Below are positions 1-64,000 of a stretch of DNA of 64,000 bases, one piece after another. Position 1 is the first letter of the stretch, and each line of letters begins with the position of its first letter. The notes beneath the pieces were generated by a model. That model saw only the letters and a list, made by a program, of their open reading frames with translations. It did not search any database and was not told the origin of the DNA. The stretch is from an uncultured Gemmatimonadales bacterium. GTDB taxonomy: Bacteria; Gemmatimonadota; Gemmatimonadetes; Longimicrobiales; RSA9. A program made the translations under genes and the position numbers. The stretch is taken from the NCBI GenBank assembly GCA_963708135.1, contig OY970192.1, positions 1,984,001 through 2,048,000 on the forward strand. Reading direction: 5' to 3'.

Positions 1-76
1 CCTGGGCGTGACGCGCGAGCAGCTCTCGAGCGGCTTCGGCGACACGTACTCCTTCCGGATCGGCGTCACCTTCTGA
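1..76 (+). CDS. 3' end of a probable outer-membrane beta-barrel protein (partial)
   Basis: Frame from base 2 reads LGVTREQLSSGFGDTYSFRIGVTF-stop; alternating hydrophobic pattern with terminal Phe. Confidence 0.5.
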   Translation, partial: LGVTREQLSSGFGDTYSFRIGVTF

Positions 77-92
77 GCATCGGGGATCTCAA

Positions 93-1211
93 TTGACGGC
101 AGCGGAAGTGGGGAGCGCACGGACGGACCTGCTGGACGTGCTTCCCGCGGAGGCGGAGCGGCTCCTGGCCGAGCACTTCGCGGGGCGGGGCGCGCGCACC
201 TACCGGGTCAAGCAGGTGCTGCCGTGGCTCTACGAGCGGGATGCGCTCTCCTTCGATGAGATGACGGACCTTCCCGCGGCGGAGCGCGCGGCGCTGGCCG
301 AGCACTTCGCGCTCACGGCCCCCGCGCTGGTACGGGCCGCGGAGTCGGCGGACGGCACGGTCAAGCACCTGTGGCGGATGGCGGACGGCGAGCTGGTCGA
401 GTCCGTACTGATCCCGGCGGGGGAGCGGCTGACCCTGTGCATCTCGTCGCAGGCCGGCTGCGCCATGGCGTGCGTCTTCTGCGCCACCGGGTGGTCAGGC
501 TACCGCCGCCAGCTGAGCGCGGCGGAGATCGTGGCGCAGTTCCGCGGCGCCCGGCGCTGGAGCACGGAGCAGCGGGGGCGGGCGATCACGAACGTGGTCT
601 TCATGGGCATGGGCGAGCCGCTCATGAACCCGAAGGGCGTCTTCCCCGCCCTTACGCTGCTCAACCACGCCTACGGATTCGGCGCCCGGCGGATCACCGT
701 CTCGACCGTCGGGGTGGTGCCGGGAATCCTGCGCCTGGCGGAGCGGCCCGAGCAGTTCCGCCTGGCCGTCTCGCTGCACGCGCCGGAGCACGCGCTCCGG
801 CAGCGCATCGTGCCGCTCGAGAAGAAGTATCCGCTCCCGGCGCTGCTCGACGCGCTGCGCGAGTTCGATGCGGCCGGCGGGCGCCGCATCACCCTCGAGT
901 ACGTGATGATCGATGGGGTGAACGACGCCCCCGAGCTGGCCGGGGCGTTGGCCGACATCGCGAAGGAGTTCCGGGCGCACGTCAACCTGATCCCCTACAA
1001 CCCGATCCCCGGCCCCGACTGGCGGCCCACGCCGCCCGCCCGGCTGCGCGACTTCGCTCGCCGCCTCCACGAACGCGGGGTCGAGGCCACGGTGCGTGAG
1101 CCGCGCGGCCGCGACATCGCGGCGGCGTGCGGGCAGCTGCGCGCCGAGCACGAGCCGCATCCGCCGCGACCCTACCTCGAGTTGACCCGGGGAGCGGCGC
1201 GCCAGTCGTAG
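93..1211 (+). CDS. rlmN: 23S rRNA/tRNA m2A methyltransferase, radical SAM
   Basis: CISSQAGCAMACVFCATG (CxxxCxxC), VFMGMGEP, DIAAACGQL. Confidence 0.95.
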   Translation: MTAAEVGSARTDLLDVLPAEAERLLAEHFAGRGARTYRVKQVLPWLYERDALSFDEMTDLPAAERAALAEHFALTAPALVRAAESADGTVKHLWRMADGELVESVLIPAGERLTLCISSQAGCAMACVFCATGWSGYRRQLSAAEIVAQFRGARRWSTEQRGRAITNVVFMGMGEPLMNPKGVFPALTLLNHAYGFGARRITVSTVGVVPGILRLAERPEQFRLAVSLHAPEHALRQRIVPLEKKYPLPALLDALREFDAAGGRRITLEYVMIDGVNDAPELAGALADIAKEFRAHVNLIPYNPIPGPDWRPTPPARLRDFARRLHERGVEATVREPRGRDIAAACGQLRAEHEPHPPRPYLELTRGAARQS

Positions 1212-1242
1212 GCTACGCCTCCTGCCTCCACGCCGCCGGCCT

Positions 1243-1788
1243 TCACCGCCGCGACGTCGTGTCCGCCCCGGCCCGCTTCGGCCCCGGCCCCGGCAGCCAG
1301 TCCCCTCCCGGGCCAGGATCGGCCGCGGCCGGCCAGTCCCGCCCCAGCACTACGGTGACGTCGATGTCGGGCGGAGCGCCGCCCTTCGACTGCACGCGTC
1401 CCGCCCCCAGCGCATCCACCACCGCCCGCGCCGCCCCGGGGCGGCCGCTCCGGTCGAGCACGAGAGTCGAGTCGCGGCGCGCGCCGCCGGCGTTCCCGAA
1501 GTAGATCACGTCGAAGCCGTCGGCACGGAGCCGCTCCGTCGCGCGGCGGGCGAGGCCGCCGCGGCCGGTGCCGTTCAGGACCTCCACTCGCACCCTGGGC
1601 CCCGCCGGGGCGCTCACCGGCGCGTCCGTGTCGGGCGGCGCGTCGGCCACGAGGGCGGAGGCGGACGCGGCATCGGACGCGGGCGCGTCGCCTGCGGGAT
1701 GGCGGAGCCCGAGGCCGAACGAGATGAGGAAGGCGACGACGGCCAGGCCGGCCACGACGAGGAGCGCGAGCTCGAGGCGGGCGCGCAC
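1243..1788 (-). CDS. LytR C-terminal domain membrane-anchored protein
   Basis: N-terminal TM from GTG 1788; VRVEVLNGTGRGGLA and DVTVVLGRDW motifs. Confidence 0.85.
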   Translation of the reverse strand: MRARLELALLVVAGLAVVAFLISFGLGLRHPAGDAPASDAASASALVADAPPDTDAPVSAPAGPRVRVEVLNGTGRGGLARRATERLRADGFDVIYFGNAGGARRDSTLVLDRSGRPGAARAVVDALGAGRVQSKGGAPPDIDVTVVLGRDWPAAADPGPGGDWLPGPGPKRAGADTTSRR

Positions 1789-1790
1789 CG

Positions 1791-2369
1791 TCAGCCTTCC
1801 TCCGCCAGACGGTTCCAGAAGGCGGTCGTCTCGGGCCGGATGGTCATGCCCCGCTCGATGAGATGGCGGATGCGGGCGCCGAGCACCTGGCGCAGCACCA
1901 CATCCGCCCGCTCCGGCATGCGGGCCCGCAGGCTGGCGCGCCAGAGCGGGGCGAAGGCGCGGCCGGGCTCCAGGAAATCGGCGAGGTAGAGCGCGCGGCC
2001 GGCCCGGTCGAGATCCGGGTGTCCGATGGTGTGGTACGCCACGGCCAGCAGCACGCCGGGATCCTCGACACCCTCCTGGCGCAGGCGCGCCGCGGCGGCG
2101 GGCCCGTGCAGCAAGCGGGCGGGCAGCTCCGCCGCCTCCGGCGGCACGATGGGGCGCAGCACCTCGGGCGGCGCATCGCGCAGGGCGTCGTGCAGCCAGG
2201 CGACGGCGCGCCAGCGGGCTCGCTCGCCCGGGTCGAGCGCGAGCGCGTCGGCCCAGGCATCGACGAGCGCCGCCACCCGGGCCACGTGCTCCGCGCGCGC
2301 CGGGCGCAGCACGGCCCACTCGGGCAGCGTCCCCTCAGCGGCGCGGGCGAGGGCGTCGGGCGCGGGCAT
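1791..2369 (-). CDS. HD-domain hydrolase, YqeK-like
   Basis: WLHDALR, LLHGPAAA, AYHTIG, LYLADFLEPGR; start uncertain (2369-2423). Confidence 0.8.
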   Translation of the reverse strand: MPAPDALARAAEGTLPEWAVLRPARAEHVARVAALVDAWADALALDPGERARWRAVAWLHDALRDAPPEVLRPIVPPEAAELPARLLHGPAAAARLRQEGVEDPGVLLAVAYHTIGHPDLDRAGRALYLADFLEPGRAFAPLWRASLRARMPERADVVLRQVLGARIRHLIERGMTIRPETTAFWNRLAEEG

Positions 2370-2441
2370 GGCGGTCAGAGGTCGGCTCCGATCACCGCGG
2401 CGCGGTGCGTCCTGGACCTGCACATCACGCGCGGCATCGCG

Positions 2442-3290
2442 CTACTCTCGCTCGAGGATGACGTTGTCGATGAGACGGGTGCCGCCCACGCGGGCGGCCA
2501 GCGCGAGCACGTCGCCCGGCGAGGCCCGGTCGATGGGCGCGAGCGTATCCGGCCCCACGAGCTCGACGTACTCCGGTTCTACCCCGCCCCCATCCTCCAG
2601 GGTCGCGCGCGCGAGCGCGCACAAGCGCCCGGCATCGCTCTCGCCATCCCGCCATGCGGCCAGGGCGCGGGCCAGAGCGCGAGAGAGGCGGATGGTGCGG
2701 GCGCGGTCGGCGTCCTCCAGATAGACGTTGCGCGAGCTCATGGCGAGGCCGTCCGCCTCGCGCACGATCGGCGCCACCTCGATGGCGATGGCGAAGTCCA
2801 GGTCGGCCACCATCCGGCGGATCAGCGCCGCCTGCTGGTAGTCCTTCTGCCCGAAGACGGCGATGTCGGGGCGGACGATATGGAAGAGCTTGGCCACGAC
2901 CGTGAGCACGCCCTCGAAGTGGCCCGGGCGGAAGGCGCCGCAGAGGTGGGCCGCCATCGGGCCCGGCACCACCCGCACCAGCGCCTCGCCCGCCGGATAC
3001 ATCTCGACCTCCGTCGGCGCGAAAACGAGGTCCACGCCGCGGCCGGACGCCAGCGCGACGTCGCGCTCCAGGTCGCGCGGGTAGCGGGCCAGGTCCTCGC
3101 CCGGACCGAACTGGAGCGGGTTGACGAAGATCGACAGGACGACCAGGTCCGCCAGGGGGCGCGCGCGGTCCACCAGCGAGAGGTGGCCCTCGTGCAGGAA
3201 GCCCATGGTCGGGACGAGCGCGACGGTCCGGCCCGCGCTGCGCGCTTCGGCGACCGCGGCATGGACGGCGGCCCGGCTCTCCAGCACCAT
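2442..3290 (-). CDS. panC: Pantoate-beta-alanine ligase
   Basis: PTMGFLHEGH, FVNPLQF, FGQKDYQQ, GLAMSSRN, RLIDN. Confidence 0.97.
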   Translation of the reverse strand: MVLESRAAVHAAVAEARSAGRTVALVPTMGFLHEGHLSLVDRARPLADLVVLSIFVNPLQFGPGEDLARYPRDLERDVALASGRGVDLVFAPTEVEMYPAGEALVRVVPGPMAAHLCGAFRPGHFEGVLTVVAKLFHIVRPDIAVFGQKDYQQAALIRRMVADLDFAIAIEVAPIVREADGLAMSSRNVYLEDADRARTIRLSRALARALAAWRDGESDAGRLCALARATLEDGGGVEPEYVELVGPDTLAPIDRASPGDVLALAARVGGTRLIDNVILERE

Positions 3291-3291
3291 G

Positions 3292-4119
3292 TCAGTCGAA
3301 GGAGTGCTCCGCGGCGGGATACTCGCCCTTGCGCACGGCGTCGGCGTAGGCGCCGAGCCCCGTGCGCGCCTCGCCGGCCAGATCGGCGAACGCCCGCAGG
3401 AACTTGGGCTTGAATCGGTCGTTCAGGCCGAGCAGGTCGTAGAGCACGAGCACCTGCCCGTCCGCGTGGGGGCCGGCGCCGATGCCGATGGTCGGGATCC
3501 GGATGGCGCGGGTCAGGTCCGCGGCGAGCGGGGCGGGAAGCAGCTCGAGCACGATCGAGAAGCAGCCCGCGTCCGCGAGCCTGCCGGCCTCGGCCGCGAG
3601 GCGCTGCGCGTGCACCTCCTCGCGGCCCTGCACGCGGTAGCCGCCGAGCGCGTGCACCGACTGCGGCACCAGCCCGATGTGGCCCATGACGGGGATGCCC
3701 GCCCGAACGAGGGCGTGAACGTGGGCCGCGGTCTCATCGTCGCCGCCCTCGAGCTTCACGGCCTCCGCCCCCGTCTCCTTCAGGATCCGCCCGGCATTGC
3801 GCACCGTGTCCTGCGGCGAGATCTGGAAGGAGAGGAACGGCATGTCGATCACGAGCAGCGCGTGCTTCACGCCCCGGCGCACGGCTGCGCCGTGGTGGAT
3901 CATGTCCTCGAGCGTGACGGGGATGGTGGACTCGTAGCCGAGGACGACCTGGCCGAGCGAGTCGCCGACGAGCACGACGTCGGCGCCGCTCTCATCGACG
4001 AGGCGGCCGAACAGGAAATCGTACGCGGTCACCACGACGATCTTCTCGCCGCGCTGCTTCATGTCCAGGAGCTGCCGTGTGGTGACGCGCCGCTGCTGCG
4101 CTGCGGGAGGTGTGCCCAT
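3292..4119 (-). CDS. panB: 3-methyl-2-oxobutanoate hydroxymethyltransferase
   Basis: TAYD, LVGDSLG, VKLEGG, GHIGLVPQS, GIGAG. Confidence 0.97.
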   Translation of the reverse strand: MGTPPAAQQRRVTTRQLLDMKQRGEKIVVVTAYDFLFGRLVDESGADVVLVGDSLGQVVLGYESTIPVTLEDMIHHGAAVRRGVKHALLVIDMPFLSFQISPQDTVRNAGRILKETGAEAVKLEGGDDETAAHVHALVRAGIPVMGHIGLVPQSVHALGGYRVQGREEVHAQRLAAEAGRLADAGCFSIVLELLPAPLAADLTRAIRIPTIGIGAGPHADGQVLVLYDLLGLNDRFKPKFLRAFADLAGEARTGLGAYADAVRKGEYPAAEHSFD

Positions 4120-4218
4120 CCCGACGCCTTCCTGCCTCGAAGGAAGCGGTGAAAACGGCGCAATGGCGCGCCATTTCACGAGTTGACGCAAGCGGCAAGC
4201 TAACCGCACCTTGGGGGG

Positions 4219-5922
4219 ATGTCAAACCCGGTCCGCTACGATCCGCGCCTCGTCGGGGCGCTCGCCACCGAGCTCGCCGGACGGCTCCTCGGAACCCCCG
4301 CGCGCACCCTCCGGCTCGATCCCGGCCGGCACCTGGCGGCGCTCGAAAGCGCGCGCCACACCCTCGTGCTCGACCTCCACCCGACCCGCGGCTGGATCAC
4401 CCTCGCCGCGGCCCCGCCGCCCGCGCCGCGCGTCATCGCGCTGCGGCGGACGCAGGTGGTCGGGATCGAGGCGCCGCCCGACGAGCGGATCCTGCGCCTC
4501 GCGCTCGCCGGGCCGCCCCGGAGCCGGCTGCGCCAGCTCGTCATCGAGCTCATGACGAACCAGGAGAACGTGATCGCGCTCGACGCCGAGGGACGCATCC
4601 TGACCCTGCTCCGGCGCAGGAGCGGCGGCGCCCGCCCGCTCGAGCCCGGCGCCCTCTACGCGCCGCCGCCGCCGCCCGGCCGCGAGGGGACGGACGCTCC
4701 GCTGGCCCCCGAGACGTGGCAGGCCATCCTGGAGGATGCGGCGCCCGAGGCGCGCCGGCGGCGCGTGCTGCGCTCCGTCGCGTGGACGAGCGCCCTCAAC
4801 GTGGACGCGATCCTCGCGGCGGGCGAAGCGGGCGAGGCGTACGCGCGCTACCTGGCCGTGGCGTGGCCGGAGGCGCCGCGGCCCTGCCTGCTCGATCCCG
4901 CCGGCGCGCGGCAGCCCTATCCGGTGCCGCTGCCGGGGCTCCCGAGCGCCGCGGTCCCCTCGCTCCTCGACGCCATCGCCGCGCGGGCGGCGGAGGCGGA
5001 CGCGGCGGCCGGGGCGGAGGCCGCCGCAGGCACCGCCGCCGCCGCGGGAACGGCGATAGGCGGGCCGGAGCACCCGTCGGGCGGGCTCGCGCCGGAGCTG
5101 CTGGAGCGGCTCCGGCGCCGGATGGCCGGGCTCGGCCGCAGGCTGCACCGGCTGCACGCCGAGGCGGCCGGGGCCGCACCCGAGGCGGCCGCGCTGCGTC
5201 GCCAGGGCGACGTCCTGCTGGCGCACCTCGGGGCGGTGCGGAAGGGGGCGGCGGAGGTGGAGCTGGAGGACTTCGAGGGCGGGGCGCTGCGCATCGCGCT
5301 GGATCCCGCGCTCGCACCGGCGGAGAACGCGCGCCGCCTGTACGACGCGGCGCGCAAGCGCGAGCGGGCGGCGGAGCGGATCCCGGCGCTCGCGGCACGG
5401 GCCGAGGCGGAGCAGGCCGCTCTGGCCGCGCTGCTCGCGCGAGCGGAGCGCGGCGAGGCGGGGGCGGAAGAGGTGCGCTCCGCGGCCGGCGAGGCGCAGG
5501 CGCCGCCGGGCAAGGCGGGTGCACCGGCTGAAGACCGGCTCCCGTACCGCCGCTACGCGACGAGCGGCGGTCTCGAGGTCCGCGTGGGGCGGAGCGGGCG
5601 TGCCAATGACGACCTCACCTTCCACCACTCCTCGCCGGACGACATTCGGCTGCACGCGCGGGACACGGCCGGCGCCCACGTGGTGCTGCGCTGGACCGAC
5701 CGGGACGCGAATCCGCCGCGGCGGGACCTCGAGGAGGCCGCCGTGCTGGCGGCGCTGCACAGCCGCGCCCGCACGTCCGGGACGGTACCCGTGGACTGGA
5801 CCCGCCGGAAATACGTCCGCAAGCCGCGCAAGGCGCCGCCCGGGCGGGTGGCGGTGGAACGATCGAAGACGCTGTTCGTGGAGCCGGATGCCGCGGTGGA
5901 GGGGCGGCTCAGGCGGCCGTGA
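4219..5922 (+). CDS. NFACT / RqcH (FbpA-like) protein with NFACT-R RNA-binding domain
   Basis: DERIL, LVIEL, ENARRLY, VGRS..ANDDLT, HARDTAGAHV, VRKPRKAPPG. Confidence 0.88.
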   Translation: MSNPVRYDPRLVGALATELAGRLLGTPARTLRLDPGRHLAALESARHTLVLDLHPTRGWITLAAAPPPAPRVIALRRTQVVGIEAPPDERILRLALAGPPRSRLRQLVIELMTNQENVIALDAEGRILTLLRRRSGGARPLEPGALYAPPPPPGREGTDAPLAPETWQAILEDAAPEARRRRVLRSVAWTSALNVDAILAAGEAGEAYARYLAVAWPEAPRPCLLDPAGARQPYPVPLPGLPSAAVPSLLDAIAARAAEADAAAGAEAAAGTAAAAGTAIGGPEHPSGGLAPELLERLRRRMAGLGRRLHRLHAEAAGAAPEAAALRRQGDVLLAHLGAVRKGAAEVELEDFEGGALRIALDPALAPAENARRLYDAARKRERAAERIPALAARAEAEQAALAALLARAERGEAGAEEVRSAAGEAQAPPGKAGAPAEDRLPYRRYATSGGLEVRVGRSGRANDDLTFHHSSPDDIRLHARDTAGAHVVLRWTDRDANPPRRDLEEAAVLAALHSRARTSGTVPVDWTRRKYVRKPRKAPPGRVAVERSKTLFVEPDAAVEGRLRRP

Positions 5923-6736
5923 GGCCGTCGATCCCGGCGCGCAGCCCGGCGACGAAGGCCTCCGCGCCCTCCGGGCCGCCGCGGTCCAGCGCATCGATGA
6001 GGGCGCTGCCGACCACCACGCCGTCCGCGACGGCCGCCACCGCCGCGGCCTGGGCGGGCGTCGAGATGCCGAAGCCGACGGCCACCGGCACGCGGGTGGC
6101 GCGGCGCAGTCTCGCCACCTGCTCGCCGAGGTCGGGCGGCAGGGCCGCGCGGGCGCCGGTGACGCCCCGCCGGGAGATATAGTAGAGGAAGCCCTGCGCG
6201 CGGGCCGCGATCCGCCGCGCCCGCTCGGGGGGGGTGGTGGGGGCGAGCAGGCGGATCAGCGAGAGGGGCGAGCGCTCGAAGGTGCCCTCCAGCGCCTCGT
6301 CGCTTCCCGCGGGCAGGTCGGTCAGCAGCAGCCCGTCCGCGCCGGCCGCGATCGCGCTCTCCAGGAAGCGCTCCACGCCGTACGCGAGCACCGGATTCAG
6401 GTACGTGAAGAGCACCACCGGCGTGTCGTGCCCGCGGCGGAAGTCCGCGAGCATCTCGAGCGCGGCCGGGAGCGTGGCGCCGCGCTCGAGCGCACGCTGC
6501 GAGGCGCGCTGGATGGTCGGCCCGTCGGCCACCGGGTCGCTGAAGGGGATGCCGAGCTCGATGATGTCCGCGCCCGCCCGGGCCAGCCGGCGGAGCAGGT
6601 CCGGGGTGGCGCCGGGATCCGGGTACCCGGCGGTCAGGTAGGGAATGAGGGCGCGGCGGTCCGCCTCGCGCCAGCCGGCGAAGCGCGCCGCCAGGCGGTC
6701 GGCGTCAGACGAAGTAGTCGGCGACGCGGATTCCAT
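5909..6736 (-). CDS. trpA: Tryptophan synthase alpha chain
   Basis: PYLTAGYP, ELGIPFSDPVADGPTIQ, GFGIS, DGVVVGSA. Confidence 0.97.
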   Translation of the reverse strand: MESASPTTSSDADRLAARFAGWREADRRALIPYLTAGYPDPGATPDLLRRLARAGADIIELGIPFSDPVADGPTIQRASQRALERGATLPAALEMLADFRRGHDTPVVLFTYLNPVLAYGVERFLESAIAAGADGLLLTDLPAGSDEALEGTFERSPLSLIRLLAPTTPPERARRIAARAQGFLYYISRRGVTGARAALPPDLGEQVARLRRATRVPVAVGFGISTPAQAAAVAAVADGVVVGSALIDALDRGGPEGAEAFVAGLRAGIDGLTAA

Positions 6737-8162
6737 ACTTGTCCGGATCGGTCGTCTTGATGATCGTGCGGAGCGGCGCGCCGGTGGCTGGATCGAGCTC
6801 CGTGAGGTCGTGGACCGCGGGCTCGGCGATCATGAGGCCGAGCGGGTCGGAGATGACCTTCACCAGCGGCTGGTGCAGGCGCTTGGGATCCTGGTTGCGC
6901 GCGACGACCACGGCCATCTCGTTCGTGTCGAGGATGACCAGCGTGCCGACCGGGAAGACGCCGGTCACGTTCGTGAACGCCTTGACCAGCAGTTGATCGT
7001 AGCCGCGGCTCTTGTTCTCGCGCATCTCCCGCATGACCTCGTCCGGCGGCCACGAGAGCGAGCGGTAGCTGCGCTTCGAGGTGGCCGCGTCGAAGCCGTC
7101 CGCCACCGCGACGATGCGGCTGAAGAGGCGTGGCGTGCGCGGCCGCCGGTTCGCGGGATAGCCCGTGAGATCCACCTTCATGTGGTGCTCGTAGGCCAGC
7201 AGCATCGCGCGGTACGGCTCCTCCGCCAGCCCCTTGACGCCGAATAGCGAGAGCAGCCCTTCGGTCGGGTGCTGCTTCACCTCCTCCCACTCCTCGTCGG
7301 TGAGGGAGCCGGCCTTGGTCACGACCGCCAGGTTCAGGCGCATCTTGCCGACATCGTGGAAGAGGGCGCCGAGCCCGAGCTCGTAGAGCTGGATCTTCGT
7401 GAGCCCGAGCTTCTGCCCGAGCACCACGCTGAAGATGCAGACATTCACGGAGTGGGTGAACGTGTACTCGTCGAAGTCGCGCAGGGTGGTCATGCCGACG
7501 ATCGAGGTCTCGTTGTTCAGCACCTGGTCCACGATCGCCTGCACGGCCCGCTTCACGCGCCGGATGTTGACGGCCCGGCCGAGGCGAAAGTCGCCCAGCA
7601 CGTCCTTGGCCACCTGGACCGACTGGAAGTACGCCCGCTTGGCGGACTCCTTCGCCTCATCGTCGGTCGTGTGCGGCCGCTGCGGCTCGCCCTCGCTGCG
7701 CGCCGGCGAGATGCGGATGTGCTCCACGCCGCTCGCGGCGAACCGCTCCGTGAAGCGCGAGAAGGGATCGTCCGAGCGGGCCTCGTCGAGCAGCAGCGAG
7801 AGGAAGCGCGCCCACTCCTCGCGGGTCACCCCCGCGTCGGCCTCGACGCCGCCGATCTCGTGGCGACCGAGCGAGCCGGCCACGAAGGAAAAGGCCATGT
7901 AGTGCGTGAGGTCGAGGCGCAGGCGCGCGTCGTTCAGGAACAGGAAGTCCCCGATCAGCTGCAGCTCGAGCGTGCCCTCGCGCTCGACGATGCGCCGCGC
8001 GATGCGGTGCATCTCCTCGAGAGAGTTCTGCACGGTCGCGTTCTCGAGCGGGTAGAGCTTGAGGGATTGCGACGTCGCGTAGAACGCCGTCACCAGCGAG
8101 CGGCCGAGCGGCTGGAGCACGTTCTCGCTCTCGAGGAGCGGCGCGGCGGCGTGCGTGGCCAT
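6705..8162 (-). CDS. HD-GYP domain protein (predicted cyclic dinucleotide phosphodiesterase) with uncharacterised N-terminal domain
   Basis: YTFTHSVNV, FHDVGK, HPTEG, EHH..DLTGYP, AVADGFDA motifs intact. Confidence 0.9.
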   Translation of the reverse strand: MATHAAAPLLESENVLQPLGRSLVTAFYATSQSLKLYPLENATVQNSLEEMHRIARRIVEREGTLELQLIGDFLFLNDARLRLDLTHYMAFSFVAGSLGRHEIGGVEADAGVTREEWARFLSLLLDEARSDDPFSRFTERFAASGVEHIRISPARSEGEPQRPHTTDDEAKESAKRAYFQSVQVAKDVLGDFRLGRAVNIRRVKRAVQAIVDQVLNNETSIVGMTTLRDFDEYTFTHSVNVCIFSVVLGQKLGLTKIQLYELGLGALFHDVGKMRLNLAVVTKAGSLTDEEWEEVKQHPTEGLLSLFGVKGLAEEPYRAMLLAYEHHMKVDLTGYPANRRPRTPRLFSRIVAVADGFDAATSKRSYRSLSWPPDEVMREMRENKSRGYDQLLVKAFTNVTGVFPVGTLVILDTNEMAVVVARNQDPKRLHQPLVKVISDPLGLMIAEPAVHDLTELDPATGAPLRTIIKTTDPDKYGIRVADYFV

Positions 8163-9931
8163 CAGACCGAAGCCTCCTGCCGGAGCGCGCGCGCCACCGC
8201 GTTGCGGACCATCGGGTTCGCCTCGTCCGCGCACCGCTCCAGCGCGGCGCGCGCGCCGGGTGTGTTCATCCGGCCGAGCGCAAGCGCCGCGCAGGCGCGC
8301 AGCTCCGGCGCCTGCCGCTGGCGCAGCACGTTGCGGCCGTTCAGCAAGCGGTCGAGGAAGCCCACGCTGTCGGCGTTGGCCACCGCGCCGAAGGCCTCGA
8401 AGAAGGCGATCTTCTCCGTGAGGTCCGCCTCCTTCACGGTCCGCGATCGCAGCATCTCCTCCAGCCGCGGGCGCGCCGGCTGGTAGCGCAGCCGGGCGAA
8501 GCCGCGGGCGGCCGCCACGCGCACTTCGCGCTCCGGGTCCTCCAGCGCTCCCTCCAGCGCCTCCATGGCGGGGCCCGAGTGGATGGCGACGAGGGCCTCC
8601 ACCGCGGCCAGGCGGAGCGCCGGCTCGTCACGCTGGAGAAGCTGCGTGATCGGCTGCGCCGCCCGCGGCAGCGCCATCTGGCCGAGCAGCCGCGCGGCAC
8701 CGCCGGCCACGACGGGCTCATCCGAGCGGAGCAGCTCGATCACGTCGTCCGGGTGCTCGCGCGCGATCGACTGGATGGCGGTGCCGAGGCGGTTCCGGAG
8801 CGCCTCGGAGGGCGTGGTCTCCACGCTCCGGATGAGGAGCGGCAGCGATGCGGGCCCCAGGTGCCGGAGAAACACGCCGAGCTCCTCGCCCTCCGGATCG
8901 ATAACCGCATCCTCCAGCGAGCGGATCAGCTGCGCGATCACCGCCGGATCGCGCAGCTCGCTGAAGATGCGCTGCACATCCTCGCGCTGCTCCGGCGAGA
9001 GCAGCTCCTCATCCTCCAGGATGTCGCTCAGCTCGAGCAGGATCCGCGAGCCGGAGGTCAGGTCCCCACGGCTCAGGAACGCCGGCAGCAGCTGGCGCAG
9101 GATGCCGAGGATCTCGCTCTGGCGCGCCGGCAGCGGGTCCTCGAGCCGGTCCAGCAGCGCGCTCAGCACGTCCGCCTTGAGGTCCCGCGTCCATTCCAGC
9201 TCGACCTCCTGCTGCAAGGCTTGCAGCTCGGGCTCGTCCAGGAAATAGAGCGTCTCCTCGAATTCCTCGCGGCTCATCCCGGGAGGCGGCGCGGGGGCCG
9301 TCGCCTGGGCGAGCTGCGAGGGCCGCGGCGGCTCCCCGTCCGCTCCGGAAAGATCCGCCTCGAGCAGGCCGATATCCACGCACTCGAGCTCGGGCGCCGA
9401 CTCGCGCGGTATCTCGAGCCCCTCCGCCAGCACGTCCACGTAGCCATACTGGAAGGACGCGAACTGCTGCTCCCAGAGCAGCGTGACCACGTCGTCCCCG
9501 GTCTGCTCCGCCTGCCGCACGGCGTGCACCACCTCGAGAAAGACCTCGACCTCGTCCTCGAAGCCGGGCAGGAACGTCAGCGAGCGGACCCCATCCTTGA
9601 AGAAGAGAAACGACAGGCTGTCCCGCCCCTCGCCCACCGTGAAGGTGCGCCCCGCCCAGCGGAACGCGCCCTCCTCGAGCGCCAGGCGCAGCGAGCCCAC
9701 CTCCGTCCACAGGTTGCGGAACGCCGCGCGCAGCGACGCGATGAAGCCCTGGTAGACAGGGTTGTTCGACTGGTACAGCCGGTGGGCGCGGACGCTCTTC
9801 TCGAGCAGCCCGAACAGCTCCATGACCCGTGCGGGCTCGAGCACGTCCTCGGCCTGGTCGTCGAGGACCCGGGCCGGGCGGGGAGGCTGGACGGAAGGAC
9901 TCGCCATCAGCGGCTCGTTCGTAGGGTTCAT
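8162..9931 (-). CDS. HEAT-repeat (PBS lyase-like) protein
   Basis: Repeated C-terminal units such as LEDPEREVRVAAARG and DEANPMVRNAVARAL; acidic helical N-terminus. Confidence 0.85.
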   Translation of the reverse strand: MNPTNEPLMASPSVQPPRPARVLDDQAEDVLEPARVMELFGLLEKSVRAHRLYQSNNPVYQGFIASLRAAFRNLWTEVGSLRLALEEGAFRWAGRTFTVGEGRDSLSFLFFKDGVRSLTFLPGFEDEVEVFLEVVHAVRQAEQTGDDVVTLLWEQQFASFQYGYVDVLAEGLEIPRESAPELECVDIGLLEADLSGADGEPPRPSQLAQATAPAPPPGMSREEFEETLYFLDEPELQALQQEVELEWTRDLKADVLSALLDRLEDPLPARQSEILGILRQLLPAFLSRGDLTSGSRILLELSDILEDEELLSPEQREDVQRIFSELRDPAVIAQLIRSLEDAVIDPEGEELGVFLRHLGPASLPLLIRSVETTPSEALRNRLGTAIQSIAREHPDDVIELLRSDEPVVAGGAARLLGQMALPRAAQPITQLLQRDEPALRLAAVEALVAIHSGPAMEALEGALEDPEREVRVAAARGFARLRYQPARPRLEEMLRSRTVKEADLTEKIAFFEAFGAVANADSVGFLDRLLNGRNVLRQRQAPELRACAALALGRMNTPGARAALERCADEANPMVRNAVARALRQEASV

Positions 9932-9935
9932 GATC

Positions 9936-11144
9936 CTATGGAGCTGGTTCGCTCAGGCCAGCGACCTCGGCCACATCCTTGTCCCCGCGTCCACTGAGGC
10001 AGAGGATCACCGGGCCGGCACCCGCCCACCGGCTGCCCTCGCGCAGCAAGTACGCGACCGCGTGCGCGCTCTCGAGCGCCGGGATGATCCCCTCCAGACG
10101 CGCCAGCCGCTCGAAGGCCGCCAGCGCTTCCGCGTCCGTCACGCTCTCGTAGCGCGCGCGGCCGATCGCCTTCAGGTGCGCGTGCTCCGGGCCCACGCCC
10201 GGATAGTCCAGCCCCGCCGAAACGGAATGCGCCGGAGCCACCTGCCCGTCCGCATCCTGGAGCAGATAGCTGTAGGAGCCGTGCAGGACCCCGGGGCGGC
10301 CCGCGCCCAGGGAGGCCGCGTGGCGCCCCGTCTCGAGACCGGCGCCCGCCGCTTCGATGCCGACCAGCTCGACGGCCGTTTCGGGTATGAACTCGTGGAA
10401 GATGCCCATGGCATTGGAGCCGCCGCCGACGCAGGCCAGCACGAGCGCGGGGAGCCCTCCGACCTTCTCCTGCAGCTGCTGACGAGCCTCGCGACCGATG
10501 ACCGCCTGAAAGTCGCGAACGAGCCGGGGATAGGGGTCCGGACCAACGACCGATCCGATAATATAGTGCGTGTTTTCCACATTCGCCACCCAGTCCCGCA
10601 TGGCCTCGTTGGTGGCGTCCTTCAGTGTACGCGTGCCCGACTCGACGGACCGGACCTGCGCCCCCAGCAGCCGCATCCGGTAAACGTTGAGCGCCTGCCG
10701 GCGCGCGTCCTCCGCGCCCATGTAGACCACGCACTCCAGGCCGAAGAGGGCGCTGACCGTGGCCGTCGCCACGCCGTGCTGGCCGGCCCCGGTCTCCGCG
10801 ATGATGCGGGTCTTGCCCATGCGGCGTGCCAGCAGCACCTGCCCCAGCGTGTTGTTGATCTTGTGCGCGCCCGTGTGATTCAGGTCCTCGCGCTTCAGCC
10901 AGACGTCCGCCCCGCCCGCCGCCTCGCCCAGCCGGCGGGCGCGGTAGAGCGGCGTGGGCCGGCCGACGTAGTTCCTCAGGAGATCGTCGAGCTCGGCCCA
11001 GAAGCCCTCCTCGCCCGCCGCCGCCGCGTACGCATCGCGGAGCTCCTCGAGCGCCGCGACCAGCGTCTCCGGGACGTAGCTCCCGCCGAACTCGCCGAAG
11101 CGGCCGCCGGCCGCCCGCTCCCGCTCACCCGCCGCAGGCCCCAT
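9936..11144 (-). CDS. trpB: Tryptophan synthase beta chain
   Basis: [43 protein letters not shown]. Confidence 0.98.
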
Positions 11145-11827
11145 CACGACTCCCCGCCAGGGTCCATTGCCACCGACCGCGCCTCCGCGCCGGCCGAACG
11201 CGCCGCCGCCTCGATGAAGGCGACGATCGCCCCCGCCGACTTCTCGCCCACGCGCACCTCCACGCCCGAGCTGACGTCCACCACGTCCGGCCGCAGCAGC
11301 GCCACCGCGCGGCCGACGTTCACGGCGTCCAGCCCTCCGGCGACGATCAGCCTCACGCCCTCGGGCACCCGCGCGCGCAACGAGGCCACCATCTCCCAGG
11401 AGAAGCGCGTGGCCGTGCCGCCCGCCGCGCGCGCGCTCCAGCCGTCGAGCAGCAGCCCGTCCACCACGTCGCCGTAGGCCTCGATGCCCGCCAGGAACTC
11501 CTCGCGCGTGCGCGGACGCAGCGCCTTCCATACCGCGAAGCCGCGCCCCCTCATCCGGTACACCAGCGAGGGCGACTCGCCGCCGTGGAGCTGGAGCACG
11601 TCCAGCCGCAGCCGCTCGGCCACGCGCAGGAGTCCGTCCCGACGCTCGTCCACGAATACGCCCACCCGGCGCACGCCGTCCGCGGCGGCGTAGATCGCCT
11701 CCGCCTCCTCCACGCTCCGGCTCCGGCGGCCGCCCGGCGCCAGCACGACGCCGGCGTAGCGCGCCCCCGCGGCCGCGGCCGCGCGGCCGTCGGCCGGCCG
11801 GCAGAGCCCGCAGATCTTCACGTCCAC
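11144..11827 (-). CDS. trpF: Phosphoribosylanthranilate isomerase
   Basis: VKICGL, LQLHG, AGGL, DVSSGVE; GTG start at 11827. Confidence 0.93.
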
Positions 11828-12660
11828 GAGACGGTCCCCTGCCCCGGCGCCGGGCCGTTCCGGCGCGCCTCTCGCGCGCGCGCCCGCCCCACCAGCGCCG
11901 CGGCCGCCGCGCGCACGTCCGGCGCGCGCATGAGTGACTCCCCGACCAGCACCGCGTCCACCCCTGCCGCCGCCAGCCGGTTGACGTCCGAGGCGTCGCG
12001 GATCCCGCTCTCCGCCACCATCACCCGGTCCGGAGGCACACGGGCCGCGAGCGAGACCGCGCGCGAGAGGTCGGTGCGGAACGTCGCCAGATCGCGGCTG
12101 TTCACGCCCACCACCGCCGCGCCCACCGCGAGCGCACGCTCCAGCTCGGCCGCCTCGTGCACCTCGACGAGCACCGCCATCCCGAGCTCCCGCGCCAGCG
12201 CGTGGAGCTCCGCCAGCCGCGCATCGTCCAGCAGGCGCACGATCAGGAGCACTGCGTCCGCGCTCACCGCCCGCGCCTCCCACACCTGCACCGGATCCAG
12301 GATGAAGTCCTTGCGGAGCACCGGCAGCGCCGCCGCGCGGCGCGCCGCCCGCAGATCCTCCAGCCCGCCGCCGAACCACTCCGCGTCCGTCAGCACGCTG
12401 AGCGCCGCCGCCCCCGCCGCCGCGTACGAGGCGGCCAGCTCCTCCACCCCGGCGTCCGGCCGGATCCACCCCGCCGAGGGCGAGCGCCGCTTGATCTCCG
12501 CCAGCAGCGCCACGGACGCACCGCCGCCGAGCGCCGCCTCGAAGGCACGCGGCGCCTCCGCCGACTCCGCAGCCGCGCGCAGCTCGGCCCGCCGCGGCAG
12601 CAGCCGCTCGATTTCCGCGCGCTTGGACTCTACGATACGACCCAGGATGTTCGACGACAC
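11818..12660 (-). CDS. trpC: Indole-3-glycerol phosphate synthase
   Basis: [34 protein letters not shown]. Confidence 0.96.
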
Positions 12661-12667
12661 GCTTGCG

Positions 12668-12716
12668 CTTCGGTTTGGCTTCGGGTAAGTTGGGTTCGGC
12701 GAATGTTCGGGCGTTC
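12668..12716. promoter_or_regulatory. Candidate LexA operator(s): GTTC-N7-GTTC (12694-12708) and CTTC-N7-CTTC (12668-12682)
   Basis: TTCGG direct repeats at 11 bp spacing in the divergent trpC/lexA intergenic region. Confidence 0.55.
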
Positions 12717-12754
12717 CGGCCGCCCCGGGATGCGGCCCGGCGCAGGTCCGACTC

Positions 12755-12834
12755 CCGATCCTGAAACGCGAATCCTGGATTCCATGATCCCGGATCCTCG
12801 ACCCTGACCCCTGATCCCTGGCTCCTGATCCCCC
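12755..12834. repeat. Degenerate heptanucleotide tandem repeat (GATCCCT-like)
   Basis: ...cgaccct gacccct gatccct ggctcct gatcccc immediately before the lexA ATG. Confidence 0.7.
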
Positions 12835-12837
12835 ATC

Positions 12838-13449
12838 ATGGCCCTGACCAAGAAGCAGAAGCAGATCCTGGACTATCTCCAGGAGTTCCTGGCGGAGAAC
12901 GGCTACTCGCCGAGCTTCGAGGAGATCGCGGAGCGCTTCGGCTACTCCTCGCTCGCCACGGTGCACGAGCACCTGGAGAATCTGCGAGGCAAGGGCTACA
13001 TCCGAAAGAGCTACAACGCGAGCCGCTCGATCGAGCTGGTGCCGACAGGGATGCGGGTGGCGGCCGTGGAGCTGCCGCTGCTCGGGAAGGTGGCGGCCGG
13101 CATGCCGATCGAGGCGATCGAGGAGCAGGAGACGATCGCGGTGCCCGAGGACTTCCTCGGCCGCGGCGGTGAGAACTACGTGCTGCGGGTGGCGGGGGAC
13201 TCGATGATCGAGGAGCAGATCCGCGATGGCGACTACATCATCGTGAACTCACGCAGCACGGCGAACAACGGGGAGATGGTCGTGGCGCTGGTCGGCGGGG
13301 AGGCCGCCACGGTGAAGAAGTTCTACCGCGAGCCGGACGGCCGCATCCGGCTGCAGCCGGCCAACATGGCCATGTCACCGCAGTACTACCGCCCGCACCA
13401 GGTGCGCGTCCAGGGCATCGTCATCGGCGTGATCCGGAGGTACGCATGA
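12838..13449 (+). CDS. lexA: SOS repressor LexA
   Basis: wHTH LTKKQ..GYSPSFEEIA, cleavage site VAAG, catalytic GDSM and TVKK. Confidence 0.97.
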   Translation: MALTKKQKQILDYLQEFLAENGYSPSFEEIAERFGYSSLATVHEHLENLRGKGYIRKSYNASRSIELVPTGMRVAAVELPLLGKVAAGMPIEAIEEQETIAVPEDFLGRGGENYVLRVAGDSMIEEQIRDGDYIIVNSRSTANNGEMVVALVGGEAATVKKFYREPDGRIRLQPANMAMSPQYYRPHQVRVQGIVIGVIRRYA

Positions 13450-13574
13450 TCAAGAAGCCGTTCCTCATCGGCCGCGGCACGCGCCGCAACCTCACCGTGC
13501 TCGTGCTGCGCTGCGCGCCCGCCTCCCCGATCCACGGCCCGTGGACGCTCAAGGCGGTGGTGTCGGCGAACTGA
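13446..13574 (+). CDS. Putative 42-aa small protein translationally coupled to lexA
   Basis: ATGA overlap with the lexA stop; GC-rich third positions; second copy differs by synonymous changes in TLKAVVSAN. Confidence 0.55.
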   Translation: MIKKPFLIGRGTRRNLTVLVLRCAPASPIHGPWTLKAVVSAN

Positions 13575-13774
13575 GGCGGCCGGCGCGCTGGCGGGAGTAG
13601 TGCCTGACTTCTGGCGCCGGTCGGCGGACGCGCACCTCTTCCCGGCCACCTGGCGCGGGGACGGGCGCGAGGTCAGGCGGCTGATCGCGCGCTCAGCCGT
13701 CCTCCCGCCACGCGAGTGCTCCGTGCGGCGACGGCGTCACCGTCAGCACAAGCACGCTCGAGCTGGCCCGCCCG
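13535..13774 (+). repeat. Direct repeat copy 1 (about 240 bp)
   Basis: Aligns without gaps to 14413-14652 (offset 878), about 17 mismatches by eye. Confidence 0.95.
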
Positions 13775-13826
13775 CCGCGCGAGCGGGTATCTTCAAGGGG
13801 TCAACGTCCCCCGCAAAGGATCACCG

Positions 13827-14057
13827 ATGTCGAGCGATGAACTGGAAGCCGTGGCCTTGAGCTTGCCCGTGGAGCAGAGAGCGCGCCTGGCCCATAAGCT
13901 GATCGCGAGTATTGACGATGAGCCGGCCGGCCAGATCGAAGAGGCATGGATCCAGGAGGTTGATCGGCGCGCCGAAGAGGTGCTGAATCGCGAGGTCGAG
14001 ACTGTGCCGGGCGATGAGGTGTTCCGCAAAGCGTTTGCGAAGCGGCCAAGGAAGTGA
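13827..14057 (+). CDS. Addiction-module antitoxin
   Basis: MSSDELEAVALSLPVEQRARLAHKLIAS...EAWIQEVDRR; AAAGGA RBS; GTGA overlap with the toxin. Confidence 0.88.
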   Translation: MSSDELEAVALSLPVEQRARLAHKLIASIDDEPAGQIEEAWIQEVDRRAEEVLNREVETVPGDEVFRKAFAKRPRK

Positions 14058-14347
14058 AGCCTCCTCCGTTTCACTCCGAAGCGGAAGAAGAGATGAACGC
14101 CGAAGCCGATTATTACGACAGCAAGGCCGAGGGCCTGGGCTGGGATTTCTTGGTGGAAGTCCGCAGCGTGGCTATGGATGCCGCCAGGAACCCGGGCCGC
14201 GGGAGCCCGTACAGCCGGCACACGCGGCGGCGACCCCTCCGCCGATTTCCTCATTGGCTGGTCTATATCCCATCGCTACAAGGGATTACCATCGTTGCAG
14301 TCGCGCATCCCAGTCGCAAGCCCGGTTACTGGACGGATCGGCTCTGA
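14054..14347 (+). CDS. RelE/ParE-family toxin
   Basis: FHSEAEEE..YY..GLG..F, RRFPH, IVAVAHPSRKPGYW. Confidence 0.9.
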   Translation: MKPPPFHSEAEEEMNAEADYYDSKAEGLGWDFLVEVRSVAMDAARNPGRGSPYSRHTRRRPLRRFPHWLVYIPSLQGITIVAVAHPSRKPGYWTDRL

Positions 14348-14412
14348 CGAAAGCCGTGGCAGGCAGCGCCCGGGCGGCGAGAGCTGAAGGGTACTGGCGC
14401 TATGCTGCTCGC

Positions 14413-14652
14413 CGGCCCGCGGACGCTGAAGGCGGTGGTGTCGGCCAACTGAGGCGGCCGGCGCGCTGGCGGGACTAAGGCCTGACTCCTGGCGCCGGTC
14501 GGCGGACGCGCACCGCTGCCTGGCCACCTGGCGCGGGGACGGGCGCGAGGCCAGGCGGCTGATCGCGCGCTCAGCCGTCTTCCCGCCCCGCGAGTGCTCC
14601 GTGCGGCGACGGCGTCACCGTCAGCACCAGAACGGTCGAGCTGGCCAGCCCG
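14413..14652 (+). repeat. Direct repeat copy 2 (about 240 bp)
   Basis: Partner of 13535-13774. Confidence 0.95.
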
Positions 14653-14698
14653 TGAGTTTGGGGTGAAAGCTGCACGGATGAGGCTCGCGACGCGGGCC

Positions 14699-14833
14699 TG
14701 CAGCCCTGACCGGAATAATCGTGGTCAGGGCTGCACGCATCAGCGCGTCCATCCAGCCGTGCTGTCCTGAGCCGAATCATTCTGGTCAGAGCGGCGGGCC
14801 CGAGCTGGGAAGCGCATGCGTGCAGCCCTGACC
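14699..14833. repeat. REP-like inverted repeat cluster
   Basis: TGCAGCCCTGACC (14699-14711) and GGTCAGGGCTGCA (14723-14735) form a perfect 13 bp stem; 14816-14833 is the 18 bp reverse complement of 14723-14740. Confidence 0.75.
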
Positions 14834-14935
14834 CCAACGCGGACAGGTCGAGCGCGCCACTCCGCCCGCGGCGCCACTGTGGGATCCGCGCGTGTCGCCC
14901 GTCCAGCGCATCACCGTCGCCGCGTGAGCGGCCGT

Positions 14936-15031
14936 TTGCCGCATCCGTCGGAGACCATCGGCCCCGGGCTATTGAACAAGATCCTGCGCGATACCGGGTT
15001 CTCTCGGGACCGGCTCATCAGCGTGTTGTGG
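14936..15031 (+). pseudogene. HicA-family toxin C-terminal remnant
   Basis: LPHPSETIGPGLLNKILRDTGFSRDRLISVL resembles HicA C-terminal helices; no intact N-terminus. Confidence 0.6.
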
Positions 15032-18000
15032 CTTCGCGGCCGCACGCCGCGGTGCGAGGAGGCAGTACAGCGCCGGCGTGACCGTGAGCACCAGCACGGT
15101 CGAGCTGGCCAGCCCGCCGATCAGCGCATAGCCCAGCGCGTTCCAGATGTTGGCATCGGCGTTGCCGCCCGACAGCACGAGGGGCAGCAGGCCGAAGATC
15201 GTCGTCGCCGTGGTCATGAGGATCGGCCGCGCGCGGTCGAGCGTGCCCTGCACCACCGCATCGCCCACGCGTACGCCGTCCTCGCGCACCAGGTGATTGA
15301 CGTGGTCCACGAGCAGGATCGCGTTGTTCACCACGATGCCTCCCATCATCACGACGCCCACCACCGCCTCGCGGGTGAAGCTCGCGCCGGTCAGGTAGAA
15401 GGTCAGGAAGACGCCGATGAGCGCCATCGGCACGGTCAGAAGCACCACGAACGGCTGGCGCAGCGACTCGAAGAGCGCGGCGGTCACCATGAAGACGAGC
15501 AGCAGCGAGACGAGCAGGACCCCGTACATCTGCCCCTGCTCCTGGTCGGACCACTGCCACGCCTGCCGGCCCGAGACGCTGTAGCCGGGCGGCAGGAGCG
15601 TGGTGGCGAGGACCGCGTCCTCGACCCGGTCGCCCAGCTTGGTCGGCCCCCGGAACTCGTAGCTCACGGTCCGCTCGTACTGCTGGTCCTCGCGCCGGAT
15701 GCTCGTCTGGATCGGCTGCTCATCGAGGGAGGCGACGTCCCCGAGGCGCACCGCCGGGCGGGGCGCACCCGCGCCGTCCGCGCCGCCCCCGCTGCCCGCC
15801 GCGCCGGCTCGGTCCGCCAGCCCGCCCGCGGCACCGCGGGTGGGTGGCTCCGCCGGCGCACGGTCGGTCGCACGCGGTCCGGAGGGGTTCGCCGCCTCTC
15901 GCCCGCCGACCGTGAGCAGCACGTCCATCAGGGTCTGCGTGTCCAGCGTCCGGGCACCGGCGCGCTTGACCGCGAGCCGGAGCTCGCGGCCGCCGACCTG
16001 AACGACGCCGCCGCCGGCGTCGCCTTCCGTGGCGGCGGCAACCTGCCGCACGACGTCGCGCGCCGTGAGCCCGTGCGTGGCGAGGCGGGGGCGGTCGAGC
16101 CGGAGCACCAGCTCGCTCGCGCGGTCGCTCTCGTACCACGCCCCGGCGGCGTTCGTGTCCACGTCGCCGATGCGCGTGAAGCGCTCGAGGCGCCGGCCCA
16201 GCGCCTCGGCGATCTCCCTGGTCTCGTCGAAGTTGTAGCCGCGCACCTGGATCGAGTACATCGGGGGGCTGCCGCCGCCGCCGTAGAAGGTCGGGCCGAA
16301 GCCGTAGACGTGCACCGTCGCGCCACCGAAGCGGTAGCTCTCGGCCACCAGCCGGTCCTTCAGCGCGAGCGGCACGGCCGTGTTCTCGAGCGAATCGGGG
16401 AACGTGACCCGGATGTCCGCGTAGCGGGCGCCGACGCGGGTGACGAACCGGGCGACCTGCGGCGCCCGCTCGAGCTCCGCCTCGAACCACCGTGCCAGCG
16501 CGTCCGTGTGCGCCAGCTCCTCGCCGCGCGGCATGAGGATCTGGATGTCGAGGTAGGTGCGCTCGCCTCCCCAGCTCCGCCACACCACGCCGCGCGTCAC
16601 GTCCTTCTGGAAGAGCCGGCCCGAGCCGGCGAGCAGCGCGAGCGCCAGCGTGATCGGTACCCAGGGCCTGCGCACCCCGAAACGAAGCGAGGCGACGTAG
16701 CCGCCGCGCAGCGCCCGGAGCGCTCGGCCACCGGCGCGGCGCAGAGCGCCGGGAGTGAGCGGGGCGGAGGCGTCGCCTGGCAAGGAATGCGAAGGGAGCG
16801 GGCCATCCCCGGGAACGCTTCCGGCCGGGCGCGGCTGCCCGAAGCGGCGCAGCAGCCGCGCGGCCATGGCGGGAATGAAGCTGAACGCCACCGCCGCGCT
16901 AGCCGCGAGGCTCAGCCCGACCACCGCGGCGAGGGGCACGTAGTAGGCGCGCAGGTCGCCCTGGAGATAGACGAAGGGGACGAGCACCACGACGGTCGTG
17001 AGCGTCGACGCCAGCACGGCCAGGACGACCTCCCGGCTGCCGCGCTCGGCGGCCGCCTCCGCCGCTTCGCCCAGCGATCTCCGCCGGTAGACGTTCTCGA
17101 GCACCACGATCGCGTTGTCGACCACCAGCCCGAAGCCCATGGCCAGCCCCATGAGCGTGAGCACGTTCAGGCTGAGGCCGCCGAGGTAGACCAGGTTGAG
17201 CGTGAGCAACGCCGAGAAGCCGATCGTCGCGAACGCGATTGCCGCCGACCGGAACGAGCGCAGGAAGGCGAGCAGCACCAGAAAGACCGCGAGCGCCGAA
17301 ACGAGGGCGCGCGTGCGCAGGTCGGTGAGCTGCGTGCGGATCGCCGCGCTCTCGTCCTGATCGAGGAGCAGCCGCGTGCCGGGCGGCAGCCCGCCGTGCG
17401 TCGCCGCGAGCCGTGCCTTCACGCGGTCCGCCACCGCGACCGCGTTGGTCCCCGGCTCGCGGTGTACCTCGAAGCTCACGGCCGGGAAGCCGTCGATCCG
17501 GTAATAGCTGTCCGCGTCCTCGTAGGTCTCGTGCACGCGGGCCAGGTCGCCGAGGCGGATCGCTACGCCGCCCCGCTCGACGAGCGGCGCGCGCAGCAGC
17601 GCCGGGACCGAGGCGACGCGGTCGCGCAACGTCACCGTGCGCACGCGGCCGCCCTCGTCCACCGCACCCGCCTCCCGCACCAGGTTGAGCCCGCGGACGC
17701 GGCGGGCGACCTCGTCCGGATCGAGCCCGAGCGCCTGCGCACGGCCCGGATCCAGCTCGATCTCGAGCAGGCGACGCCGGCCGCCGCGGACCTCGATCGC
17801 GCCGGCGCCCTCCACCTGCCTGAGCGCCGGCACGATCCTGTCCTCCGCATACGCGCGCAGCGCCTCCGGCGTGTACGGCCCCGTCACCGTGTAGACCAGG
17901 AACGGTTTGGCCTGCGCGCGCAGTGCCTCGGGGACGTACGGCTGGATGCGCGGCGGCGAGGCGCCCGCCGGCAGCTCGCGCGCGAGCGCCGCCAGCCGCT

Positions 18001-18334
18001 CGGAGAGCGCCAGGCGCGCGAACTTCATGTCCGTCCCGCGCGCGAACTGCACCTCGATCTGCGCCCGGCCGACGCCCGCCGGCGCGTCCGACACCGACGT
18101 GACCTTCGCCACGCCGCGCACCTCGTGGACGGCGGACTCGATCGGCGAGGTGACGAGCGCCTCCGTCGTGCGCGCGGAGGCGCCCGGCCAGAGGGCGGTC
18201 ACCGAAAGCTGCGGCAGCTCGGTATCCGGCAGCAGCTCGAGCGGGATGTTCCGCCACGCGGCGGCGCCGAGCACGCAGACGGCCAGGTAGGCCATCGCGA
18301 CCGTGACGGGGCGGCGGATCGAGAAGCGGATCAT
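14969..18334 (-). CDS. RND (AcrB/AcrD/AcrF family) efflux permease 2
   Basis: MIRFSIRRPV, GLVVDNAIVVLEN, GIVVNNAILLVD, RARPILMTT. Confidence 0.95.
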   Translation of the reverse strand: MIRFSIRRPVTVAMAYLAVCVLGAAAWRNIPLELLPDTELPQLSVTALWPGASARTTEALVTSPIESAVHEVRGVAKVTSVSDAPAGVGRAQIEVQFARGTDMKFARLALSERLAALARELPAGASPPRIQPYVPEALRAQAKPFLVYTVTGPYTPEALRAYAEDRIVPALRQVEGAGAIEVRGGRRRLLEIELDPGRAQALGLDPDEVARRVRGLNLVREAGAVDEGGRVRTVTLRDRVASVPALLRAPLVERGGVAIRLGDLARVHETYEDADSYYRIDGFPAVSFEVHREPGTNAVAVADRVKARLAATHGGLPPGTRLLLDQDESAAIRTQLTDLRTRALVSALAVFLVLLAFLRSFRSAAIAFATIGFSALLTLNLVYLGGLSLNVLTLMGLAMGFGLVVDNAIVVLENVYRRRSLGEAAEAAAERGSREVVLAVLASTLTTVVVLVPFVYLQGDLRAYYVPLAAVVGLSLAASAAVAFSFIPAMAARLLRRFGQPRPAGSVPGDGPLPSHSLPGDASAPLTPGALRRAGGRALRALRGGYVASLRFGVRRPWVPITLALALLAGSGRLFQKDVTRGVVWRSWGGERTYLDIQILMPRGEELAHTDALARWFEAELERAPQVARFVTRVGARYADIRVTFPDSLENTAVPLALKDRLVAESYRFGGATVHVYGFGPTFYGGGGSPPMYSIQVRGYNFDETREIAEALGRRLERFTRIGDVDTNAAGAWYESDRASELVLRLDRPRLATHGLTARDVVRQVAAATEGDAGGGVVQVGGRELRLAVKRAGARTLDTQTLMDVLLTVGGREAANPSGPRATDRAPAEPPTRGAAGGLADRAGAAGSGGGADGAGAPRPAVRLGDVASLDEQPIQTSIRREDQQYERTVSYEFRGPTKLGDRVEDAVLATTLLPPGYSVSGRQAWQWSDQEQGQMYGVLLVSLLLVFMVTAALFESLRQPFVVLLTVPMALIGVFLTFYLTGASFTREAVVGVVMMGGIVVNNAILLVDHVNHLVREDGVRVGDAVVQGTLDRARPILMTTATTIFGLLPLVLSGGNADANIWNALGYALIGGLASSTVLVLTVTPALYCLLAPRRAAAKPQHADEPVPREPGIAQDLVQ

Positions 18335-18416
18335 GGGGCCAAGTGAGCCCCGGCGTACAAAGGTGCTATGGGTGCCGTCGGCCACGGCATCGCGCGGAGC
18401 ACCGAGTGGGCGTCGA

Positions 18417-19679
18417 TTAGCGCGGCCATTCCAGGCGGTAACGGCTGATCCGCTCGACGTCGAGGCTGTCGAAGGTGACCGCCCAGAGCGTGTCTCCCCG
18501 GATCACGACAGGCTGTTCGGTCGGGTACCCCGAGTAGCGGACTCCCTTCGGGAGCGCGACGCGTCCGAGCCAGCGGCCGTCGTGGGCAAAGACGTCGAAG
18601 GCGCCCTTCGAGGCAAGGTCCCAGGTGTGCTTCACGCCCGTGCGCGCCGCGACCTGGGGAGGCACCGTCGAAAGCACGCTTGGCTGGTTCGGCCAGACCC
18701 AGACGCGCCCGTCACCGGGGAATATGATTCGCGCGTAGGCCGGCCGCTCCTCGGGGAGATCGACCGGCACCTGGATCACCTTCTGTTCCAGGAACCGACG
18801 CTCAGCGCTCGAGGCGTGCACGGGAGTCCAGGCTCGACTGATCCTCAGGACACCCGGTGCCCAGCCCGATACGTCGAAGCTGTAGGTCCGCGGGCAACCG
18901 ACTGCCACGGCTCCCCTGGGGCTCATCGCCCACGTGACCTTGGGGACATAGGGCGCCCGTTGGTCCGGGTAGAACCCGACGCGCGCTCCGATCGTGTCGA
19001 GGGTCGGGCAGCCTACCTGAAAACGCGACTCAGCCCAGACGGTGTCCTCCAGCGCGCCGCTGGAATCGATGCGCGCGTAGATCGGCCGTGGAAACGTGAC
19101 CCGCAGATCGTCGTCCAGCGGGGGGACGAGTCCGACCCAGAGGGAACCGTCGCCATGGAAGGCGATGGTGGTCTCGCTGTAGGACAGCGGCATGCCTGCC
19201 GGCCTTGCGAAGCTGGTCACCCGACCCTGAGGATGGAAGATCTTCACCCGACTGTTGCCCAGGTCGTAGGCCGCCACGGATCCGTCCCGGCCGACCGACA
19301 TCCCGACGACGCCGTACACCTCCGCCGGACCCTGACCCAGGCGGGCGACAAGGCCTCCGTAGGTCCCATCGGCCCGGAAGCGCTGGATTCCCTCTTTCGG
19401 CTGGTACGTGTACACATCGCCGTTCGGACCCACGGCGAACGCGAGCACCTTGTAGAGGCTCGTCTCCGGCTCCCCTTCCACGGAGCCGTAGCTCCGGACG
19501 AGCTCGAGGCGCACCGTGCCCTCCGCCGCGGGACGGAGGTTGTGCACGGTGAGCGTGTCGCCGGCCCGGCGTCGCTCCACGCCGGATGAATTCGACCGTT
19601 CCGTACTCGAGCACGCGCCCGGCAGGCCGGCGCACATGAGGAAGACAACCAGGCCGCGGCCGACCCTGCGGCCCTTCAC
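18417..19679 (-). CDS. Beta-propeller (NHL/6-bladed-like) lipoprotein A
   Basis: Signal peptide with PGA-C lipobox-like site; GQGPAEV, FDVF..DGRWLGRV.LP, C-terminal DSLDVERI.RYRL. Confidence 0.8.
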   Translation of the reverse strand: MKGRRVGRGLVVFLMCAGLPGACSSTERSNSSGVERRRAGDTLTVHNLRPAAEGTVRLELVRSYGSVEGEPETSLYKVLAFAVGPNGDVYTYQPKEGIQRFRADGTYGGLVARLGQGPAEVYGVVGMSVGRDGSVAAYDLGNSRVKIFHPQGRVTSFARPAGMPLSYSETTIAFHGDGSLWVGLVPPLDDDLRVTFPRPIYARIDSSGALEDTVWAESRFQVGCPTLDTIGARVGFYPDQRAPYVPKVTWAMSPRGAVAVGCPRTYSFDVSGWAPGVLRISRAWTPVHASSAERRFLEQKVIQVPVDLPEERPAYARIIFPGDGRVWVWPNQPSVLSTVPPQVAARTGVKHTWDLASKGAFDVFAHDGRWLGRVALPKGVRYSGYPTEQPVVIRGDTLWAVTFDSLDVERISRYRLEWPR

Positions 19680-19780
19680 GCCGGGTCCTCGGAGCTACGC
19701 TTCCTCCGCCCGCGCCGGCCGACGGCCCTCTCGCCCGCCGCCTCCGAGATTGCGCGGCCGTGTGACCACCCACCCGACGG

Positions 19781-19840
19781 GCACGCGGCCAGGTACACCA
19801 TCGGCGCGGCAACGGGGCGGCGGATCGACAAGCGGATCAT
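19781..19840 (-). pseudogene. Diverged copy of the RND2 5' end
   Basis: MIRLSIRRPVAAPMVYLAAC versus MIRFSIRRPVTVAMAYLAVC at 18275-18334. Confidence 0.85.
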
Positions 19841-19903
19841 GACTTCGAAGGAGTCTGGTCCGGCGCCCGCGACAGAAGCACAGTTTTCCACGGGGCCATC
19901 CCA

Positions 19904-21094
19904 CTACTGCTTCAGGATCCGGTATCCGACGACGGAGGGCACATCGAATTCGTCCTTGCTCACGCCCCAGAGCATCCCGGCGCCCGCCGCGTAGGGGACG
20001 AAGCCATGCGGCCCGTGGAGGGTAGCCATCGGCCGGCCGGTCCGCCCATCGAGGACCGTCAGGTCGTCGGTCCCGTAGGACGCGGCCGGCCGGGCAAGCC
20101 AGACGTCTCCGTTGGTGCCCACGAATACGCGATCGATCGGGGGCATGTACCTGGGGAGGTGGAGCGAGTCCCGGGCAAGGCGCATCGCCTCGTCCGACCT
20201 GGTACGCAGCAACAGGAATATCCGGGCCATGCGCTCTCGGACGCTGTCGGCGACGCGCTGGCCGATGGGCAGAGGCCGGTAATCGAGTGCTTCGTGGAAG
20301 ATCGTGTCCGCAGTGGGCCGGATACTCGTGACGTCGAATCGAGCAGCCCCTGCCGCCGTGGGTAGCCGCCGGGTTACCACCACGACCGCGCCGCCGCCCG
20401 GGGCGACCGCCACCACGTCGTCGCTTCGGAACGGATAAGGGAAGTTGATGATCGAATGACCGGTCCGGATGATGCCGTATGCGTGCTCGTTGCTCACCGA
20501 ACCGAGGCGGCCGATCTCGCCGCCCGCCGAATCCAGGAGCAGAAGCGGCAGGGCCGGTGACGAGCGCCTTCCCGTCGACGGGATCCCCAGGAAGCTTCCC
20601 CCGGCAAGCATTGCGGCGGGGGGCGTGGGCCGGGAAGAGAGCGGGAGCATCGGGCCGCGAACCGTAACATCTCGCAGCAACCGACCAGCGCTCGACCAGA
20701 GGGAAACGCGATACCTCGGCCGGTCTATAGTGACCAGCGTATCGCCGAGCCAACCGAGTGCGCGGAGCCCGCCGAATTCTCCCGGGCCGGCGCCACGACG
20801 GCCGAAGGAGCGCAGAAAACGGCCGCGCGCATCGAAGACCGCTACCGTCTGATCGAGGCGATCCGCCACGAACACGTCGCCCCGGCGCGAGACCGTGAGG
20901 TCGGCGATATCGCTCAGCACGAAGCTCGAGCCGCCATCGCCCGGGATTACGACGGCACGGTCGAGCCGCCATGTGGTGCCCTGGCCGTCAAGGGAGACTG
21001 CGGCAAAGGCTACGCCGATAGCAACCACAATCATCCCGACTGCGAGCCTCGCCGGCGCCTCCGCGAAAGGTCGGTACTTTATGGCTGTTGGCAC
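19904..21094 (-). CDS. Beta-propeller (NHL/6-bladed-like) secreted protein B
   Basis: GGAGG RBS before GTG; hydrophobic leader; VFDARGRFLRSFGRRGAGPGEF; C-terminal KDEFDVPSVVGYRI. Confidence 0.82.
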   Translation of the reverse strand: MPTAIKYRPFAEAPARLAVGMIVVAIGVAFAAVSLDGQGTTWRLDRAVVIPGDGGSSFVLSDIADLTVSRRGDVFVADRLDQTVAVFDARGRFLRSFGRRGAGPGEFGGLRALGWLGDTLVTIDRPRYRVSLWSSAGRLLRDVTVRGPMLPLSSRPTPPAAMLAGGSFLGIPSTGRRSSPALPLLLLDSAGGEIGRLGSVSNEHAYGIIRTGHSIINFPYPFRSDDVVAVAPGGGAVVVVTRRLPTAAGAARFDVTSIRPTADTIFHEALDYRPLPIGQRVADSVRERMARIFLLLRTRSDEAMRLARDSLHLPRYMPPIDRVFVGTNGDVWLARPAASYGTDDLTVLDGRTGRPMATLHGPHGFVPYAAGAGMLWGVSKDEFDVPSVVGYRILKQ

Positions 21095-21265
21095 TGATTG
21101 CCCTCCCGCCGCGTCACATTAGGTGGATCGCCTTGATCCGATCTGTGGCATTAGCAAATGCGGCACCACGACAGGAGCGCGGGCCGCGTGCGAGCCGGAG
21201 ATTACCTGGGAACCAGAACGGCCTCGACCGCGGGCGCGCCCAGAGGGCTTGGCCGCTCGAGTAAC

Positions 21266-21454
21266 GCGGCGGCGCGGCCAGGCCGCAGCCGCACGTCGAG
21301 GACGGCCGTGTTCAGCCCGCTCGTCTCGTCGCTGCCGGCCACGGCGGCCTGGCGGCGGATGCGGACGAGGACCGAGGCGACGTCGCCGTCGCGCCGCAGC
21401 GCCGCCTCGACCCGCGCGGCCTTCTCCGACGTCGCCTCCATGGTGGAGCCGCGG
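21266..21454 (-). repeat. Near-identical copy of an internal RND1 segment (27579-27767)
   Basis: Ungapped alignment at offset 6313, about 8 mismatches; reads [20 protein letters not shown]...[15 protein letters not shown]. Confidence 0.95.
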
Positions 21455-21735
21455 ATCTAGTGAATCCTTTGCGACCGCGAATGCGTGACCCATGGCTGCG
21501 GCCATCACCCGAGCACCGAGAGGCACCGCGACAATCGCCTTTACCCTGCCACTGCGGCCGATCACGTTCCAAAGGCTGCGGCCGCGCACAACCTGCTCGC
21601 GTTGCAGCCAGATGGCGCCGTCATTGGCCCCGAAGCCGGCCGTCACCGGAGGGAGATGCTTCGGCAGGAACAGCGCCTCTCGGACCCGTTTCTCAGCCGC
21701 GCCGCGCGCCGTAATGGCCGGCCCGCGTGCATGCA
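21455..21735 (-). pseudogene. C-terminal remnant of a B-like beta-propeller gene (C)
   Basis: VREALFLPKHLPPV...DGAIWL...VAKDSLD parallels ARDSLHLPRYMPPI...GDVWL...SKDEFD of protein B. Confidence 0.75.
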
Positions 21736-21737
21736 GT

Positions 21738-22265
21738 CTAACTCCCCCGCCGCGATCCCCGCGGATTGTTGAGTTCCACGTTGTGCATCTCATCGTCCGC
21801 ACTGAACCCGTCGCCGGTGAGCCACGTTCCGTTCTGCTGGATCCTCGTCTTAACCGTGCTCCCCACACAATGCGCGCTCGGACAAAAGTAGAGGTTTTCC
21901 GTCTCGATCCGGCGGTTCCCCTCCCGGGTGACGAGTACGACGCTGCCGCGTGCCAGCACGGTCTCCGTTCGCTCATTCAGGGTCCCGGACCGGGAAGTCA
22001 GAGCCGCGGTTTCTCGACCGTCGGCGCCGAAGATCGTGACGCGCACCCCCCAAAGCTCGTCCCGCGCCGAGTCTCTGAAAGCGTAGGCGCTGTCCGCGGT
22101 GAGCACGCCCCGCCGGATCCCGCCCGGTGTGATATTGTGCTGCACACCAAACATCACCCAGTCGGCCGCCGACCCGCGCTCTCGGGCAGCAGCTGTCGGT
22201 TCGTGCGCCACCCCGCTGCACGCTGGCGCGATCAGGATTAAGCTGATCCGCGCGAGTCTCTTCAT
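21738..22265 (-). CDS. LptC-like LPS export periplasmic protein
   Basis: APA-C leader; LTADSAY, LTSRSG, ARGSVV, IETENLY, GDGFSAD beta-jellyroll pattern. Confidence 0.72.
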   Translation of the reverse strand: MKRLARISLILIAPACSGVAHEPTAAARERGSAADWVMFGVQHNITPGGIRRGVLTADSAYAFRDSARDELWGVRVTIFGADGRETAALTSRSGTLNERTETVLARGSVVLVTREGNRRIETENLYFCPSAHCVGSTVKTRIQQNGTWLTGDGFSADDEMHNVELNNPRGSRRGS

Positions 22266-22320
22266 TCTCTGCCCTCTTCCGGGCTCCACGGGTTACGGAG
22301 CTACGGGAACTCAGGTACCA

Positions 22321-22925
22321 CCGTCATCCCAAGCCCTCTCGCCGGATCCGCTTGAGGTCCAGCCTGCCGGCGATGAGCGGTCACAGCATGTACTCGCGAA
22401 ATACGTCGGGCTCTCCAGCCGGTTACCCCGAGCCGGATCTCCTTCGATTGCGCTACGCCATGAAGCCGACAGCCGCGGCGGAATCGAGGCTGCACAGGGC
22501 CAGCCAGCGCTGGCGGCGCCTCGATGGGGCTCAACTTTCCCCCCTCGTCCGGGCGGGAGTGCGGTTCGTCAACGGCGTCAGCCAGCAGCGAGAAGAGCTG
22601 CGGACGCGGGCCGCCTGATCAACCCCAGATCCTACAACGTTTGAGAATACCTCCGGCGGCGGAGTCCATATCCGATTGATGCTCAGCATGCTTGGGCCCA
22701 GCCGGCTGTGTGGAACGTGTACTCTCACGGATAGCCGAGCGCACCCTTTGCCCCACCACCCCCGTTGACCTCAGGGATCAGGGGCGCCCATGTTGTCGCG
22801 CCGGTGAACTCGTTGCCGGCGGCCCGTTGAAAGTCCCGCCTGTGAGCAGTTCCGCTCCACACGCAGTCGTTGACTACGAATTCGTCGAACACCACCAGCC
22901 TCTGAATGGGTGGACTATAGCGCTC
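22321..22925 (-). pseudogene. Heavily decayed A-like beta-propeller gene (D), interrupted by an IS256 remnant
   Basis: 22323-22457 aligns at DNA level to 18425-18560; fragments WAPLIPEV, GYP*EYTFHTAGW, MLSINRIWTP match RAPYVPKV, GCPRTYSFDVSGW, VLRISRAWTP of protein A; stops and frameshifts. Confidence 0.72.
22490..22653 (+). mobile_element. IS256-family remnant (transposase C-terminus and right end)
   Basis: RASQRWRRLDGAQL..LVRAGVRFVNG...AA-stop followed by ..CAACGTTTGAGAATACCTC, resembling IS256 termini as I recall them. Confidence 0.7.
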
Positions 22926-22947
22926 AGGTGCCGCCGCGACGCGCCCG

Positions 22948-24423
22948 TCAGCGCCGCGGCAGTTCCCGTCCGGAACGCACAAAATCCGGTGACCTGGCTA
23001 TAGCCGTTCCCTCGACGCCCCCAGCCTTCGCGCGCGTGGAACAGGAACGCGTGGAGTTCGTGCACAATTCCCCTGCGGGACCTATAAGCCGTTCGCTGCC
23101 CTGAACATTCACTGACGCCCGACGAGCGTCGCTTCCGCAAACACACAGCACCCGCAGAATGTCCGTGTCCAACGAATCCCTGGCCTGCAAAATGACGAGG
23201 GTTGTAGACCCGGCCACGACCGTGCCGTCTGACGGGAGGCGCAGGCTCCCGAGAACTGCCCCGCTGGAGCGGAGTAGCAGCCAATCGGCGGACGCAGCCG
23301 AGGAGTGCGGCGTTTCCCGAACCCACACCGCGTGGTCCGAGGCCCCGATGATCGCATCGTAGCTAGGCAGAACATGGCTCGCCGGAGTGGCGTCCACCGC
23401 TCGCGCATAGGCCGCCCTGATCTTGACCCAGTCACCCGCCGAGAGCGCGCTACGCCATCGTTTCCACTTTTGCTCGGTCGACTGCTCCCGTCTCACGCGC
23501 TCGTGCTCGATATCCTCGTGGGTCGCAGGTTCGTGCCCTATCCTTACCGCCGTGGTTGGCAATTCCCTCCCCTGCATATCGAAGCGTCGCAGCTTCAGTG
23601 AATCACTCGTGCCAACCCACAGGGTCCGCCCCACCAACGCGGAATGCGTCCGCGGACCAAGGATCACGTCCTGGAAACTCCTGAAGCGGGGTTCGCTGTA
23701 CAGCCACGCTCGGGGATTCTGTTGCCGCGTCAGTACTCGGAGTGGGCGGGACCCGCCGTCAAAAAACGTGAACGTGGTCGTATCAATGACCGGCATCTCG
23801 CCCGGCCTGTCCTGAGCGCTGCCCCGGGAGCCTCGATCAGCAAAAACCACTGAACACCCGGAGACAAATCCGACCAACGTGGGCCGGAGCTGAGAGAATG
23901 CGGACAAAGAGGGATGCCACGTAGCAAGCACCGCACCTTGGCTAGAGAGGTGCGTAACTCTGACGAGCTGGACATCCCAGATACACAGGCCTCCAACTGG
24001 ATCGAAGCCGATCCTCCCAATGGCCTCCGTCATCCCGGGCCCGCTGCCGCGGCCCCCGAAACTGCGAAGGTACCTCCCGCCTAGCGTGAATAGCTCCACT
24101 CGCTGAGTGTACTCGTCAGCCACGGCGAGAAGGCTGTCGGCAAACATTGCGACGCCCCGGATCTTGCCGAAGGCTGCGGGACCTTCTGCCGCCGCCCCCC
24201 CGATCCTAGCTATCTCCCGGTATCGAAGCGCCGGGTATCCATCTGTCCGCATTTGGCCGTTGGCGGGATCCCCGCCTGCACACGCGCCTGCTGGCGCACC
24301 CAGAGCAACCCACAAGAGAACGAGGTAAGCCGAGCATCTGTGCCGGGTATCCGAGACTCTGGCGGCTCCAATGCGGCACGCGATCGGAAACTGACGCACC
24401 CTACCGCTGTTGCCGGCCCCCAA
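22948..24423 (-). CDS. Beta-propeller (NHL/6-bladed-like) lipoprotein E
   Basis: AGA-C lipobox-like site; GRYLRSFGGRGSGPGM, VWVRE, RDSLDTD; start uncertain and C-terminus may be read-through. Confidence 0.75.
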   Translation of the reverse strand: MGAGNSGRVRQFPIACRIGAARVSDTRHRCSAYLVLLWVALGAPAGACAGGDPANGQMRTDGYPALRYREIARIGGAAAEGPAAFGKIRGVAMFADSLLAVADEYTQRVELFTLGGRYLRSFGGRGSGPGMTEAIGRIGFDPVGGLCIWDVQLVRVTHLSSQGAVLATWHPSLSAFSQLRPTLVGFVSGCSVVFADRGSRGSAQDRPGEMPVIDTTTFTFFDGGSRPLRVLTRQQNPRAWLYSEPRFRSFQDVILGPRTHSALVGRTLWVGTSDSLKLRRFDMQGRELPTTAVRIGHEPATHEDIEHERVRREQSTEQKWKRWRSALSAGDWVKIRAAYARAVDATPASHVLPSYDAIIGASDHAVWVRETPHSSAASADWLLLRSSGAVLGSLRLPSDGTVVAGSTTLVILQARDSLDTDILRVLCVCGSDARRASVNVQGSERLIGPAGELCTNSTRSCSTRAKAGGVEGTAIARSPDFVRSGRELPRR

Positions 24424-24434
24424 ACATGACCTCC

Positions 24435-25095
24435 CAGTACTGTCCGGTTAAGCTGAGATGATGATGCCGTAACGGATTGCTACATGGTGCGTTACGACGT
24501 TTTGGTTGCCGCACCGATTTGAACTTCGCTCCTGCGCCGCTATCCTGCCCGGACCCCCCGGCCGGAGTAGCGCATGAATCCCGGAAGCACGGTTTTCTCA
24601 CAGGTGATGGCCCACGCATCTCGCTTCGCGCTCGATCGGTGCATCCGCCGCTACCACGGCAACCGGAGGGTCCGACGTTTCTCGTGTCGGGACCAGTTCC
24701 TCGCCATGGCCTTTGCCCAGCTCACCTACCGGGAGAGCCTGCGGGACCTCGAGGCCACCCTCGGGGCGGCCCCCGAGAAGCTGTACCATCTTGGCTTCCG
24801 TTCGCCGCTCTCTCGCAGCACGCTCGCCGATGCGAACGAGAATCGCGACTGGCGCATCTACGCCGATTTCGCTCAACGCCTGATCGCAGACGCGCGTCGG
24901 CTCTACGCCGACGACACGTTGGGGATCGAGCTCACGAACACCGTCTACGCGCTGGATTCCACCACGATCGACCTGTGTTTGTCGCTGTTCCCCTGGGCCT
25001 CGTTTCGTACGAGCAAAGGCGGCGTGAAGCTGCATACACTGCTCGACTTGGCAGGCAGGATCCCCGCCTACGCCTGGATCACGGACGCGAGCACC
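24435..25095 (+). mobile_element. Truncated IS4-family element (DUF4372-type transposase 24574 to about 25095)
   Basis: Left end CAGTACTGTCCGGTTAAG; VFSQ, FSCRDQFLAMAFAQLTYRESLRD, SRSTLADAN, ALDSTTIDL, VKLHTLLDL; homology stops after ITD. Confidence 0.9.
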
Positions 25096-25122
25096 AAGGG
25101 AGCCAAGCCGCAACTGCGAATC

Positions 25123-25138
25123 AGCAACGCCCATGCCC
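25123..25138 (-). promoter_or_regulatory. Sigma54 -24/-12 promoter
   Basis: Minus strand GGCATGGGCGTTGCT = GG-N10-GC with GGCA and TTGCT; about 230 bp downstream of a bEBP gene. Confidence 0.7.
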
Positions 25139-25227
25139 CGTTTCTCCAGTTAAGGGCGCATTTTGTAACCGATGCTACAGCAATGCGTTGGGCCGTCCGC
25201 TTCGCCTCGCAGGGGGCATCACCGGAC

Positions 25228-25347
25228 TGCAAGTCACGTTGCGGCGAACGGCGCTCGTCGGCGTGAGCATCTCTCGTAAGTCATTGCAGCGTAAGCGTCT
25301 GTCAGTGAGCGCAAAGACTAGCGAGAGGGTCCGCTAGAATCTTTGCA
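25228..25347. promoter_or_regulatory. Candidate enhancer (UAS) and IHF-like sites for the sigma54 promoter
   Basis: TGCAAGTCACGTTGCG (25228-25243); TAAGTCATTG (25277-25286); inverted pair GCAAAGACTAGCG and CGCTAGAATCTTTGC. Confidence 0.45.
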
Positions 25348-25365
25348 GCCCCAACAGTGCTGCAT

Positions 25366-26406
25366 CTACGGTGTGCGTCCGAATACCGATGCCTCAATCC
25401 CGAGTCTCTTCGCCCGTGCCTGCAAGGCCTGTCGCGACATGTTCAGCCTGCGTGCGGCCTCGGAGAAGTTCCAGCCGGCCGCTTGGAGGTGCTTCACGAG
25501 GAGCCGTTTCTCGAACTCTGCCATCAGGACCTTGTAACCGGCATGCCCGCCGCCGGGCCTGGCCGCGGCGGATCGCGGCCTGAGCGCCCTTTCCATATCG
25601 GCAGCCCCGATCTCGACGTGCTCGTCATCGCAGTGGAGAGAGGCACGCGCTAGCACATTCTGCAACTCGCGGACGTTCCCGGCCCACGGGTGCGCGAGGA
25701 GGAGCGCTATGGCGCCCGGTGTCGGGTGGAGCACCGGAATCGAGTACCGTTCGGCCTGACGCTCAAGAAACTCTTCCACGAGCAACGGGATATCGTCTGT
25801 TCGCTCCCGGAGCGGCGGCAGGTGAACCGCGATCACATCGAGGCGGTACCACAGATCGTCCCGGAACCGACCCGCCTCGACTTCCGCCGCAAGTGGCGTG
25901 TTGGTCGCGCAGACAACCCGCACGTTGACCGTTCGCGGCCGGACGCGTCCGAGCGGCACGACCTGCCCGGTCTCCAACACGCGCAGGAGCTGCCCCTGGA
26001 CCTCAAGCGGGAGTGAATTGATCTCGTCCAGGAACAGCGTGCCGCCATCCGCCTCCACGAATGCTCCCGGCGTATCGCGGTCGGCGCCGGTGAACGCACC
26101 CTTGACGTGGCCGAACAGGCGGCTCGCGGCCAGGTCGCGAAGGCCGGCGCCGTTCAGGCACACCAGCGGCCCCTTCCGCTTCCAGGCCGCGTGGAGTCCG
26201 CGGGCCGCCAGCTCCTTCCCCGTCCCGGTTTCCCCCACGAGGAGGACGGGCTCCGCCCTGCGACTCGCGAGCGCGAGCATCCGGCGTGCCTGCCGCATTG
26301 CCTCGCTGCCGCCCAGCAGCGCGGCGAACGGATCACCGTCCGGAGCTGAACGAACCTGCCCGAACGGCTGTGTTCGCCGGCTCTCCGGCACCTGCATGCT
26401 GGACAT
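25366..26406 (-). CDS. Sigma54-dependent transcriptional activator (bEBP) without a sensory domain
   Basis: [28 protein letters not shown], Fis-type HTH; AGGAGG RBS; only about 25 aa before the AAA+ domain. Confidence 0.93.
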
Positions 26407-29400
26407 ACTCCTCCTGGGCTTTGGGCGCCCGAGCGGATTCCACCACCTCGTACACGACCGGCACCACGATCAGCGTCAACGTCGTGGACGTCACCAGCCC
26501 CCCAAACAGCGCGATGGCGAGCGGCGCCTGCAGCCCCGCGCCGGCGCCGATCCCGAGCGCCATGGGCAGCACCCCCAGCATTGTCGTCACGGAGGTGAGC
26601 ACGATGGGCCGCAGCCGCGCGCGGCCGGCGGCGTGGATCGCCTCGCGGAGTGGCATCCCCTCGCGGCGCAGGCGGTTGATGAAGTCGATCTTCACGACGG
26701 CGTCGTTCTCGGCGATGCCGGCGAGCACGACGAGGCCGATGAGGGAGACGCTGTTGAGGCCGGCGCCGCTGATCCAAAGCGTCAGGAATGCGCCGACGAG
26801 GGCGAGCGGCACGCTGAGCAGCATGATGACGGGTTGGAGGAAGCTCTCGAACTCGGCGGCGAGGATCATGTAGACGAGGAGCATGGCGACGGCGAAGGCG
26901 AACGCCAGACCGCGGAAGGCGCGGCGCATCTCCTCGTTCGCGCCGCCGACCTCGACCTGGACGCCGGCCGGCGGGTCCAGGCCGGTGAGCGCCTGGCGGA
27001 TCTCGCGCACCGCGTGATCGAGGCCGCCGCGCGCCACGTCCGCGAGCACGGGGACGACCTGCGCCTGGTTGGCGCGGCGCACCTCCGCGGGGCCGAGGCG
27101 GGTCCGGCTTCGGACCAGCTCCCGGAGCGGAACGCCGGCGACGCGCAGCAGCCCGAGCGCCTCCGCGGAGCGCCGGTCGGCGGCCGGCAGCCGGACCAGG
27201 ACGGGCACCTTGCGGTCGAAGTCGACGAGCCGGGTGGCGACCCTCCCGCGCGTGTAGTCCGCCACCGCGTCGGCGACGCGGCTCGGCTCGATGCCGTATG
27301 CGGCGGCGGCCTCGCGGTCGACGCCGATCTCGATCTCGGGCTGCCCCAGCTCCGTGCCGAGGCGCACGTTGGTGACGTCGCCGAGATGCGCGAGGCGGTC
27401 CTCGACACGGCGCGCATACGCCAGCGAGCCGTCCAGGTCCTCGCCCCGGACGCGGACGGCGATGTCCGCATTGCCGGCGCCGAGCAGCATGCCGAGCGAC
27501 GTCGCCTGACCCTGCTCGACGTCCACCTCGCCGGGCGGCAGTCCGCGCAGCCGCGCGCGCAGGCGGCGCACGACGGGAGCGGTGGCGCGGCCAGGCCGCA
27601 GCCGCACGTCGAGGACGGCCGTGTTCAGCCCGCTCGTCTCGTCGCTGCCGGCCACGGCGGCCTGGCGGCCGATGCGGGCGAGGACCGAGGCGACGTCGCC
27701 GTCGCGCCGCAGCGCCGCCTCGACCCGCGCGGCCTCCTCCGACGTCGCCTCGAGCGTCGAGCCGCGGGGCCGCTCGATGCGCACGCGGAAGGCGCCCTGG
27801 TCCACGCGCGGGAGCACGCTGCGTGGCAGCGCGAACCCGGCGAGGGCGCCCAGGCCGAGCAGCAGCGCGGCCGCGGCGAGGGTGCGGGCCCGCCGCCGGA
27901 GCGCGGCATCGAGAACGCGCTCGTAGGCGGCGGCGAAGCGGGCGTAGCCGCGGTCCACGGCGGCGAAGACGAGCGCCCGCGAGCCATCGCCCGCGGCCGC
28001 CCAGCGCGCCGCGAGCGCGGGCACCACCGTGAACGCCACCAGCACGCTGGCGAGCAGCGAGAAGGCCACGGAAAGCGAGAGCGCGCCGAACAGCCTGCCG
28101 GCCACGCCCTGGACGTAGATGATCGGCCCGAACACCGCCACCGTCGTGAGGGTGGAGGCGAGCACGGCGCGCTGGACCTCATCCGCGCCGAGCACGGCCG
28201 CCACGCCGGCCGGCCGCCCGGATTCGCGATGGCGCACGACGTTCTCGACCACGACGATCGCGTTGTCGACGAGCATGCCGATGCCGAGGGCGAGGCCGCC
28301 CAGCGTCATGAGGTTGAGCGTGGCGCCGGCGGCGTCCAGGAGCGAGAAGGCGGCGAGGACGGAAAGCGGGATGGCCGTGGCGATGGCGAGGGGGTAGCGG
28401 ACGTCGCCGAGGAAGAGGAAGAGCACGAGGAAGGCGAGCAGCCCGCCGAAGACGACCTGCTGCTCGACCGTGCCGATGGCGGCGCGGATGAAGCCGGCCT
28501 GACTGCTGGCCACGGCCAGCCGGACGCGCGGGTACTCGCGGCGGAGCTGGGCGAGCACCGCGTCCACGCGCGCCGCCACGCGCGCCGTGTTGGCGCCCGA
28601 TTCCTTGAAGACGAGCAGCGCGACGGCCTCCCGGCCGTCGTAGCGCACGATGGACTCCCGCTCCCTGAAGCCGTCCTCGACGGAAGCGACGTCTCCCACC
28701 GTGAGCGCGCCGCCCGCGCTGTCGTCTCCGGGCAGCGCCACCGCGCGGATCTCGCCGGCGCCGGCAAGCTCGCCCGAGGTGCGCAGCGGGTAGCGGAAGC
28801 GGCCGCGCAGGATCGTGCCGCCCGGCGCGCTGGCGTTCGCCGCGTCAATGGCGGCGGAGACGTCGCCGATGGAAAGGCCGTGACTCTCGAGCGCCGCGGG
28901 GTCGACGGCCACGTGGACCTCGCGCTCGAGCCCGCCGGTCACCGCCGCCTGCGCCACGCCATCGATCTGCTCGAGGCGACGCTTCACGACCGAGCGCGCC
29001 AGCGCCTCGAGCGCCGCCAGGTCGCCGCCGCCGCCGGCCACGGTCACGGCGAGGATCGGCTCGCTACGCGGGTCGGTGCGAAGCACGGCGGGCCGGTCCG
29101 CGCGCTCGGGAAGGCCGCCGGCCAGGTTGTCGAGCTTCTCGCGCACGCCGAGGACGGCGAAGTCCATGTCCGTGCCCCAGGAGAAGCGGAGCGTCACGAG
29201 CGAGATGCCCTCGCGGCTCGAGCTCTCGACGTGGAGCACGCCCGGCACGGTGGAGACGGCCTGCTCGATGGGCTCGGTGACGAAGCGGGCCACCTCCGCC
29301 GGCGCCACGTCGGGGTACGCGGTCGAGACCACGAGCTGCGGGTAGGCGATGTCCGGCAGCAGGTCGATGGGCAGCCGGCCAAGCGAGATCGCGCCGACCA

Positions 29401-29467
29401 TGGCCACGGCCAGGAAGAACATGGCCACGGCCACGGGCCGTCGGGCGGAGACGGAGGGAAGCGACAC
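26333..29467 (-). CDS. RND (AcrB/AcrD/AcrF family) efflux permease 1
   Basis: [39 protein letters not shown]. Confidence 0.95.
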
Positions 29468-29474
29468 GGCGCCC

Positions 29475-30845
29475 TCAGGGCTCCGGCACCACGGGTCCGC
29501 CGACGGCCTCCTCGAGCGCGGCCACGGCGAGAGCCCAGCCGTAGCGGGCCTCCACGGCCTGTCGCTCGGCCGCGGCGGCGCGGTCGATCAGCGTCTGCAG
29601 CTCGGTGAACGAGAGGGCGCCGAGCTCGTACTTGCGCTGCGCCAGCCCGATCCGCTCGCGGCTGAGCGAGTCGGCCTGCTCCGCCAGCGTCACGGCGCCA
29701 CGCGCGACGCGCAGGTCCACCAGCGCGGAGCGCACGCCCGCCTCGACGGCGAAGCGCTCCGCGCGCAGATCCTGCTCGGCCGCCGTGCGCGCCACATCCG
29801 CGGCCGCCACCGCCGCGGAGGTGCGCAGGTTGTCGAAGAGGGGGAGCGATGCCGAGAGCCCGAAGTAGAGGGTGCGATTCTGCGGGTTCAGCTCGCCGAG
29901 CGCGCCATAGTTGGTGAGGCTCATCGAGCGGCCGAGCCCGGCGTTGAGGCTGAGCCGGGGCCAGCGCCCGCCACGGGCGCCGGCCGCCCGGGCCGACGCG
30001 GCGCGCGCGTCCGCCCGCGCAGCCGCGAGCGCCGGGTGCGCCGAGAGCGCACGGGCCAGGAGTCGGTCGGCCGGGAGCGAATCGGCATCGAAGTCGGCCG
30101 GGAAGTCGTCCGTGAGCACGTAGGCGACGCTGCCGGGCTCCTCCCCCATCGCCTGTGCCAGCGCCAGGTCCGCCTTCTCGACCTCGCCCTCCGCGCGCGC
30201 GACGGCTTGTTGCTGCGCCGCCACATCCACGCGTGCGCCCAGCACGTCGGCCGGATCGGTGCGCGCCACGCGCAGCATGGCCTCCGTTCCGGCCAGCCGC
30301 TCGCGCGCGGAGGCGAGGAGCCGCCGCTCGAGCTCGACGACCCGGCGCGCACGCACGGCCTGGTAGTAGCGGCCGGCGACCTCGGCGCGCAGGCGCAGCG
30401 CCTCGCTCGCGGCGGTCGCGTTGGCCGCGTCCGCATCGGCGCGCGCCGCCCGCAAGGCGCTCACGTTGGCCAGGCCATCGAAGAGGTCGAGGGAAGCGGA
30501 GAGCGACTGGCTCGTGCTGCTGTTGCGGAAGTCCTCCGGCGTGTCCAGCCGGCGCGGGCGGCCGAAGTCGTCCTCGCCCGTGACCGCGCGCGAATCGTTA
30601 CCCGACATGTTGATTCCGGCGGAGAGCGACGGCAGAAATGCCGCCCACGCGCGCCGGGTCCCGGCGCTCGCCGCATCCACCGCCGCCACCGTTTTCCGGT
30701 AGGCGGGCGCCCGATCGAGCGCCCCGCGCACGGCATCGGGGAGGGAGAGACGGAGGGTGTCGGAGGCGGAAGGCCGCTGCGCGCCGGCGGCGCGCGGCGG
30801 GAGCGTCGCCAGAAGGGTCAGGGCGAGAAGGAACGGGCGGCGCAT
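29475..30845 (-). CDS. TolC-family outer membrane efflux protein
   Basis: Signal peptide, LSLPDAV, PSLS and PRLSL, LPLFD, YELG. Confidence 0.92.
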   Translation of the reverse strand: MRRPFLLALTLLATLPPRAAGAQRPSASDTLRLSLPDAVRGALDRAPAYRKTVAAVDAASAGTRRAWAAFLPSLSAGINMSGNDSRAVTGEDDFGRPRRLDTPEDFRNSSTSQSLSASLDLFDGLANVSALRAARADADAANATAASEALRLRAEVAGRYYQAVRARRVVELERRLLASARERLAGTEAMLRVARTDPADVLGARVDVAAQQQAVARAEGEVEKADLALAQAMGEEPGSVAYVLTDDFPADFDADSLPADRLLARALSAHPALAAARADARAASARAAGARGGRWPRLSLNAGLGRSMSLTNYGALGELNPQNRTLYFGLSASLPLFDNLRTSAAVAAADVARTAAEQDLRAERFAVEAGVRSALVDLRVARGAVTLAEQADSLSRERIGLAQRKYELGALSFTELQTLIDRAAAAERQAVEARYGWALAVAALEEAVGGPVVPEP

Positions 30846-30852
30846 GGGGCCG

Positions 30853-32052
30853 CTACTCCGGCCGGCCGCCGGCGGCCGCGGCGTGCGCCACCAGCCGCAC
30901 GCGCGCGTCGTGGACGAGGGTGTACTGCCCGCCGGTCAGCACGATCTCGCCCGGGCGGACGCTGTCCGTCTCCGGGTTCGGCACGATCTCGACGAGGGAA
31001 TCGTTGGTCAGGCCGGTGGTGACGTAGCGCCACTTGGCGAGCCCGGAGGAGGGACCGTCCGGCGCGTAGACGAAGAGCATCGTGCGCCGGTCGCGCTCGA
31101 GGATGGCCGAGCGCGGCACGAGCACGCGGCCGGGCAGGCGGCGCGCCTCGAGCGAGACCCGGGCGTACATCCCCGGCAGGATGCGGCCGCGCGGGTTCGC
31201 CACCTCGACCGTGACCGTGGCCGCGCGGCTCCGCCGATCCACCTCGGGGTTGATCGCCGCGATCCGCCCCGCGACCGGGGCGCCGGGAAACGCCGAGAAG
31301 GCGACGCTCGCGCGGCCGCCGGGACGCAGGCGGGCGAGATCCCCCTCGAGCACCTGGACCTCGACCCGGATCGGATCCACGTCGAGCACCGTGAGCAGCG
31401 GATCCCCCGGCCGGACCCACTGCCCCGGCGTCACCTTCACGTCCGCCACCCGGCCCGCGAACGGCGCCGTCACGCGCGTCTCCGCCAGCCGGTAGGCCGC
31501 CCGCCGCACCGCCACCTCCGCCGCGTCCAGGCCACTTCTGGCCCGCGCCGCCTCCGCCCGCTCGGCCCGCACCCGCGCGTCGTCGATCCGGTCGTCGAAG
31601 AGCGTCAGCTCGCGGTAGCTGGCCTGCGCCTGCCGCAGCTGCGCCGCCGCCGCGTCCCGGTCCAAAACGTATTCCGTCGAGTCCAGCGTGACGAGCGCGC
31701 GCCCGGCCGCCACGCTCGCGTCCTCCCCCGCCGAGACGGCCAGCACCCGCCCCGCGACGCGCGCCAGGAGGACCGCCGAGCGCGCCGGCGCGGCCTCCGC
31801 CGCCGCGGACACCGACAGGACCAGCGTCCCCCGCTCCGCCGGCACGCCCTCCACCGGGATGGCGAGACCGCTGCCCGCCGACTCGCGGCCCGCGTCATCG
31901 CCCGGCGAGACCATGGACGCCGCCGCGGCGTCCAGGTCATCCCCGCCCGCATCCGCCGCGGCCGAGTGCCGATGGAGGACGAGGAACCCGAGGAGAACGA
32001 GTCCGATGATCGCGCCGGCCGCGAGGACCGGGCGCGTGCGTAGCGATGCCAT
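30853..32052 (-). CDS. RND periplasmic adaptor (MFP)
   Basis: N-terminal TM, VAGRV, APFAGRV, INPEVD, LPGMYARV, VPRSAI. Confidence 0.93.
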   Translation of the reverse strand: MASLRTRPVLAAGAIIGLVLLGFLVLHRHSAAADAGGDDLDAAAASMVSPGDDAGRESAGSGLAIPVEGVPAERGTLVLSVSAAAEAAPARSAVLLARVAGRVLAVSAGEDASVAAGRALVTLDSTEYVLDRDAAAAQLRQAQASYRELTLFDDRIDDARVRAERAEAARARSGLDAAEVAVRRAAYRLAETRVTAPFAGRVADVKVTPGQWVRPGDPLLTVLDVDPIRVEVQVLEGDLARLRPGGRASVAFSAFPGAPVAGRIAAINPEVDRRSRAATVTVEVANPRGRILPGMYARVSLEARRLPGRVLVPRSAILERDRRTMLFVYAPDGPSSGLAKWRYVTTGLTNDSLVEIVPNPETDSVRPGEIVLTGGQYTLVHDARVRLVAHAAAAGGRPE

Positions 32053-32162
32053 GGCGGGTGCCGGGAAGGGCCGTCAGCGGCCACGGAGCTGGCGCACCGG
32101 AACCTGTGAGGGGGGGGCAGGCGGCACGCGGGTCATCCCCACGTTGTCCGTGGCGGTCCGTC

Positions 32163-32186
32163 AAGTCAATAGTAGTAACTTGACTT
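32163..32186. promoter_or_regulatory. AT-rich inverted repeat, candidate operator of the efflux operon
   Basis: AAGTCAA-N10-TTGACTT overlapping minus-strand TTGACT/TTGACG hexamers, about 110 bp upstream of the MFP gene. Confidence 0.6.
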
Positions 32187-32268
32187 AGACCATCCTCCCC
32201 CGCGGAAGACGCTCAAAGTCCGTGCAGGAGAAGAAACGAAGAGCGGAGGCCATGGCTGCGACAGTCCC

Positions 32269-33351
32269 TCAGCGGGCGCGAATCTCCTCGCGGGCGGCGC
32301 GCGAGGCGGCCCTCAGTCGCTCGAGCGCGTCGCGGCCGGCGCCCGCGTCGATGGCCCGCTCGGCTTCGGCCACCCCGTCGGCGAGCGAGGGCGCGCGGTC
32401 GGCGAGGTAGATGGCGGCGCCGGCGTTGAGGGCAACGGCGGCGCGGGCCGCGCCGGCGAGGCTGCCGGCCAGGAGCGCCTCGATGAGGCGGGCGTTGGCC
32501 TCGGGCTCCTGGCCGGCCAGCTCCGCCGCGTCGAGGTCGGTCCAGCCGAACGCCTGCGCGGGATCGAGGGTGTAGCGCGAGAGGACGCCCTCGCGGAGCT
32601 CGATGACGTCGGTCGGGCCGAGCGGGCTGAGCTCGTCGAGGCCGGGCTCGCCGTGCACAACGAGGGCGCGCTCGTGGGCCAGCTCGCGGAGCGCGCCGGC
32701 GATCAGCTCGAGGAGCGCCGGGTCCGCCACGCCCACGACCTGGCGCGCGGCGCCCGCGGGATTGGTGAGCGGGCCGAGCACGTTCATGATGGTGGGCATG
32801 CGCAGCTCGCTGCGCACGGGTCCTACGTGGCGCATGGCGGGGTGCAGCAGGGGCGCGAACATGAAGACGATGCCGGCGCGCTCGAGGACCTCGGCCATGC
32901 CGTCCGGCGTGAGGTCGATCGCCACGCCGAGCCGCTCGAGCACGTCGGCGCTGCCGCAGCGCGAGGTGAAGGAGCGGTTGCCGTGCTTGGCGATGCGCAC
33001 GCCCGCGCCGGCGGCCAGGAGCGCGGCGGCGGTCGAGATGTTGAAGGTCGTGAGGGCGCCGCCGCCCGTCCCGCAGGTGTCGAGGAGGGGCGCGCCGGGC
33101 CCGGCCGGCACGGGGATCATGGCGCGCCGGAGCGCGCGCACCCCGCCGGCCACCTCGGAGGAGGTCTCTCCCTTGGCGCGCAGCGCGGCGAGCAGCGCCG
33201 CGATCTGGACGGGGGTGGCGCGCCCCTCCATGACGGTCGAGAAGGCGGCCTCCGCCTCGTCGATCGAGAGGTCGTGCCGGCCGGCCACGCGGGCGATGAG
33301 GCTCGCCAGCGAGGGACCGACCGGCTCCTCGTTCAGCGGTGCATCGGGCAC
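32269..33351 (-). CDS. trpD: Anthranilate phosphoribosyltransferase
   Basis: DTCGTGG, FNIST, KHGNRS, GSADVLE, GPLTNP; start approximate. Confidence 0.96.
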   Translation of the reverse strand: MPDAPLNEEPVGPSLASLIARVAGRHDLSIDEAEAAFSTVMEGRATPVQIAALLAALRAKGETSSEVAGGVRALRRAMIPVPAGPGAPLLDTCGTGGGALTTFNISTAAALLAAGAGVRIAKHGNRSFTSRCGSADVLERLGVAIDLTPDGMAEVLERAGIVFMFAPLLHPAMRHVGPVRSELRMPTIMNVLGPLTNPAGAARQVVGVADPALLELIAGALRELAHERALVVHGEPGLDELSPLGPTDVIELREGVLSRYTLDPAQAFGWTDLDAAELAGQEPEANARLIEALLAGSLAGAARAAVALNAGAAIYLADRAPSLADGVAEAERAIDAGAGRDALERLRAASRAAREEIRAR

Positions 33352-33422
33352 GCTTCGGCTCCGTGGTTGCCGGTCGGGCCGTGCAACGCTCGCGGACCCC
33401 GCGGCGGCGACGTCGCCATCCG

Positions 33423-35360
33423 CTACGGTCCCCCGCTGGCGGCGGCCGCGGCTGTACCCCAGGTGTCGTTGGTGCGGTCCTGGTCGGGCAGCGCGTGCTT
33501 CGGGTCGAGCGTCACGCCGGTGAGCTTCGCCGGGAGAAGCGTCGTATAGACGTAGCGGTTCCCGCCGTACCAGATCTGGACGGGCAGGTGGACGTCCCGC
33601 GTCTGGCCGTTGGCGAGGACGAGGCGCAGGTCCACGGGCATGACGGCGGGCTTGCGGTTCTCCAGCACGATGCTCGCCTGCTCGCTCCTGCCGAGGGCGG
33701 TCTCGGTGACGGTGTCCACGGCCTGGTCGAGCTGGTCCGTGGTGTAGAACCACTCGCGGAAGAACCAGCTCAGGTCCTGGCCGGAGACGTCCTCCATGGT
33801 GCGGAAGAAGTCCGCGGGCCGCGGATGCTTCCAGGCCCAGCGCGCGATGTAGGCGCGGAAGGCGGTGTCGAAGACGCTGTCGCCGAGCACCTGGTCGCGG
33901 AGCAGGTTCAGCACCATGCCGGGCTTGCGGTAGCCGACCTCCCCGAGCGCCGCGGCATCGATCCGGTCGGGCGGCGTCATCAGGGGCTGCTCCATGCCCA
34001 TCATCACGGCCTGCTCGTACGCCTGCCGGTACGACGCCGCGGCGTTGCTGCCGGGGTAGCGGCGGTCGTTGGCGAACTCGTCGATGAAGGTGTTGAACCC
34101 CTCATCCATGAAGACGAAGCGCCGCTCGTTGGAGCCGACGATCATCGGGAACCACTCGTGCCCGTGCTCGTGCGCGATGGTGCCGAAGATCCCCTTCTCC
34201 TGCCCCTGCGCGCTCACCATCACGAACATCGGGTACTCCATCCCGCCCACGGGGCCGGCCACGCTGGTGGCCTGCGGCCAGGGGAAGTCGAACCAGCGCT
34301 TCGAGAACTCGTCGATCGAGAAGCAGGTCATGTCCGCGGCCGTACGCCACGCCTTGCTCGCGGCCGGCTGATAGTACGACTGGCACAGGACGCCGTCGCG
34401 GCTGGTGGCGTCCCACAGGAAGTCGGGCGCCCCGGCCCAGGCGAAGTCGTGCACGTTCTTCGCCGTGAAATGCCAGGTGCGGGTGCCGCTCCCGGCCGGG
34501 CGGCCCGCGCCCTTGGCCGCCTCCGCGGGGGTGATGATGGCGACCTGCTCCGTCGTCTTCGCGGCCCTGGCCAGGCGCTCCCGCTCCGCCGCCGAGAGCA
34601 CGTCCTCGGGATTCTGCAGCGTGCCCGTGGCCGCCACCACGTAGCCGGCCGGCACCGTGAGCGACACGTCGAAGTCGCCGTACTCGAGGTAGAACTCGCC
34701 CTGCCCGAGGTAGGGGTCCGTGTTCCACCCGTTCACGTCGTCGTACACGGCGAGGCGGGGATACCACTGCGCGATCTCGTACAGCTTCCCCTCGTGGGCC
34801 ATGCGGTCCGAGCCGTGCTCGGGGACCGGGAACGACCAGCCGAAGGCGAGCTGCGTCTCCTGCCCCGGCGCCAGCGGCGCGGGCAGGTCCACGCGCATCA
34901 TGGTGTCGTACGTGTAGGTGTGGGCCGTCTGCCCGCCCGCCCTGGTGTAGCGGATCGTGATACCGCCCGCGAAGTTGCGCGCCCCCCAGCGGCCCTGGGC
35001 CGGGAACACCCTGGAGCCGAGGCTGCCGGGCCGGTAGATGTTCTGGTCGAGCTGCATCCAGACGAAGCGCAGCGTGTCGGGAGAGCCGTTGCGGTAGCGG
35101 ATCGTCTCCGTGCCGGAGACCGTCACGGCGGCCGTATCGAGCGCGGCCTCAATGGTGTAGTCGGCGCGCTGCTGCCAGTACGCGGGGCCGGGCATGCCGG
35201 AGGCCGACCGGTACTGGTTCGGCGTGGCGAGCTCGAGACGGCGAAACATCGAGGTGTCACCGTTCGCGAGCGGCGTATCCTGGGCCCGGAGCACCGCGGG
35301 AGCGGCCAGGGCGAGGGCCACGAGCGCGCCCGCGACCACGCGCGGAAGTCTTTCTCTCAT
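33423..35360 (-). CDS. M1-family aminopeptidase, secreted
   Basis: Signal peptide, GGMEYP, HEHGHEWF...MDEG. Confidence 0.93.
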   Translation of the reverse strand: MRERLPRVVAGALVALALAAPAVLRAQDTPLANGDTSMFRRLELATPNQYRSASGMPGPAYWQQRADYTIEAALDTAAVTVSGTETIRYRNGSPDTLRFVWMQLDQNIYRPGSLGSRVFPAQGRWGARNFAGGITIRYTRAGGQTAHTYTYDTMMRVDLPAPLAPGQETQLAFGWSFPVPEHGSDRMAHEGKLYEIAQWYPRLAVYDDVNGWNTDPYLGQGEFYLEYGDFDVSLTVPAGYVVAATGTLQNPEDVLSAAERERLARAAKTTEQVAIITPAEAAKGAGRPAGSGTRTWHFTAKNVHDFAWAGAPDFLWDATSRDGVLCQSYYQPAASKAWRTAADMTCFSIDEFSKRWFDFPWPQATSVAGPVGGMEYPMFVMVSAQGQEKGIFGTIAHEHGHEWFPMIVGSNERRFVFMDEGFNTFIDEFANDRRYPGSNAAASYRQAYEQAVMMGMEQPLMTPPDRIDAAALGEVGYRKPGMVLNLLRDQVLGDSVFDTAFRAYIARWAWKHPRPADFFRTMEDVSGQDLSWFFREWFYTTDQLDQAVDTVTETALGRSEQASIVLENRKPAVMPVDLRLVLANGQTRDVHLPVQIWYGGNRYVYTTLLPAKLTGVTLDPKHALPDQDRTNDTWGTAAAAASGGP

Positions 35361-35455
35361 ATCATGTTTCCGGATCCTGTCATTGTCTGTTCCGGGGTCC
35401 GGAAGCTAACATGCGGCCCGCCGGCCCGCGAGTTCGGGTGCGCAGGCGACGGGGC

Positions 35456-35554
35456 CGGGCACGCCGCGCGCGCGCACGGACCGCGCCGATAGCCACTCTC
35501 GCCATCGCGGGTGAAGCTGAACGGGCACGCCGCGCGCGCGCACGGACCGCGCCG
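35456..35554. repeat. Two exact 33 bp direct repeats with a 33 bp spacer
   Basis: CGGGCACGCCGCGCGCGCGCACGGACCGCGCCG at 35456-35488 and 35522-35554. Confidence 0.9.
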
Positions 35555-35669
35555 GTGGCGACAGCCTTCCGCGCGGCGCGGAACGGCGCTCGCGTGCCGT
35601 CACGGGGGAAGGCGGTGGGCAGGCAACGAACCGGGATGCGGCCCCGCGACCGGGGCACGGGAGAGGGAC

Positions 35670-36791
35670 ATGGCCGACGGCGATGTGAAGCGGTGGCGCA
35701 CCTTCTGGCAGGACGAGGGCGAGTCGGCGTACCTGTACCGCGTGCTGGCGGAGCTGGAGACGGACCCGCGCCGCCGCAAGCTCTTCGAGCGCCTGGCGGA
35801 GGTGGAGATCGACCACCAGGAGGTGTTCGCCAAGCTGCTGACGGAGCGCGGCAAGCCGCCGGGCTCGTTCCGGCCGGGGCTGCGCGCGCGGCTGCTCGGG
35901 ATCGTGGCGCGGCGGGGTGGCGCGAGCACGGTGCTCTCGCTGCGCATCGCGGACGAGGCGCGCGAGGTGAAGAAATACCTGAAGGAGGGCAGCGAATCGC
36001 TGGCCGGCAGCGTGGGCCTCGGCGAGCAGGTCGCGCGCGACGAGGCGCGGCACGCCGAGATGCTGATTGGGCTCGCGGGCCGCACGGGCGAGCCGTGGCA
36101 CCGCACCGAGTCCGGCGGCTTCATCCACAACGTGGTCTACGGCTTCAACGACGGGCTGACGGCGAACTTCGGGCTGGTGATGGGCGTGCTCGGCGCGGGC
36201 GTCGCGCCCGGCTTCCTGCTGCTCTCGGGGGTCGCCGGGCTGGTGGCGGACGCGCTCTCGATGGGGAGCAGCTCCTACCTGGCGGTGAAGAGCGAGCAGG
36301 AGGTCTACGCGCACGAGCTGGAGCTGGAGCGCGAGGAGCTGCGCCTCATGCCGGAGGTCGAGACGGAGGAGCTCGCGCTGCTCTACGAGGCCAAGGGGAT
36401 GCCCGCCGAGGCGGCCCGCGAGGCCGCCGCGCAGGTCATGGCGGACCCCGAGATCGCGCTGCAGGAGAAGGCGCGCGAGGAGCTCGGCATCTCGGGCGAG
36501 CAGATCTCGCCGATCAACGAGGGCCTGCTGACCGGGATCGCGACGGGGATCGGCGCGTTGATCCCGGTCTTTCCCTTCTTCTTCGGCAGCAGCCACGTGG
36601 CGGTCTGGTTCGCCTTCTCGATCAGCATGCTCTCCCATTTCGGTGTCGGCGCCGCGCGCAGCCTGTTCACGGGCCGCGGCGTCATCCGGAGCGGCATCGA
36701 CATGTTCGTCGTCGGCCTGGGTGTGGCCATCGTCGGCTACCTCGTGGGCGGCCTCATCACGGGAGGAATGGCGATGCCGGGGCGCCCGTGA
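35670..36791 (+). CDS. VIT1/CCC1 transporter with N-terminal ferritin/rubrerythrin-like domain
   Basis: E..H pairs (EVEIDH, DEARH); VYGFNDGL, ALSMG, AVKSE. Confidence 0.9.
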   Translation: MADGDVKRWRTFWQDEGESAYLYRVLAELETDPRRRKLFERLAEVEIDHQEVFAKLLTERGKPPGSFRPGLRARLLGIVARRGGASTVLSLRIADEAREVKKYLKEGSESLAGSVGLGEQVARDEARHAEMLIGLAGRTGEPWHRTESGGFIHNVVYGFNDGLTANFGLVMGVLGAGVAPGFLLLSGVAGLVADALSMGSSSYLAVKSEQEVYAHELELEREELRLMPEVETEELALLYEAKGMPAEAAREAAAQVMADPEIALQEKAREELGISGEQISPINEGLLTGIATGIGALIPVFPFFFGSSHVAVWFAFSISMLSHFGVGAARSLFTGRGVIRSGIDMFVVGLGVAIVGYLVGGLITGGMAMPGRP

Positions 36792-37039
36792 GGCGCGGGA
36801 TGCGGGACGGGGGATGCGGCGGGATGAAGATGACAGCCGATTCAGTCAGGCCGGCCTCTCCGGGGCAGAAGCGCGCAATCGCAAGCGCGCCCGGGTCACG
36901 CAGCTCGGGCACGAACCCTCGCACACGCACACGCACCGGCACACGGGAGACGCTCCTGAACGCTCCGGACATGAGCCGCCGATCTGAGCCCCTGTGCGTG
37001 TGCTGATGCGTGTGCGCTCTTCGTGGGCGGGTGCGTCCA

Positions 37040-37292
37040 CGCGCCCGATGGCCTGCCGCGCGACGGCCAGGTCGAGGAGCTGCAGCGCCTTCCGCTGCGC
37101 CAGCTCGAGGTGGGGCGCCATCGGCCACGAAGCGCGCCCTGATGCCGGCGAGGCGGGCGCGCACGGCCCCATCGTATCCGGTGATGTGCATGGCGAGATG
37201 GGCGCCGCCGGCCACGCGCAATCGCGTGAGCAGCGTGGCGGCGAAGGCGATACCGACGCTGCCGCCGAGCTCGTGACGTTGAAGAGCCCGCG
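37040..37292 (-). pseudogene. EmrB/QacA (DHA2) MFS remnant
   Basis: GLFNVT/ELGGSVGIAFAATLL...HITGYD.../AQRKALQLLDLAVARQA with frameshifts, directly after emrA. Confidence 0.78.
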
Positions 37293-37298
37293 CGGAGC

Positions 37299-38414
37299 TC
37301 AGCGCGTGGTGATCGTGACCTCGGCGCTCATGCCGGGCCGCAGCGGATGCTTCGGGTCCTGCTGGACCCGGATCCGCACCGGGATGCGCTGGACCACCTT
37401 GGTGAAGTTGCCCGTGGCGTTGTCGGGCGGCAGCAGCGAGAACTTGGCACCCGTGGCCGGGCTCAGGCTCTCGACGGTGCCGTGGTAGGTCACCCCCGAA
37501 TAGGCGTCGACGGAGAAGTCGACCGCCTCCCCGGGATGGACGTCCTGCACCTGCGTCTCCTTCAGGTTGGCCTCCACCCAGACATCGGTGAGCGGGACCA
37601 CGCTCATGAGCGGCTGGCCCGGCTGGACGTACTGCCCCACCTCGACGCTCTTCTTGGCCACCACACCGGCCTGGGGCGCCGTCACGCGCGTATAGGAGAG
37701 CTGGAGCGCGACCTGGTCACGGGCCGCGCGCGCGGCCGCGACCCTGGCGTCCGCCGCGTCGAGACCCGCCGTGGCGGCCACGATCTGCTGGCGCGCCGCC
37801 TGGGCGTTCCGCTGCGCGGAGACGAGCTGGGCGCTGGCCGCCTCGGCCGCAGCCTCCGCGGCATCGAGCTGCTGGCGGCTGACGATGTTCTTTTCCGCCA
37901 GGGAGCGGTAGCGCTGCAGGTCGCTGGCCGTCTTCTGCGCGTTGGCGCGCGCCTGCGCCACGGCCGCATCGGCCGCGGCCGCGCCCGCCCGCGCCGCCTG
38001 CAGCTGCGCGTCCGCCTGCCCCGCCTTCCCCTTGCTCCCGGCGCTCGCCAGCAGAGCGTTCAGCTCCGCATCGGTCTGCGACAGCTTGGAGGTCAGGTCG
38101 CGGTCGTCGAGGACCACCAGCGTGTCGCCCGCGGCCACCTTCTGGTTGTCCTCCACGCGGACCCGCGCCACGAAGCCGCCGACCCGCGCCAGCACCGGCG
38201 TGATGTGGCCGTCCACCTGCGCGTCATCGGTGGTGACGTGATTGCGGGTGAACAGCCAGTGGTGGACGCCGAACGCCGCGAGACCCAGCACCAGACCGCC
38301 CAGGATGACCGGAACCAGGCGCTTGCGGCCTCCGGGCGCCTCCCGCTCCTCGACCGGCGCCGGACCCTTCCCGCCGCGCACGCCCTCGCCGTCCCTGCCC
38401 ATTACCGTCGCCAT
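37299..38414 (-). CDS. EmrA/HlyD-family adaptor
   Basis: TTDDAQVDG, ANLKETQ, PATGAKFSLLPPDNATGNFTKVVQRIPVRI. Confidence 0.95.
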   Translation of the reverse strand: MATVMGRDGEGVRGGKGPAPVEEREAPGGRKRLVPVILGGLVLGLAAFGVHHWLFTRNHVTTDDAQVDGHITPVLARVGGFVARVRVEDNQKVAAGDTLVVLDDRDLTSKLSQTDAELNALLASAGSKGKAGQADAQLQAARAGAAAADAAVAQARANAQKTASDLQRYRSLAEKNIVSRQQLDAAEAAAEAASAQLVSAQRNAQAARQQIVAATAGLDAADARVAAARAARDQVALQLSYTRVTAPQAGVVAKKSVEVGQYVQPGQPLMSVVPLTDVWVEANLKETQVQDVHPGEAVDFSVDAYSGVTYHGTVESLSPATGAKFSLLPPDNATGNFTKVVQRIPVRIRVQQDPKHPLRPGMSAEVTITTR

Positions 38415-38446
38415 CTATGTTTCTCCCCCGTTCGTGGTCGTCGCCA

Positions 38447-39802
38447 TCAAGCGTGGATCGTGCCCGCCGTGCCCGTCGCGCGCGCCAGATTGACGCGCGC
38501 CACCGCCGTGGTGAAGCGTGCGTCGATCTCCGCATCGCGGGCGCGGTTCAGGGTAGCCTGCGCGTCGATCACCTCGAAGTTGCCCGCCACGCCGCTGCGG
38601 AAGCGCTCCCGCGCCAGCTCCAGCTCCTGCTCGGCCAGGTCGAGGCGCTGCGCCGCGATCTTCTCCTGCTCGAGCCCGGACCCCAGATCCAGCAGCGCCG
38701 CGTTCACGTCCGTCTCGATCTGCTGCCTCAGGTCCCGCTCCCGCACCTCCGCCTCCCGGATCGCCGCATCCTGCTCGGCCAGCCGCGCCTCGCGGCCGAA
38801 GCCGTCCAGGAGCGGAAGGGACACCTCGAGCGCCAGCTGCCCCGTCGCGATCGTGTTGTTCGGGCGCGGGCCGTTCGTGCCGTAGTCGGCCTCGAGATCC
38901 AGCCGCGGCAGCCGCTCCATCGAGATCGCCCGCCGGGCCCGCTCCGCTACCGTTCGCCGCGCCTCCTGCGCCTGCAGGTCGGGCCGCCGCGAGAGCGCCA
39001 GCGAGAGCGCCGCTGCCGTATCCGTCGGCGCGTCCGACAGCCCGGCCGTCATCGTCAGGCTGTCGCTCAGGACGAAGCGCGTCGAGGGCGACACGCCGAG
39101 CGAGCGCGCCAGCTCCATCTGCGCCTGCTCGGCCTGGTTGCGTGCCACCACCACCTGCCCCTGCGCGGCCAGCAGCTGCGTCTTCGCGCGAGTGACGTCG
39201 ATCGCCGTCCCGACCCCCGCCGTCAGCTGGTCCTGCGCGAGCTGCAGGAGCTCCTGCGACAGCCGGGCGTCCGCCTCGCGCGCCGCCAGCAGCGAGCGCG
39301 CCCGCGCCGCCTTCAGGTACGCCACCGCCGAGCGCTGCGCCGCGTCCTGCACCGCCACGTCCGCGACCGCCTCGCTCCCCGTCACCGCTGCCGACGCCGA
39401 CCGCATCCGGAACAGGCTCGGCACGTCGAAGAGCGTCTGCCGCACCCGCATCCGGGCGTCATACGTGTCGAACGGGCCGATCAGGTCCGGGATCGGCGGC
39501 TCGCCCGGGACGGCCGGAAACGCGATCCCGAACGAGTTCTTGTTCATCGTCTTGTTCACCCACCCGCCCTCGGCGCTGAGCGACGGAAGCAGCCGCGCGC
39601 GGGCCTCGTGAAGCCGTCCCGTCGCCTGCTCGACGCCAAGGCCCGCGAGCTCGACCGACGGCGCCCGCGACATCGCCCGCCCAACCGCCTCCGCAAGCGA
39701 CAGCCGCACCGGCCCGCCCGACTCCGCCGCCTGCTGCGCCCCCGCACCCCGGGCCGGCACCGCCAGCGCGGCGACCACCACCAGCCAGCCTGACTTACCC
39801 AT
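38447..39802 (-). CDS. TolC-family protein
   Basis: Signal peptide, LSLAEAV, RRPDL, LPRLDL, ERFRSGV. Confidence 0.92.
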   Translation of the reverse strand: MGKSGWLVVVAALAVPARGAGAQQAAESGGPVRLSLAEAVGRAMSRAPSVELAGLGVEQATGRLHEARARLLPSLSAEGGWVNKTMNKNSFGIAFPAVPGEPPIPDLIGPFDTYDARMRVRQTLFDVPSLFRMRSASAAVTGSEAVADVAVQDAAQRSAVAYLKAARARSLLAAREADARLSQELLQLAQDQLTAGVGTAIDVTRAKTQLLAAQGQVVVARNQAEQAQMELARSLGVSPSTRFVLSDSLTMTAGLSDAPTDTAAALSLALSRRPDLQAQEARRTVAERARRAISMERLPRLDLEADYGTNGPRPNNTIATGQLALEVSLPLLDGFGREARLAEQDAAIREAEVRERDLRQQIETDVNAALLDLGSGLEQEKIAAQRLDLAEQELELARERFRSGVAGNFEVIDAQATLNRARDAEIDARFTTAVARVNLARATGTAGTIHA

Positions 39803-40469
39803 TCGCCTCGTCCCCTCCGGGACCCGTCGCGAGGCCCCTCAGGAATATCTCAATGTGCAGCGCGAGGAACGCCCGCGCGTCGAAGCCGCTCGGATCGTAC
39901 GGGCCCAGCGAATGCTCGTAGACCAGCGCCCACACCATCGGCGCGAGCGCCACCCGCACCGCGTCCGCGGCGTCCACCTGCCGGAACTCACCACTCGACA
40001 TCCCGCGTTCCAGCACCCCCTGGAAGAGCCGGCGCGCCCGCACCAGCACCTCCTCCACGTAGTAGCGGGCCACCCCCGGAAAATTGGCCGCCTCCGCCGA
40101 CATGAGCTTCGCCAGCCCGCACGACGGCGGCATCGACGCCCGCTCCCACCACTCCAGCATCAGCTGCCGGAACAGGTCCGCCGCGCTCCCCGTGTGCTCC
40201 GCCACCCGCCGCTCCCCAGCCTCCAGCCGCGGCAGGACCGACTCCTCCACCATCGCCCGGAACAACTCTTCCTTGCTCTTGAAGTACAGGTACAGCGTGC
40301 CCTTCGTTACCCCTGCCGCAGCCGCGATCTCCTCCATCCGCGTGGCCGCGTAGCCGCGCTCCACGAACAGCCGCGACGCCGCCGCCAGGATCTCCCCCGG
40401 GCGCGCCTCGCTGCGCCGCTGCCAGCGCGTCGTCTGCTCTCCGGCCGTACCCGCCGCCGCGTTTGCCAT
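39795..40469 (-). CDS. TetR/AcrR-family regulator
   Basis: LFVERGYAATRMEEIAAAAGVTKGTLYLYFKSKEELF. Confidence 0.95.
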   Translation of the reverse strand: MANAAAGTAGEQTTRWQRRSEARPGEILAAASRLFVERGYAATRMEEIAAAAGVTKGTLYLYFKSKEELFRAMVEESVLPRLEAGERRVAEHTGSAADLFRQLMLEWWERASMPPSCGLAKLMSAEAANFPGVARYYVEEVLVRARRLFQGVLERGMSSGEFRQVDAADAVRVALAPMVWALVYEHSLGPYDPSGFDARAFLALHIEIFLRGLATGPGGDEANG

Positions 40470-40481
40470 GGGCCTCCTTAC

Positions 40482-40527
40482 TAACTGACCAGTCAGTTAT
40501 TTTAGCCGGCGGCGGGAGGCGTGTCAA
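40482..40527 (-). promoter_or_regulatory. Sigma70 promoter with overlapping TetR operator
   Basis: Minus strand TTGACA-N17-TAAAAT; palindrome TAACTGAC-CA-GTCAGTTA at 40482-40499. Confidence 0.88.
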
Positions 40528-40671
40528 GATGGCGCGCCGCGGGCGGGGACGGAGTGGGCGGAGCCGCCCAGCGGCGCCTTGCGACGGTGGGTGCGGCGGC
40601 CTAAGATCGGGCCGAACTCCGTGCCGCTGCGCCACATCGGCCGGTCCCCGGATCAGACCTGGAGGAAGCGT

Positions 40672-41697
40672 ATGGCGATCGTACCGACGCGGGCGGCTCC
40701 CACGACGCGACGGATCCTGGTGGTGGACGACGAGGCGCGGATCCGGCGGGTCGTCGCGGGACATCTGGCGCGTCGGGGCTTCGAGGTGCTCGAGGCGGGA
40801 AATGCGGCGGAGGCGCTTGTGGCGGCGCAGCGTCCGGCGCAGCCGGTGGACCTGGTGGTGACGGATGTGCACATGCCGGGGATCTCGGGGCTGGAGCTCG
40901 CGCGGCTGCTGCTGTCGCGGGCGCCGCTCAAGCCGGTGGTGGTGATGACGGGTGACGGGGACGAGAAGTTGGCGCGGCGGGTGCTCTCGCAGGGGGCGTC
41001 GGGCTATCTGCTGAAGCCGTTCGAGCTGTTCGAGCTGGACGCGGTGGTGGACCAGGTGCTCTCGCAGCTGTCGCTCGTGGAGGCCACGGAGGACGTGGCG
41101 CGGCGGGAGGCGTCGCGGGCCGGGGCGGACGCGGAGATCGCGGTGCCGCCGGCGTGGCTGCGGGTGGCGGACCAGTACTCCGGCGCGGGGTTGGGGCACG
41201 GCCACCGCGTGGCGCGGATCGCGACGGCGCTGGCGCTGGCGCTGCCGGAGCCCCCGGCCCCGGCCGTGCTGCGGGTCCTGGAGATGGCGGGGCGGGTTCA
41301 CGAGCTGTCGCGGATCGTCAGCTCCGGGGCGGCGGCGGAGGGGCTGTCGGCGCGGACGGCGCAGATCCTCGCGGACCTCGGGCTGGATGCGGAGCTGGTG
41401 GCCGCGGTGCGCCACATGGACGAGCACTGGGACGGCAGCGGTGGCCCGCACGGGCTTGCGGGGAATGCGATCCCGGTGGCGTCGCGGATTCTGGCGGTAG
41501 CGGAGGCCACGGACCGGCAGGCGATGCTCCAGATGGAGCTGGGGCTCTCGCCGGCGGAGGCGGTGGACGCGGCGGTCCAGCACGCCGCAATGCAGTCCGG
41601 CGCGCTGTTCGACCCGGCCGTGTCGAGGGCGCTGGCGGAGGCGAGGGAGACGATCGTCGCCATCTGGAGCCTTCTGGCGGCCTACCTGGAGGACTGA
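40672..41697 (+). CDS. Response regulator with degenerate HD-GYP output domain
   Basis: ILVVDDE, TDVHMPG, LKPF; HELSR and EHWDGSGGP in place of HD and GYP. Confidence 0.85.
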   Translation: MAIVPTRAAPTTRRILVVDDEARIRRVVAGHLARRGFEVLEAGNAAEALVAAQRPAQPVDLVVTDVHMPGISGLELARLLLSRAPLKPVVVMTGDGDEKLARRVLSQGASGYLLKPFELFELDAVVDQVLSQLSLVEATEDVARREASRAGADAEIAVPPAWLRVADQYSGAGLGHGHRVARIATALALALPEPPAPAVLRVLEMAGRVHELSRIVSSGAAAEGLSARTAQILADLGLDAELVAAVRHMDEHWDGSGGPHGLAGNAIPVASRILAVAEATDRQAMLQMELGLSPAEAVDAAVQHAAMQSGALFDPAVSRALAEARETIVAIWSLLAAYLED

Positions 41698-41797
41698 GCG
41701 GCGGCGCGACGCCGGGGGCCCGACGTTTTCGTCGGCCGGCCCGACGATCGTTCCAGTCGAGTTGACACGCCCACACGCGCGCGTAGGTTACCGCGCC

Positions 41798-42640
41798 GTG
41801 GCGGATCCCCCTGAAAGGCGGTTCCGGCTGACGCTGCACTACGACGGCTCCGCCTTCTTCGGCTGGCAGGTGCAGCCGGAGCTGCGGACGGTGCAGTCGG
41901 AGCTGGAGGCGGTACTCGGCCGGTTGGCCGCGCGTCCGACGGCCGTGGTGGCGGCCGGGAGGACGGATCGCGGTGTGCACGCGACGGGCCAGGTGACCTC
42001 CGCGCTCATGCCGGGCCGTTGGCGCGCGGAGGAGCTGCGGCGCGCGCTGAACGCCCTCCTCCCGGCGGACATGTGGGTAGCCTCGGCGGACGAGGTGGCG
42101 CCGGAGTTCCACGCCCGCTACGACGCGGTGGCGCGGGGCTACACCTACCGCGTCGGCACGGCGGCCGCAGCCGCGTCTCCGTTCGTGCGGCGCTGGTGCT
42201 GGCCACTGGGCGAGGCGCTGGACGCGGGGGTTCTGACGGAGGCGGCGGGTGCGCTGGTCGGGTCGCACTCGTTCCGCTCCTTCGCGAAATCCGGGCAGCC
42301 GGAGCGGGGCGAGCGCTGCACCGTGGTCATGGCGGAGTGGCGACCGTGGCCTGGGCTGGGGCATGCGTTCCACGTCGTGGCGAACCGATTCCTGCACCAC
42401 ATGGTAAGGTATCTGGTGGGCACGGCGGTGGATGCTGCGCGCGGGCGCCGTCCGGTTGCGGACGTCCGGGGGCTGCTCGCCGGCGGGCCGGGTCTGGAGA
42501 CCTCGCCGCCGGCGCCGCCCGGGGGACTTTTCCTGACGCGGGTGTATTACGACAGAGGCGAACTCGAGGCGGGAGCGGGCACGAGCAATGAAGATCTTCC
42601 TGGACTCTTCGGACCTGACGGAGATCCGACGCGCCGTTGA
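41798..42640 (+). CDS. truA: tRNA pseudouridine(38-40) synthase
   Basis: [32 protein letters not shown]. Confidence 0.95.
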
Positions 42641-43256
42641 CGCGGGCATGATCGACGGCATCACGACGAACCCCTCGCTGCTCTCGAAGGCGGCGGGCGC
42701 GGAAGGCGATCCGCGCGAGATCCTGTCCGAGATCTGCCGCACGGTCGGCGGGCCGGTGAGCGCCGAGGTGGTGGCGACGGAGACGGAGACGATGCTGCGG
42801 GAGGGCCGCGAGCTGGCGAAGATCGCGGACAACATCGTGGTGAAGGTGCCGCTCACGGAGGCCGGGCTGCGCGCCTGCCGCGGCTTCCGGGCGGAGGACA
42901 TCAACGTGAACGTGACGCTCTGCTTCTCGCCGACGCAGGCGCTGTTCGCGGCCAAGGCGGGCGCCACCTACATCTCGCCGTTCGTGGGCCGGCTGGACGA
43001 CGTTTCCTCCGACGGCATGGCGCTGATCGAGCAGATCGTCCAGATCTACGAGAACTACTCGTTCTCCACGCAGGTTCTGGTGGCCTCGGTGCGGCATCCG
43101 CAGCACGTGGTCCAGGCCGCGCTCCTCGGGGCGGATGTGGCCACGATCCCCGGCAAGGTGCTCTTCCGGCTCCTCGACCATCCGCTCACCGACAGGGGGC
43201 TCGAAGGGTTCCTGGCCGACTGGGAGAAGCTGCCGAAGGAGAGGCAGGGACTCTAG
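42588..43256 (+). CDS. fsa: Transaldolase / fructose-6-phosphate aldolase
   Basis: [31 protein letters not shown]. Confidence 0.93.
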
Positions 43257-44732
43257 GTGCGCGGCGGCAACCTCTTCCTGGTCATGCTCGTGACGGGCGG
43301 CCTGGGGGCCGCGGCCGTCGTGGGCGGCCGGCAGCTGCCCCGCCGAGCGGACGCCGTGGCCGGGGACGGCGGCGCGGCGGGCGCGACCACCCGGGCGCCG
43401 CCACCGCCCCCCGCCTTCGGCAGCCTGGACCAGGCCGGCCAGACGGTGGAGACGACCCGTCGCACGGCGATCGTCGAGGCGGCGCGGCGCGTGGCGCCCT
43501 CCGTGGTCAGCGTCAACATCACGAAGCACGAGGCGGTGCAGCCGCACAGCTTCTTCGAGAGCTTCTTCGTGCCGCCCGGCGCGGAGCAGGAGGTGCAGGG
43601 GCTGGGCTCGGGGTTCGTGATCCGCAGCGACGGGCTGATCCTGACCAACGAGCACGTCGTGCGGGGCGCGGAGGAGGTCGTGGTCACGCTGCCGGACGGG
43701 CGGCAGTTCAAGGGCGACGTGGTGGGAGTCGACGACGCCACGGACCTCGCGCTGGTCCGGATCCATCCGGGCTCCTCCCTGCCGGTGGCGCCGCTCGGCA
43801 ACTCCGACAGCCTCATGATCGGCGAGTGGGTGGTGGCGATCGGGAACCCGTTCGGCTACCTGCTCTCCAACACGGAGCCGACCGTGACCGCCGGGGTCGT
43901 GAGCGGCGTCGGCCGCAACATCATCGGCAGCGGCCAGGACCGCGGCTACTACCTCGACATGATCCAGACGGATGCGGCCATCAATCCCGGCAACTCGGGC
44001 GGGCCGCTCACGAACGCGCTCGGGCAGGTGGTCGGCATCAACTCGTCGATCCTCTCGCAGAGCGGCGGCAACGAGGGGCTCGGCTTCGCGATCCCGATCG
44101 ACCGCGCCCGCCGCATCATGGCGGATCTGCTGGCGTACGGGCACGTGCGGCGCGCGTGGGTCGGGCTGGAGGTGGCGCCGGCCCGCCAGACGCCGGAGTG
44201 GGGGAAGCCGCGCGAGGTGCGCATCTCCCACGTCGCGCGCTCCTCGCCCGCGGCCGAGGCCGGGCTCCAGGCCGGCGATGTGGTGCTGCGCGTGGGCGGG
44301 CACCCGGTGCGCACCCCGCTCGACTGGGAGGCGCGCGTATTGGACGCGCGCGTGGACCAGCCGCTGCCGCTGACCGTCTCGGGCGACGGCGGCGTGCGGA
44401 CGGTCCGGCTGGTGCCGCGCGACCTCCCGTCCATGACGGCGGAGCGCGTGAAGGCGCTGTCGGACTTCGAGCTGGTCACGCTCACACCCAGCATCCAGGC
44501 CGAGCGCGGGCTCCAGAGCGACCACGGCGCGCTGATCGTCTCGCTCTCCGACGAGGCGCGGCAGATCGGGCTGCAGGCGGGCGACCTGATCGTGGAGATC
44601 AACCGCTACCCGGTCCGCAGCGCAGAGGACGCCGCGGGGCTCCTCAAGCGGCTCGCCGGGCGCGGCACGATCCGCATGGTGGTCGAGCGGAACGGACAGT
44701 ATGCGTCCGTGTCCTTCTACGCGGGCGGCTGA
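43257..44732 (+). CDS. HtrA/DegP serine protease with PDZ domains
   Basis: GSGF, TNEHV, DLAL, QTDAAINPGNSGGPL. Confidence 0.95.
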   Translation: MRGGNLFLVMLVTGGLGAAAVVGGRQLPRRADAVAGDGGAAGATTRAPPPPPAFGSLDQAGQTVETTRRTAIVEAARRVAPSVVSVNITKHEAVQPHSFFESFFVPPGAEQEVQGLGSGFVIRSDGLILTNEHVVRGAEEVVVTLPDGRQFKGDVVGVDDATDLALVRIHPGSSLPVAPLGNSDSLMIGEWVVAIGNPFGYLLSNTEPTVTAGVVSGVGRNIIGSGQDRGYYLDMIQTDAAINPGNSGGPLTNALGQVVGINSSILSQSGGNEGLGFAIPIDRARRIMADLLAYGHVRRAWVGLEVAPARQTPEWGKPREVRISHVARSSPAAEAGLQAGDVVLRVGGHPVRTPLDWEARVLDARVDQPLPLTVSGDGGVRTVRLVPRDLPSMTAERVKALSDFELVTLTPSIQAERGLQSDHGALIVSLSDEARQIGLQAGDLIVEINRYPVRSAEDAAGLLKRLAGRGTIRMVVERNGQYASVSFYAGG

Positions 44733-44735
44733 GGG

Positions 44736-46190
44736 ATGTCCGAGCCGAGCGGCCCCGCGCTACCCACCCGCTATCAAAACCCGCTGGTCGAGCGCTACGC
44801 GTCCGAGGAGATGAGCCGGATCTTCTCCCCGGCCTTCAAGTTCCCGATGTGGCGTCGGCTCTGGCTGGCGCTCGCGGAGTCGGAGCGCGAGCTGGGGATC
44901 GACATTCCGGACGCCGCCATCGAGGACATCCGCGCTCATCTCGATGACATCGACCTCGCGCGGGCGGCGGAGCTCGAGCGACGCTTCCGCCACGACGTGA
45001 TGGCGCACGTCCACCTGCTGGGCGAGGCGGCGCCGGCGGCCCGTGGCGTGATCCACCTCGGCGCGACGAGCGCCTTCGTCACCGACAACGCCGAGCTGCT
45101 CCAGCACCGCGAGGCGCTCCGGCTGGTGGCGGCGCGCCTCGTCGCCTGCATCCGGGCGCTGGCGGACTTCGCGCGCGCCTGGCGCGACCTGCCCACCCTC
45201 GGCTACACGCACTTCCAGCCGGCGCAGCCCACGACCGTGGGCAAGCGGGCCACCCTATGGATCCAGGACCTGCTGCTGGACCTCGAGGAGGTGGAGCACC
45301 GGCTCGCGTCCATGCGCTTCCGCGGCGTGCGCGGCACGACCGGGACGGAGGCGTCCTTCCTCGAGCTCTTCGACGGCGACCACGCGAAGGTGCGGGAGCT
45401 GGGACGCCGCGTCGCCGCGAAGATGGGCATGGAGCGCCTGTACGCCGTGACCGGACAGACGTATCCGCGCAAGGCGGACTACGCGTTCCTGTCCACGCTG
45501 GCCGGCATCGCCGCCTCCGCGTCGAAGTTCGCCCACGACCTGCGCCTGCTCGCCCACCTGCGCGAGGTCGAGGAGCCGTTCGAGGCGGAGCAGATCGGCT
45601 CGTCGGCCATGGCGTACAAGCGCAACCCGATGCGGGCGGAGCGGATCACCGCGCTCGCGCGCCACGTCATGACGCTCTCGCTCGACCCGGCCTTCACCGC
45701 GGCCACGCAGTGGCTGGAACGGACCCTGGACGACTCGGCAAACCGGAGGATCGCGGTGCCGGAGGCCTACCTGGCCACGGACGCCGCGCTGCTGATCGTG
45801 CACAACGTGGCCGGCGGCCTGATCGTGCGGCCGGCGGTGGTGCGGCGGCACCTGGAGGAGGAGCTGCCGTTCATGGCCACGGAGGCGATCCTCATGCGGG
45901 CGGTTTCGCGGGGTGGCGATCGCCAGGCGCTGCACGAGCGGATCCGGCGGCACTCGCTGGCGGCGGCGGACCGGCTGAAGGAGGGCGGGACGAACGACCT
46001 GGTGGCGCGCATCTCGGGGGATCCAGGCTTCGCCCTGAGCGGCGAGGAGCTCGCGGCTGCGCTGGACCCCTCGCGCCATGTCGGGCGGGCGCCGCAGCAG
46101 GTGGACGCGTTTCTCGAGGAGGCCGTCGAGCCGGCGCTCCGGCGCTGGAGCGAGGTGGCCCGGAGTGGACCCCCGGAGCTGAGGGCCTGA
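44736..46190 (+). CDS. purB: Adenylosuccinate lyase
   Basis: [25 protein letters not shown]. Confidence 0.96.
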
Positions 46191-46193
46191 CGG

Positions 46194-47147
46194 ATGAGTG
46201 GAACCCCGATCGCGCGCACTTCCCTGCCCTTCCCGCTGGTCGCGCGTGGGAAGGTGCGCGACGTCTACGAGGTAGGCGCGGACCGGTTGCTCATCGTCGC
46301 GACGGACCGGATCAGCGCCTTCGACGTGGTGCTCCCGCAGCCGATTCCGTTCAAGGGGCAGGTGCTGACGCAGGTCACGGCGTGGTGGCTCTCGCGCATG
46401 GCCGATCTGAGCCCGCACCACCTGATCGCGCTCGAGCCGGAGGAGATCGTGTCCGCGGTCCCGCGCCTCGACGAGCACCGCGCGGAGTGGGAAGGGCGGG
46501 CGATGCTGGTTCGGCGGACCCGACCCTTCCCCGTGGAGTGCGTCGTCCGCGGCTACCTTTCGGGCTCGGCGTGGAAGGAGTACCGGCAGGCCGCCACGCT
46601 CGCCGGCGAGCCGATGCCCGCGGGGCTGGTGGAGAGCGCACGGCTGGAGGCCCCGATCTTCTCGCCCGCGACGAAGGCGGAGAGCGGGCACGACCAGAAC
46701 ATCACCTTCGGCGACGTGAGCGCCCGCCTGGGCGCCGAGATCGCCGAGGAGCTCCGGCGCCGGAGCCTCGCCCTCTACGCACGCGGCCGGGACATCGCCG
46801 AGGAGGCAGGCGTCATCATCGCCGACACGAAGTTCGAGTTCGGCCAGCTCCCCGATGGCCGGATCCTCCTGATCGACGAGGTGCTGACGCCGGACTCCTC
46901 CCGCTTCTGGCCGAGGGAGAGCTACTCGCCCGGACGCGGGCAGCCCTCGCTCGACAAGCAGCCGGTGCGCGACTTCCTGGAAGGGCTCGTCCGGGAGGGG
47001 CGCTGGAACCGCGAGCCGCCGGCGCCGGACCTGCCCGGCGCCGTGGTGCAGGCGACGACGGCGCGCTACCTCACCCTCTACCGCCGCCTCACGGGCCGGG
47101 AGCTGCCCGGCGCCCCCGCGGCGGCGGCCGTGCCGGGGGGTCCATGA
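46194..47147 (+). CDS. purC: SAICAR synthetase
   Basis: GKVRDVY, TDRISAFD, ADTKFEFG, DEVLTPDSSRFW. Confidence 0.97.
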   Translation: MSGTPIARTSLPFPLVARGKVRDVYEVGADRLLIVATDRISAFDVVLPQPIPFKGQVLTQVTAWWLSRMADLSPHHLIALEPEEIVSAVPRLDEHRAEWEGRAMLVRRTRPFPVECVVRGYLSGSAWKEYRQAATLAGEPMPAGLVESARLEAPIFSPATKAESGHDQNITFGDVSARLGAEIAEELRRRSLALYARGRDIAEEAGVIIADTKFEFGQLPDGRILLIDEVLTPDSSRFWPRESYSPGRGQPSLDKQPVRDFLEGLVREGRWNREPPAPDLPGAVVQATTARYLTLYRRLTGRELPGAPAAAAVPGGP

Positions 47148-48064
47148 ACACCCGCCTGCAGCGGGGCGTCATCATCATCCCGAACGCCTTCACGCTCGGG
47201 AATCTCTTCTTCGGCATCTGGGCGATCGTGGCCGCCTCGCGCGGGCAGTTCGAGCAGGCCGCGTGGCTGATCGTGATCGCGGGCGCCGCGGATACCATGG
47301 ACGGCCGCGTGGCCCGGGTCACCAAGACCGGCAGCAAGTTCGGCGAGGAGCTCGACTCGCTCGTGGACGCGGTGAGCTTCGGCGTGGCGCCCGGCTTCAT
47401 CATGTACCACCTGTTCCTGAAGGACGAGCGGTTCGCCTGGATCGCCGTCTTCTTCTACGTGACCGGGGCGGTGGTCCGGCTGGCCCGCTTCAACGTCGAG
47501 CAGGCGGGGCACGCCAAGGTGTCCTTCCACGGGCTGCCGTCGCCGTCGGCCGGGATGACGCTGGCCACCTTCTATCCGTTCAGTCAGACCGCCTTCTTCC
47601 AGGAGCACCTGGCCGCCTTCCCGTGGCCGGTGATCATGACCGGCATGATGGTCGTCATCGCCGTCCTGATGATGAGCCACCTGCTCTACCCGGTGGTGCC
47701 CAAGTTCGGCTTCCACAGCGTGCGCGGCGTCGTCACGCTGGCGTTCATGCTGGCCTTCATCTTCGCGGCCTTCACGATCCCCAGCCTGCTCTTCTTCCCG
47801 GCGCTGGTCCTCTACATCGCCTACGGCGTGGTGAAGGCGCTGGTGCTCGGCTTCCTCGACCGCCTGCCGGACGAGGATCTGCTGCTGGACGAGGAGCCCG
47901 ACGAGGCGGGCGCCGAGCTGCGCGAGATCGACTACACCGAGCTGAACGCCAGCCCGCCCGTCCGGCTGCGGCGCGAGGCGCGGCCGGGCCCCGGCGGAGC
48001 GGCCGGCGCGGGCCGGCGCGGGCCCTCTAACCACCCGTGCGGCGACGGGGAGGAGAACGAGTGA
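47144..48064 (+). CDS. pssA: CDP-diacylglycerol--serine O-phosphatidyltransferase
   Basis: [17 protein letters not shown]...[15 protein letters not shown]. Confidence 0.9.
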
Positions 48065-48321
48065 ACGAGTACCGCGCCGAGGTGCGCGTCACCCCCCGCC
48101 AGGGGCTGCTCGATCCGCAGGGGCACGCGATCGAAGGGGCCCTGCGCTCGCTGGAGTTCACCGAGGTCGAGGCCGTCCGCGTGGGCCGCCTCATCCGGCT
48201 GCGGCTCCGCGCCGCCGGGGCGGCCGCCGCCGAGGCTCGCGTGGACGAGATGTGCCGGCAGCTCCTGGCCAACCCCGTGACCGAAGACTACGACATCCGG
48301 ATCGAGGCGGAGGCGTCGTGA
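48061..48321 (+). CDS. purS: FGAM synthase subunit PurS
   Basis: [19 protein letters not shown]. Confidence 0.95.
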
Positions 48322-49127
48322 TGCGCGTCGCCGTGGTGACGTTTCCCGGCTCCAACTGCGATTACGACAGCTACCGCGCCGCCCGCGACGTGCTGGGCGC
48401 GGATGTCTGCTACGTCTGGCATCGCGACCACGACCTGCGCGACCCCGACCTGGTCATCCTCCCCGGCGGCTTCAGCTACGGCGATTACCTGCGCGCCGGC
48501 GCCATTGCCCGCTTCAGCCCCGTCATGCGCGAGGTGACCGCCTTCGCTCGCGCCGGCGGCCCCGTGCTGGCCATCTGCAACGGGTTCCAGATTGCCTGCG
48601 AGGCCGGCCTCCTGCCGGGCGCCCTCGTGCGCAACGCATCGCTCCAGTTCCGCGGCGAGACGGTGCGGATCCGCGTCGAGACCACCGGGACCGCGTTCAC
48701 CTCGGGCTACCGTCCGGGGCAGGTGCTGCGCGTCCCGATCGCCCACGGCGAGGGGAACTACGTGGCAGATGAAGCCACGCTGGACGCGCTCGAGGCGGAG
48801 GGCCGCGTCGTCTTCCGCTACGTGGACGAGGCCGGCGCGCCGACCGCCGCCGCCAACCCGAACGGCGCCGCCCGCAACATCGCGGGCATCGTGAGCGCGG
48901 AGGGGAACGTGCTCGGGCTCATGCCACACCCGGAGCGGGCGTGCGAGGCGCTGCTCGGCTCCACGGACGGCCGCGGCATCTTCGAGTCGATCGGCGCCGC
49001 GCTGGCGGACCGGACCGCCGGGCGCACGCCAGGGTCGCGGGAGGCGCCCGGAAGCACGCGCGGGGCGGCCAGCGCGCACCCGCTCGGCGACCGGAACGCA
49101 CGCGAGCAGGGGAGCGGAATCCGATGA
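48321..49127 (+). CDS. purQ: FGAM synthase glutaminase subunit
   Basis: [29 protein letters not shown]. Confidence 0.97.
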
Positions 49128-51460
49128 GCGCCGACGCGCCCGGCGTCGCCCGAACGGCACCCCTGCCCCGCGCCGGGGATCCCGAGGTCACGCCGGAGCT
49201 GGTCCGGGAGCACGGCCTCTCCGAGGACGAGTACGCGCGCATCCTCGAGGTGCTCGGGCGCACGCCGACCTACACCGAGCTGGGCGTCTTCAGCGCGCTC
49301 TGGTCGGAGCACTGCGGCTACAAGAACTCGAAGCCGCTGCTCCGCACACTCCCGACGAAGGCGCCGTGGGTTCTCCAGGGCCCGGGTGAGAACGCGGGCG
49401 TCATCGACATCGGCGAGGGCTGGGCCGTCGCCTTCAAGATCGAGTCGCACAACCACCCCTCGGCCGTGGAGCCCTACCAGGGCGCCGCCACGGGCGTGGG
49501 CGGCATCCTGCGCGACGTCTTCACCATGGGCGCCCGGCCGATCGCGGTGCTGGACTCGCTGCGCTTCGGCTCGCTCGCGCGCCCGCGCGTACGCTACCTC
49601 TTCGCGGGGGTGGTCAAGGGCATCGGCGACTACGGCAACTGCGTGGGCATTCCGAACATCGGCGGCGAAGTCTGGTTCGACGACGCCTACGAGGGCAACC
49701 CGCTCGTGAACGCGATGGCGATCGGACTCCTGAGGAAGGAGGAGCTGATCCGCGCGGAGGCCACGGGCGTCGGCAACCCGATCCTGGCGGTCGGGGCGCG
49801 CACGGGCCGGGATGGCATCCACGGCGCCACGTTCGCCTCCGAGGAGCTGGGCGAGGCGTCGGAGGCGCGGCGCCCGCAGGTCCAGGTGGGGGACCCGTTC
49901 ACGGAGAAGCTGCTCCTCGAGGCCTCGCTCGAGCTGATCGCGAGCGGCCACATCGTCGGGATCCAGGACATGGGCGCCGCGGGCCTCGCCTCCTCGTCCA
50001 CGGAGATGGCCGCGCGCGCGGGGACCGGCGTGGACATCGACACCTCGCTCGTGCCGGTGCGCGAGGAGGGAATGACGCCGTACGAGATCCTGCTCTCCGA
50101 GTCGCAGGAGCGGATGCTCGTGGTGGCGAAGGTCGGCCACGAGGGCGAGGTCGAGAAGATCCTGAACAAGTGGGAGCTGGAGGCGGCGGTCATCGGCCGC
50201 GTGACGGACGACGGTCTCTACCGCGTGCGCGAGGGCGGCGTCGTGGTCTGCGAGGTGCCGGGCGAGCCGCTCGTGACCGGTTGTCCGACCTACGTCCGCG
50301 AGGCCCGCGAGGCGGAGGAGCCGCGCCGGCTGCGCGCGTGGAATCCGATGGAGCTGGAAGGCGACGGCGGCCCCGCACATTCCGCGCGCGTCCTGCTCCG
50401 GCTGCTCGGCTCGCCGAACATCGCCTCCAAGGCCTGGGTCCACCGGCAGTACGACTCGACGGTGCGGACCAACACCGTCGAGGGCCCCGGCGGCGATGCC
50501 GGGGTGCTGCGCATCCGAGGCACCGCCAAGGGGATCGCCGCCACCGTGGACTGCAACGGCCGCTACACGTACCTGAATCCGCGCCGCGGCGGCAGCATCG
50601 CCGTGGCGGAGGCGGCCCGCAACCTCGTCTGCGTGGGCGCCCGGCCGCGCGCCGTGACGGACAACCTGAACTTCGGCAACCCGCTGAAGCCGGAGGTCTA
50701 CCACCAGCTCAGGGAAGCCGTGGCGGGGATCGCCGAGGCGTGCGAGCGCTTCGGGACCCCGGTGGTCAGCGGCAACGTCTCGCTCTACAACGAGAACCCC
50801 TCCGGCGCCATCTACCCGACGCCGGTCATCGGCATGGTGGGCGTGCTGGAGGACGTCACGACGCACGTCGGCTCCGCCTTCCGCGACGCCGGCGACGCAC
50901 TGGTCCTGCTGGGCCGGAACACCGGCGAGCTGGGCGGGTCCGAGTACCTGAAGGTCGTGCACGGCCGGGTCGGCGGGGACGCGCCCGCCGTGGACCTGGA
51001 TGCCGAGAAGGCGCTGCAGGAGGCAATGCTCGAGCTCGCCGACGCCCGCTTGCTGCAGAGCGCCCACGACTGCGCCGAGGGCGGCCTGGCCGTCTGCCTC
51101 GCCGAGAGCGCGATCCGCGACGGCGAGCGGCTCCTGGGCGTCGACGTCGTCCTCGACGACGATCTGCACGCCGCGCCGCTGCTGTTCGGCGAGGCGCAGG
51201 GCCGCATCGTCGTCTCGTGCGCCCCGGCCCGGGTGGACGAGGTGCTGGCGCTCGCCCAGCGGCGCGGAGTCCCCGCGGCGAGGATCGGGACGGTGGGCGA
51301 GCAAGGCGGCGTCTTCCGGGTGCGCACCCGTCGCGGCGTCGCCATCGAGCTCGCGGTGGCGGACCTCGACGAGGTCTGGCGGACGGCGATCCCGCGCGCG
51401 ATGGACCGTTCGCCCGCCGCCGTCGAGGTGAACGTGGAGCATCCGGCCATGCCGAGATAG
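49124..51460 (+). CDS. purL: FGAM synthase subunit PurL
   Basis: [34 protein letters not shown]. Confidence 0.97.
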
Positions 51461-51471
51461 GATCTGCGGTC

Positions 51472-52851
51472 ATGTGTGGAATCGTTGGAGTCACCGGTCT
51501 CGAGCACGCCGCCGAGGTGGCGTTCCTCGGCCTCTACGCCCTTCAGCACCGCGGGCAGGAGGCGGCGGGGATCTGCGCCTTCGAGGACGGCACGGCGCGG
51601 TTGCACAAGGCGCGCGGCCTGGTGGTCGAGGGCTTCGACGACCAGGTCCTCTCGACGTTGCCCGGCCGCACCGCCCTCGGCCACACGCGCTACTCGACGG
51701 CGGGCGGCGAGGGGCTGGTGAACGCCCAGCCGATCGTGGTCCGCTACCACCACGGTGACCTCGCCCTGGTCCACAACGGCAACATCACGAACGCCCGCGT
51801 GCTGCGCGATGAGCTGGTCCGGGAGGGCGCGCTCTTCCAGGCGACCGTGGACTCCGAGGTCATCGTCCACCTGATCGCCCGTTCGCGCGAGGCAACGGTC
51901 GAGGCGCAGATCCGCGACGCTCTCTCCCGGCTGGTCGGCGCCTACTCCGTGCTCATCACCGTCGATGCGACGCTCTACGCCGCGCGCGACCCGTGGGGCT
52001 TCCGCCCGCTCGTCCTCGGACGCACCGACGATGGCGGCTGGGTGGCCGCCAGCGAGACCTGCGCGCTCGACCTCGTCCACGCCCGCTACGTCCGCGAGGT
52101 GCGCCCGGGCGAGATCGTCCGCATCCGCGACGGCGAGCTCGCCTCGCTCCCCGGCGCCGAGCCGGCCGAGCAGGCGCGGCCGTGCATCTTCGAGCTCATC
52201 TACTTCGCCCGCCCGGACTCGCGCGTCTGGGGCGAGAGCGTGGACCGCGCCCGCCGCGCCTTCGGCCGCCAGCTCGCCCGCGAGCACCCCGCGGACGCCG
52301 ACTGCGTCTTCAGCGTCCCCGACTCCTCCAATGCCGCCGCCCTCGGCTTCAGCGAGGAGAGCGGGATCCCGCTCGAGCTCGGCCTCATCCGCAACCACTA
52401 CGTCGGCCGCACCTTCATCCACCCGACCCAGGCCGGCCGCGACTTCCGCGTCCGCATCAAGTACAACCCCGTCCGCGAGGTCATCGACGGCAAGCGCGTC
52501 GTCGTCGTCGACGACTCGCTCGTCCGCGGCACCACCAGCCGCGGGCTCGTCTCCCTCATCCGCGAGGCCGGCGCCCGCGAGGTCCACCTGCGCGTGGCCA
52601 GCCCCCCGGTGAAATTCCCCTGCTACTACGGCATCGACATGCCCACCCGCGAGGAGCTGATCGGCGCCCAACTCTCCGTCGAGGAGATCCGCGAGCGCCT
52701 CGACGTGGACTCCCTCGGCTACCTCTCCCTCGACGGCATGGAGAGCGCCGTCGCCCGCGGCGGCTCCTTCTGCACCGCCTGCTTCTCCGGCACCTATTCC
52801 GCCCCTCTCGTCGACCTCGAGAACGGCTTCGCCGTCTCGTCGCACTGCTGA
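51472..52851 (+). CDS. purF: Amidophosphoribosyltransferase
   Basis: MCGIVG, LQHRGQE, HTRYST, VDDSLVRGTT. Confidence 0.97.
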   Translation: MCGIVGVTGLEHAAEVAFLGLYALQHRGQEAAGICAFEDGTARLHKARGLVVEGFDDQVLSTLPGRTALGHTRYSTAGGEGLVNAQPIVVRYHHGDLALVHNGNITNARVLRDELVREGALFQATVDSEVIVHLIARSREATVEAQIRDALSRLVGAYSVLITVDATLYAARDPWGFRPLVLGRTDDGGWVAASETCALDLVHARYVREVRPGEIVRIRDGELASLPGAEPAEQARPCIFELIYFARPDSRVWGESVDRARRAFGRQLAREHPADADCVFSVPDSSNAAALGFSEESGIPLELGLIRNHYVGRTFIHPTQAGRDFRVRIKYNPVREVIDGKRVVVVDDSLVRGTTSRGLVSLIREAGAREVHLRVASPPVKFPCYYGIDMPTREELIGAQLSVEEIRERLDVDSLGYLSLDGMESAVARGGSFCTACFSGTYSAPLVDLENGFAVSSHC

Positions 52852-53028
52852 CGTTTAGCGGGGCTGGAGGCTTCCCCGCGGCGCGCCTCTTGTATTCCTC
52901 CTCCGGCATCCTGGCCCGGTAAGGCGGCGTCCCCCGGGACGCCCTGGCCGAACGGGACGGATTGTCTCAGCCGGCGGAGCCGAGCGATGCGCCGCTTCGC
53001 CCCATTCCCGGATCATGGGGGCGCGCCC

Positions 53029-53493
53029 GTGAAGCACCTGCACCTACCGCCCGAGCGACCGCGGCCGCGCGGGCTCCGCAGCGTGAACGAGCTGTTCGAG
53101 GAGCAGCTCACGGTCGGCCAGCGGCTGGCGGACCGCGTGGCCACCCTCATGGGCTCGTGGCGGTTCATCCTGATCCAGTCGCTGCTCCTGCTGATCTGGG
53201 TTATCCTCAACGTGACCGCCTGGGTTCGGCACTGGGACCCCTATCCGTTCATCCTCATGAACCTGGTGCTGTCGATGCAGGCGGCCTACACGGCGCCGGT
53301 GATCCTCATGAGCCAGAACCGGCTGGCGGCGCGCGATCGCCTGGAGGCGCACAACGACTTCGTGGTGAACCAGAAGGCGGAGGAGGAGATCCGCGCGATC
53401 ATCGGGCACCTGGAGGCCCAGGACCAGGCGCTCCTCGAGCTGGCGCGCGGGATGGTGGCGCTGCGGGAGAAGCTCGGCGTGGACGCGGAATGA
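53029..53493 (+). CDS. DUF1003 membrane protein
   Basis: GSWRFI, DPYPFILMNLVLS.QAAY.APVILMSQNR. Confidence 0.9.
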   Translation: MKHLHLPPERPRPRGLRSVNELFEEQLTVGQRLADRVATLMGSWRFILIQSLLLLIWVILNVTAWVRHWDPYPFILMNLVLSMQAAYTAPVILMSQNRLAARDRLEAHNDFVVNQKAEEEIRAIIGHLEAQDQALLELARGMVALREKLGVDAE

Positions 53494-53600
53494 GGCCAGC
53501 CGGTCCGGGAGGCGGCCACGGGGTCGCGGGGCGTGCGGGCTGGCCCGGTTCTTGTGTCAGAAAACGGTAGCGACTCCGACCATCCAGGGCGGGAGAGACC

Positions 53601-56288
53601 ATGCCCGAACGACTCGTATTCTACTTCGGCCGCGACGGCGCCGACGGCAGCCGCGCGGACAAGCCGCTGCTGGGCGGCAAGGGCGCGAACCTGGCCGAGA
53701 TGACGCGCATCGGCGTACCGGTGCCGCCCGGCTTCACGATCACGACGGAGGTCTGCAACGCGTACCTCCGCAACGGCGAATACCCGGACGGGCTCCGGTC
53801 GGACGTCCAGGCGGCGCTCGAGCGGGTGGAGCAGGACACCGGCAAGCGGTTCGGCGGAACCGCGAATCCGCTGCTCGTGTCGGTGCGGAGCGGTGCGTTC
53901 GTGTCGATGCCGGGGATGATGGACACGATCCTGAACCTGGGGCTGAACGAGCGCACGGTGGCGGCCCTGGCCGCGGAGGCGGCGGACGAGCGCTTCGCGT
54001 ACGACTCGTTCCGGCGCTTCATCCAGATGTACGCCGACGTGGTGCTCTCGGTCCGCTCTCCAAAGTTCGAGGCTCTGCTGGAGCGGAAGCGCTCCGAGGC
54101 GGGCGTGGAGAGCGATCACGAGCTGACGGCGGAGGCGCTGAAGGCCCTCGTGGCCGAGTACAAGGAGCTGGTCCGGCAGGCCACGGGACGGGAGTTTCCC
54201 GAGGACCCGGAGGCGCAGCTCTGGGGGGCCATCGAGGCGGTGTTTCGCTCGTGGCACAACGAGCGCGCGATCGCCTACCGGCGCGTCAACGGCATATCGG
54301 AGGAGCTGGGCACGGCCGTCAACGTCGTGTCCATGGTCTACGGCAACATGGGCGACGACTCGGGCACGGGGGTGGCGTTCACCCGCGATCCGTCCACGGG
54401 CGAGCCCCGCTTCTTCGGCGAGTTCCTGGTGAACGCGCAGGGTGAGGACGTGGTGGCGGGGATCCGCAACCCGCTTTCGATCGAGCAGATGGCCGACCGG
54501 CTGCCGGGCGCGTACCGCGAGCTGCTGGAGGTCCAGAAGAAGCTGGAGCGCCATTACCGAGAGATGCAGGACATCGAGTTCACGGTCGAGAAGGGCCGCC
54601 TGTACCTGCTGCAGACGCGCACCGGAAAGCGGACCGCGGCGGCGGCCGTTCGCGTCGCCGTGGACATGGTGGACGAGGGGCTGATCGACGAGACCGAGGC
54701 GGTGATGCGGGTCGATCCGGCCGCGCTGAACCAGGCGCTTCACCCGCGGCTGGACCCGTCGGCACAGGTCGACCTCCTCGCCCGGGGGCTGCCGGCCTCG
54801 CCGGGCGCCGCGGCGGGACGCGTCGTCTTCGACCCCGACACGGCCGGCGAGTGGGCCGAGCGCGGCGAGCCCGTCATCCTGGTCCGGCGCGAGACCTCGC
54901 CCGAGGACTTCCAGGGGATGGTGGCCGCGCGGGCCATCGTGACCTGCCGCGGCGGCATGACTTCCCACGCGGCCGTCGTGGCCCGCGGGATGGGCAAATG
55001 CTGCGTCGTGGGCGCGCACGACCTCGGCTGTGACGAGGCGGAGGGCCTCCTCACCGCTGGCGGCCATACCGTTCGCCAGGGCGAGTGGATCACGGTCGAT
55101 GGCACGACCGGCAGGATCCTGCTCGGCAAGGTGCCGACCGTGGAGCCCGAGCTCTCCGAGCACTTCCACCGCCTCCTGAAGTGGGCGGACGGGCTGCGCC
55201 GGCTGGGCGTCCGTACCAACGCCGACACGCCCGCCGACGCCGCCCGCGCGCGCGAGCTTGGCGCCGAGGGGATCGGCCTCTGCCGCACCGAACACATGTT
55301 CTTCGAGGGCGAGCGCATCACCGCCATGCGCGAGATGATCCTCGCCCGCGGCGAGGAGGAGCGGCGGGACGCGCTCGCGCGCATCCTGCCCATGCAGCGC
55401 GACGACTTCAAGGGCATCTTCGCGGCCATGGACGGCCTGCCGGTCACGATCCGGCTGCTCGACCCGCCGCTGCACGAGTTCCTGCCCCGGACCGAGGCCG
55501 AGATCCAGAGCTTCGCCTCCGCCACCGGGATCGACGCCGACGAGGTCCGCCGCGCCGTCGAGCGCCACCGCGAGGCGAATCCGATGCTCGGCCACCGCGG
55601 CTGCCGCATCGGCATCAGCTACCCGGAGATCACCGAGATGCAGGTGCGGGCGATCTTCGAGGCCGCGGTCGATGCGCAGGCCGAGGGCATCACGGTGCGC
55701 CCGGAGGTCATGGTGCCGCTCGTCTCCGACGTCCGCGAGCTGCGTCGCCAGAAGCAGCTCATCCGCCGCGTAGCGGACGACGTCGCGCGCGAGCGGGGGG
55801 TCGAGATCCCCTACCTCGTGGGGACCATGATCGAGCTGCCCCGCGCCGCCCTCACCGCAGCCGCGATTGCCGGCGAGGCGGAGTTCTTCTCCTTCGGCAC
55901 AAACGACCTCACCCAGACCACCTTCGGCCTCTCACGCGACGACGCCGGCTCCTTCCTGCCCCGCTACGTCGAGGAGGGCATCTTCTCCGACGACCCCTTC
56001 CAGGTCCTCGACCGCCAGGGCGTCGGCACCCTCATCGAGATGGCCACCCGCGCCGGCCGGGAGGCACGACCCGGTCTCAAGGTCGGAATCTGCGGCGAGC
56101 ATGGCGGCGAGCCCCGCTCCGTCCAGTTCTTCGACTCCGTCGGGCTCGACTACGTCTCCTGCTCCCCCTTCCGCGTCCCCGTCGCGCGGCTCGCCGCCGC
56201 GCACGCCGCCGTCGAGGCCGCCCGCAAGTCGCCGCCCGCCCCGCCCACCCCCGGCACAGGGAGGCCCGTGGCCAACGCCGCCGACTGA
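53601..56288 (+). CDS. ppdK: Pyruvate, phosphate dikinase
   Basis: GGKGANL, SVRSGA, GGMTSHAAVVARG, FGTNDLTQ, GICGEHGG. Confidence 0.98.
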   Translation: MPERLVFYFGRDGADGSRADKPLLGGKGANLAEMTRIGVPVPPGFTITTEVCNAYLRNGEYPDGLRSDVQAALERVEQDTGKRFGGTANPLLVSVRSGAFVSMPGMMDTILNLGLNERTVAALAAEAADERFAYDSFRRFIQMYADVVLSVRSPKFEALLERKRSEAGVESDHELTAEALKALVAEYKELVRQATGREFPEDPEAQLWGAIEAVFRSWHNERAIAYRRVNGISEELGTAVNVVSMVYGNMGDDSGTGVAFTRDPSTGEPRFFGEFLVNAQGEDVVAGIRNPLSIEQMADRLPGAYRELLEVQKKLERHYREMQDIEFTVEKGRLYLLQTRTGKRTAAAAVRVAVDMVDEGLIDETEAVMRVDPAALNQALHPRLDPSAQVDLLARGLPASPGAAAGRVVFDPDTAGEWAERGEPVILVRRETSPEDFQGMVAARAIVTCRGGMTSHAAVVARGMGKCCVVGAHDLGCDEAEGLLTAGGHTVRQGEWITVDGTTGRILLGKVPTVEPELSEHFHRLLKWADGLRRLGVRTNADTPADAARARELGAEGIGLCRTEHMFFEGERITAMREMILARGEEERRDALARILPMQRDDFKGIFAAMDGLPVTIRLLDPPLHEFLPRTEAEIQSFASATGIDADEVRRAVERHREANPMLGHRGCRIGISYPEITEMQVRAIFEAAVDAQAEGITVRPEVMVPLVSDVRELRRQKQLIRRVADDVARERGVEIPYLVGTMIELPRAALTAAAIAGEAEFFSFGTNDLTQTTFGLSRDDAGSFLPRYVEEGIFSDDPFQVLDRQGVGTLIEMATRAGREARPGLKVGICGEHGGEPRSVQFFDSVGLDYVSCSPFRVPVARLAAAHAAVEAARKSPPAPPTPGTGRPVANAAD

Positions 56289-56401
56289 GGCGCGATGGGC
56301 GCCGCCCCGGCGGCGCAAACTCGCAACGGCGGGTGGGGGACCTGCAACCTACGAGCTCGCATTCGGTTGCCGGCACAGCGTTCCCCGCCTAGATTTCGTC
56401 C

Positions 56402-59400
56402 ATGAAACACCCGGTTGAGAAATCAGGAACTGGCCCGCTCCGAGCGGCCGCGTCGCGGCCGCTCGCGCGCATCATCCCCCTGCTCCTGCTCGCCACGGCC
56501 ACCTGCGCGCGGCCTGCGCCGCGCTCCGTGCCGGCGCCGGGCGGCATTTCCGGGTCGGCCGAGCTCGTGCTGCTCGGCACGACGGACGTCCACGCCCACC
56601 TCTATCCCTACGACTACTACACGGGCCGGCCGACGGACCGAGGGCTGGCGCTGCTCGCGCCGCTGATCGACAGCGTGCGCGCGGCGCACCCCGGGGACGC
56701 GTACCTTTTCGACTCCGGCGACCTGCTCGAGGGGACGCCGCTCGCCTTCGTGTACGCGCGGCTGCACCCGGAGCAGCCGAGCCCGGTCATCCGGGCCATG
56801 AACCTCCTTCGCTACGACGCCTCGGGGGTCGGCAACCACGAGTACAACTACGGGCTCGAGACGCTGGACCGGGCGGTGGCGGAGTCGCGCTTCCCGTTCG
56901 TTTCGGCGAACGTTTTCCGGCACGGCACGGACCAGCACGCGTACCGGCCCTACGTGCTGATCCCGCACGTGGTCGCGCCGGGGGATACGATCCTGATCGG
57001 CGTGACAGGCAACACGCCGCCCGGCGTCGCGCTGTGGGACCAGGCGCATGTGCGGGGGAGGCTGGACTTCCGGGACGTGGTGGCGTCGCTCCGGCCGGTC
57101 GTGGCGGAGATGAAACGGCGGGGAGCCGACGTTGTGGTAGTGCTGTCCCACGGCGGCCTGGACGGCACGAGCTACGACACGCTGGCCACCGGCGTGCCGC
57201 CGGAAAACGAGTCGCTGCGGGTGGCGCGGGAGATCCCCGGCGTGGACGTGATCTTCATGGGGCACACGCATCGCGAGCTGGCGGACAGCGTGGTGAACGG
57301 CGTGCTGCTGACGCAGGCGAAGAACTGGGCGAGGAGCGTCTCGGTGGTGGACCTCCGGCTGCGGCGGCAGGCGGCCGGCCGGTGGAGCGTGGCGTCGAAG
57401 CACGCGACGCTGCTCGAGGCGGATCCGTCGCGCGTGGACAGCGCCTTTCTCGACTCGCTGCGCTGGGAGCACGAGCGGACCGTGGCCTACGTGCGCTCCG
57501 TGATCGGCCGCTCGACGGAGCGTATGGAGGCCGCCCGGGCCCGGGTCGAGGACACGCCGATCCTGGACTTCGTGAACGAGGTGCAGCGGGAGGCCGCGGG
57601 CGCGGACCTCTCCGCCACGGCGGCCTTCTCGACCAGCGCGGCGATCCCGAAGGGGCCGATCACGGTGGCGGCCATCGCCGGGCTCTACACCTACGACAAC
57701 ACGCTCAGGGCGGTGCGGATCACGGGCGCGGAGCTGCGCGCCTACCTGGAGAAGTCGGCGGAGTACTATACCGGCTGGCCGGCGCCGGCGGGCGGGAGCG
57801 TGACGGACCCGAAGGTGCCGGGCTACAACTTCGACGTGGTCAGCGGCGTGGATTATACGATCGACCTGTCGAAGCCGGTGGGGTCGCGGATCACGGAGCT
57901 CCGCTGGCACGGCGCGCCGGTGCGCCTGGACCAGACCTTCACGCTGGCGCTGAACAATTACCGTCAGACGGGCGGTGGCGGGTTCACCATGCTGGCGGAC
58001 GCGCCCGTAGTGTACGACCGGCAGGAGGACATCCGCGACCTGCTCATCGCGTACGTGAGGCGGCACGGCACGATCCGGCCGGAGGACTTCTTCCACCGTA
58101 GCTGGCGCGTCGTGCCCGCGCAGGCGGCCGAGGCCGCGGCGCGGGAGCAGCGGCCGCGGGAGACGGCGCAGGCGACGTCGCCTTCCACGGTCCCGGCGAC
58201 CGTCCGGCTGCGCGTCCTGGCCACCTCCGACCTTCACGGCCACCTCCTCCCGGAGACGCCCCCGTGGGCGCATGGCCGGGTAGTGGGAGGCGCCGCCGCG
58301 CTGGCCGGCTACTTCGAGGCCGAGCGCGAGGGCTTCGGCGGGCCGACGCTGCTCGTGGATGCCGGCGACCTCATGCAGGGCACCCCGATCTCCAACCTCA
58401 CGGCCGGACGTGCCGCGATCGCCTTCTACGACCGGGCCGGGTACGGCGCGGCGGCCATCGGCAACCACGAGTACGACTGGGGCACCGCCGTGCTGCGGGA
58501 CCGGCTGCGGCAGGCGGACTTCCCGTGGCTCGCGGCCAACGAGTTCGTGGCCGGCACCGACACGGCGCCCTCCTGGGTGAAGCCGACGGCGCTGCTGGAC
58601 GTGGACGGCGTGAAGGTCGGCGTCATCGGCCTCGCGACCGAAGCGACGCCGACGACGACGCGCGCCGAGAACGTGCGAGGCCTCGAGTTCCGGAGCGGCG
58701 CGGCCGCCATCGACCGCTGGGTCCCCGAGCTGCGCCGGGCGGGGGCCCGGTTCGTCGTCGTCCTCGCGCACAGCGGCGCCATCTGCCGGGCCCACGCGAG
58801 CTGCGAGGGCGAGGTCCTCGACTGGGCCCGCGCCGCTCACGCACGCCCCGACCTCCTCGTGGCCGGGCACACCCACCAGGTGCTGGGAACGGGCGTGAAC
58901 GGCATCCCGATCGTGGAGCCCGGGTCCTACGGCCAGGAGTACGCCGTCGTCGATCTCTCGCGCGACGGCGCCGGCGCGGTCCACGCCCGGGTGCGTGGCA
59001 TCCCCACGACCTTCGACGACCGCGTGGCGCCGGACACCGCCGTGGCCGCGCTGGTCGCGCGCTACGCCGCCGAAATCGGTCCGCGCGTGGCCACCGTCGA
59101 GGCGCGCCTGGCGGAGCCGCTCCGCCGCACCGGCGGCGACTATCCGCTCGGCCGCCTGATCGCGGACGCGCAGCGCTGGGCCGCCGGCGCGCAGACCGCA
59201 ATCATGAACGACGGCGGCATCCGCCGCGACCTGGACGCCGGCCCCCTCACCTGGGGCACGCTCTACGAGCTGCAGCCGTTCCAGAACCGGCTGGTCCGAC
59301 TCACCCTGACCGGCGCCCGCCTGCGCGCCGCGGTCGAGCACGCGGTCGGCGGCCGGCAGCCGGACGCCAACGTGAGCGGGCTCCTGGCCGTCTACGACCC

Positions 59401-59704
59401 CGCCGCTCCCCCCGGCCGCCGTGTGCTCACGCTGACGCTGGAGAGCGGCGAACCGGTTCGGGACGACGCGCTCTACACCGTCGCCGTGACGGACTTCCTG
59501 GCCGACGGCGGCGACGGCTTCGACGCGCTCTCGGGACCGGTCTCCCGCGAGGACACGGGCGTCGTCGATCTCGATGCCCTCATCCACTACCTGAAGGGAC
59601 TGCCGCAACCGGTCGAGGCGCCGGACGCGCCGCGGCTGCGCTCGGCGGCGCCGCCCGCCGCCGCGGCCCCGGCCGATCGGCGCGGCGCACGACAGCGGAG
59701 CTGA
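56402..59704 (+). CDS. Secreted tandem 2',3'-cyclic phosphodiesterase / 5'-nucleotidase (two metallophosphatase plus C-terminal units)
   Basis: TTDVH, DSGD, GNHE, GHTH then TSDLH, DAGD, GNHE, GHTH; two 5'-nucleotidase C-terminal domains. Confidence 0.9.
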   Translation: MKHPVEKSGTGPLRAAASRPLARIIPLLLLATATCARPAPRSVPAPGGISGSAELVLLGTTDVHAHLYPYDYYTGRPTDRGLALLAPLIDSVRAAHPGDAYLFDSGDLLEGTPLAFVYARLHPEQPSPVIRAMNLLRYDASGVGNHEYNYGLETLDRAVAESRFPFVSANVFRHGTDQHAYRPYVLIPHVVAPGDTILIGVTGNTPPGVALWDQAHVRGRLDFRDVVASLRPVVAEMKRRGADVVVVLSHGGLDGTSYDTLATGVPPENESLRVAREIPGVDVIFMGHTHRELADSVVNGVLLTQAKNWARSVSVVDLRLRRQAAGRWSVASKHATLLEADPSRVDSAFLDSLRWEHERTVAYVRSVIGRSTERMEAARARVEDTPILDFVNEVQREAAGADLSATAAFSTSAAIPKGPITVAAIAGLYTYDNTLRAVRITGAELRAYLEKSAEYYTGWPAPAGGSVTDPKVPGYNFDVVSGVDYTIDLSKPVGSRITELRWHGAPVRLDQTFTLALNNYRQTGGGGFTMLADAPVVYDRQEDIRDLLIAYVRRHGTIRPEDFFHRSWRVVPAQAAEAAAREQRPRETAQATSPSTVPATVRLRVLATSDLHGHLLPETPPWAHGRVVGGAAALAGYFEAEREGFGGPTLLVDAGDLMQGTPISNLTAGRAAIAFYDRAGYGAAAIGNHEYDWGTAVLRDRLRQADFPWLAANEFVAGTDTAPSWVKPTALLDVDGVKVGVIGLATEATPTTTRAENVRGLEFRSGAAAIDRWVPELRRAGARFVVVLAHSGAICRAHASCEGEVLDWARAAHARPDLLVAGHTHQVLGTGVNGIPIVEPGSYGQEYAVVDLSRDGAGAVHARVRGIPTTFDDRVAPDTAVAALVARYAAEIGPRVATVEARLAEPLRRTGGDYPLGRLIADAQRWAAGAQTAIMNDGGIRRDLDAGPLTWGTLYELQPFQNRLVRLTLTGARLRAAVEHAVGGRQPDANVSGLLAVYDPAAPPGRRVLTLTLESGEPVRDDALYTVAVTDFLADGGDGFDALSGPVSREDTGVVDLDALIHYLKGLPQPVEAPDAPRLRSAAPPAAAAPADRRGARQRS

Positions 59705-59705
59705 C

Positions 59706-60761
59706 ATGCCGATCGAGCCTAACCGCGAGCTGCTTCGGCGGCTCCCAAAGACGGACCTGCACGTGCACCTGGATGGCAGCGTGCGCCCGGAGACGATGGT
59801 CGAGCTGGCGCGTGCGGCCGGCCGCGAGCTGCCGCGCTGGGATCCCGCCGAGCTGCGCGAGCACATGCATGTGAAGGAGGCCACCAATCTCGTCGAGTAC
59901 CTCGAGCGCTTCGACACCACCCTCGCCGTCATGCAGAGCGCCAATGCGCTCGAGCGGATCGCCTACGAGCTCGCCGAGGACGCCTGGAGCGAGAACGTCC
60001 GCTACATGGAGGTCCGCTACTCGCCGGTGCTGAACATCCAGGAGGGGCTGAGCCTCGAGGAGGCCGTCGAGGCGCCGCTGCGTGGCCTCCGCCGCGCGGA
60101 GAGGGACCTCGGCATCCGCACCGGCGTCATCATCTGCGGGCTCCGCAACATGAGCCCGAACACCTCCATGGACCTCGCCGAGCTCACCGTCGCCTTCAAG
60201 GATCGCGGCATCGTCGCTTTCGATCTCGCCGGCGCGGAGTACAACTACCCGGCCAAGAAGCACCGCGAGGCCTTCTACGCCGTCGTGAACGCCAACATCG
60301 CCGCCACCATCCACGCCGGCGAGGCGTACGGCCCGGAGTCGATCCACCAGGCGCTCCACTACTGCAACGCGAACCGCATCGGCCACGGCACCCGGCTCTT
60401 CGAGGACCCGGACCTCATGAAGTACGTGAACGACTTCCGCATCCCGCTCGAGATCTGCCTCACCTCGAACGTGCAGACCCGCGCCGTTCCTTCCTTCGAG
60501 GACCACCCGCTGCGCCTCTACTTCGACGAGGGGCTCGTCGTCACGCTCAACACCGACAATCGCCTGATGAGCGCGACCACCGTGACCGAGGAGTACTGGC
60601 GCGCCCACGAGCACCTCGGCTTCACGTGGGCCGAGCTCACGCGCGTCGCGCTCATGGGCTTCGAGAGCGCGTTCCTGCCCTACCGCGAGAAGGCGACGCT
60701 GCTAAGGGAGGTCGGGGCGGAAATCGCGGTGCTGGACGCGGAGGCGCTCGGCGCGAGTTAG
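59706..60761 (+). CDS. add: Adenosine deaminase
   Basis: DLHVHLDGS, HAGE, RIGHG, NTDN. Confidence 0.95.
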   Translation: MPIEPNRELLRRLPKTDLHVHLDGSVRPETMVELARAAGRELPRWDPAELREHMHVKEATNLVEYLERFDTTLAVMQSANALERIAYELAEDAWSENVRYMEVRYSPVLNIQEGLSLEEAVEAPLRGLRRAERDLGIRTGVIICGLRNMSPNTSMDLAELTVAFKDRGIVAFDLAGAEYNYPAKKHREAFYAVVNANIAATIHAGEAYGPESIHQALHYCNANRIGHGTRLFEDPDLMKYVNDFRIPLEICLTSNVQTRAVPSFEDHPLRLYFDEGLVVTLNTDNRLMSATTVTEEYWRAHEHLGFTWAELTRVALMGFESAFLPYREKATLLREVGAEIAVLDAEALGAS

Positions 60762-60823
60762 CTTCGGTGGGGACCGGCTCGGAGCCGCGCCGGGGCAGGA
60801 CGACAAGGACGACGGCGATGGAA

Positions 60824-60863
60824 AGAGGGGGGCCGCTCTCGCGAGCAGTCCCCCTCATCCTTT
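60824..60863. terminator. Probable terminator between convergent add and TonB receptor genes
   Basis: Imperfect hairpin GAGGGGGGCCGCTC...GAGCAGTCCCCCTC. Confidence 0.55.
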
Positions 60864-60880
60864 GGCGACTCAGCCGACGA

Positions 60881-63800
60881 TCAGAAGCTGTAGCGCAGCG
60901 AGAGCTGCATCTGATAGTTGGACTCGAGCCGGTTGTAGTCGAAGATCTTCGTGTCCGGGTTGAACGTGAACGTGGCCTGATTGTTCACGAGCGTCCTCGA
61001 CGGCAAGCTATTGTAGCTCAGCAGGCTGACGTCGCTGTACGTCGTCGTGACGTGTCCCCAGTCCTTGTTGAGCAAATTCATGAAATTGAACACGTCGAGC
61101 TGGAGTGAGACGTTCTGGAAGCTGAAGGTGTTCAGCGACTGCCGCAGGCTGACGTTCAGGATGTTGGTCCAGGGCGCCGTGCAGCTGTTGCGGGCCATGA
61201 TCTGCCCGCGCTGCGAGCTCAGGCAGCTGTTGTCGTTGATGAACTGGTTGAAGGCCGCGGCCTGCTGAGCGGCGGTGACCGTCTGGCCGCCCGACGTGTA
61301 GTCCGCGAACTGGATCTGCGTCGGATCGGTGGCGTCCGTCGGCACGTAGATCGGGTCGTTGTAGCTCAGCCCGTCGCCGTTCAGGTCGCTCGCGTAGACG
61401 AAGTTGTAGGGAGTCCCCGATGCGCCCGTGTAGATCAGGGAGACCGTCGTCAGGGTCGGGAACGTGTAGCTGCCGTGCGCCACGATCCGGTTCCGCTGCT
61501 CGAAGGAGGAGCGGGTGGCCGTCTTGTCCAGCTGATTGCCGGCCCAGACGCGGCCGTAGCGGTACTGCGAGTATGCGGTGCTGGACGAGAAGCTCTGCAC
61601 GTCCCAGCCGCGGCTGTACGTGTATGCGACGGTTCCCTCCCAGTTGCCCGCGAACCGCCGCGCGAGCTTGCCGGTCAGGTTGTAGAAGTGGTCCTTGTTC
61701 TCGTTCGCCACGTCGATGACCGTGCTGCGCGAGCCGACGAGAGACGGCGCGTAGGGCTTCGTGCCGTAGAGCACGCGGCCGTTCGCATCGGTGCCGACCG
61801 GGCTGGTCAGCGCCATGTTGTAGTAGAAGGGCGCGTAGATCGCCTTCGTGAAGAGCCCCTCGACCGTCCCGACCAGGTCGTGCCCGAGGTCACGGTCGTA
61901 GCCGGCCGACGCGCGCAGCGTCTGCGGCATGTGGAAGCCGGACTGGACGAGGTCGATCTCGCTCCCCGCGCGCGCCGTGTTGCCGTTGGCGCACTCCGTC
62001 GGCGGGGACGCGATCGCCGCGGCGTTGAAGGCCGGCGCGCTGCGGGTGCACGTGAGCAGGTTCACGCCGGTCAGCCCGGAGTTCTGGAACGCGTTGCTGA
62101 GCCAGACGTAGGCGGGCGGGCCGGTGAAGGTGCCGATTCCGCCGCGAAGCTGGTTCCTCTCGTCGCCGGTCATGTCCCAGTTGAAGCCGACGCGCGGCGA
62201 GAACTGGAGATGACCGGAGGGGATCTCTGCCGTGTTGCGCCCGAACTCCTGCACGACGTCCGGGTTCGTCGGCGGCTTGTCGAGGAACGTGGGCACATCC
62301 ACGCGCAGGCCGTAGTTCAGGTTGAACGTCGGCGAGAGCGCCCACTGGTCCTGCGCGTAGCCGGACAGGGTCAGGGTGCGGAAGTTGACCGACCCATCGC
62401 CGACGGCAGGCACTCCCACGATGTAGGAGTAGGCCTGCCCTGCGCGCAGCGAATCGACCGAGTCGAACGTCCACACGCCGTTGATCGATTGAGCGTAGAG
62501 GTTGTGCGCCTTGTAGTAGGTGTTCTGCGTGCCCAGGACGAGCGTGTGCTTGCCGAAGGGCAGCGTCACGTTGTCCGTGATCTCGGCGATGTCCTGGTTG
62601 ACCTGGTTTCCCTGCGAGTAGCGCTCCGTCCCCGCCTGGATCGTCGCGCCCGGGATCCCGACGCTTACCTGTGGCGCATCCGTCGCACCCGTGGCCGTGC
62701 GAGGATCGCGGATCCGCGTGTAGGAGGCGAGCAGCTCGTTGTAGCCGCCGTTGGCGAAGTGCGTCCGCAGCTCCAGCGCCGGTGCGTTCTTCTTCGACGC
62801 GTACTGGTACTGGTTCGAGGTCAGCGCCAGCGTCGGGCTCGTACCGGAGCGGTCCCGATAGATCGCTTCGCTCGTGGCGGAGCCGTAGTTGTAGCGCAGC
62901 GTCAGGGTGCTGTTGCGACCGAGGTCCGGGAAGTCCAACCGGGCGAAGACGTTGGTCAGCGGGTTGTGGACCTTGACGAGACCCGCCGAGCCCGTGGGCA
63001 GCCCGTAGCTCTCGAGCGCCTGCTTGGCCGCGTTGACGTCCGTGGCACTCACGTTGTAGTCGGGGGCGCCCAGGTAGATCCCGGTCATCGGGCTGCTGTA
63101 GGACTGCCGCTCGGCATTGAAGAAGAAGAGGGCCTTGTCCTTCACGATCGGGCCTCCGACGGAAAGTCCATACTGGTACTGCGAGTAATCGTTCAGGTAC
63201 TGCTCGGTGCGCGTGAGGCTCTGGTTGCGCCCGAAGCCGTAGAGCGAGCCGTGGAAGTCGTTCGTGCCGCTCTTCGTGACCGCGTTGATCAGCATGCCGG
63301 CGAAGTTGCCGTGGCGGACATCGAACGGCGCCAGCAGCACCTGGTACTCCTTCACCGCCTCGATCCCGATCGACTTGCCGTTCGCCTGCCCGCCCGGCTG
63401 GCCGGTCGAGCCGAGCCCGAACAGGTCCGTCTCGTTCGACCCGTCGATCTGCACCTGGTTGTAGCGGTTGTTCACGCCGCCCGCCGAGAGGCCCCCGTTC
63501 GGCAGCGTCGTGGACACCTGCGGCGTCAGGACGACGAAGTCCGTGAAGTTGCGGTTCAGCGAGGGCAGCCGGCGGAGCGCGGAGTCCGAGACCGTCGTCA
63601 GGGTGCCGGTCCGGGACGGACTGATCAGCCCCGTTTCCGTCCCCGCCCGCACCGTGATTCCGGCCACCTCGACCGCTTGCGCGGTCAGGTTGAAGTCCAC
63701 CGGCGTCAACTGGCCGAGCGTCACCGTCGCGGTGCGCGTCGCCGGGGCGTAGCCGATACGCTGTGTGGAGACCTCGTACCTGCCGGGCTCCAGTCCCGCA

Positions 63801-64000
63801 ATGAGGTAATGCCCGTCCGGCCCCACGACCACCGAACGCGAAAAGCCGGTGGCCGGGTTGCGAACCACCACCTGCGTTCCGGCCGCGGCCTCGTTGTCCG
63901 CCCGCACCGTGCCGGTGACGCTGCCTGTCGTTGCCTGCGCCGACAATCTCCCCGCCCCGGCCGCCAGCGCCACCAGCGCAGCGAGGGCCAATGACCAGTG
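60881..64000 (-). CDS. Oar-like TonB-dependent receptor with carboxypeptidase regulatory-like domain (start beyond window)
   Basis: INAVTKSGTN, YAQDQW, FSPRVGFNWD, C-terminal SLRYSF. Confidence 0.92.
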   Translation of the reverse strand, partial: HWSLALAALVALAAGAGRLSAQATTGSVTGTVRADNEAAAGTQVVVRNPATGFSRSVVVGPDGHYLIAGLEPGRYEVSTQRIGYAPATRTATVTLGQLTPVDFNLTAQAVEVAGITVRAGTETGLISPSRTGTLTTVSDSALRRLPSLNRNFTDFVVLTPQVSTTLPNGGLSAGGVNNRYNQVQIDGSNETDLFGLGSTGQPGGQANGKSIGIEAVKEYQVLLAPFDVRHGNFAGMLINAVTKSGTNDFHGSLYGFGRNQSLTRTEQYLNDYSQYQYGLSVGGPIVKDKALFFFNAERQSYSSPMTGIYLGAPDYNVSATDVNAAKQALESYGLPTGSAGLVKVHNPLTNVFARLDFPDLGRNSTLTLRYNYGSATSEAIYRDRSGTSPTLALTSNQYQYASKKNAPALELRTHFANGGYNELLASYTRIRDPRTATGATDAPQVSVGIPGATIQAGTERYSQGNQVNQDIAEITDNVTLPFGKHTLVLGTQNTYYKAHNLYAQSINGVWTFDSVDSLRAGQAYSYIVGVPAVGDGSVNFRTLTLSGYAQDQWALSPTFNLNYGLRVDVPTFLDKPPTNPDVVQEFGRNTAEIPSGHLQFSPRVGFNWDMTGDERNQLRGGIGTFTGPPAYVWLSNAFQNSGLTGVNLLTCTRSAPAFNAAAIASPPTECANGNTARAGSEIDLVQSGFHMPQTLRASAGYDRDLGHDLVGTVEGLFTKAIYAPFYYNMALTSPVGTDANGRVLYGTKPYAPSLVGSRSTVIDVANENKDHFYNLTGKLARRFAGNWEGTVAYTYSRGWDVQSFSSSTAYSQYRYGRVWAGNQLDKTATRSSFEQRNRIVAHGSYTFPTLTTVSLIYTGASGTPYNFVYASDLNGDGLSYNDPIYVPTDATDPTQIQFADYTSGGQTVTAAQQAAAFNQFINDNSCLSSQRGQIMARNSCTAPWTNILNVSLRQSLNTFSFQNVSLQLDVFNFMNLLNKDWGHVTTTYSDVSLLSYNSLPSRTLVNNQATFTFNPDTKIFDYNRLESNYQMQLSLRYSF

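Follow-up and report, generated by a model that had tools for sequence, protein, structure and literature searches.

Fragments of RND permease genes at the seams of a rearranged lexA–trpD locus in an uncultured Gemmatimonadales bacterium

The locus and its cargo

The window, that is, the whole stretch of DNA analysed (64,000 nt of an uncultured Gemmatimonadales genome, here G000, with other G numbers denoting relatives' genomes), contains the genes trpD and lexA. These are adjacent in 6 of 6 relatives checked, and in G000 are separated by an 18.8-kb RND block (Table 1). The gene order MFP-OEP-RND1-RND2 is also found in relatives, with RND1 and RND2 adjacent in 32 of the 33 relatives' loci in which both genes are in view; in G000 the two are parted by 8 kb of low-GC3 cargo. 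The two adjacent paralogous permeases of relatives' loci resemble tandem RND pairs of the MdtB/MdtC type, whose models RND1 and RND2 both match below cut-offs; the cargo sets G000 apart from that type. RND2 is the genome's single orthologue at E ≤ 1e-150 and by comparison with relatives has a C-terminus that is native-like through PALY. RND1, RND2 and both propellers, A and B, have intact reading frames. The small open reading frame (ORF) after lexA lies in DNA that is conserved 3' of lexA in relatives, as far as window position 13588. Its peptide ends in GPWTLKAVVSAN, and the GPWT-like ending with SAN and a stop is kept in 4 of 6 relatives, with G012 and G001 diverging.

Table 1. Features of the lexA–trpD interval, in window coordinates.
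Feature	Position	Strand	Remarks
lexA	12838–13449	+	Pfam LexA_DNA_bind and Peptidase_S24; native left flank of inserted block
Small ORF	13446–13574	+	42 aa; overlaps lexA stop; final ~40 nt are the start of R1
R1 (repeat copy 1)	13535–13774		Small-ORF end, 145 nt, RND2 scrap
Scrap s1 (RND2 TM12)	13728–13777	-	GGRASSSVLVLTVTP; 50 nt, 88% to 15070–15119; unrelated tail and stop after
Toxin-antitoxin pair	13824–14347	+	Antitoxin 13824–14057, ParE-like toxin 14054–14347; between R1 and R2
R2 (repeat copy 2)	14413–14652		Dead copy of small-ORF end, scrap s2
Scrap s2 (RND2 TM12)	14606–14652	-	47 nt, 91.5% to parent 15070–15119
Segment X	14653–15069	-	Between s2 and its parent site; includes RND2 last 33 codons and stop (14969–15069)
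RND2 permease	14969–18334	-	Intact, 1121 aa; ACR_tran E 5e-169
Propeller A	18417–19679	-	Predicted lipoprotein; stop 82 nt before RND2 ATG; GC3 0.84
RND2 5' scrap	19786–19841	-	MIRLSIRRPVAAPMVYLA; 56 nt, 84% to 18280–18335
Propeller B	19904–21094	-	396 aa; DUF5128 6-bladed beta-propeller, E 8e-7; GC3 0.79
RND1 internal piece	21266–21454	-	189 nt, 95.8% to 27579–27767; RND1 codons ~568–630
Propeller C remnant	21455–21697	-	tblastn to propeller B residues 303–384, 34%, E 3e-8
LptC-like paralogue (cargo)	21738–22289	-	TIGR04409 E 8e-17; 67% nt identity to another genomic place
orf491 (cargo)	22948–24423	-	Fourth propeller-family gene; propeller B residues 76–105 match at 60%; GC3 0.70
IS4-family element, left half	24429–25095	+	Cut at 25095; DUF4372 and IS4 transposase N-terminal part
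Sigma-54 activator	25366–26406	-	Sigma54_activat E 4e-53; GC3 0.82
RND1 permease	26333–29467	-	Intact; ACR_tran E 2e-240
OEP	29475–30845	-	Remainder of RND operon
MFP	30853–32052	-	Remainder of RND operon
trpD	32269–33753	-	Native right flank of inserted block; homology to relatives' trpD stops ~32288

The cargo is compositionally foreign, with a GC3 of 0.69–0.84 versus 0.91–0.95 in the RND, MFP and OEP genes. Lowest in the toxin-antitoxin pair is the toxin (0.69; antitoxin 0.74), which matches ParE_toxin at E 2.4e-4 and 22.1 bits, i.e., slightly below the cut-off of 23. PF09720 (E 1.9e-13) and TIGR02574 are matched within the pair as well, and the closest relative (73% aa, a Gemmatimonadales MAG) lacks flanking repeats. 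Propeller A has no Pfam match, and tblastn finds no match between propellers A and B; both match one common gene of G028 (26%, E 1e-16 for A; 25%, E 1e-15 for B). Across 300 genomes of the order, propeller B has no relative closer than 37% aa, and orf491 matches NHL/DUF5128 weakly. The sigma-54 activator has no domains besides AAA+ and HTH, and the longest ORF for it overlaps the RND1 3' end.

Of propeller C the C-terminal 81 residues alone are left, cut ~10 codons short of the end. The full length of the IS4-family element is 1327 nt, and the half found here has six other full-span copies that are at least 99.4% identical, plus one shorter copy. These two broken genes, the half IS4 and the doubly truncated propeller C, show repeated deletion within the same stretch. 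Segment X in turn harbors, within ~14699–14835, a single-copy palindromic element whose 13-mer arms occur three times genome-wide, all at this locus, and whose hairpin has a z of −3.8 (1 of 200 shuffles folds equally well). Neither a tyrosine or serine recombinase nor a tRNA was found within the window, and the genome's seven tyrosine and one serine recombinases all lie outside it. The genome has four Ku genes, three LigD-polymerase genes and a ComEC homologue.

RND fragments at the seams

I use here the term 'scrap' for pieces of the RND genes that are found outside of those genes. The original prediction placed four such fragments in the orientation of their parents, and all four indeed are present as direct repeats of those parents. 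They are the sole matches to their parents in the whole 5.45-Mb genome (E 2.9e-9 for s1, 2.4e-10 for s2, 3.5e-8 for the 5' scrap and 5e-82 for the RND1 piece), and a tblastn search for additional RND fragments returned none besides the four. Every scrap sits exactly at a seam of unrelated segments, homology ending abruptly on both sides; four seams carry 47–240-nt direct copies of sequence that is 0.4–6.3 kb distant. Identity of scrap to parent ranges from 84 to 96%, i.e., the scraps differ in age. Direct orientation is the rule for local repeat pairs of this genome (366 of 422), and in the scraps it is weightless either way. Neither microhomology nor an end-joining signature is readable at the seams.

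The two presumed RND2 3' ends, s1 and s2, both exist, but their parent is an internal TM12 piece (GGLASSTVLVLTVTP), 34–49 codons upstream of the RND2 stop, rather than the gene end. Nor are they independent: R1 and R2 form a 240-nt direct repeat (93% identical, E 3e-97) of which s1 and s2 are the right ends, so that one origin and a single duplication account for both. The three direct copies of the 47–50-nt stretch have a common right boundary, and the sequence beyond s1 and s2 is not RND-like. Several of their differences had been described as synonymous; in s2, 3 of 3 are third-position, and in s1, 3 of 5, the other two changing residues. Derivation of these scraps from another allele is not borne out, as resident RND2 is a better match than any of the 34 orthologues compared (s1, 40/45 versus ≤37/45 in the orthologues; s2, 39/42 versus ≤36/42).

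The RND2 5' end said to lie behind propeller B is there as well, with its own ATG at 19840, which 63 nt separate from the preceding stop of propeller B (the parent ATG is at 18334). It matches resident RND2 at 46 of 55 positions and orthologues of other genera at up to 45 of 55. Against the resident there is one mismatch in the first 29 nt and eight in the last 26, and at codon 11 the scrap has the family-majority codon, from which resident RND2 differs at two bases. This scrap probably arrived together with propeller B. It is chiefly here, with a fragment no closer to the resident than to other genera's orthologues, that the proposed import from diverged loci finds support.

The RND1 piece abuts, as had been claimed, the propeller C remnant, which has a propeller B-like translation. 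Within its surrounding ORF the piece is out of frame. It differs from the resident gene by 8 nt in seven codons, two of the changes being synonymous and five non-synonymous, and relatives' sequences match the stretch at 72–79%, among the matches listed, versus 96% for the resident. Import from a diverged locus is not supported for this piece; resemblance to the resident along with mostly non-synonymous decay is the pattern which the original prediction itself had named as contrary to it. Judged from its sequence, the piece was copied recently from the resident gene and is decaying mostly non-synonymously.

Relatives' loci

The sole exception to RND1-RND2 adjacency among relatives is G012, where a toxin-antitoxin pair lies at the seam and 53 nt of the RND2 end, present in duplicate, bracket a 353-nt insert. 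The G012 and G000 repeats are different, adjacent parts of RND2, and eight more regions with copies of the G012 repeat element, when screened, displayed no comparable flanking duplication. The seam between RND1 and RND2 as a site of accretion thus holds insofar as insertion does occur there, but such insertion is rare. Propeller genes flank the RND operon in 6 of 35 relatives' loci. In G186 one immediately precedes RND2, the two overlapping at ATGA, and in G192, G104, G062 and G028 one directly follows RND2. Compared with a G028 orthologue, the TM12 parent stretch has 92% identity, and for the initial 26 nt at the RND2 5' end the figure is 96%. No donor locus was found in 300 genomes of the order or in two metagenome scans, no structural allele was found either, and the middle insert is without a DNA homologue except for the IS, the sigma-54 core and LptC.

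How the scraps may have arisen

The scraps have perhaps an even chance of being the junction scars of several separate illegitimate, that is, non-homologous, joining events within a rearrangement-prone stretch. The native MFP-OEP-RND1-RND2 operon, between lexA plus the small ORF and trpD, would have been split and flanked by foreign cargo, i.e., the toxin-antitoxin pair, four propeller-family genes or remnants, the LptC-like gene, the sigma-54 activator and the half IS4. The RND1 piece would have been copied recently from the resident, with neutral decay since. A resident-like RND2 TM12 piece may have been placed beside the spacer following the small ORF and later duplicated along with the rest of the 240-nt repeat, whose copies now lie on either side of the captured toxin-antitoxin pair. 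The 5' stub would be what is left of another, diverged RND2 gene imported with propeller B. As the likely machinery we infer either break repair through Ku/LigD end joining or replication template switching, both of which can insert short stretches of nearby DNA as well as capture foreign fragments. The RND1 piece and the 3' scraps have intact parents with native sequence on either side, so that an account by simple insertion and target duplication would have to assume a truncated ancestor. The order of events is one of inference, given that no structural allele or donor was found, and, with scrap identities differing as they do, a single mechanism for all four is an assumption.

A possible but doubtful alternative is repeated import of cargo from diverged RND loci, with conserved RND sequence serving as anchor, the other end joined illegitimately, and scraps as leftover anchors. 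The 5' scrap, which begins precisely at the ATG and does not resemble the resident, fits import better than it fits joining, and its codon 11, the propellers flanking relatives' operons (including that of G186), the foreign cargo GC3 and the ComEC homologue are in keeping with import too. Both RND2 scraps come from stretches that are alike between genera, which is also expected from anchor-based recombination or from detection bias. Against import, the RND1 piece and 3' scraps resemble the resident genes. Anchored exchange, moreover, replaces the anchor without duplicating it, so that an illegitimate join is required at every seam, or extra events, or sister-chromosome exchange. The non-RND-like sequence after s1 and s2 means that there is no displaced native 3' end, and no donor was found, propeller B reaching at best 37% aa in the 300 genomes and the middle insert having just the partial DNA homology given above. 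Of the integrase-independent accretion originally envisaged, the absence of a window recombinase and the foreign cargo stand, but anchoring by RND sequence is opposed by the resident-like scraps and the missing donor.

This import model, homology-facilitated illegitimate recombination, has been published for other loci (PMC5361080, PMC2884548), the Rhs orphan and T6SS effector-immunity arrays being those for which it is proposed. As described in PMC5361080, the Rhs/CDI orphan 3' ends and T6SS arrays resemble the present locus in that a conserved gene part is the proposed anchor, without an integrase, and in that old gene ends are displaced downstream in the same orientation. Unlike those arrays, the G000 locus is without variable C-terminal modules or immunity genes, its scraps span a mere 15–20 codons or come from inside the gene, one of them is a 5' end, and cargo lies both upstream and downstream. 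Of the three independent scraps, moreover, two resemble the resident genes and not those of other strains.

Decidedly unlikely is the reading that RND-plus-propeller units, once duplicated into a local array, later lost most of each extra RND copy to deletion, leaving stubs beside propellers A and B. The pattern of RND piece, 106–171 nt, and propeller gene does occur twice, propellers do follow RND2 immediately in four relatives, and this genome's local repeats are mostly direct, with broken genes indicating frequent deletion. Propellers A and B, however, have no detectable likeness even though the stub is 84% RND2-like, the internal RND1 piece would require two precise deletions, scrap ages are far apart (84% versus 96%), and the cargo GC3 is unlike that of the RND genes.

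Phage 21 and e14 of E. coli are integrative elements with icd as their target gene, of which they bring along a spare 3' end. An origin of the G000 repeats as attachment-site scars, left by small elements of this kind with the RND2 3' end as target, is very improbable, even though direct repeats of a gene 3' region, synonymous differences and a bracketed insert are common to both, the three copies share one right boundary, and G012 has a similar 53-nt pair. The window lacks recombinase and tRNA genes, the inserts are tiny (417 and 638–828 nt), and the distal copies continue into sequence other than the RND tail, i.e., without a displaced native gene end. The G012 and G000 repeats, furthermore, span different gene parts, and the eight additional G012-element regions screened lack such duplications.

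Least credible of all are assembly artefacts, i.e., chimeric joins: although this is a single-contig soil MAG and the only run containing the genome (X1, a soil metagenome) may be its source sample and hence not independent, copies that are 4–16% off their parents are unlike mis-joins of identical repeats, major frames are intact, and, among the eight X1 contigs listed out of 70, short ones cover 13732–14487, 20549–21326 and 21406–22155 with 0–1 differences, bridging four junction sides (R1 to the toxin-antitoxin pair, that pair to R2, and the RND1 piece to its neighbour on either side), with none of the eight spanning the 5' scrap or the R2-to-X junction.

Illegitimate joining has experimental precedents in other high-GC hosts. 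The inserts at break-repair scars in Streptomyces measured 30, 42 and 83 bp, with two of the three derived from near the break, and up to 18.8 kb (PMC5869714), and in a four-Ku Sinorhizobium heterologous DNA is captured into breaks (PMC6379672). S. ambofaciens and S. meliloti are like G000 in having short inserts at joins, some copied from nearby, homology-free capture of heterologous fragments, and several Ku genes. Unlike in those experiments, a break and a role of Ku are putative in G000, and the copies are 47–240 nt, old (84–96%) and all direct. The G012 copy of the RND2 end shows an independent case and is counted for the joining-scar reading. The scraps look like ordinary joining scars rather than the products of a dedicated cassette or new gene-capture system.

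Pump-Gene Fragments and Their Seams

Exactly four fragments of the efflux permease genes RND1 and RND2 are present, all direct repeats of their parents, as seen both upon self-comparison of 8000-34000 and when 13450-26400 was searched by BLAST across all 5.45 Mb of the genome (E-values of 3.5e-8 to 5e-82 with the latter). That is, each of the four same-orientation fragments of the original prediction was recovered. No further copies were found in the genome by BLAST, nor were additional RND, MFP or OEP fragments found upon a protein-level search of the non-RND stretches, MFP and OEP being other genes of the pump operon. Homology to the parent breaks off sharply at both edges of every fragment, with unrelated neighbours, and the seam inserts are copies of sequence located 0.4-6.3 kb away.

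Features of the efflux locus, in window positions; percentages are identities to the parent unless noted
Feature	Position	Strand	Details
trpD	32269-33753	-	
MFP	30853-32052	-	
OEP	29475-30845	-	
RND1	26333-29467	-	AcrB/AcrD/AcrF family (ACR_tran), E 2e-240, full-length
Sigma-54 activator without N-terminal domain	25366-26406	-	
IS4-family element	24429-25095		left 667 nt of 1327 nt
orf491, propeller-family gene	22948-24423	-	DUF5128/NHL-like match, E 0.079
LptC-like gene	21738-22289	-	
Propeller remnant	21455-21697	-	81 residues; abuts RND1 piece
RND1 piece	21266-21454		189 nt, 95.8%; parent RND1 27579-27767
Propeller B	19904-21094	-	DUF5128, E 8e-7, residues 56-107 only; then 63 nt, then RND2 5' stub
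RND2 5' stub	19786-19841		56 nt, 84%; parent RND2 start 18280-18335
Propeller A	18417-19679	-	no family match; 82 nt to RND2
RND2	14969-18334	-	ACR_tran, E 5e-169, in two stretches
Segment X	14653-15069		between s2 and the RND2 parent site, including the RND2 end; single-copy palindrome
RND2 3' scrap s2	14606-14652		47 nt, 91.5%; parent RND2 15070-15116
Repeat copy R2	14413-14652		93% to R1
Toxin-antitoxin pair	13824-14347	+	between R2 and R1
RND2 3' scrap s1	13728-13777		50 nt, 88%; parent RND2 15070-15119
Repeat copy R1	13535-13774		93% to R2
42-aa ORF	13446-13574	+	overlaps lexA stop (ATGA)
lexA	12838-13449	+	beyond: trpC, trpF, trpB

The two RND2 3' scraps, s1 and s2, both are real, but they are not independent, as together they terminate a single 240-nt direct repeat (copies R1 and R2). 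This repeat consists of the last ~40 nt of a small ORF, then 145 nt of spacer, and then the scrap. Leftward, R1 runs into the intact, conserved small ORF, whereas what comes before R2 is the toxin-antitoxin pair, and R2 therefore looks like the secondary copy. Both scraps encode GG(L/R)ASS(T/S)VLVLTVTP followed by SPHGALA.REDG and a stop, while resident RND2, along with that of relatives, instead reads on at this point as ALY(C/L)L. The parent thus is found in its native context, with s1 and s2 being isolated pieces. The 5' stub begins 1 base ahead of its ATG and is 18 codons long, and the RND1 piece represents codons ~568-630 of RND1, translated out of frame. Two ORFs, 19695-20972 and 21119-21976, were rejected as false frames running across scraps.

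The spacer of the repeat folds no differently from its shuffles (z of -0.9 to -1.6), and an exact 29-mer of the repeat had 0 matches among metagenome contigs, i.e., within a set that may omit this or very near genomes. A scan of 13300-15200 found neither promoters nor terminators. No tRNA is present in the window, and a search of the seams for RNA families returned nothing beyond an M23 match below threshold (31.8 bits versus a gathering score of 41.2), which falls within RND2 coding sequence (17416-17469, minus strand) and probably is due to chance.

Orientation relative to the parent should not be read as evidence in itself. Particularly, among 422 local repeat pairs genome-wide (lengths of 40-400 nt, identity of 82% or more, no more than 20 kb apart) there are 366 that are direct and 56 inverted, so that same orientation is the norm. 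At least one such pair is found in 72 of 273 20-kb bins, with the scrap locus holding 5 pairs. Of two other repeat loci that were examined, one proved to be a REP-like motif of simple make-up and the other a mobile element present in duplicate. The genome has a dispersed, GAGTGGG-rich REP-like motif (2925789-2938546) and a three-gene unit, including a tyrosine recombinase, which is duplicated at ~10-kb spacing (818885-823381 and 829067-833563).

Concerning the neighbouring genes, propellers A and B are near full-length matches to one and the same gene of one relative (G028). The antitoxin matches PF09720 (E 1.9e-13) and overlaps by 4 nt the toxin gene, whose product scores 22.1 bits with ParE_toxin, which is below the cut-off of 23, and has its nearest homologue in a record of Gemmatimonadales. 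The LptC-like gene has a paralogue (67% nucleotide identity) at genome 1490541-1490989, and adjoins, at 22490-22657, a repeat of 165 nt of which three more copies exist (76-77%). RND2 is Ala/Gly/Pro-rich at ~15900-16100 (residues ~810-870); alignments of its protein with every one of the relatives listed are interrupted at residues 805-812, the Pfam match also being in two stretches. Within segment X, just past RND2, a long imperfect palindrome (14692-14840, minus strand) has 13-mer arms seen nowhere else in the genome, and its folding is much stronger than that of shuffled sequence (z -3.8). The 42-aa ORF, without match in Pfam and NCBIfam, may be a lexA-linked small protein. It ends GPWTLKAVVSAN here, with a GPWT-like ending with SAN and stop kept in 4 of 6 relatives (G005, G006, G009, G014), and diverges in G012 (GPFILQAVVSSN) and G001 (GPWTVRAIATSN).

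Assembly Support

One run, X1, a soil metagenome, contains 59% of the sampled words and may be the source sample of this genome. Among the 8 of 70 contigs listed, short ones match 13732-14487, 20549-21326 and 21406-22155 with 0-1 differences. The divergence of 4-16% between copies is a further argument against mis-joins. Runs X2 and X3 were rejected as support, as they contributed only short, diverged pieces, with joint sides of 20-29 nt, taken as stemming from other organisms. One X1 contig, accounting for 2.8 of 6.6 in depth, has other bases than the window at 15098, 15113, 15116 and 15128, all four being synonymous third-position variants upon reading of the RND2 frame. A second, related RND2 allele, that is, seems to co-occur in that sample.

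Origins of the Fragments

The RND1 piece is 96% identical to the resident gene versus 72-79% for relatives, among the matches listed. Its 8 differences fall within 7 codons, of which 2 are changed synonymously and 5 non-synonymously. Judged from these differences, the piece would have been copied locally and be decaying neutrally, and the idea that it represents another strain's allele is not supported.

For RND2, the stretches compared are 42-55 nt in length and the power of these comparisons is low. Scrap s2 matches the resident at 39/42 and s1 at 40/45, with 34 orthologues reaching at most 36/42 and 37/45, respectively, albeit for a stretch so highly conserved that the resident itself is 38/42 to a G028 orthologue. 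The synonymous differences originally remarked upon in these copies are borne out in part: two third-position differences are common to s1 and s2, but s1 alone has amino-acid changes.

The 5' stub differs in this regard. It matches the resident at 46/55 and other genera's orthologues (33 usable) at up to 45/55, near-equal values which fit a foreign origin; the resident RND2 start reaches up to 46/55 with those same 33. Against the resident, the stub has a single mismatch over its first 29 nt and 8 over its last 26, which is a between-orthologue pattern. Codon 11 of the stub is GCC and that of the resident ACG, with orthologues having G at the first base in 29/33 and C at the third in 21/33. 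From such comparisons, the best reading of the stub is that some other RND2 gene began with it. Import of cargo from diverged homologous loci, as had been predicted, fits the stub, which is as far from the resident as from other genera, but not the resident-like RND1 piece and 3' scraps.

The Operon in Relatives

The relatives compared are other genera of the same family. In 6 of 6 (G001, G005, G006, G009, G012, G014), trpD and lexA are convergent neighbours, with trpF and trpB then following. Homology past lexA continues in relatives through the small ORF to 13588, and that of trpD stops at ~32288, hence about 18.7 kb is extra here. The order MFP-OEP-RND1-RND2 is conserved in relatives. Of 35 relatives' loci (one, L108, from an unpublished genome), both permease genes are in view in 33 and adjacent (gap of less than ~200 nt) in 32, versus a gap of 8.0 kb in this genome. 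The exception, G012, has a 1.48-kb gap (11487-12970 of its locus, L012) containing a HEPN/nucleotidyltransferase pair and a dispersed palindromic repeat. As to what lies downstream of the operon, the largest group sharing a neighbour is 8 of 33 relatives, and no ancestral site can be named.

Pump genes (RND, MFP and OEP) have a GC3 of 0.91-0.95, versus 0.69-0.84 for the toxin-antitoxin pair, propellers, LptC-like gene, orf491 and activator. The pump resembles native genes and occurs once in the genome, while the cargo is foreign, with more than one origin.

A partial parallel is seen in G012, which has a 53-nt, 92% copy of its last 18 RND2 codons 406 nt downstream (L012 7913-7965 and 8319-8371). 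That pair flanks a 353-nt insert carrying a member of the dispersed palindromic repeat family. No comparable flanking duplication was found at eight further regions with copies of the G012 element, nor does segment X resemble that element. The other 34 relatives' loci hold no RND scraps except for one 39-nt match, in L018, that likely is due to chance.

Propeller-family genes directly adjoin the RND operon in 6 of the 35 loci (L089, L090, L092, L093, L017, L018). In one, L090 of G186, the stop codon of the propeller gene and the start codon of RND2 overlap (ATGA), though this propeller and propeller B are not closely related. No RND1 orthologue was found in G186 (best match 35% identical), but with the genome 91% complete absence is not implied. 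A donor of propeller B was not found among 300 genomes of the order (best amino-acid identity 37%), and 137 pattern matches among JGI metagenome contigs included no relative. With the DNA of the 8-kb middle insert, only the IS, sigma-54 core and LptC matched in those 300 genomes. The recurrent pairing of propeller genes with the operon, in one case with overlapping stop and start codons, hints that propeller lipoproteins may be functionally linked to the pump.

Possible Mechanisms

The scraps would be scars of illegitimate joining, with the 5' stub brought in together with imported cargo and the enzyme behind each seam a matter of inference. Ku/LigD scars should be homology-free junctions into which short pieces of the host's own genome are inserted, in hosts possessing Ku and LigD; the seams here match, and this genome has both (4 Ku and 3 ligD_pol matches over cut-off). 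These Ku/LigD-polymerase genes, at G000:C1 343959-345285, 1506447 and 5278706 and at 520091, 1509035 and 5275397, include two sets close together and represent an unusually rich end-joining kit. Published work describes, with Streptomyces break repair, insertion of 30, 42 and 83 bp, with two of these inserts from near the break, and of up to 18.8 kb (PMC5869714) and, with a four-Ku Sinorhizobium, capture of heterologous DNA into breaks (PMC6379672). Nearby copied pieces might alternatively originate from template switching in replication restart (PMC2621351).

Conserved RND stretches could instead have served as homology anchors for imported cargo, as in homology-facilitated illegitimate recombination, a model published for T6SS and Rhs arrays (PMC5361080, PMC2884548) and one that is partly supported here. 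It fits the recurrent propeller association as well as the 5' stub, since fragments in such displacement arrays should come from other strains' alleles. The resident-like 3' scraps and RND1 piece, however, would require extra steps, as would the duplicated anchors. Also expected would be a natural route of DNA uptake and a donor locus sharing the anchor. A ComEC homologue is encoded, though genes of this kind are common, with 10 of 14 controls having one. A propeller-RND2 arrangement does exist in G186, but no donor for the cargo was found among the 300 genomes of the order or the metagenome contigs.

Less well surviving is a 3'-end integrative element, which should encode a recombinase, whereas the inserts here (417 and 638 nt) hold only the palindrome and the toxin-antitoxin pair. 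In addition, the displaced native gene end should follow the distal repeat, but what follows s1 and s2 is SPHGALA.REDG and a stop. Independence from integrases, as predicted, is supported: the window has no tyrosine recombinase (7 Phage_integrase matches genome-wide, nearest more than 500 kb off), no serine recombinase (1 in the genome, elsewhere), and no recombinase or integrase among 44 scanned ORFs. An integron cassette array is not supported either, as it should have an integrase next to the array and its boundaries should share an attC-like site, while the seams here lack a common sequence and hold different gene pieces (RND2 TM12, RND2 start, RND1 internal).

Implications

The locus adds one more case to the types of recombination scar already known. 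For annotation of metagenome-assembled genomes, the stubs give rise to false fused ORFs such as those crossing the 5' stub and the RND1 piece. Should homology anchoring hold beyond the 5' stub, then recombinase-free displacement arrays would extend from toxin loci to efflux operons. A wider conjecture, which I consider improbable, is that in Ku-rich Gemmatimonadales the ends of a conserved tandem RND operon are recurrent landing sites for foreign genes of accessory function, namely periplasmic propellers and toxin-antitoxin pairs, added without recombinases by homology-anchored and illegitimate joining, with each addition leaving a pump-gene stub, i.e., an efflux counterpart of Rhs/T6SS orphan arrays. 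If the scraps are indeed scars of illegitimate joining, then this would be a clear natural case of an operon being reshaped by such joining, the host being a soil bacterium rich in end-joining genes, with foreign genes captured and short copied fragments left at the seams.

Follow-up and report, generated by a model that had tools for sequence, protein, structure and literature searches.

A tandem-permease RND efflux operon of Gemmatimonadota and its candidate beta-propeller lipoprotein partners

Beyond a few small proteins, a permease, an adaptor and an outer-membrane channel are regarded as all that an RND pump requires. In MdtABC-TolC of E. coli and MuxABC-OpmB of P. aeruginosa, a single adaptor gene shares its operon with a tandem pair of RND permease genes, and MdtB and MdtC assemble into a heterotrimer. 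The closest functional analogue of a periplasmic accessory encoded in such an operon may be CusF of the CusCFBA copper/silver pump, a periplasmic protein whose gene lies in the RND operon and which passes substrate on to the pump. This small beta-barrel metallochaperone belongs to a different RND class and comes from a single conserved gene. Here we analyze a 64,000-nt window of a Gemmatimonadales genome (the whole stretch of DNA studied, to which all positions refer unless contig C1 is named), in which a tandem pair of permease genes likewise accompanies a single adaptor gene and, as in MuxABC-OpmB, the outer-membrane factor is part of the operon. Unlike in either system, the gene order is MFP-OMF-RND1-RND2, with genes for predicted propeller lipoproteins between or after the permeases. 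These propellers are ∼400 aa long and belong to a cassette family, neither of which is true of CusF. No propeller partner of such pumps was found in the literature we searched.

Pfam and NCBIfam profiles bore out the preliminary description in placing MFP, outer-membrane factor, RND1, sigma54 activator, LptC-like gene and RND2 on the minus strand. The 399-aa membrane-fusion (adaptor) protein (MFP; 30853..32052) matches PF16576 HlyD_D23 at about 1e-29, plus HlyD_3, and the 456-aa TolC-like outer-membrane factor (29475..30845) matches PF02321 OEP in two stretches (7e-52). RND permease 1 (RND1; 26333..29467, 1044 aa) covers the entire PF00873 ACR_tran profile (2e-240); its C-terminal ∼30 residues are unconserved and overlap the start of the activator ORF. 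RND permease 2 (RND2; 14969..18385; PF00873, 5e-169) has an ORF from a GTG at 18385, and its true start is probably the ATG at 18334, since the orthologue start MIRFSIRRP matches there. The two permeases are 30–35% identical to each other. With a full ACR_tran match, a HlyD-type adaptor and an OEP factor on a single strand, the genes have the make-up of a tripartite, HAE-1-like RND pump. The solved chain closest to an RND2 orthologue is E. coli MdtB (9lyq_B, 3e-86). Against the equivalog models for MdtB/MuxB (NF007798, cut-off 1584) and MdtC (NF007905, cut-off 1774), RND1 scored 401 and 402 bits and RND2 298 and 320 bits, so far under the cut-offs that neither is an orthologue of the E. coli genes.

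RND2 orthologues (44–59% identity, full length) are present in 34 of 40 relatives, and 31 of these were examined after exclusion of three unpublished genomes. All 31 show the MFP-(OMF)-RND1-RND2 context where the contig allows, with MFP orthologues (42–64% identity) at the head of the operon and RND1 orthologues at 50–62% identity. Judged by this gene content and synteny, the locus belongs with tripartite RND efflux operons such as MdtABC and MuxABC-OpmB and is conserved across the order, and the likeness of the paired permeases to MdtBC, proposed earlier, extends to a tandem kept throughout. In 24 of the 29 informative loci, <200 bp separate RND1 from RND2, and 19 of the 31 relatives have no propeller within the operon stretch examined. 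Hence the propeller is unnecessary for the pump. A 47-aa insertion in RND2, after the site of residue 777–780 of the G032 orthologue, was found only in the genome of the window.

In the window, 7.9 kb separate the permeases. This stretch encodes, on the minus strand, three complete but widely diverged NHL-type six-bladed propellers, together with the C-terminal remnant of a fourth. Propeller D (22948..24423, 491 aa; named E in the preliminary description) has a lipobox-like signal and an extra C-terminal tail of ∼55 aa. Propeller B (19904..21094, 396 aa) has an N-terminal membrane helix. Propeller A (18417..19679, 420 aa) again has a lipobox-like signal, and its stop lies 82 nt ahead of the RND2 ATG. 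We scored these proteins with an independent family HMM derived exclusively from 57 members found in other genomes: D reached 150 bits (positions 6–403 of 409), B 234 bits (nearly the entire model) and A 156 bits (positions 12–408 of 409). Remnant C (about 21449..21703) comprises the last ∼85 residues of a propeller (56 bits, positions 291–376 of a 386-position HMM; 39.9 bits with the independent HMM) and is up to 43% identical to members of B's clade. A, B and D are 21–25% identical to one another, in keeping with the earlier remark that the propellers share only short motifs. Against the HMM of the clade found between permeases in relatives, D scored 119 bits, and in the tree it takes a basal position there with a very long branch; A also has a long branch, with ≤27% identity to any copy compared. 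Branch lengths of the three are 1.3–3.4 against a median of 0.6, which could reflect relaxed constraint. The whole 5.45-Mb genome has just these four copies and one distant NHL ORF 160 kb off, so the clustering of propellers at the operon is not due to chance. Four of the five propeller entities named earlier (E, a decayed D, remnant C, B and A) were thus found. The decayed copy was not: two HMMs and tblastn with 57 family members detected no propeller-like sequence in 22290–22948 or 24424–25366, stretches that instead hold a 170-bp IS-end-like repeat and a 665-bp IS4-family fragment.

PF17170 (DUF5128), a six-bladed propeller, is matched at E≤0.001 by 14 of 20 members of the between-permease clade; among the window proteins, B exceeds its gathering cut-off of 22.9 (28.9 bits), D falls below it (12.6 bits, E 0.079) and A is unmatched. 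An AlphaFold2 model of B (pLDDT 83, pTM 0.81) showed a helix at 15–37 and, after it, a beta-propeller that carries a helical insert at 279–310. Foldseek searches with this model gave NHL domains (probability 1.00) and BF0058 of Bacteroides fragilis (PDB 4raa, E 4e-9) as best matches. PF17170 and BF0058 proteins are exported and of unknown function, and no mention of DUF5128 was found in the literature searched. Unlike PF17170, the family described here has its own C-terminal D-x-L-D-V motif and the helical insert, and its clusters are commonest in Gemmatimonadota. The best structural matches were the TRIM-NHL domains of Brat, TRIM2 and TRIM71 (E 3e-12; TM-score up to 0.70, target-normalised), with 12–16% sequence identity and no shared context with the locus. 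TRIM-NHL domains are eukaryotic six-bladed NHL propellers that serve as binding platforms, as cytoplasmic RNA or protein binders. From their N termini, the propellers of our family are predicted to be exported and mostly lipobox-bearing, and an invariant Cys lies within an AAC-like lipobox in 20/20 members of the between-permease clade.

The sequence between the window's permeases is a GC-poorer patchwork that includes the remains of two IS elements and duplicated segments of both permease genes. Its lower GC content, already recognized in the preliminary description, amounts to 0.62–0.69 versus 0.73–0.78 in the flanks, and GC3 to 0.70–0.84 versus 0.91–0.95. A 665-bp 5' fragment of a multicopy IS4-family element lies on the plus strand (24431..25095); it is 99.4–100% identical to six other copies in the genome and one shorter copy, and the match ends at 25095. 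The ORF at 24574–25266 matches DUF4372 (9e-28) and the IS4 transposase model NF033592 at 94.9 bits, under its 115-bit cut-off. The 170-bp repeat (22490..22657) has three counterparts elsewhere in the genome, at 76–77% identity; two of them run up to or into the end of a 452-aa ORF, and the third sits between ORFs of 209 and 396 aa. The repeat is probably the end of a second IS. A second, diverged LptC paralogue of 183 aa (21738..22289, minus strand; TIGR04409, 61.3 bits, cut-off 38; PF06835, 30.7 bits) shares 57% protein identity with the canonical LptC, encoded at C1:1490525-1490995, ∼4 kb from rpoN. An internal piece of RND1 (residues 563–634) recurs at 21253..21468 (minus strand), with 95.8% nucleotide identity over 189 bp to window 27579–27767 and 85% protein identity over 72 aa. 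Beginning 63 nt past the B stop is a relic of the RND2 start (19772..19840, minus strand; start codon and ∼20 codons), 84% identical over 56 bp to 18280–18335 and 65% identical in protein to RND2 residues 18–40; it reads MIRLSIRRPV where RND2 itself reads MIRFSIRRPV. Several inner junctions of the insert are bridged without mismatch by contigs of one public metagenome run, possibly the source sample. We suppose that several illegitimate recombination and insertion events enlarged the between-permease slot to its present size; it now holds three intact diverged propellers, one remnant, the LptC copy, a sensor-less activator, IS remnants and the RND1 and RND2 pieces.

Propellers recur at this operon in relatives, as the preliminary description had anticipated. 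Across 37 operon loci (503 kb) we counted 16 propeller ORFs, in 12/31 relatives. They lie between the permeases in G024, G032, G038 (two copies) and G040, after RND2 in G004, G024, G034, G036 and G038, and before the MFP gene in G010, G012, G014, G017, G023 and G034. Propellers at these three positions form separate clades (supports 94–100). When the between-permease propeller of G032 was compared with 201 genomes of the class, five of the nine best matches sat between RND1 and RND2: the query itself and those of G024, G181, G142 and G172. The last three genomes carry other family codes, and each has an additional propeller after RND2. In G032, the propeller starts 2 nt past the RND1 stop and ends 22 nt ahead of the RND2 start, a spacing that speaks for its membership of the operon.

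One account of this recurrence is hitch-hiking, in which a large, fast-spreading family of envelope paralogues has no tie to the pump and the RND1-RND2 junction is an inherited permissive hot spot. The family is not confined to such loci: in relatives, copies number in the dozens or higher per genome (46 scored matches at most, from up to 413 first-look candidates), in many unrelated contexts. The 20 unlinked copies that we looked at adjoin unrelated genes, for example as recA-[propeller]-alaS in G004 and G020, and the between-permease clade itself includes tandem arrays that lie more than 10 kb from any RND gene. Unrelated genes occur in the slot as well: G040 has an AraC-type regulator there, and G012 a nucleotidyltransferase. 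The majority of operons have no propeller, as noted above. Yet no propeller was found at 17 control loci (299 kb) containing paralogous RND genes from 17 of the same genomes. Genomes under four family codes of the class share the arrangement RND1-propeller-RND2(-propeller), although their propellers are only ∼35% identical. Moreover, low-copy genomes retain the linked copies (4/5 family copies in G000, 2/4 in G024 and 1/3 in G040), and the tight spacers in G032 likewise argue against chance residence.

The content of the slot is neither fixed nor slow to change. In G034, G032 and G038, three genomes of one genus with RND2 proteins 97–97.5% identical, the slot holds 0, 1 and 2 cassettes, respectively, and the indel boundaries coincide with gene borders. 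On a 33-row RND2 tree, the between-permease state changed at least seven times. Propellers between and after the permeases both have a dN/dS of about 0.26, versus 0.06–0.13 for RND1 and RND2; their dN is 7–14 times, and their dS 2–3 times, that of the flanking permease genes. The propellers are thus under purifying selection, which speaks against hitch-hiking, yet change 7–14 times faster than the permeases.

To date, one complex prediction bears on physical association. The G032 propeller, modeled with the two periplasmic loops of its RND2, scored 0.62, and the best of three controls scored 0.01. The complex-score mark is one that 116/157 solved complexes and 2/215 mismatched pairs reach, a benchmark that holds only roughly here because our own alignments and three chains were used. 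The runs shared at least 59% of contacts, with partner pLDDT ≥84, and placed the propeller on the second periplasmic loop of RND2, which we take to be the PC1/PC2 substrate-entry side by AcrB numbering. This single model supports, but does not demonstrate, binding of the G032 propeller to RND2 and, having passed its controls, weighs against hitch-hiking. On the other side, the propeller residues of the predicted interface are less conserved among between-permease orthologues (16–29% identity) than the rest of the protein (34–35%). For the RND2 side of the interface, conservation was 0.61 and 0.67 in operons with and without a propeller, values that we rate as equal. As this surface is conserved regardless of the propeller, it may accommodate a different partner absent from the truncated model, for instance the adaptor or an adjacent protomer.

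Taking these data together, we put at about even the case for an MdtABC-like pump whose propeller lipoproteins would be dispensable, exchangeable partners. Hitch-hiking is the rival that we take most seriously, although we judge it somewhat unlikely. Under the partner reading, exported NHL-type propellers, repeatedly encoded within the operon between the permeases, after RND2 or before the adaptor gene, would act as dispensable periplasmic, membrane-tethered components of the pump. Their docking site may be the permease's second periplasmic loop, where they would present or select substrates or gate their entry. Exchange, loss and replacement would proceed by whole-gene cassettes.

Operon membership would also suit a co-expressed periplasmic enzyme, co-regulated with the pump and not bound to it, that modifies or degrades the exported compound, as some beta-propeller lactonases and lyases do. 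Lower Foldseek matches of the B model include peptidyl-alpha-hydroxyglycine lyase (3fvz), virginiamycin B lyase (2z2o) and Drp35 (2dg0), and PF08450 SGL is touched by 1/20 clade members at 5e-4. Top fold matches, however, are the binding-type NHL domains. The family-invariant columns are mostly Gly, Pro, Phe and Trp, with one NHL-repeat Asp; these look structural, and no metal- or acid-base set is evident among them. The extreme divergence of the paralogues also suits binding surfaces better than a fixed active site, and we regard an enzymatic role as improbable.

The preliminary description had further proposed that the export system is under sigma54 control and handles a secreted peptide or product, for which the propellers may act in immunity or as receptors. 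The activator encoded in the insert (25366..26406, minus strand, 346 aa; PF00158, 4e-53, and HTH_8) is a sigma54 enhancer-binding protein whose only domains are AAA+ and HTH; its translation contains an intact GAFTGA loop, and rpoN is present in the genome at C1:1495049. A -24/-12-like site lies at 21153–21168 on the minus strand, 59 nt ahead of the B start. But matches to the -24/-12 consensus with up to two mismatches are at the level of chance (15 found, 16 expected). The activator abuts the IS4-family fragment and has no N-terminal sensor domain: homologues in relatives, whose open frames are mostly 440–560 aa (range about 350–1650), match from query residue ∼26 on. It appears genome-specific, with no orthologue of >49% identity in 40 relatives and none at the operon loci of the 31. 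Activators occur near the operon at only two other loci (G017 and G039) and also near one control locus, which is about what chance would give with 14–51 candidate activator genes per genome. Given this, and canonical junctions too tight for a peptide ORF (2 and 22 nt in G032) with no peptide gene seen within the insert, we consider the proposal highly improbable.

The locus points to a 400-residue, operon-encoded propeller lipoprotein whose position is kept across families and which is replaced cassette-wise between close relatives. In the strongest form of the partner reading, which we find tentative and rather doubtful, the propellers would be an undescribed class of exchangeable periplasmic lipoprotein adaptors for a two-permease RND pump. 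A single one would sit at the substrate-entry side, where it would determine what is let in or gate its passage, and the diverged paralogues, dozens or more in each genome, would form a cassette reservoir for changeable specificity. If the reading is true, the propellers would be pump accessories of a new type, through which soil bacteria might retune efflux specificity. They would also offer a first functional handle on the very large DUF5128-like propeller family of this class.

Pfam and NCBIfam models placed an MdtABC-like two-permease efflux operon in the window, which spans C1:1984001-2048000 of a complete genome (G000) of 5.45 Mb and 72% GC. All of the following genes lie on the minus strand: an HlyD-type adaptor (MFP, 30853-32052), an OEP/TolC-type outer-membrane factor (OMF, 29475-30845), the permease RND1 (26333-29467), a sigma54 activator (25366-26406), an LptC-like gene (21738-22289) and the second permease, RND2 (14969-18385). 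The start of RND2 is likely the ATG at 18334, since orthologues begin MIRFSIRRP, matching there. Among solved chains, E. coli MdtB is the closest. The permeases score far below the MdtB and MdtC equivalog cut-offs of NCBIfam; the operon works like MdtABC and MuxABC-OpmB but is not their orthologue. Of 40 relatives within the order, 34 have an RND2 orthologue, 44-59% identical over its full length. We examined 31 of these, leaving out three unpublished genomes, and the context MFP-(OMF)-RND1-RND2 was seen in all 31 as far as the contigs extend. The gap between the permeases is <200 bp in 24 of 29 informative loci, so the large insert between them is specific to G000. At locus L010 of relative G012 (G012:C1:1600000-1619900), the matches to RND1, RND2 and the OEP gene are split into several pieces in differing frames, and the permeases are 1.5 kb apart, with a nucleotidyltransferase-like ORF in the gap; either the operon is broken or the assembly contains indel errors.

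RND2 of G000 carries a 47-aa insertion in the second periplasmic loop, located after the equivalent of residue 777-780 in the orthologue from relative G032, and ∼22 extra residues ahead of that loop. Both are absent from all 12 aligned orthologues (13 alignment rows, nine orthologues having been omitted by the start-codon routine). Downstream of the operon lie trpF/trpC-like genes (PRAI and IGPS domains; 11144-12972, minus strand) and upstream a trpD-like gene (Glycos_transf_3; 32269-33753, minus strand), so the operon sits between trp genes; no TrpD was seen beside it in the relatives' fetched loci. A LexA-like repressor (12838-13449) and an antitoxin-like ORF (13716-14057), both on the plus strand, are also nearby. 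An Rfam scan of 14000-33000 gave a single sub-threshold sRNA match, inside RND2, which was disregarded.

The preliminary description of an array of intact and decayed beta-propeller genes between the permeases holds for the most part, and the locus is genuine. Scored with an HMM built from 57 family members of other genomes (none from G000), the full-length ORFs D (22948-24423, 150 bits), B (19904-21094, 234 bits) and A (18417-19679, 156 bits) each span nearly the whole model, and remnant C (∼21449-21703, 40 bits) represents the last ∼85 residues of a fourth propeller. A fifth, 'decayed' copy that had also been proposed was not found in 22290-22948 or 24424-25366, either with two HMMs and all filters off or by tblastn with the 57 family members. 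B exceeds the Pfam cut-off for PF17170 (6-bladed beta-propeller). In its AlphaFold2 model (pLDDT 83, pTM 0.81), a membrane helix at the N terminus precedes a propeller that contains a helical insert; Foldseek matched the model best to NHL domains and also to the exported Bacteroides protein BF0058.

Propellers recur at this operon in other genomes. The 37 loci (503 kb) fetched from the 31 relatives contained 16 propeller ORFs, from 12 genomes, whereas 17 control loci (299 kb), taken around RND paralogues in 17 of the same relatives, contained none; no P value is attached to this comparison because related genomes are not independent. The association supposed in the preliminary description is thus a recurrent one. 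Propellers occur between the permeases ('between') in G024, G032, G038 (two copies) and G040; directly after RND2 ('after') in G004, G024, G034 and G038, and in convergent orientation in G036; and ahead of the adaptor gene ('before') in G010, G012, G014, G017, G023 and G034. Each of these positions corresponds to a separate clade of the family tree, with supports of 94-100. Among the best nine matches to the 'between' propeller of G032 in a sample of 201 genomes of the class, five lie between RND1 and RND2. Three of these five belong to genomes with other family codes (G181, G142 and G172), which have a further propeller after RND2, and G172 has whole propeller arrays on both sides. In the family tree, D is basal to the 'between' clade and has a very long branch, B groups with the G036 copies and A lies loosely near the 'after' clade. 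Given these scattered placements and pairwise identities of only 21-25%, recent local duplication was rejected as the origin of A, B and D. Their end branches (2.4, 1.3 and 3.4 for A, B and D, versus a median of 0.6) fit either fast adaptive change or relaxed constraint.

Gain and loss of these genes is visible at close range. Three genomes of one genus, G034, G032 and G038, whose RND2 proteins are 97-97.5% identical, have 0, 1 and 2 cassettes between the permeases, respectively. In G032, 2 nt separate the RND1 stop from the propeller, and 22 nt lie between the end of the propeller and the RND2 start; G034 lacks precisely that gene and retains a 16-nt spacer. Mapping the 'between' state onto a 33-row RND2 tree requires at least seven changes. 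By the Nei-Gojobori method, dN/dS was 0.26 for the 'between' propeller (G032 versus G038) and 0.25 for the 'after' propeller (G038 versus G034), against 0.06-0.13 for RND1 and RND2. Compared with the flanking permease genes, dN of the propellers was 7-14 times and dS 2-3 times higher. The dN/dS values and the raised dN together indicate working, fast-changing genes, and the raised dS hints that whole alleles may be exchanged.

In G000, the slot between the permeases is a decaying 8-kb mosaic. The insert, 7,947 bp from RND1 to the RND2 ORF, is indeed poorer in GC than its flanks, as had been noted (0.62-0.69 versus 0.73-0.78; GC3 0.70-0.84 versus 0.91-0.95). It includes the first 665 bp only of an IS4-family element, 99.4-100% identical to six other copies in G000, and a 170-bp repeat, probably the end of another IS, that is common to three other loci, two of which adjoin or run into the end of a 452-aa ORF. 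Directly adjoining remnant C is a 216-bp segment copied from within RND1 (96% identical). The LptC-like gene, which took the place of the front part of C, is an additional copy that shares 57% identity with the canonical lptC located ∼4 kb from rpoN; sought as a recurrent partner of propellers, it had no tblastn match in any fetched locus. Beginning 63 nt after the B stop is a relic of the RND2 start (start codon and ∼20 codons, 84% identity), which shows that B formerly stood directly before RND2, in the tight position now held by A. Contigs from a public metagenome run, which may be the source sample, span several inner junctions of the insert with zero mismatches, which places these mosaic junctions in that run. 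Over 24157-25107, word depth in this run was 56-60 for the IS fragment versus 3-8 in its flanks (∼10-fold), as expected for a multicopy element. The sole other family-like NHL ORF of G000, outside the window at C1:1843471-1844463, lies ∼1.5 kb from a further incomplete copy of this IS4-family element (1845906-1846452).

Each of the 20 'between'-clade proteins carries an invariant cysteine in an AAC-like lipobox; comparable signals occur in A and D, and B has a membrane helix, so the propellers are predicted to be exported and tethered. We modeled the G032 propeller with the two periplasmic loops of its RND2, as three chains, each with an alignment. The prediction scored 0.62, versus 0.01 for the best of three controls; 116 of 157 solved complexes reach the score mark, as do 2 of 215 mismatched pairs, a calibration that is only rough for a three-chain job with custom alignments. 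Runs agreed in at least 59% of contacts, with partner pLDDT of at least 84. Predicted contacts on RND2 fall at residues 617-689 and 816-824, by AcrB numbering presumably the PC1/PC2 side, where substrate enters; those on the propeller lie on a single face, to which the GPGEF and C-terminal D-x-L-D-V motifs belong. Built without trimer, membrane region or adaptor, this truncated model supports binding without demonstrating it. Conservation counts against the predicted contact on both sides: propeller interface residues were less conserved among linked orthologues than the rest of the protein, and the RND2 interface was no more conserved with a propeller in the operon than without one (0.61 versus 0.67).

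Propellers might instead hitch-hike in the operon with no functional tie to the pump, a reading we regard as possible though doubtful. The family is very large in the relatives, with as many as 413 candidates per genome, up to 46 of them scored matches; 20 unlinked copies have unrelated neighbors, as in recA-[propeller]-alaS of G004 and G020; seven propellers form a tandem array in G027; and some arrays of 'between'-clade propellers have no RND gene within 10 kb. The slot also takes an AraC-type regulator (G040) or a nucleotidyltransferase (G012), and most operons lack a propeller. Genomes with few copies nonetheless retain linked ones (4 of 5 in G000, 2 of 4 in G024 and 1 of 3 in G040). The recA/alaS gap (loci L076 of G004 and L077 of G020) is a second recurrent propeller insertion site, among housekeeping genes. 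The G027 array (locus L067, G027:C1:2288500-2308400) has its seven paralogues on one strand within 11 kb, in the genome with 413 first-look family candidates. That the propeller is a co-expressed enzyme seems unlikely.

Least probable is the original proposal of a sigma54-controlled system exporting a peptide or product, with propellers as receptors or immunity proteins: rpoN is present in G000 and one -24/-12-like site lies 59 nt before B, but such sites are at chance level (15 found versus 16 expected), activator genes occur near the operon in G017 and G039 only and also near one control locus, about what chance gives with 14-51 candidate activator genes per genome, and canonical junctions are too small for a peptide gene. 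The activator in the window has the GAFTGA loop and lacks a sensor domain; its homologues in the 40 relatives, mostly open frames of 440-560 aa, are all at most 49% identical. G039 is the sole relative with a complete two-component sigma54 system adjoining the operon, a GAF histidine kinase and a receiver-domain activator just upstream of the adaptor gene (locus L036, 7202-11337).

As judged from titles and abstracts, we found nothing in print on a propeller partner for such a pump, and no paper on a beta-propeller or NHL repeat in an RND efflux operon; in the library searched, no paper concerned DUF5128, and the one item on 6-bladed beta-propellers in Gemmatimonadota was an unrelated preprint. 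We consider a functional, probably physical, partnership of the propellers with the pump an even call. Across this bacterial class, propeller lipoprotein genes are exchangeable cassettes built into the efflux operon.
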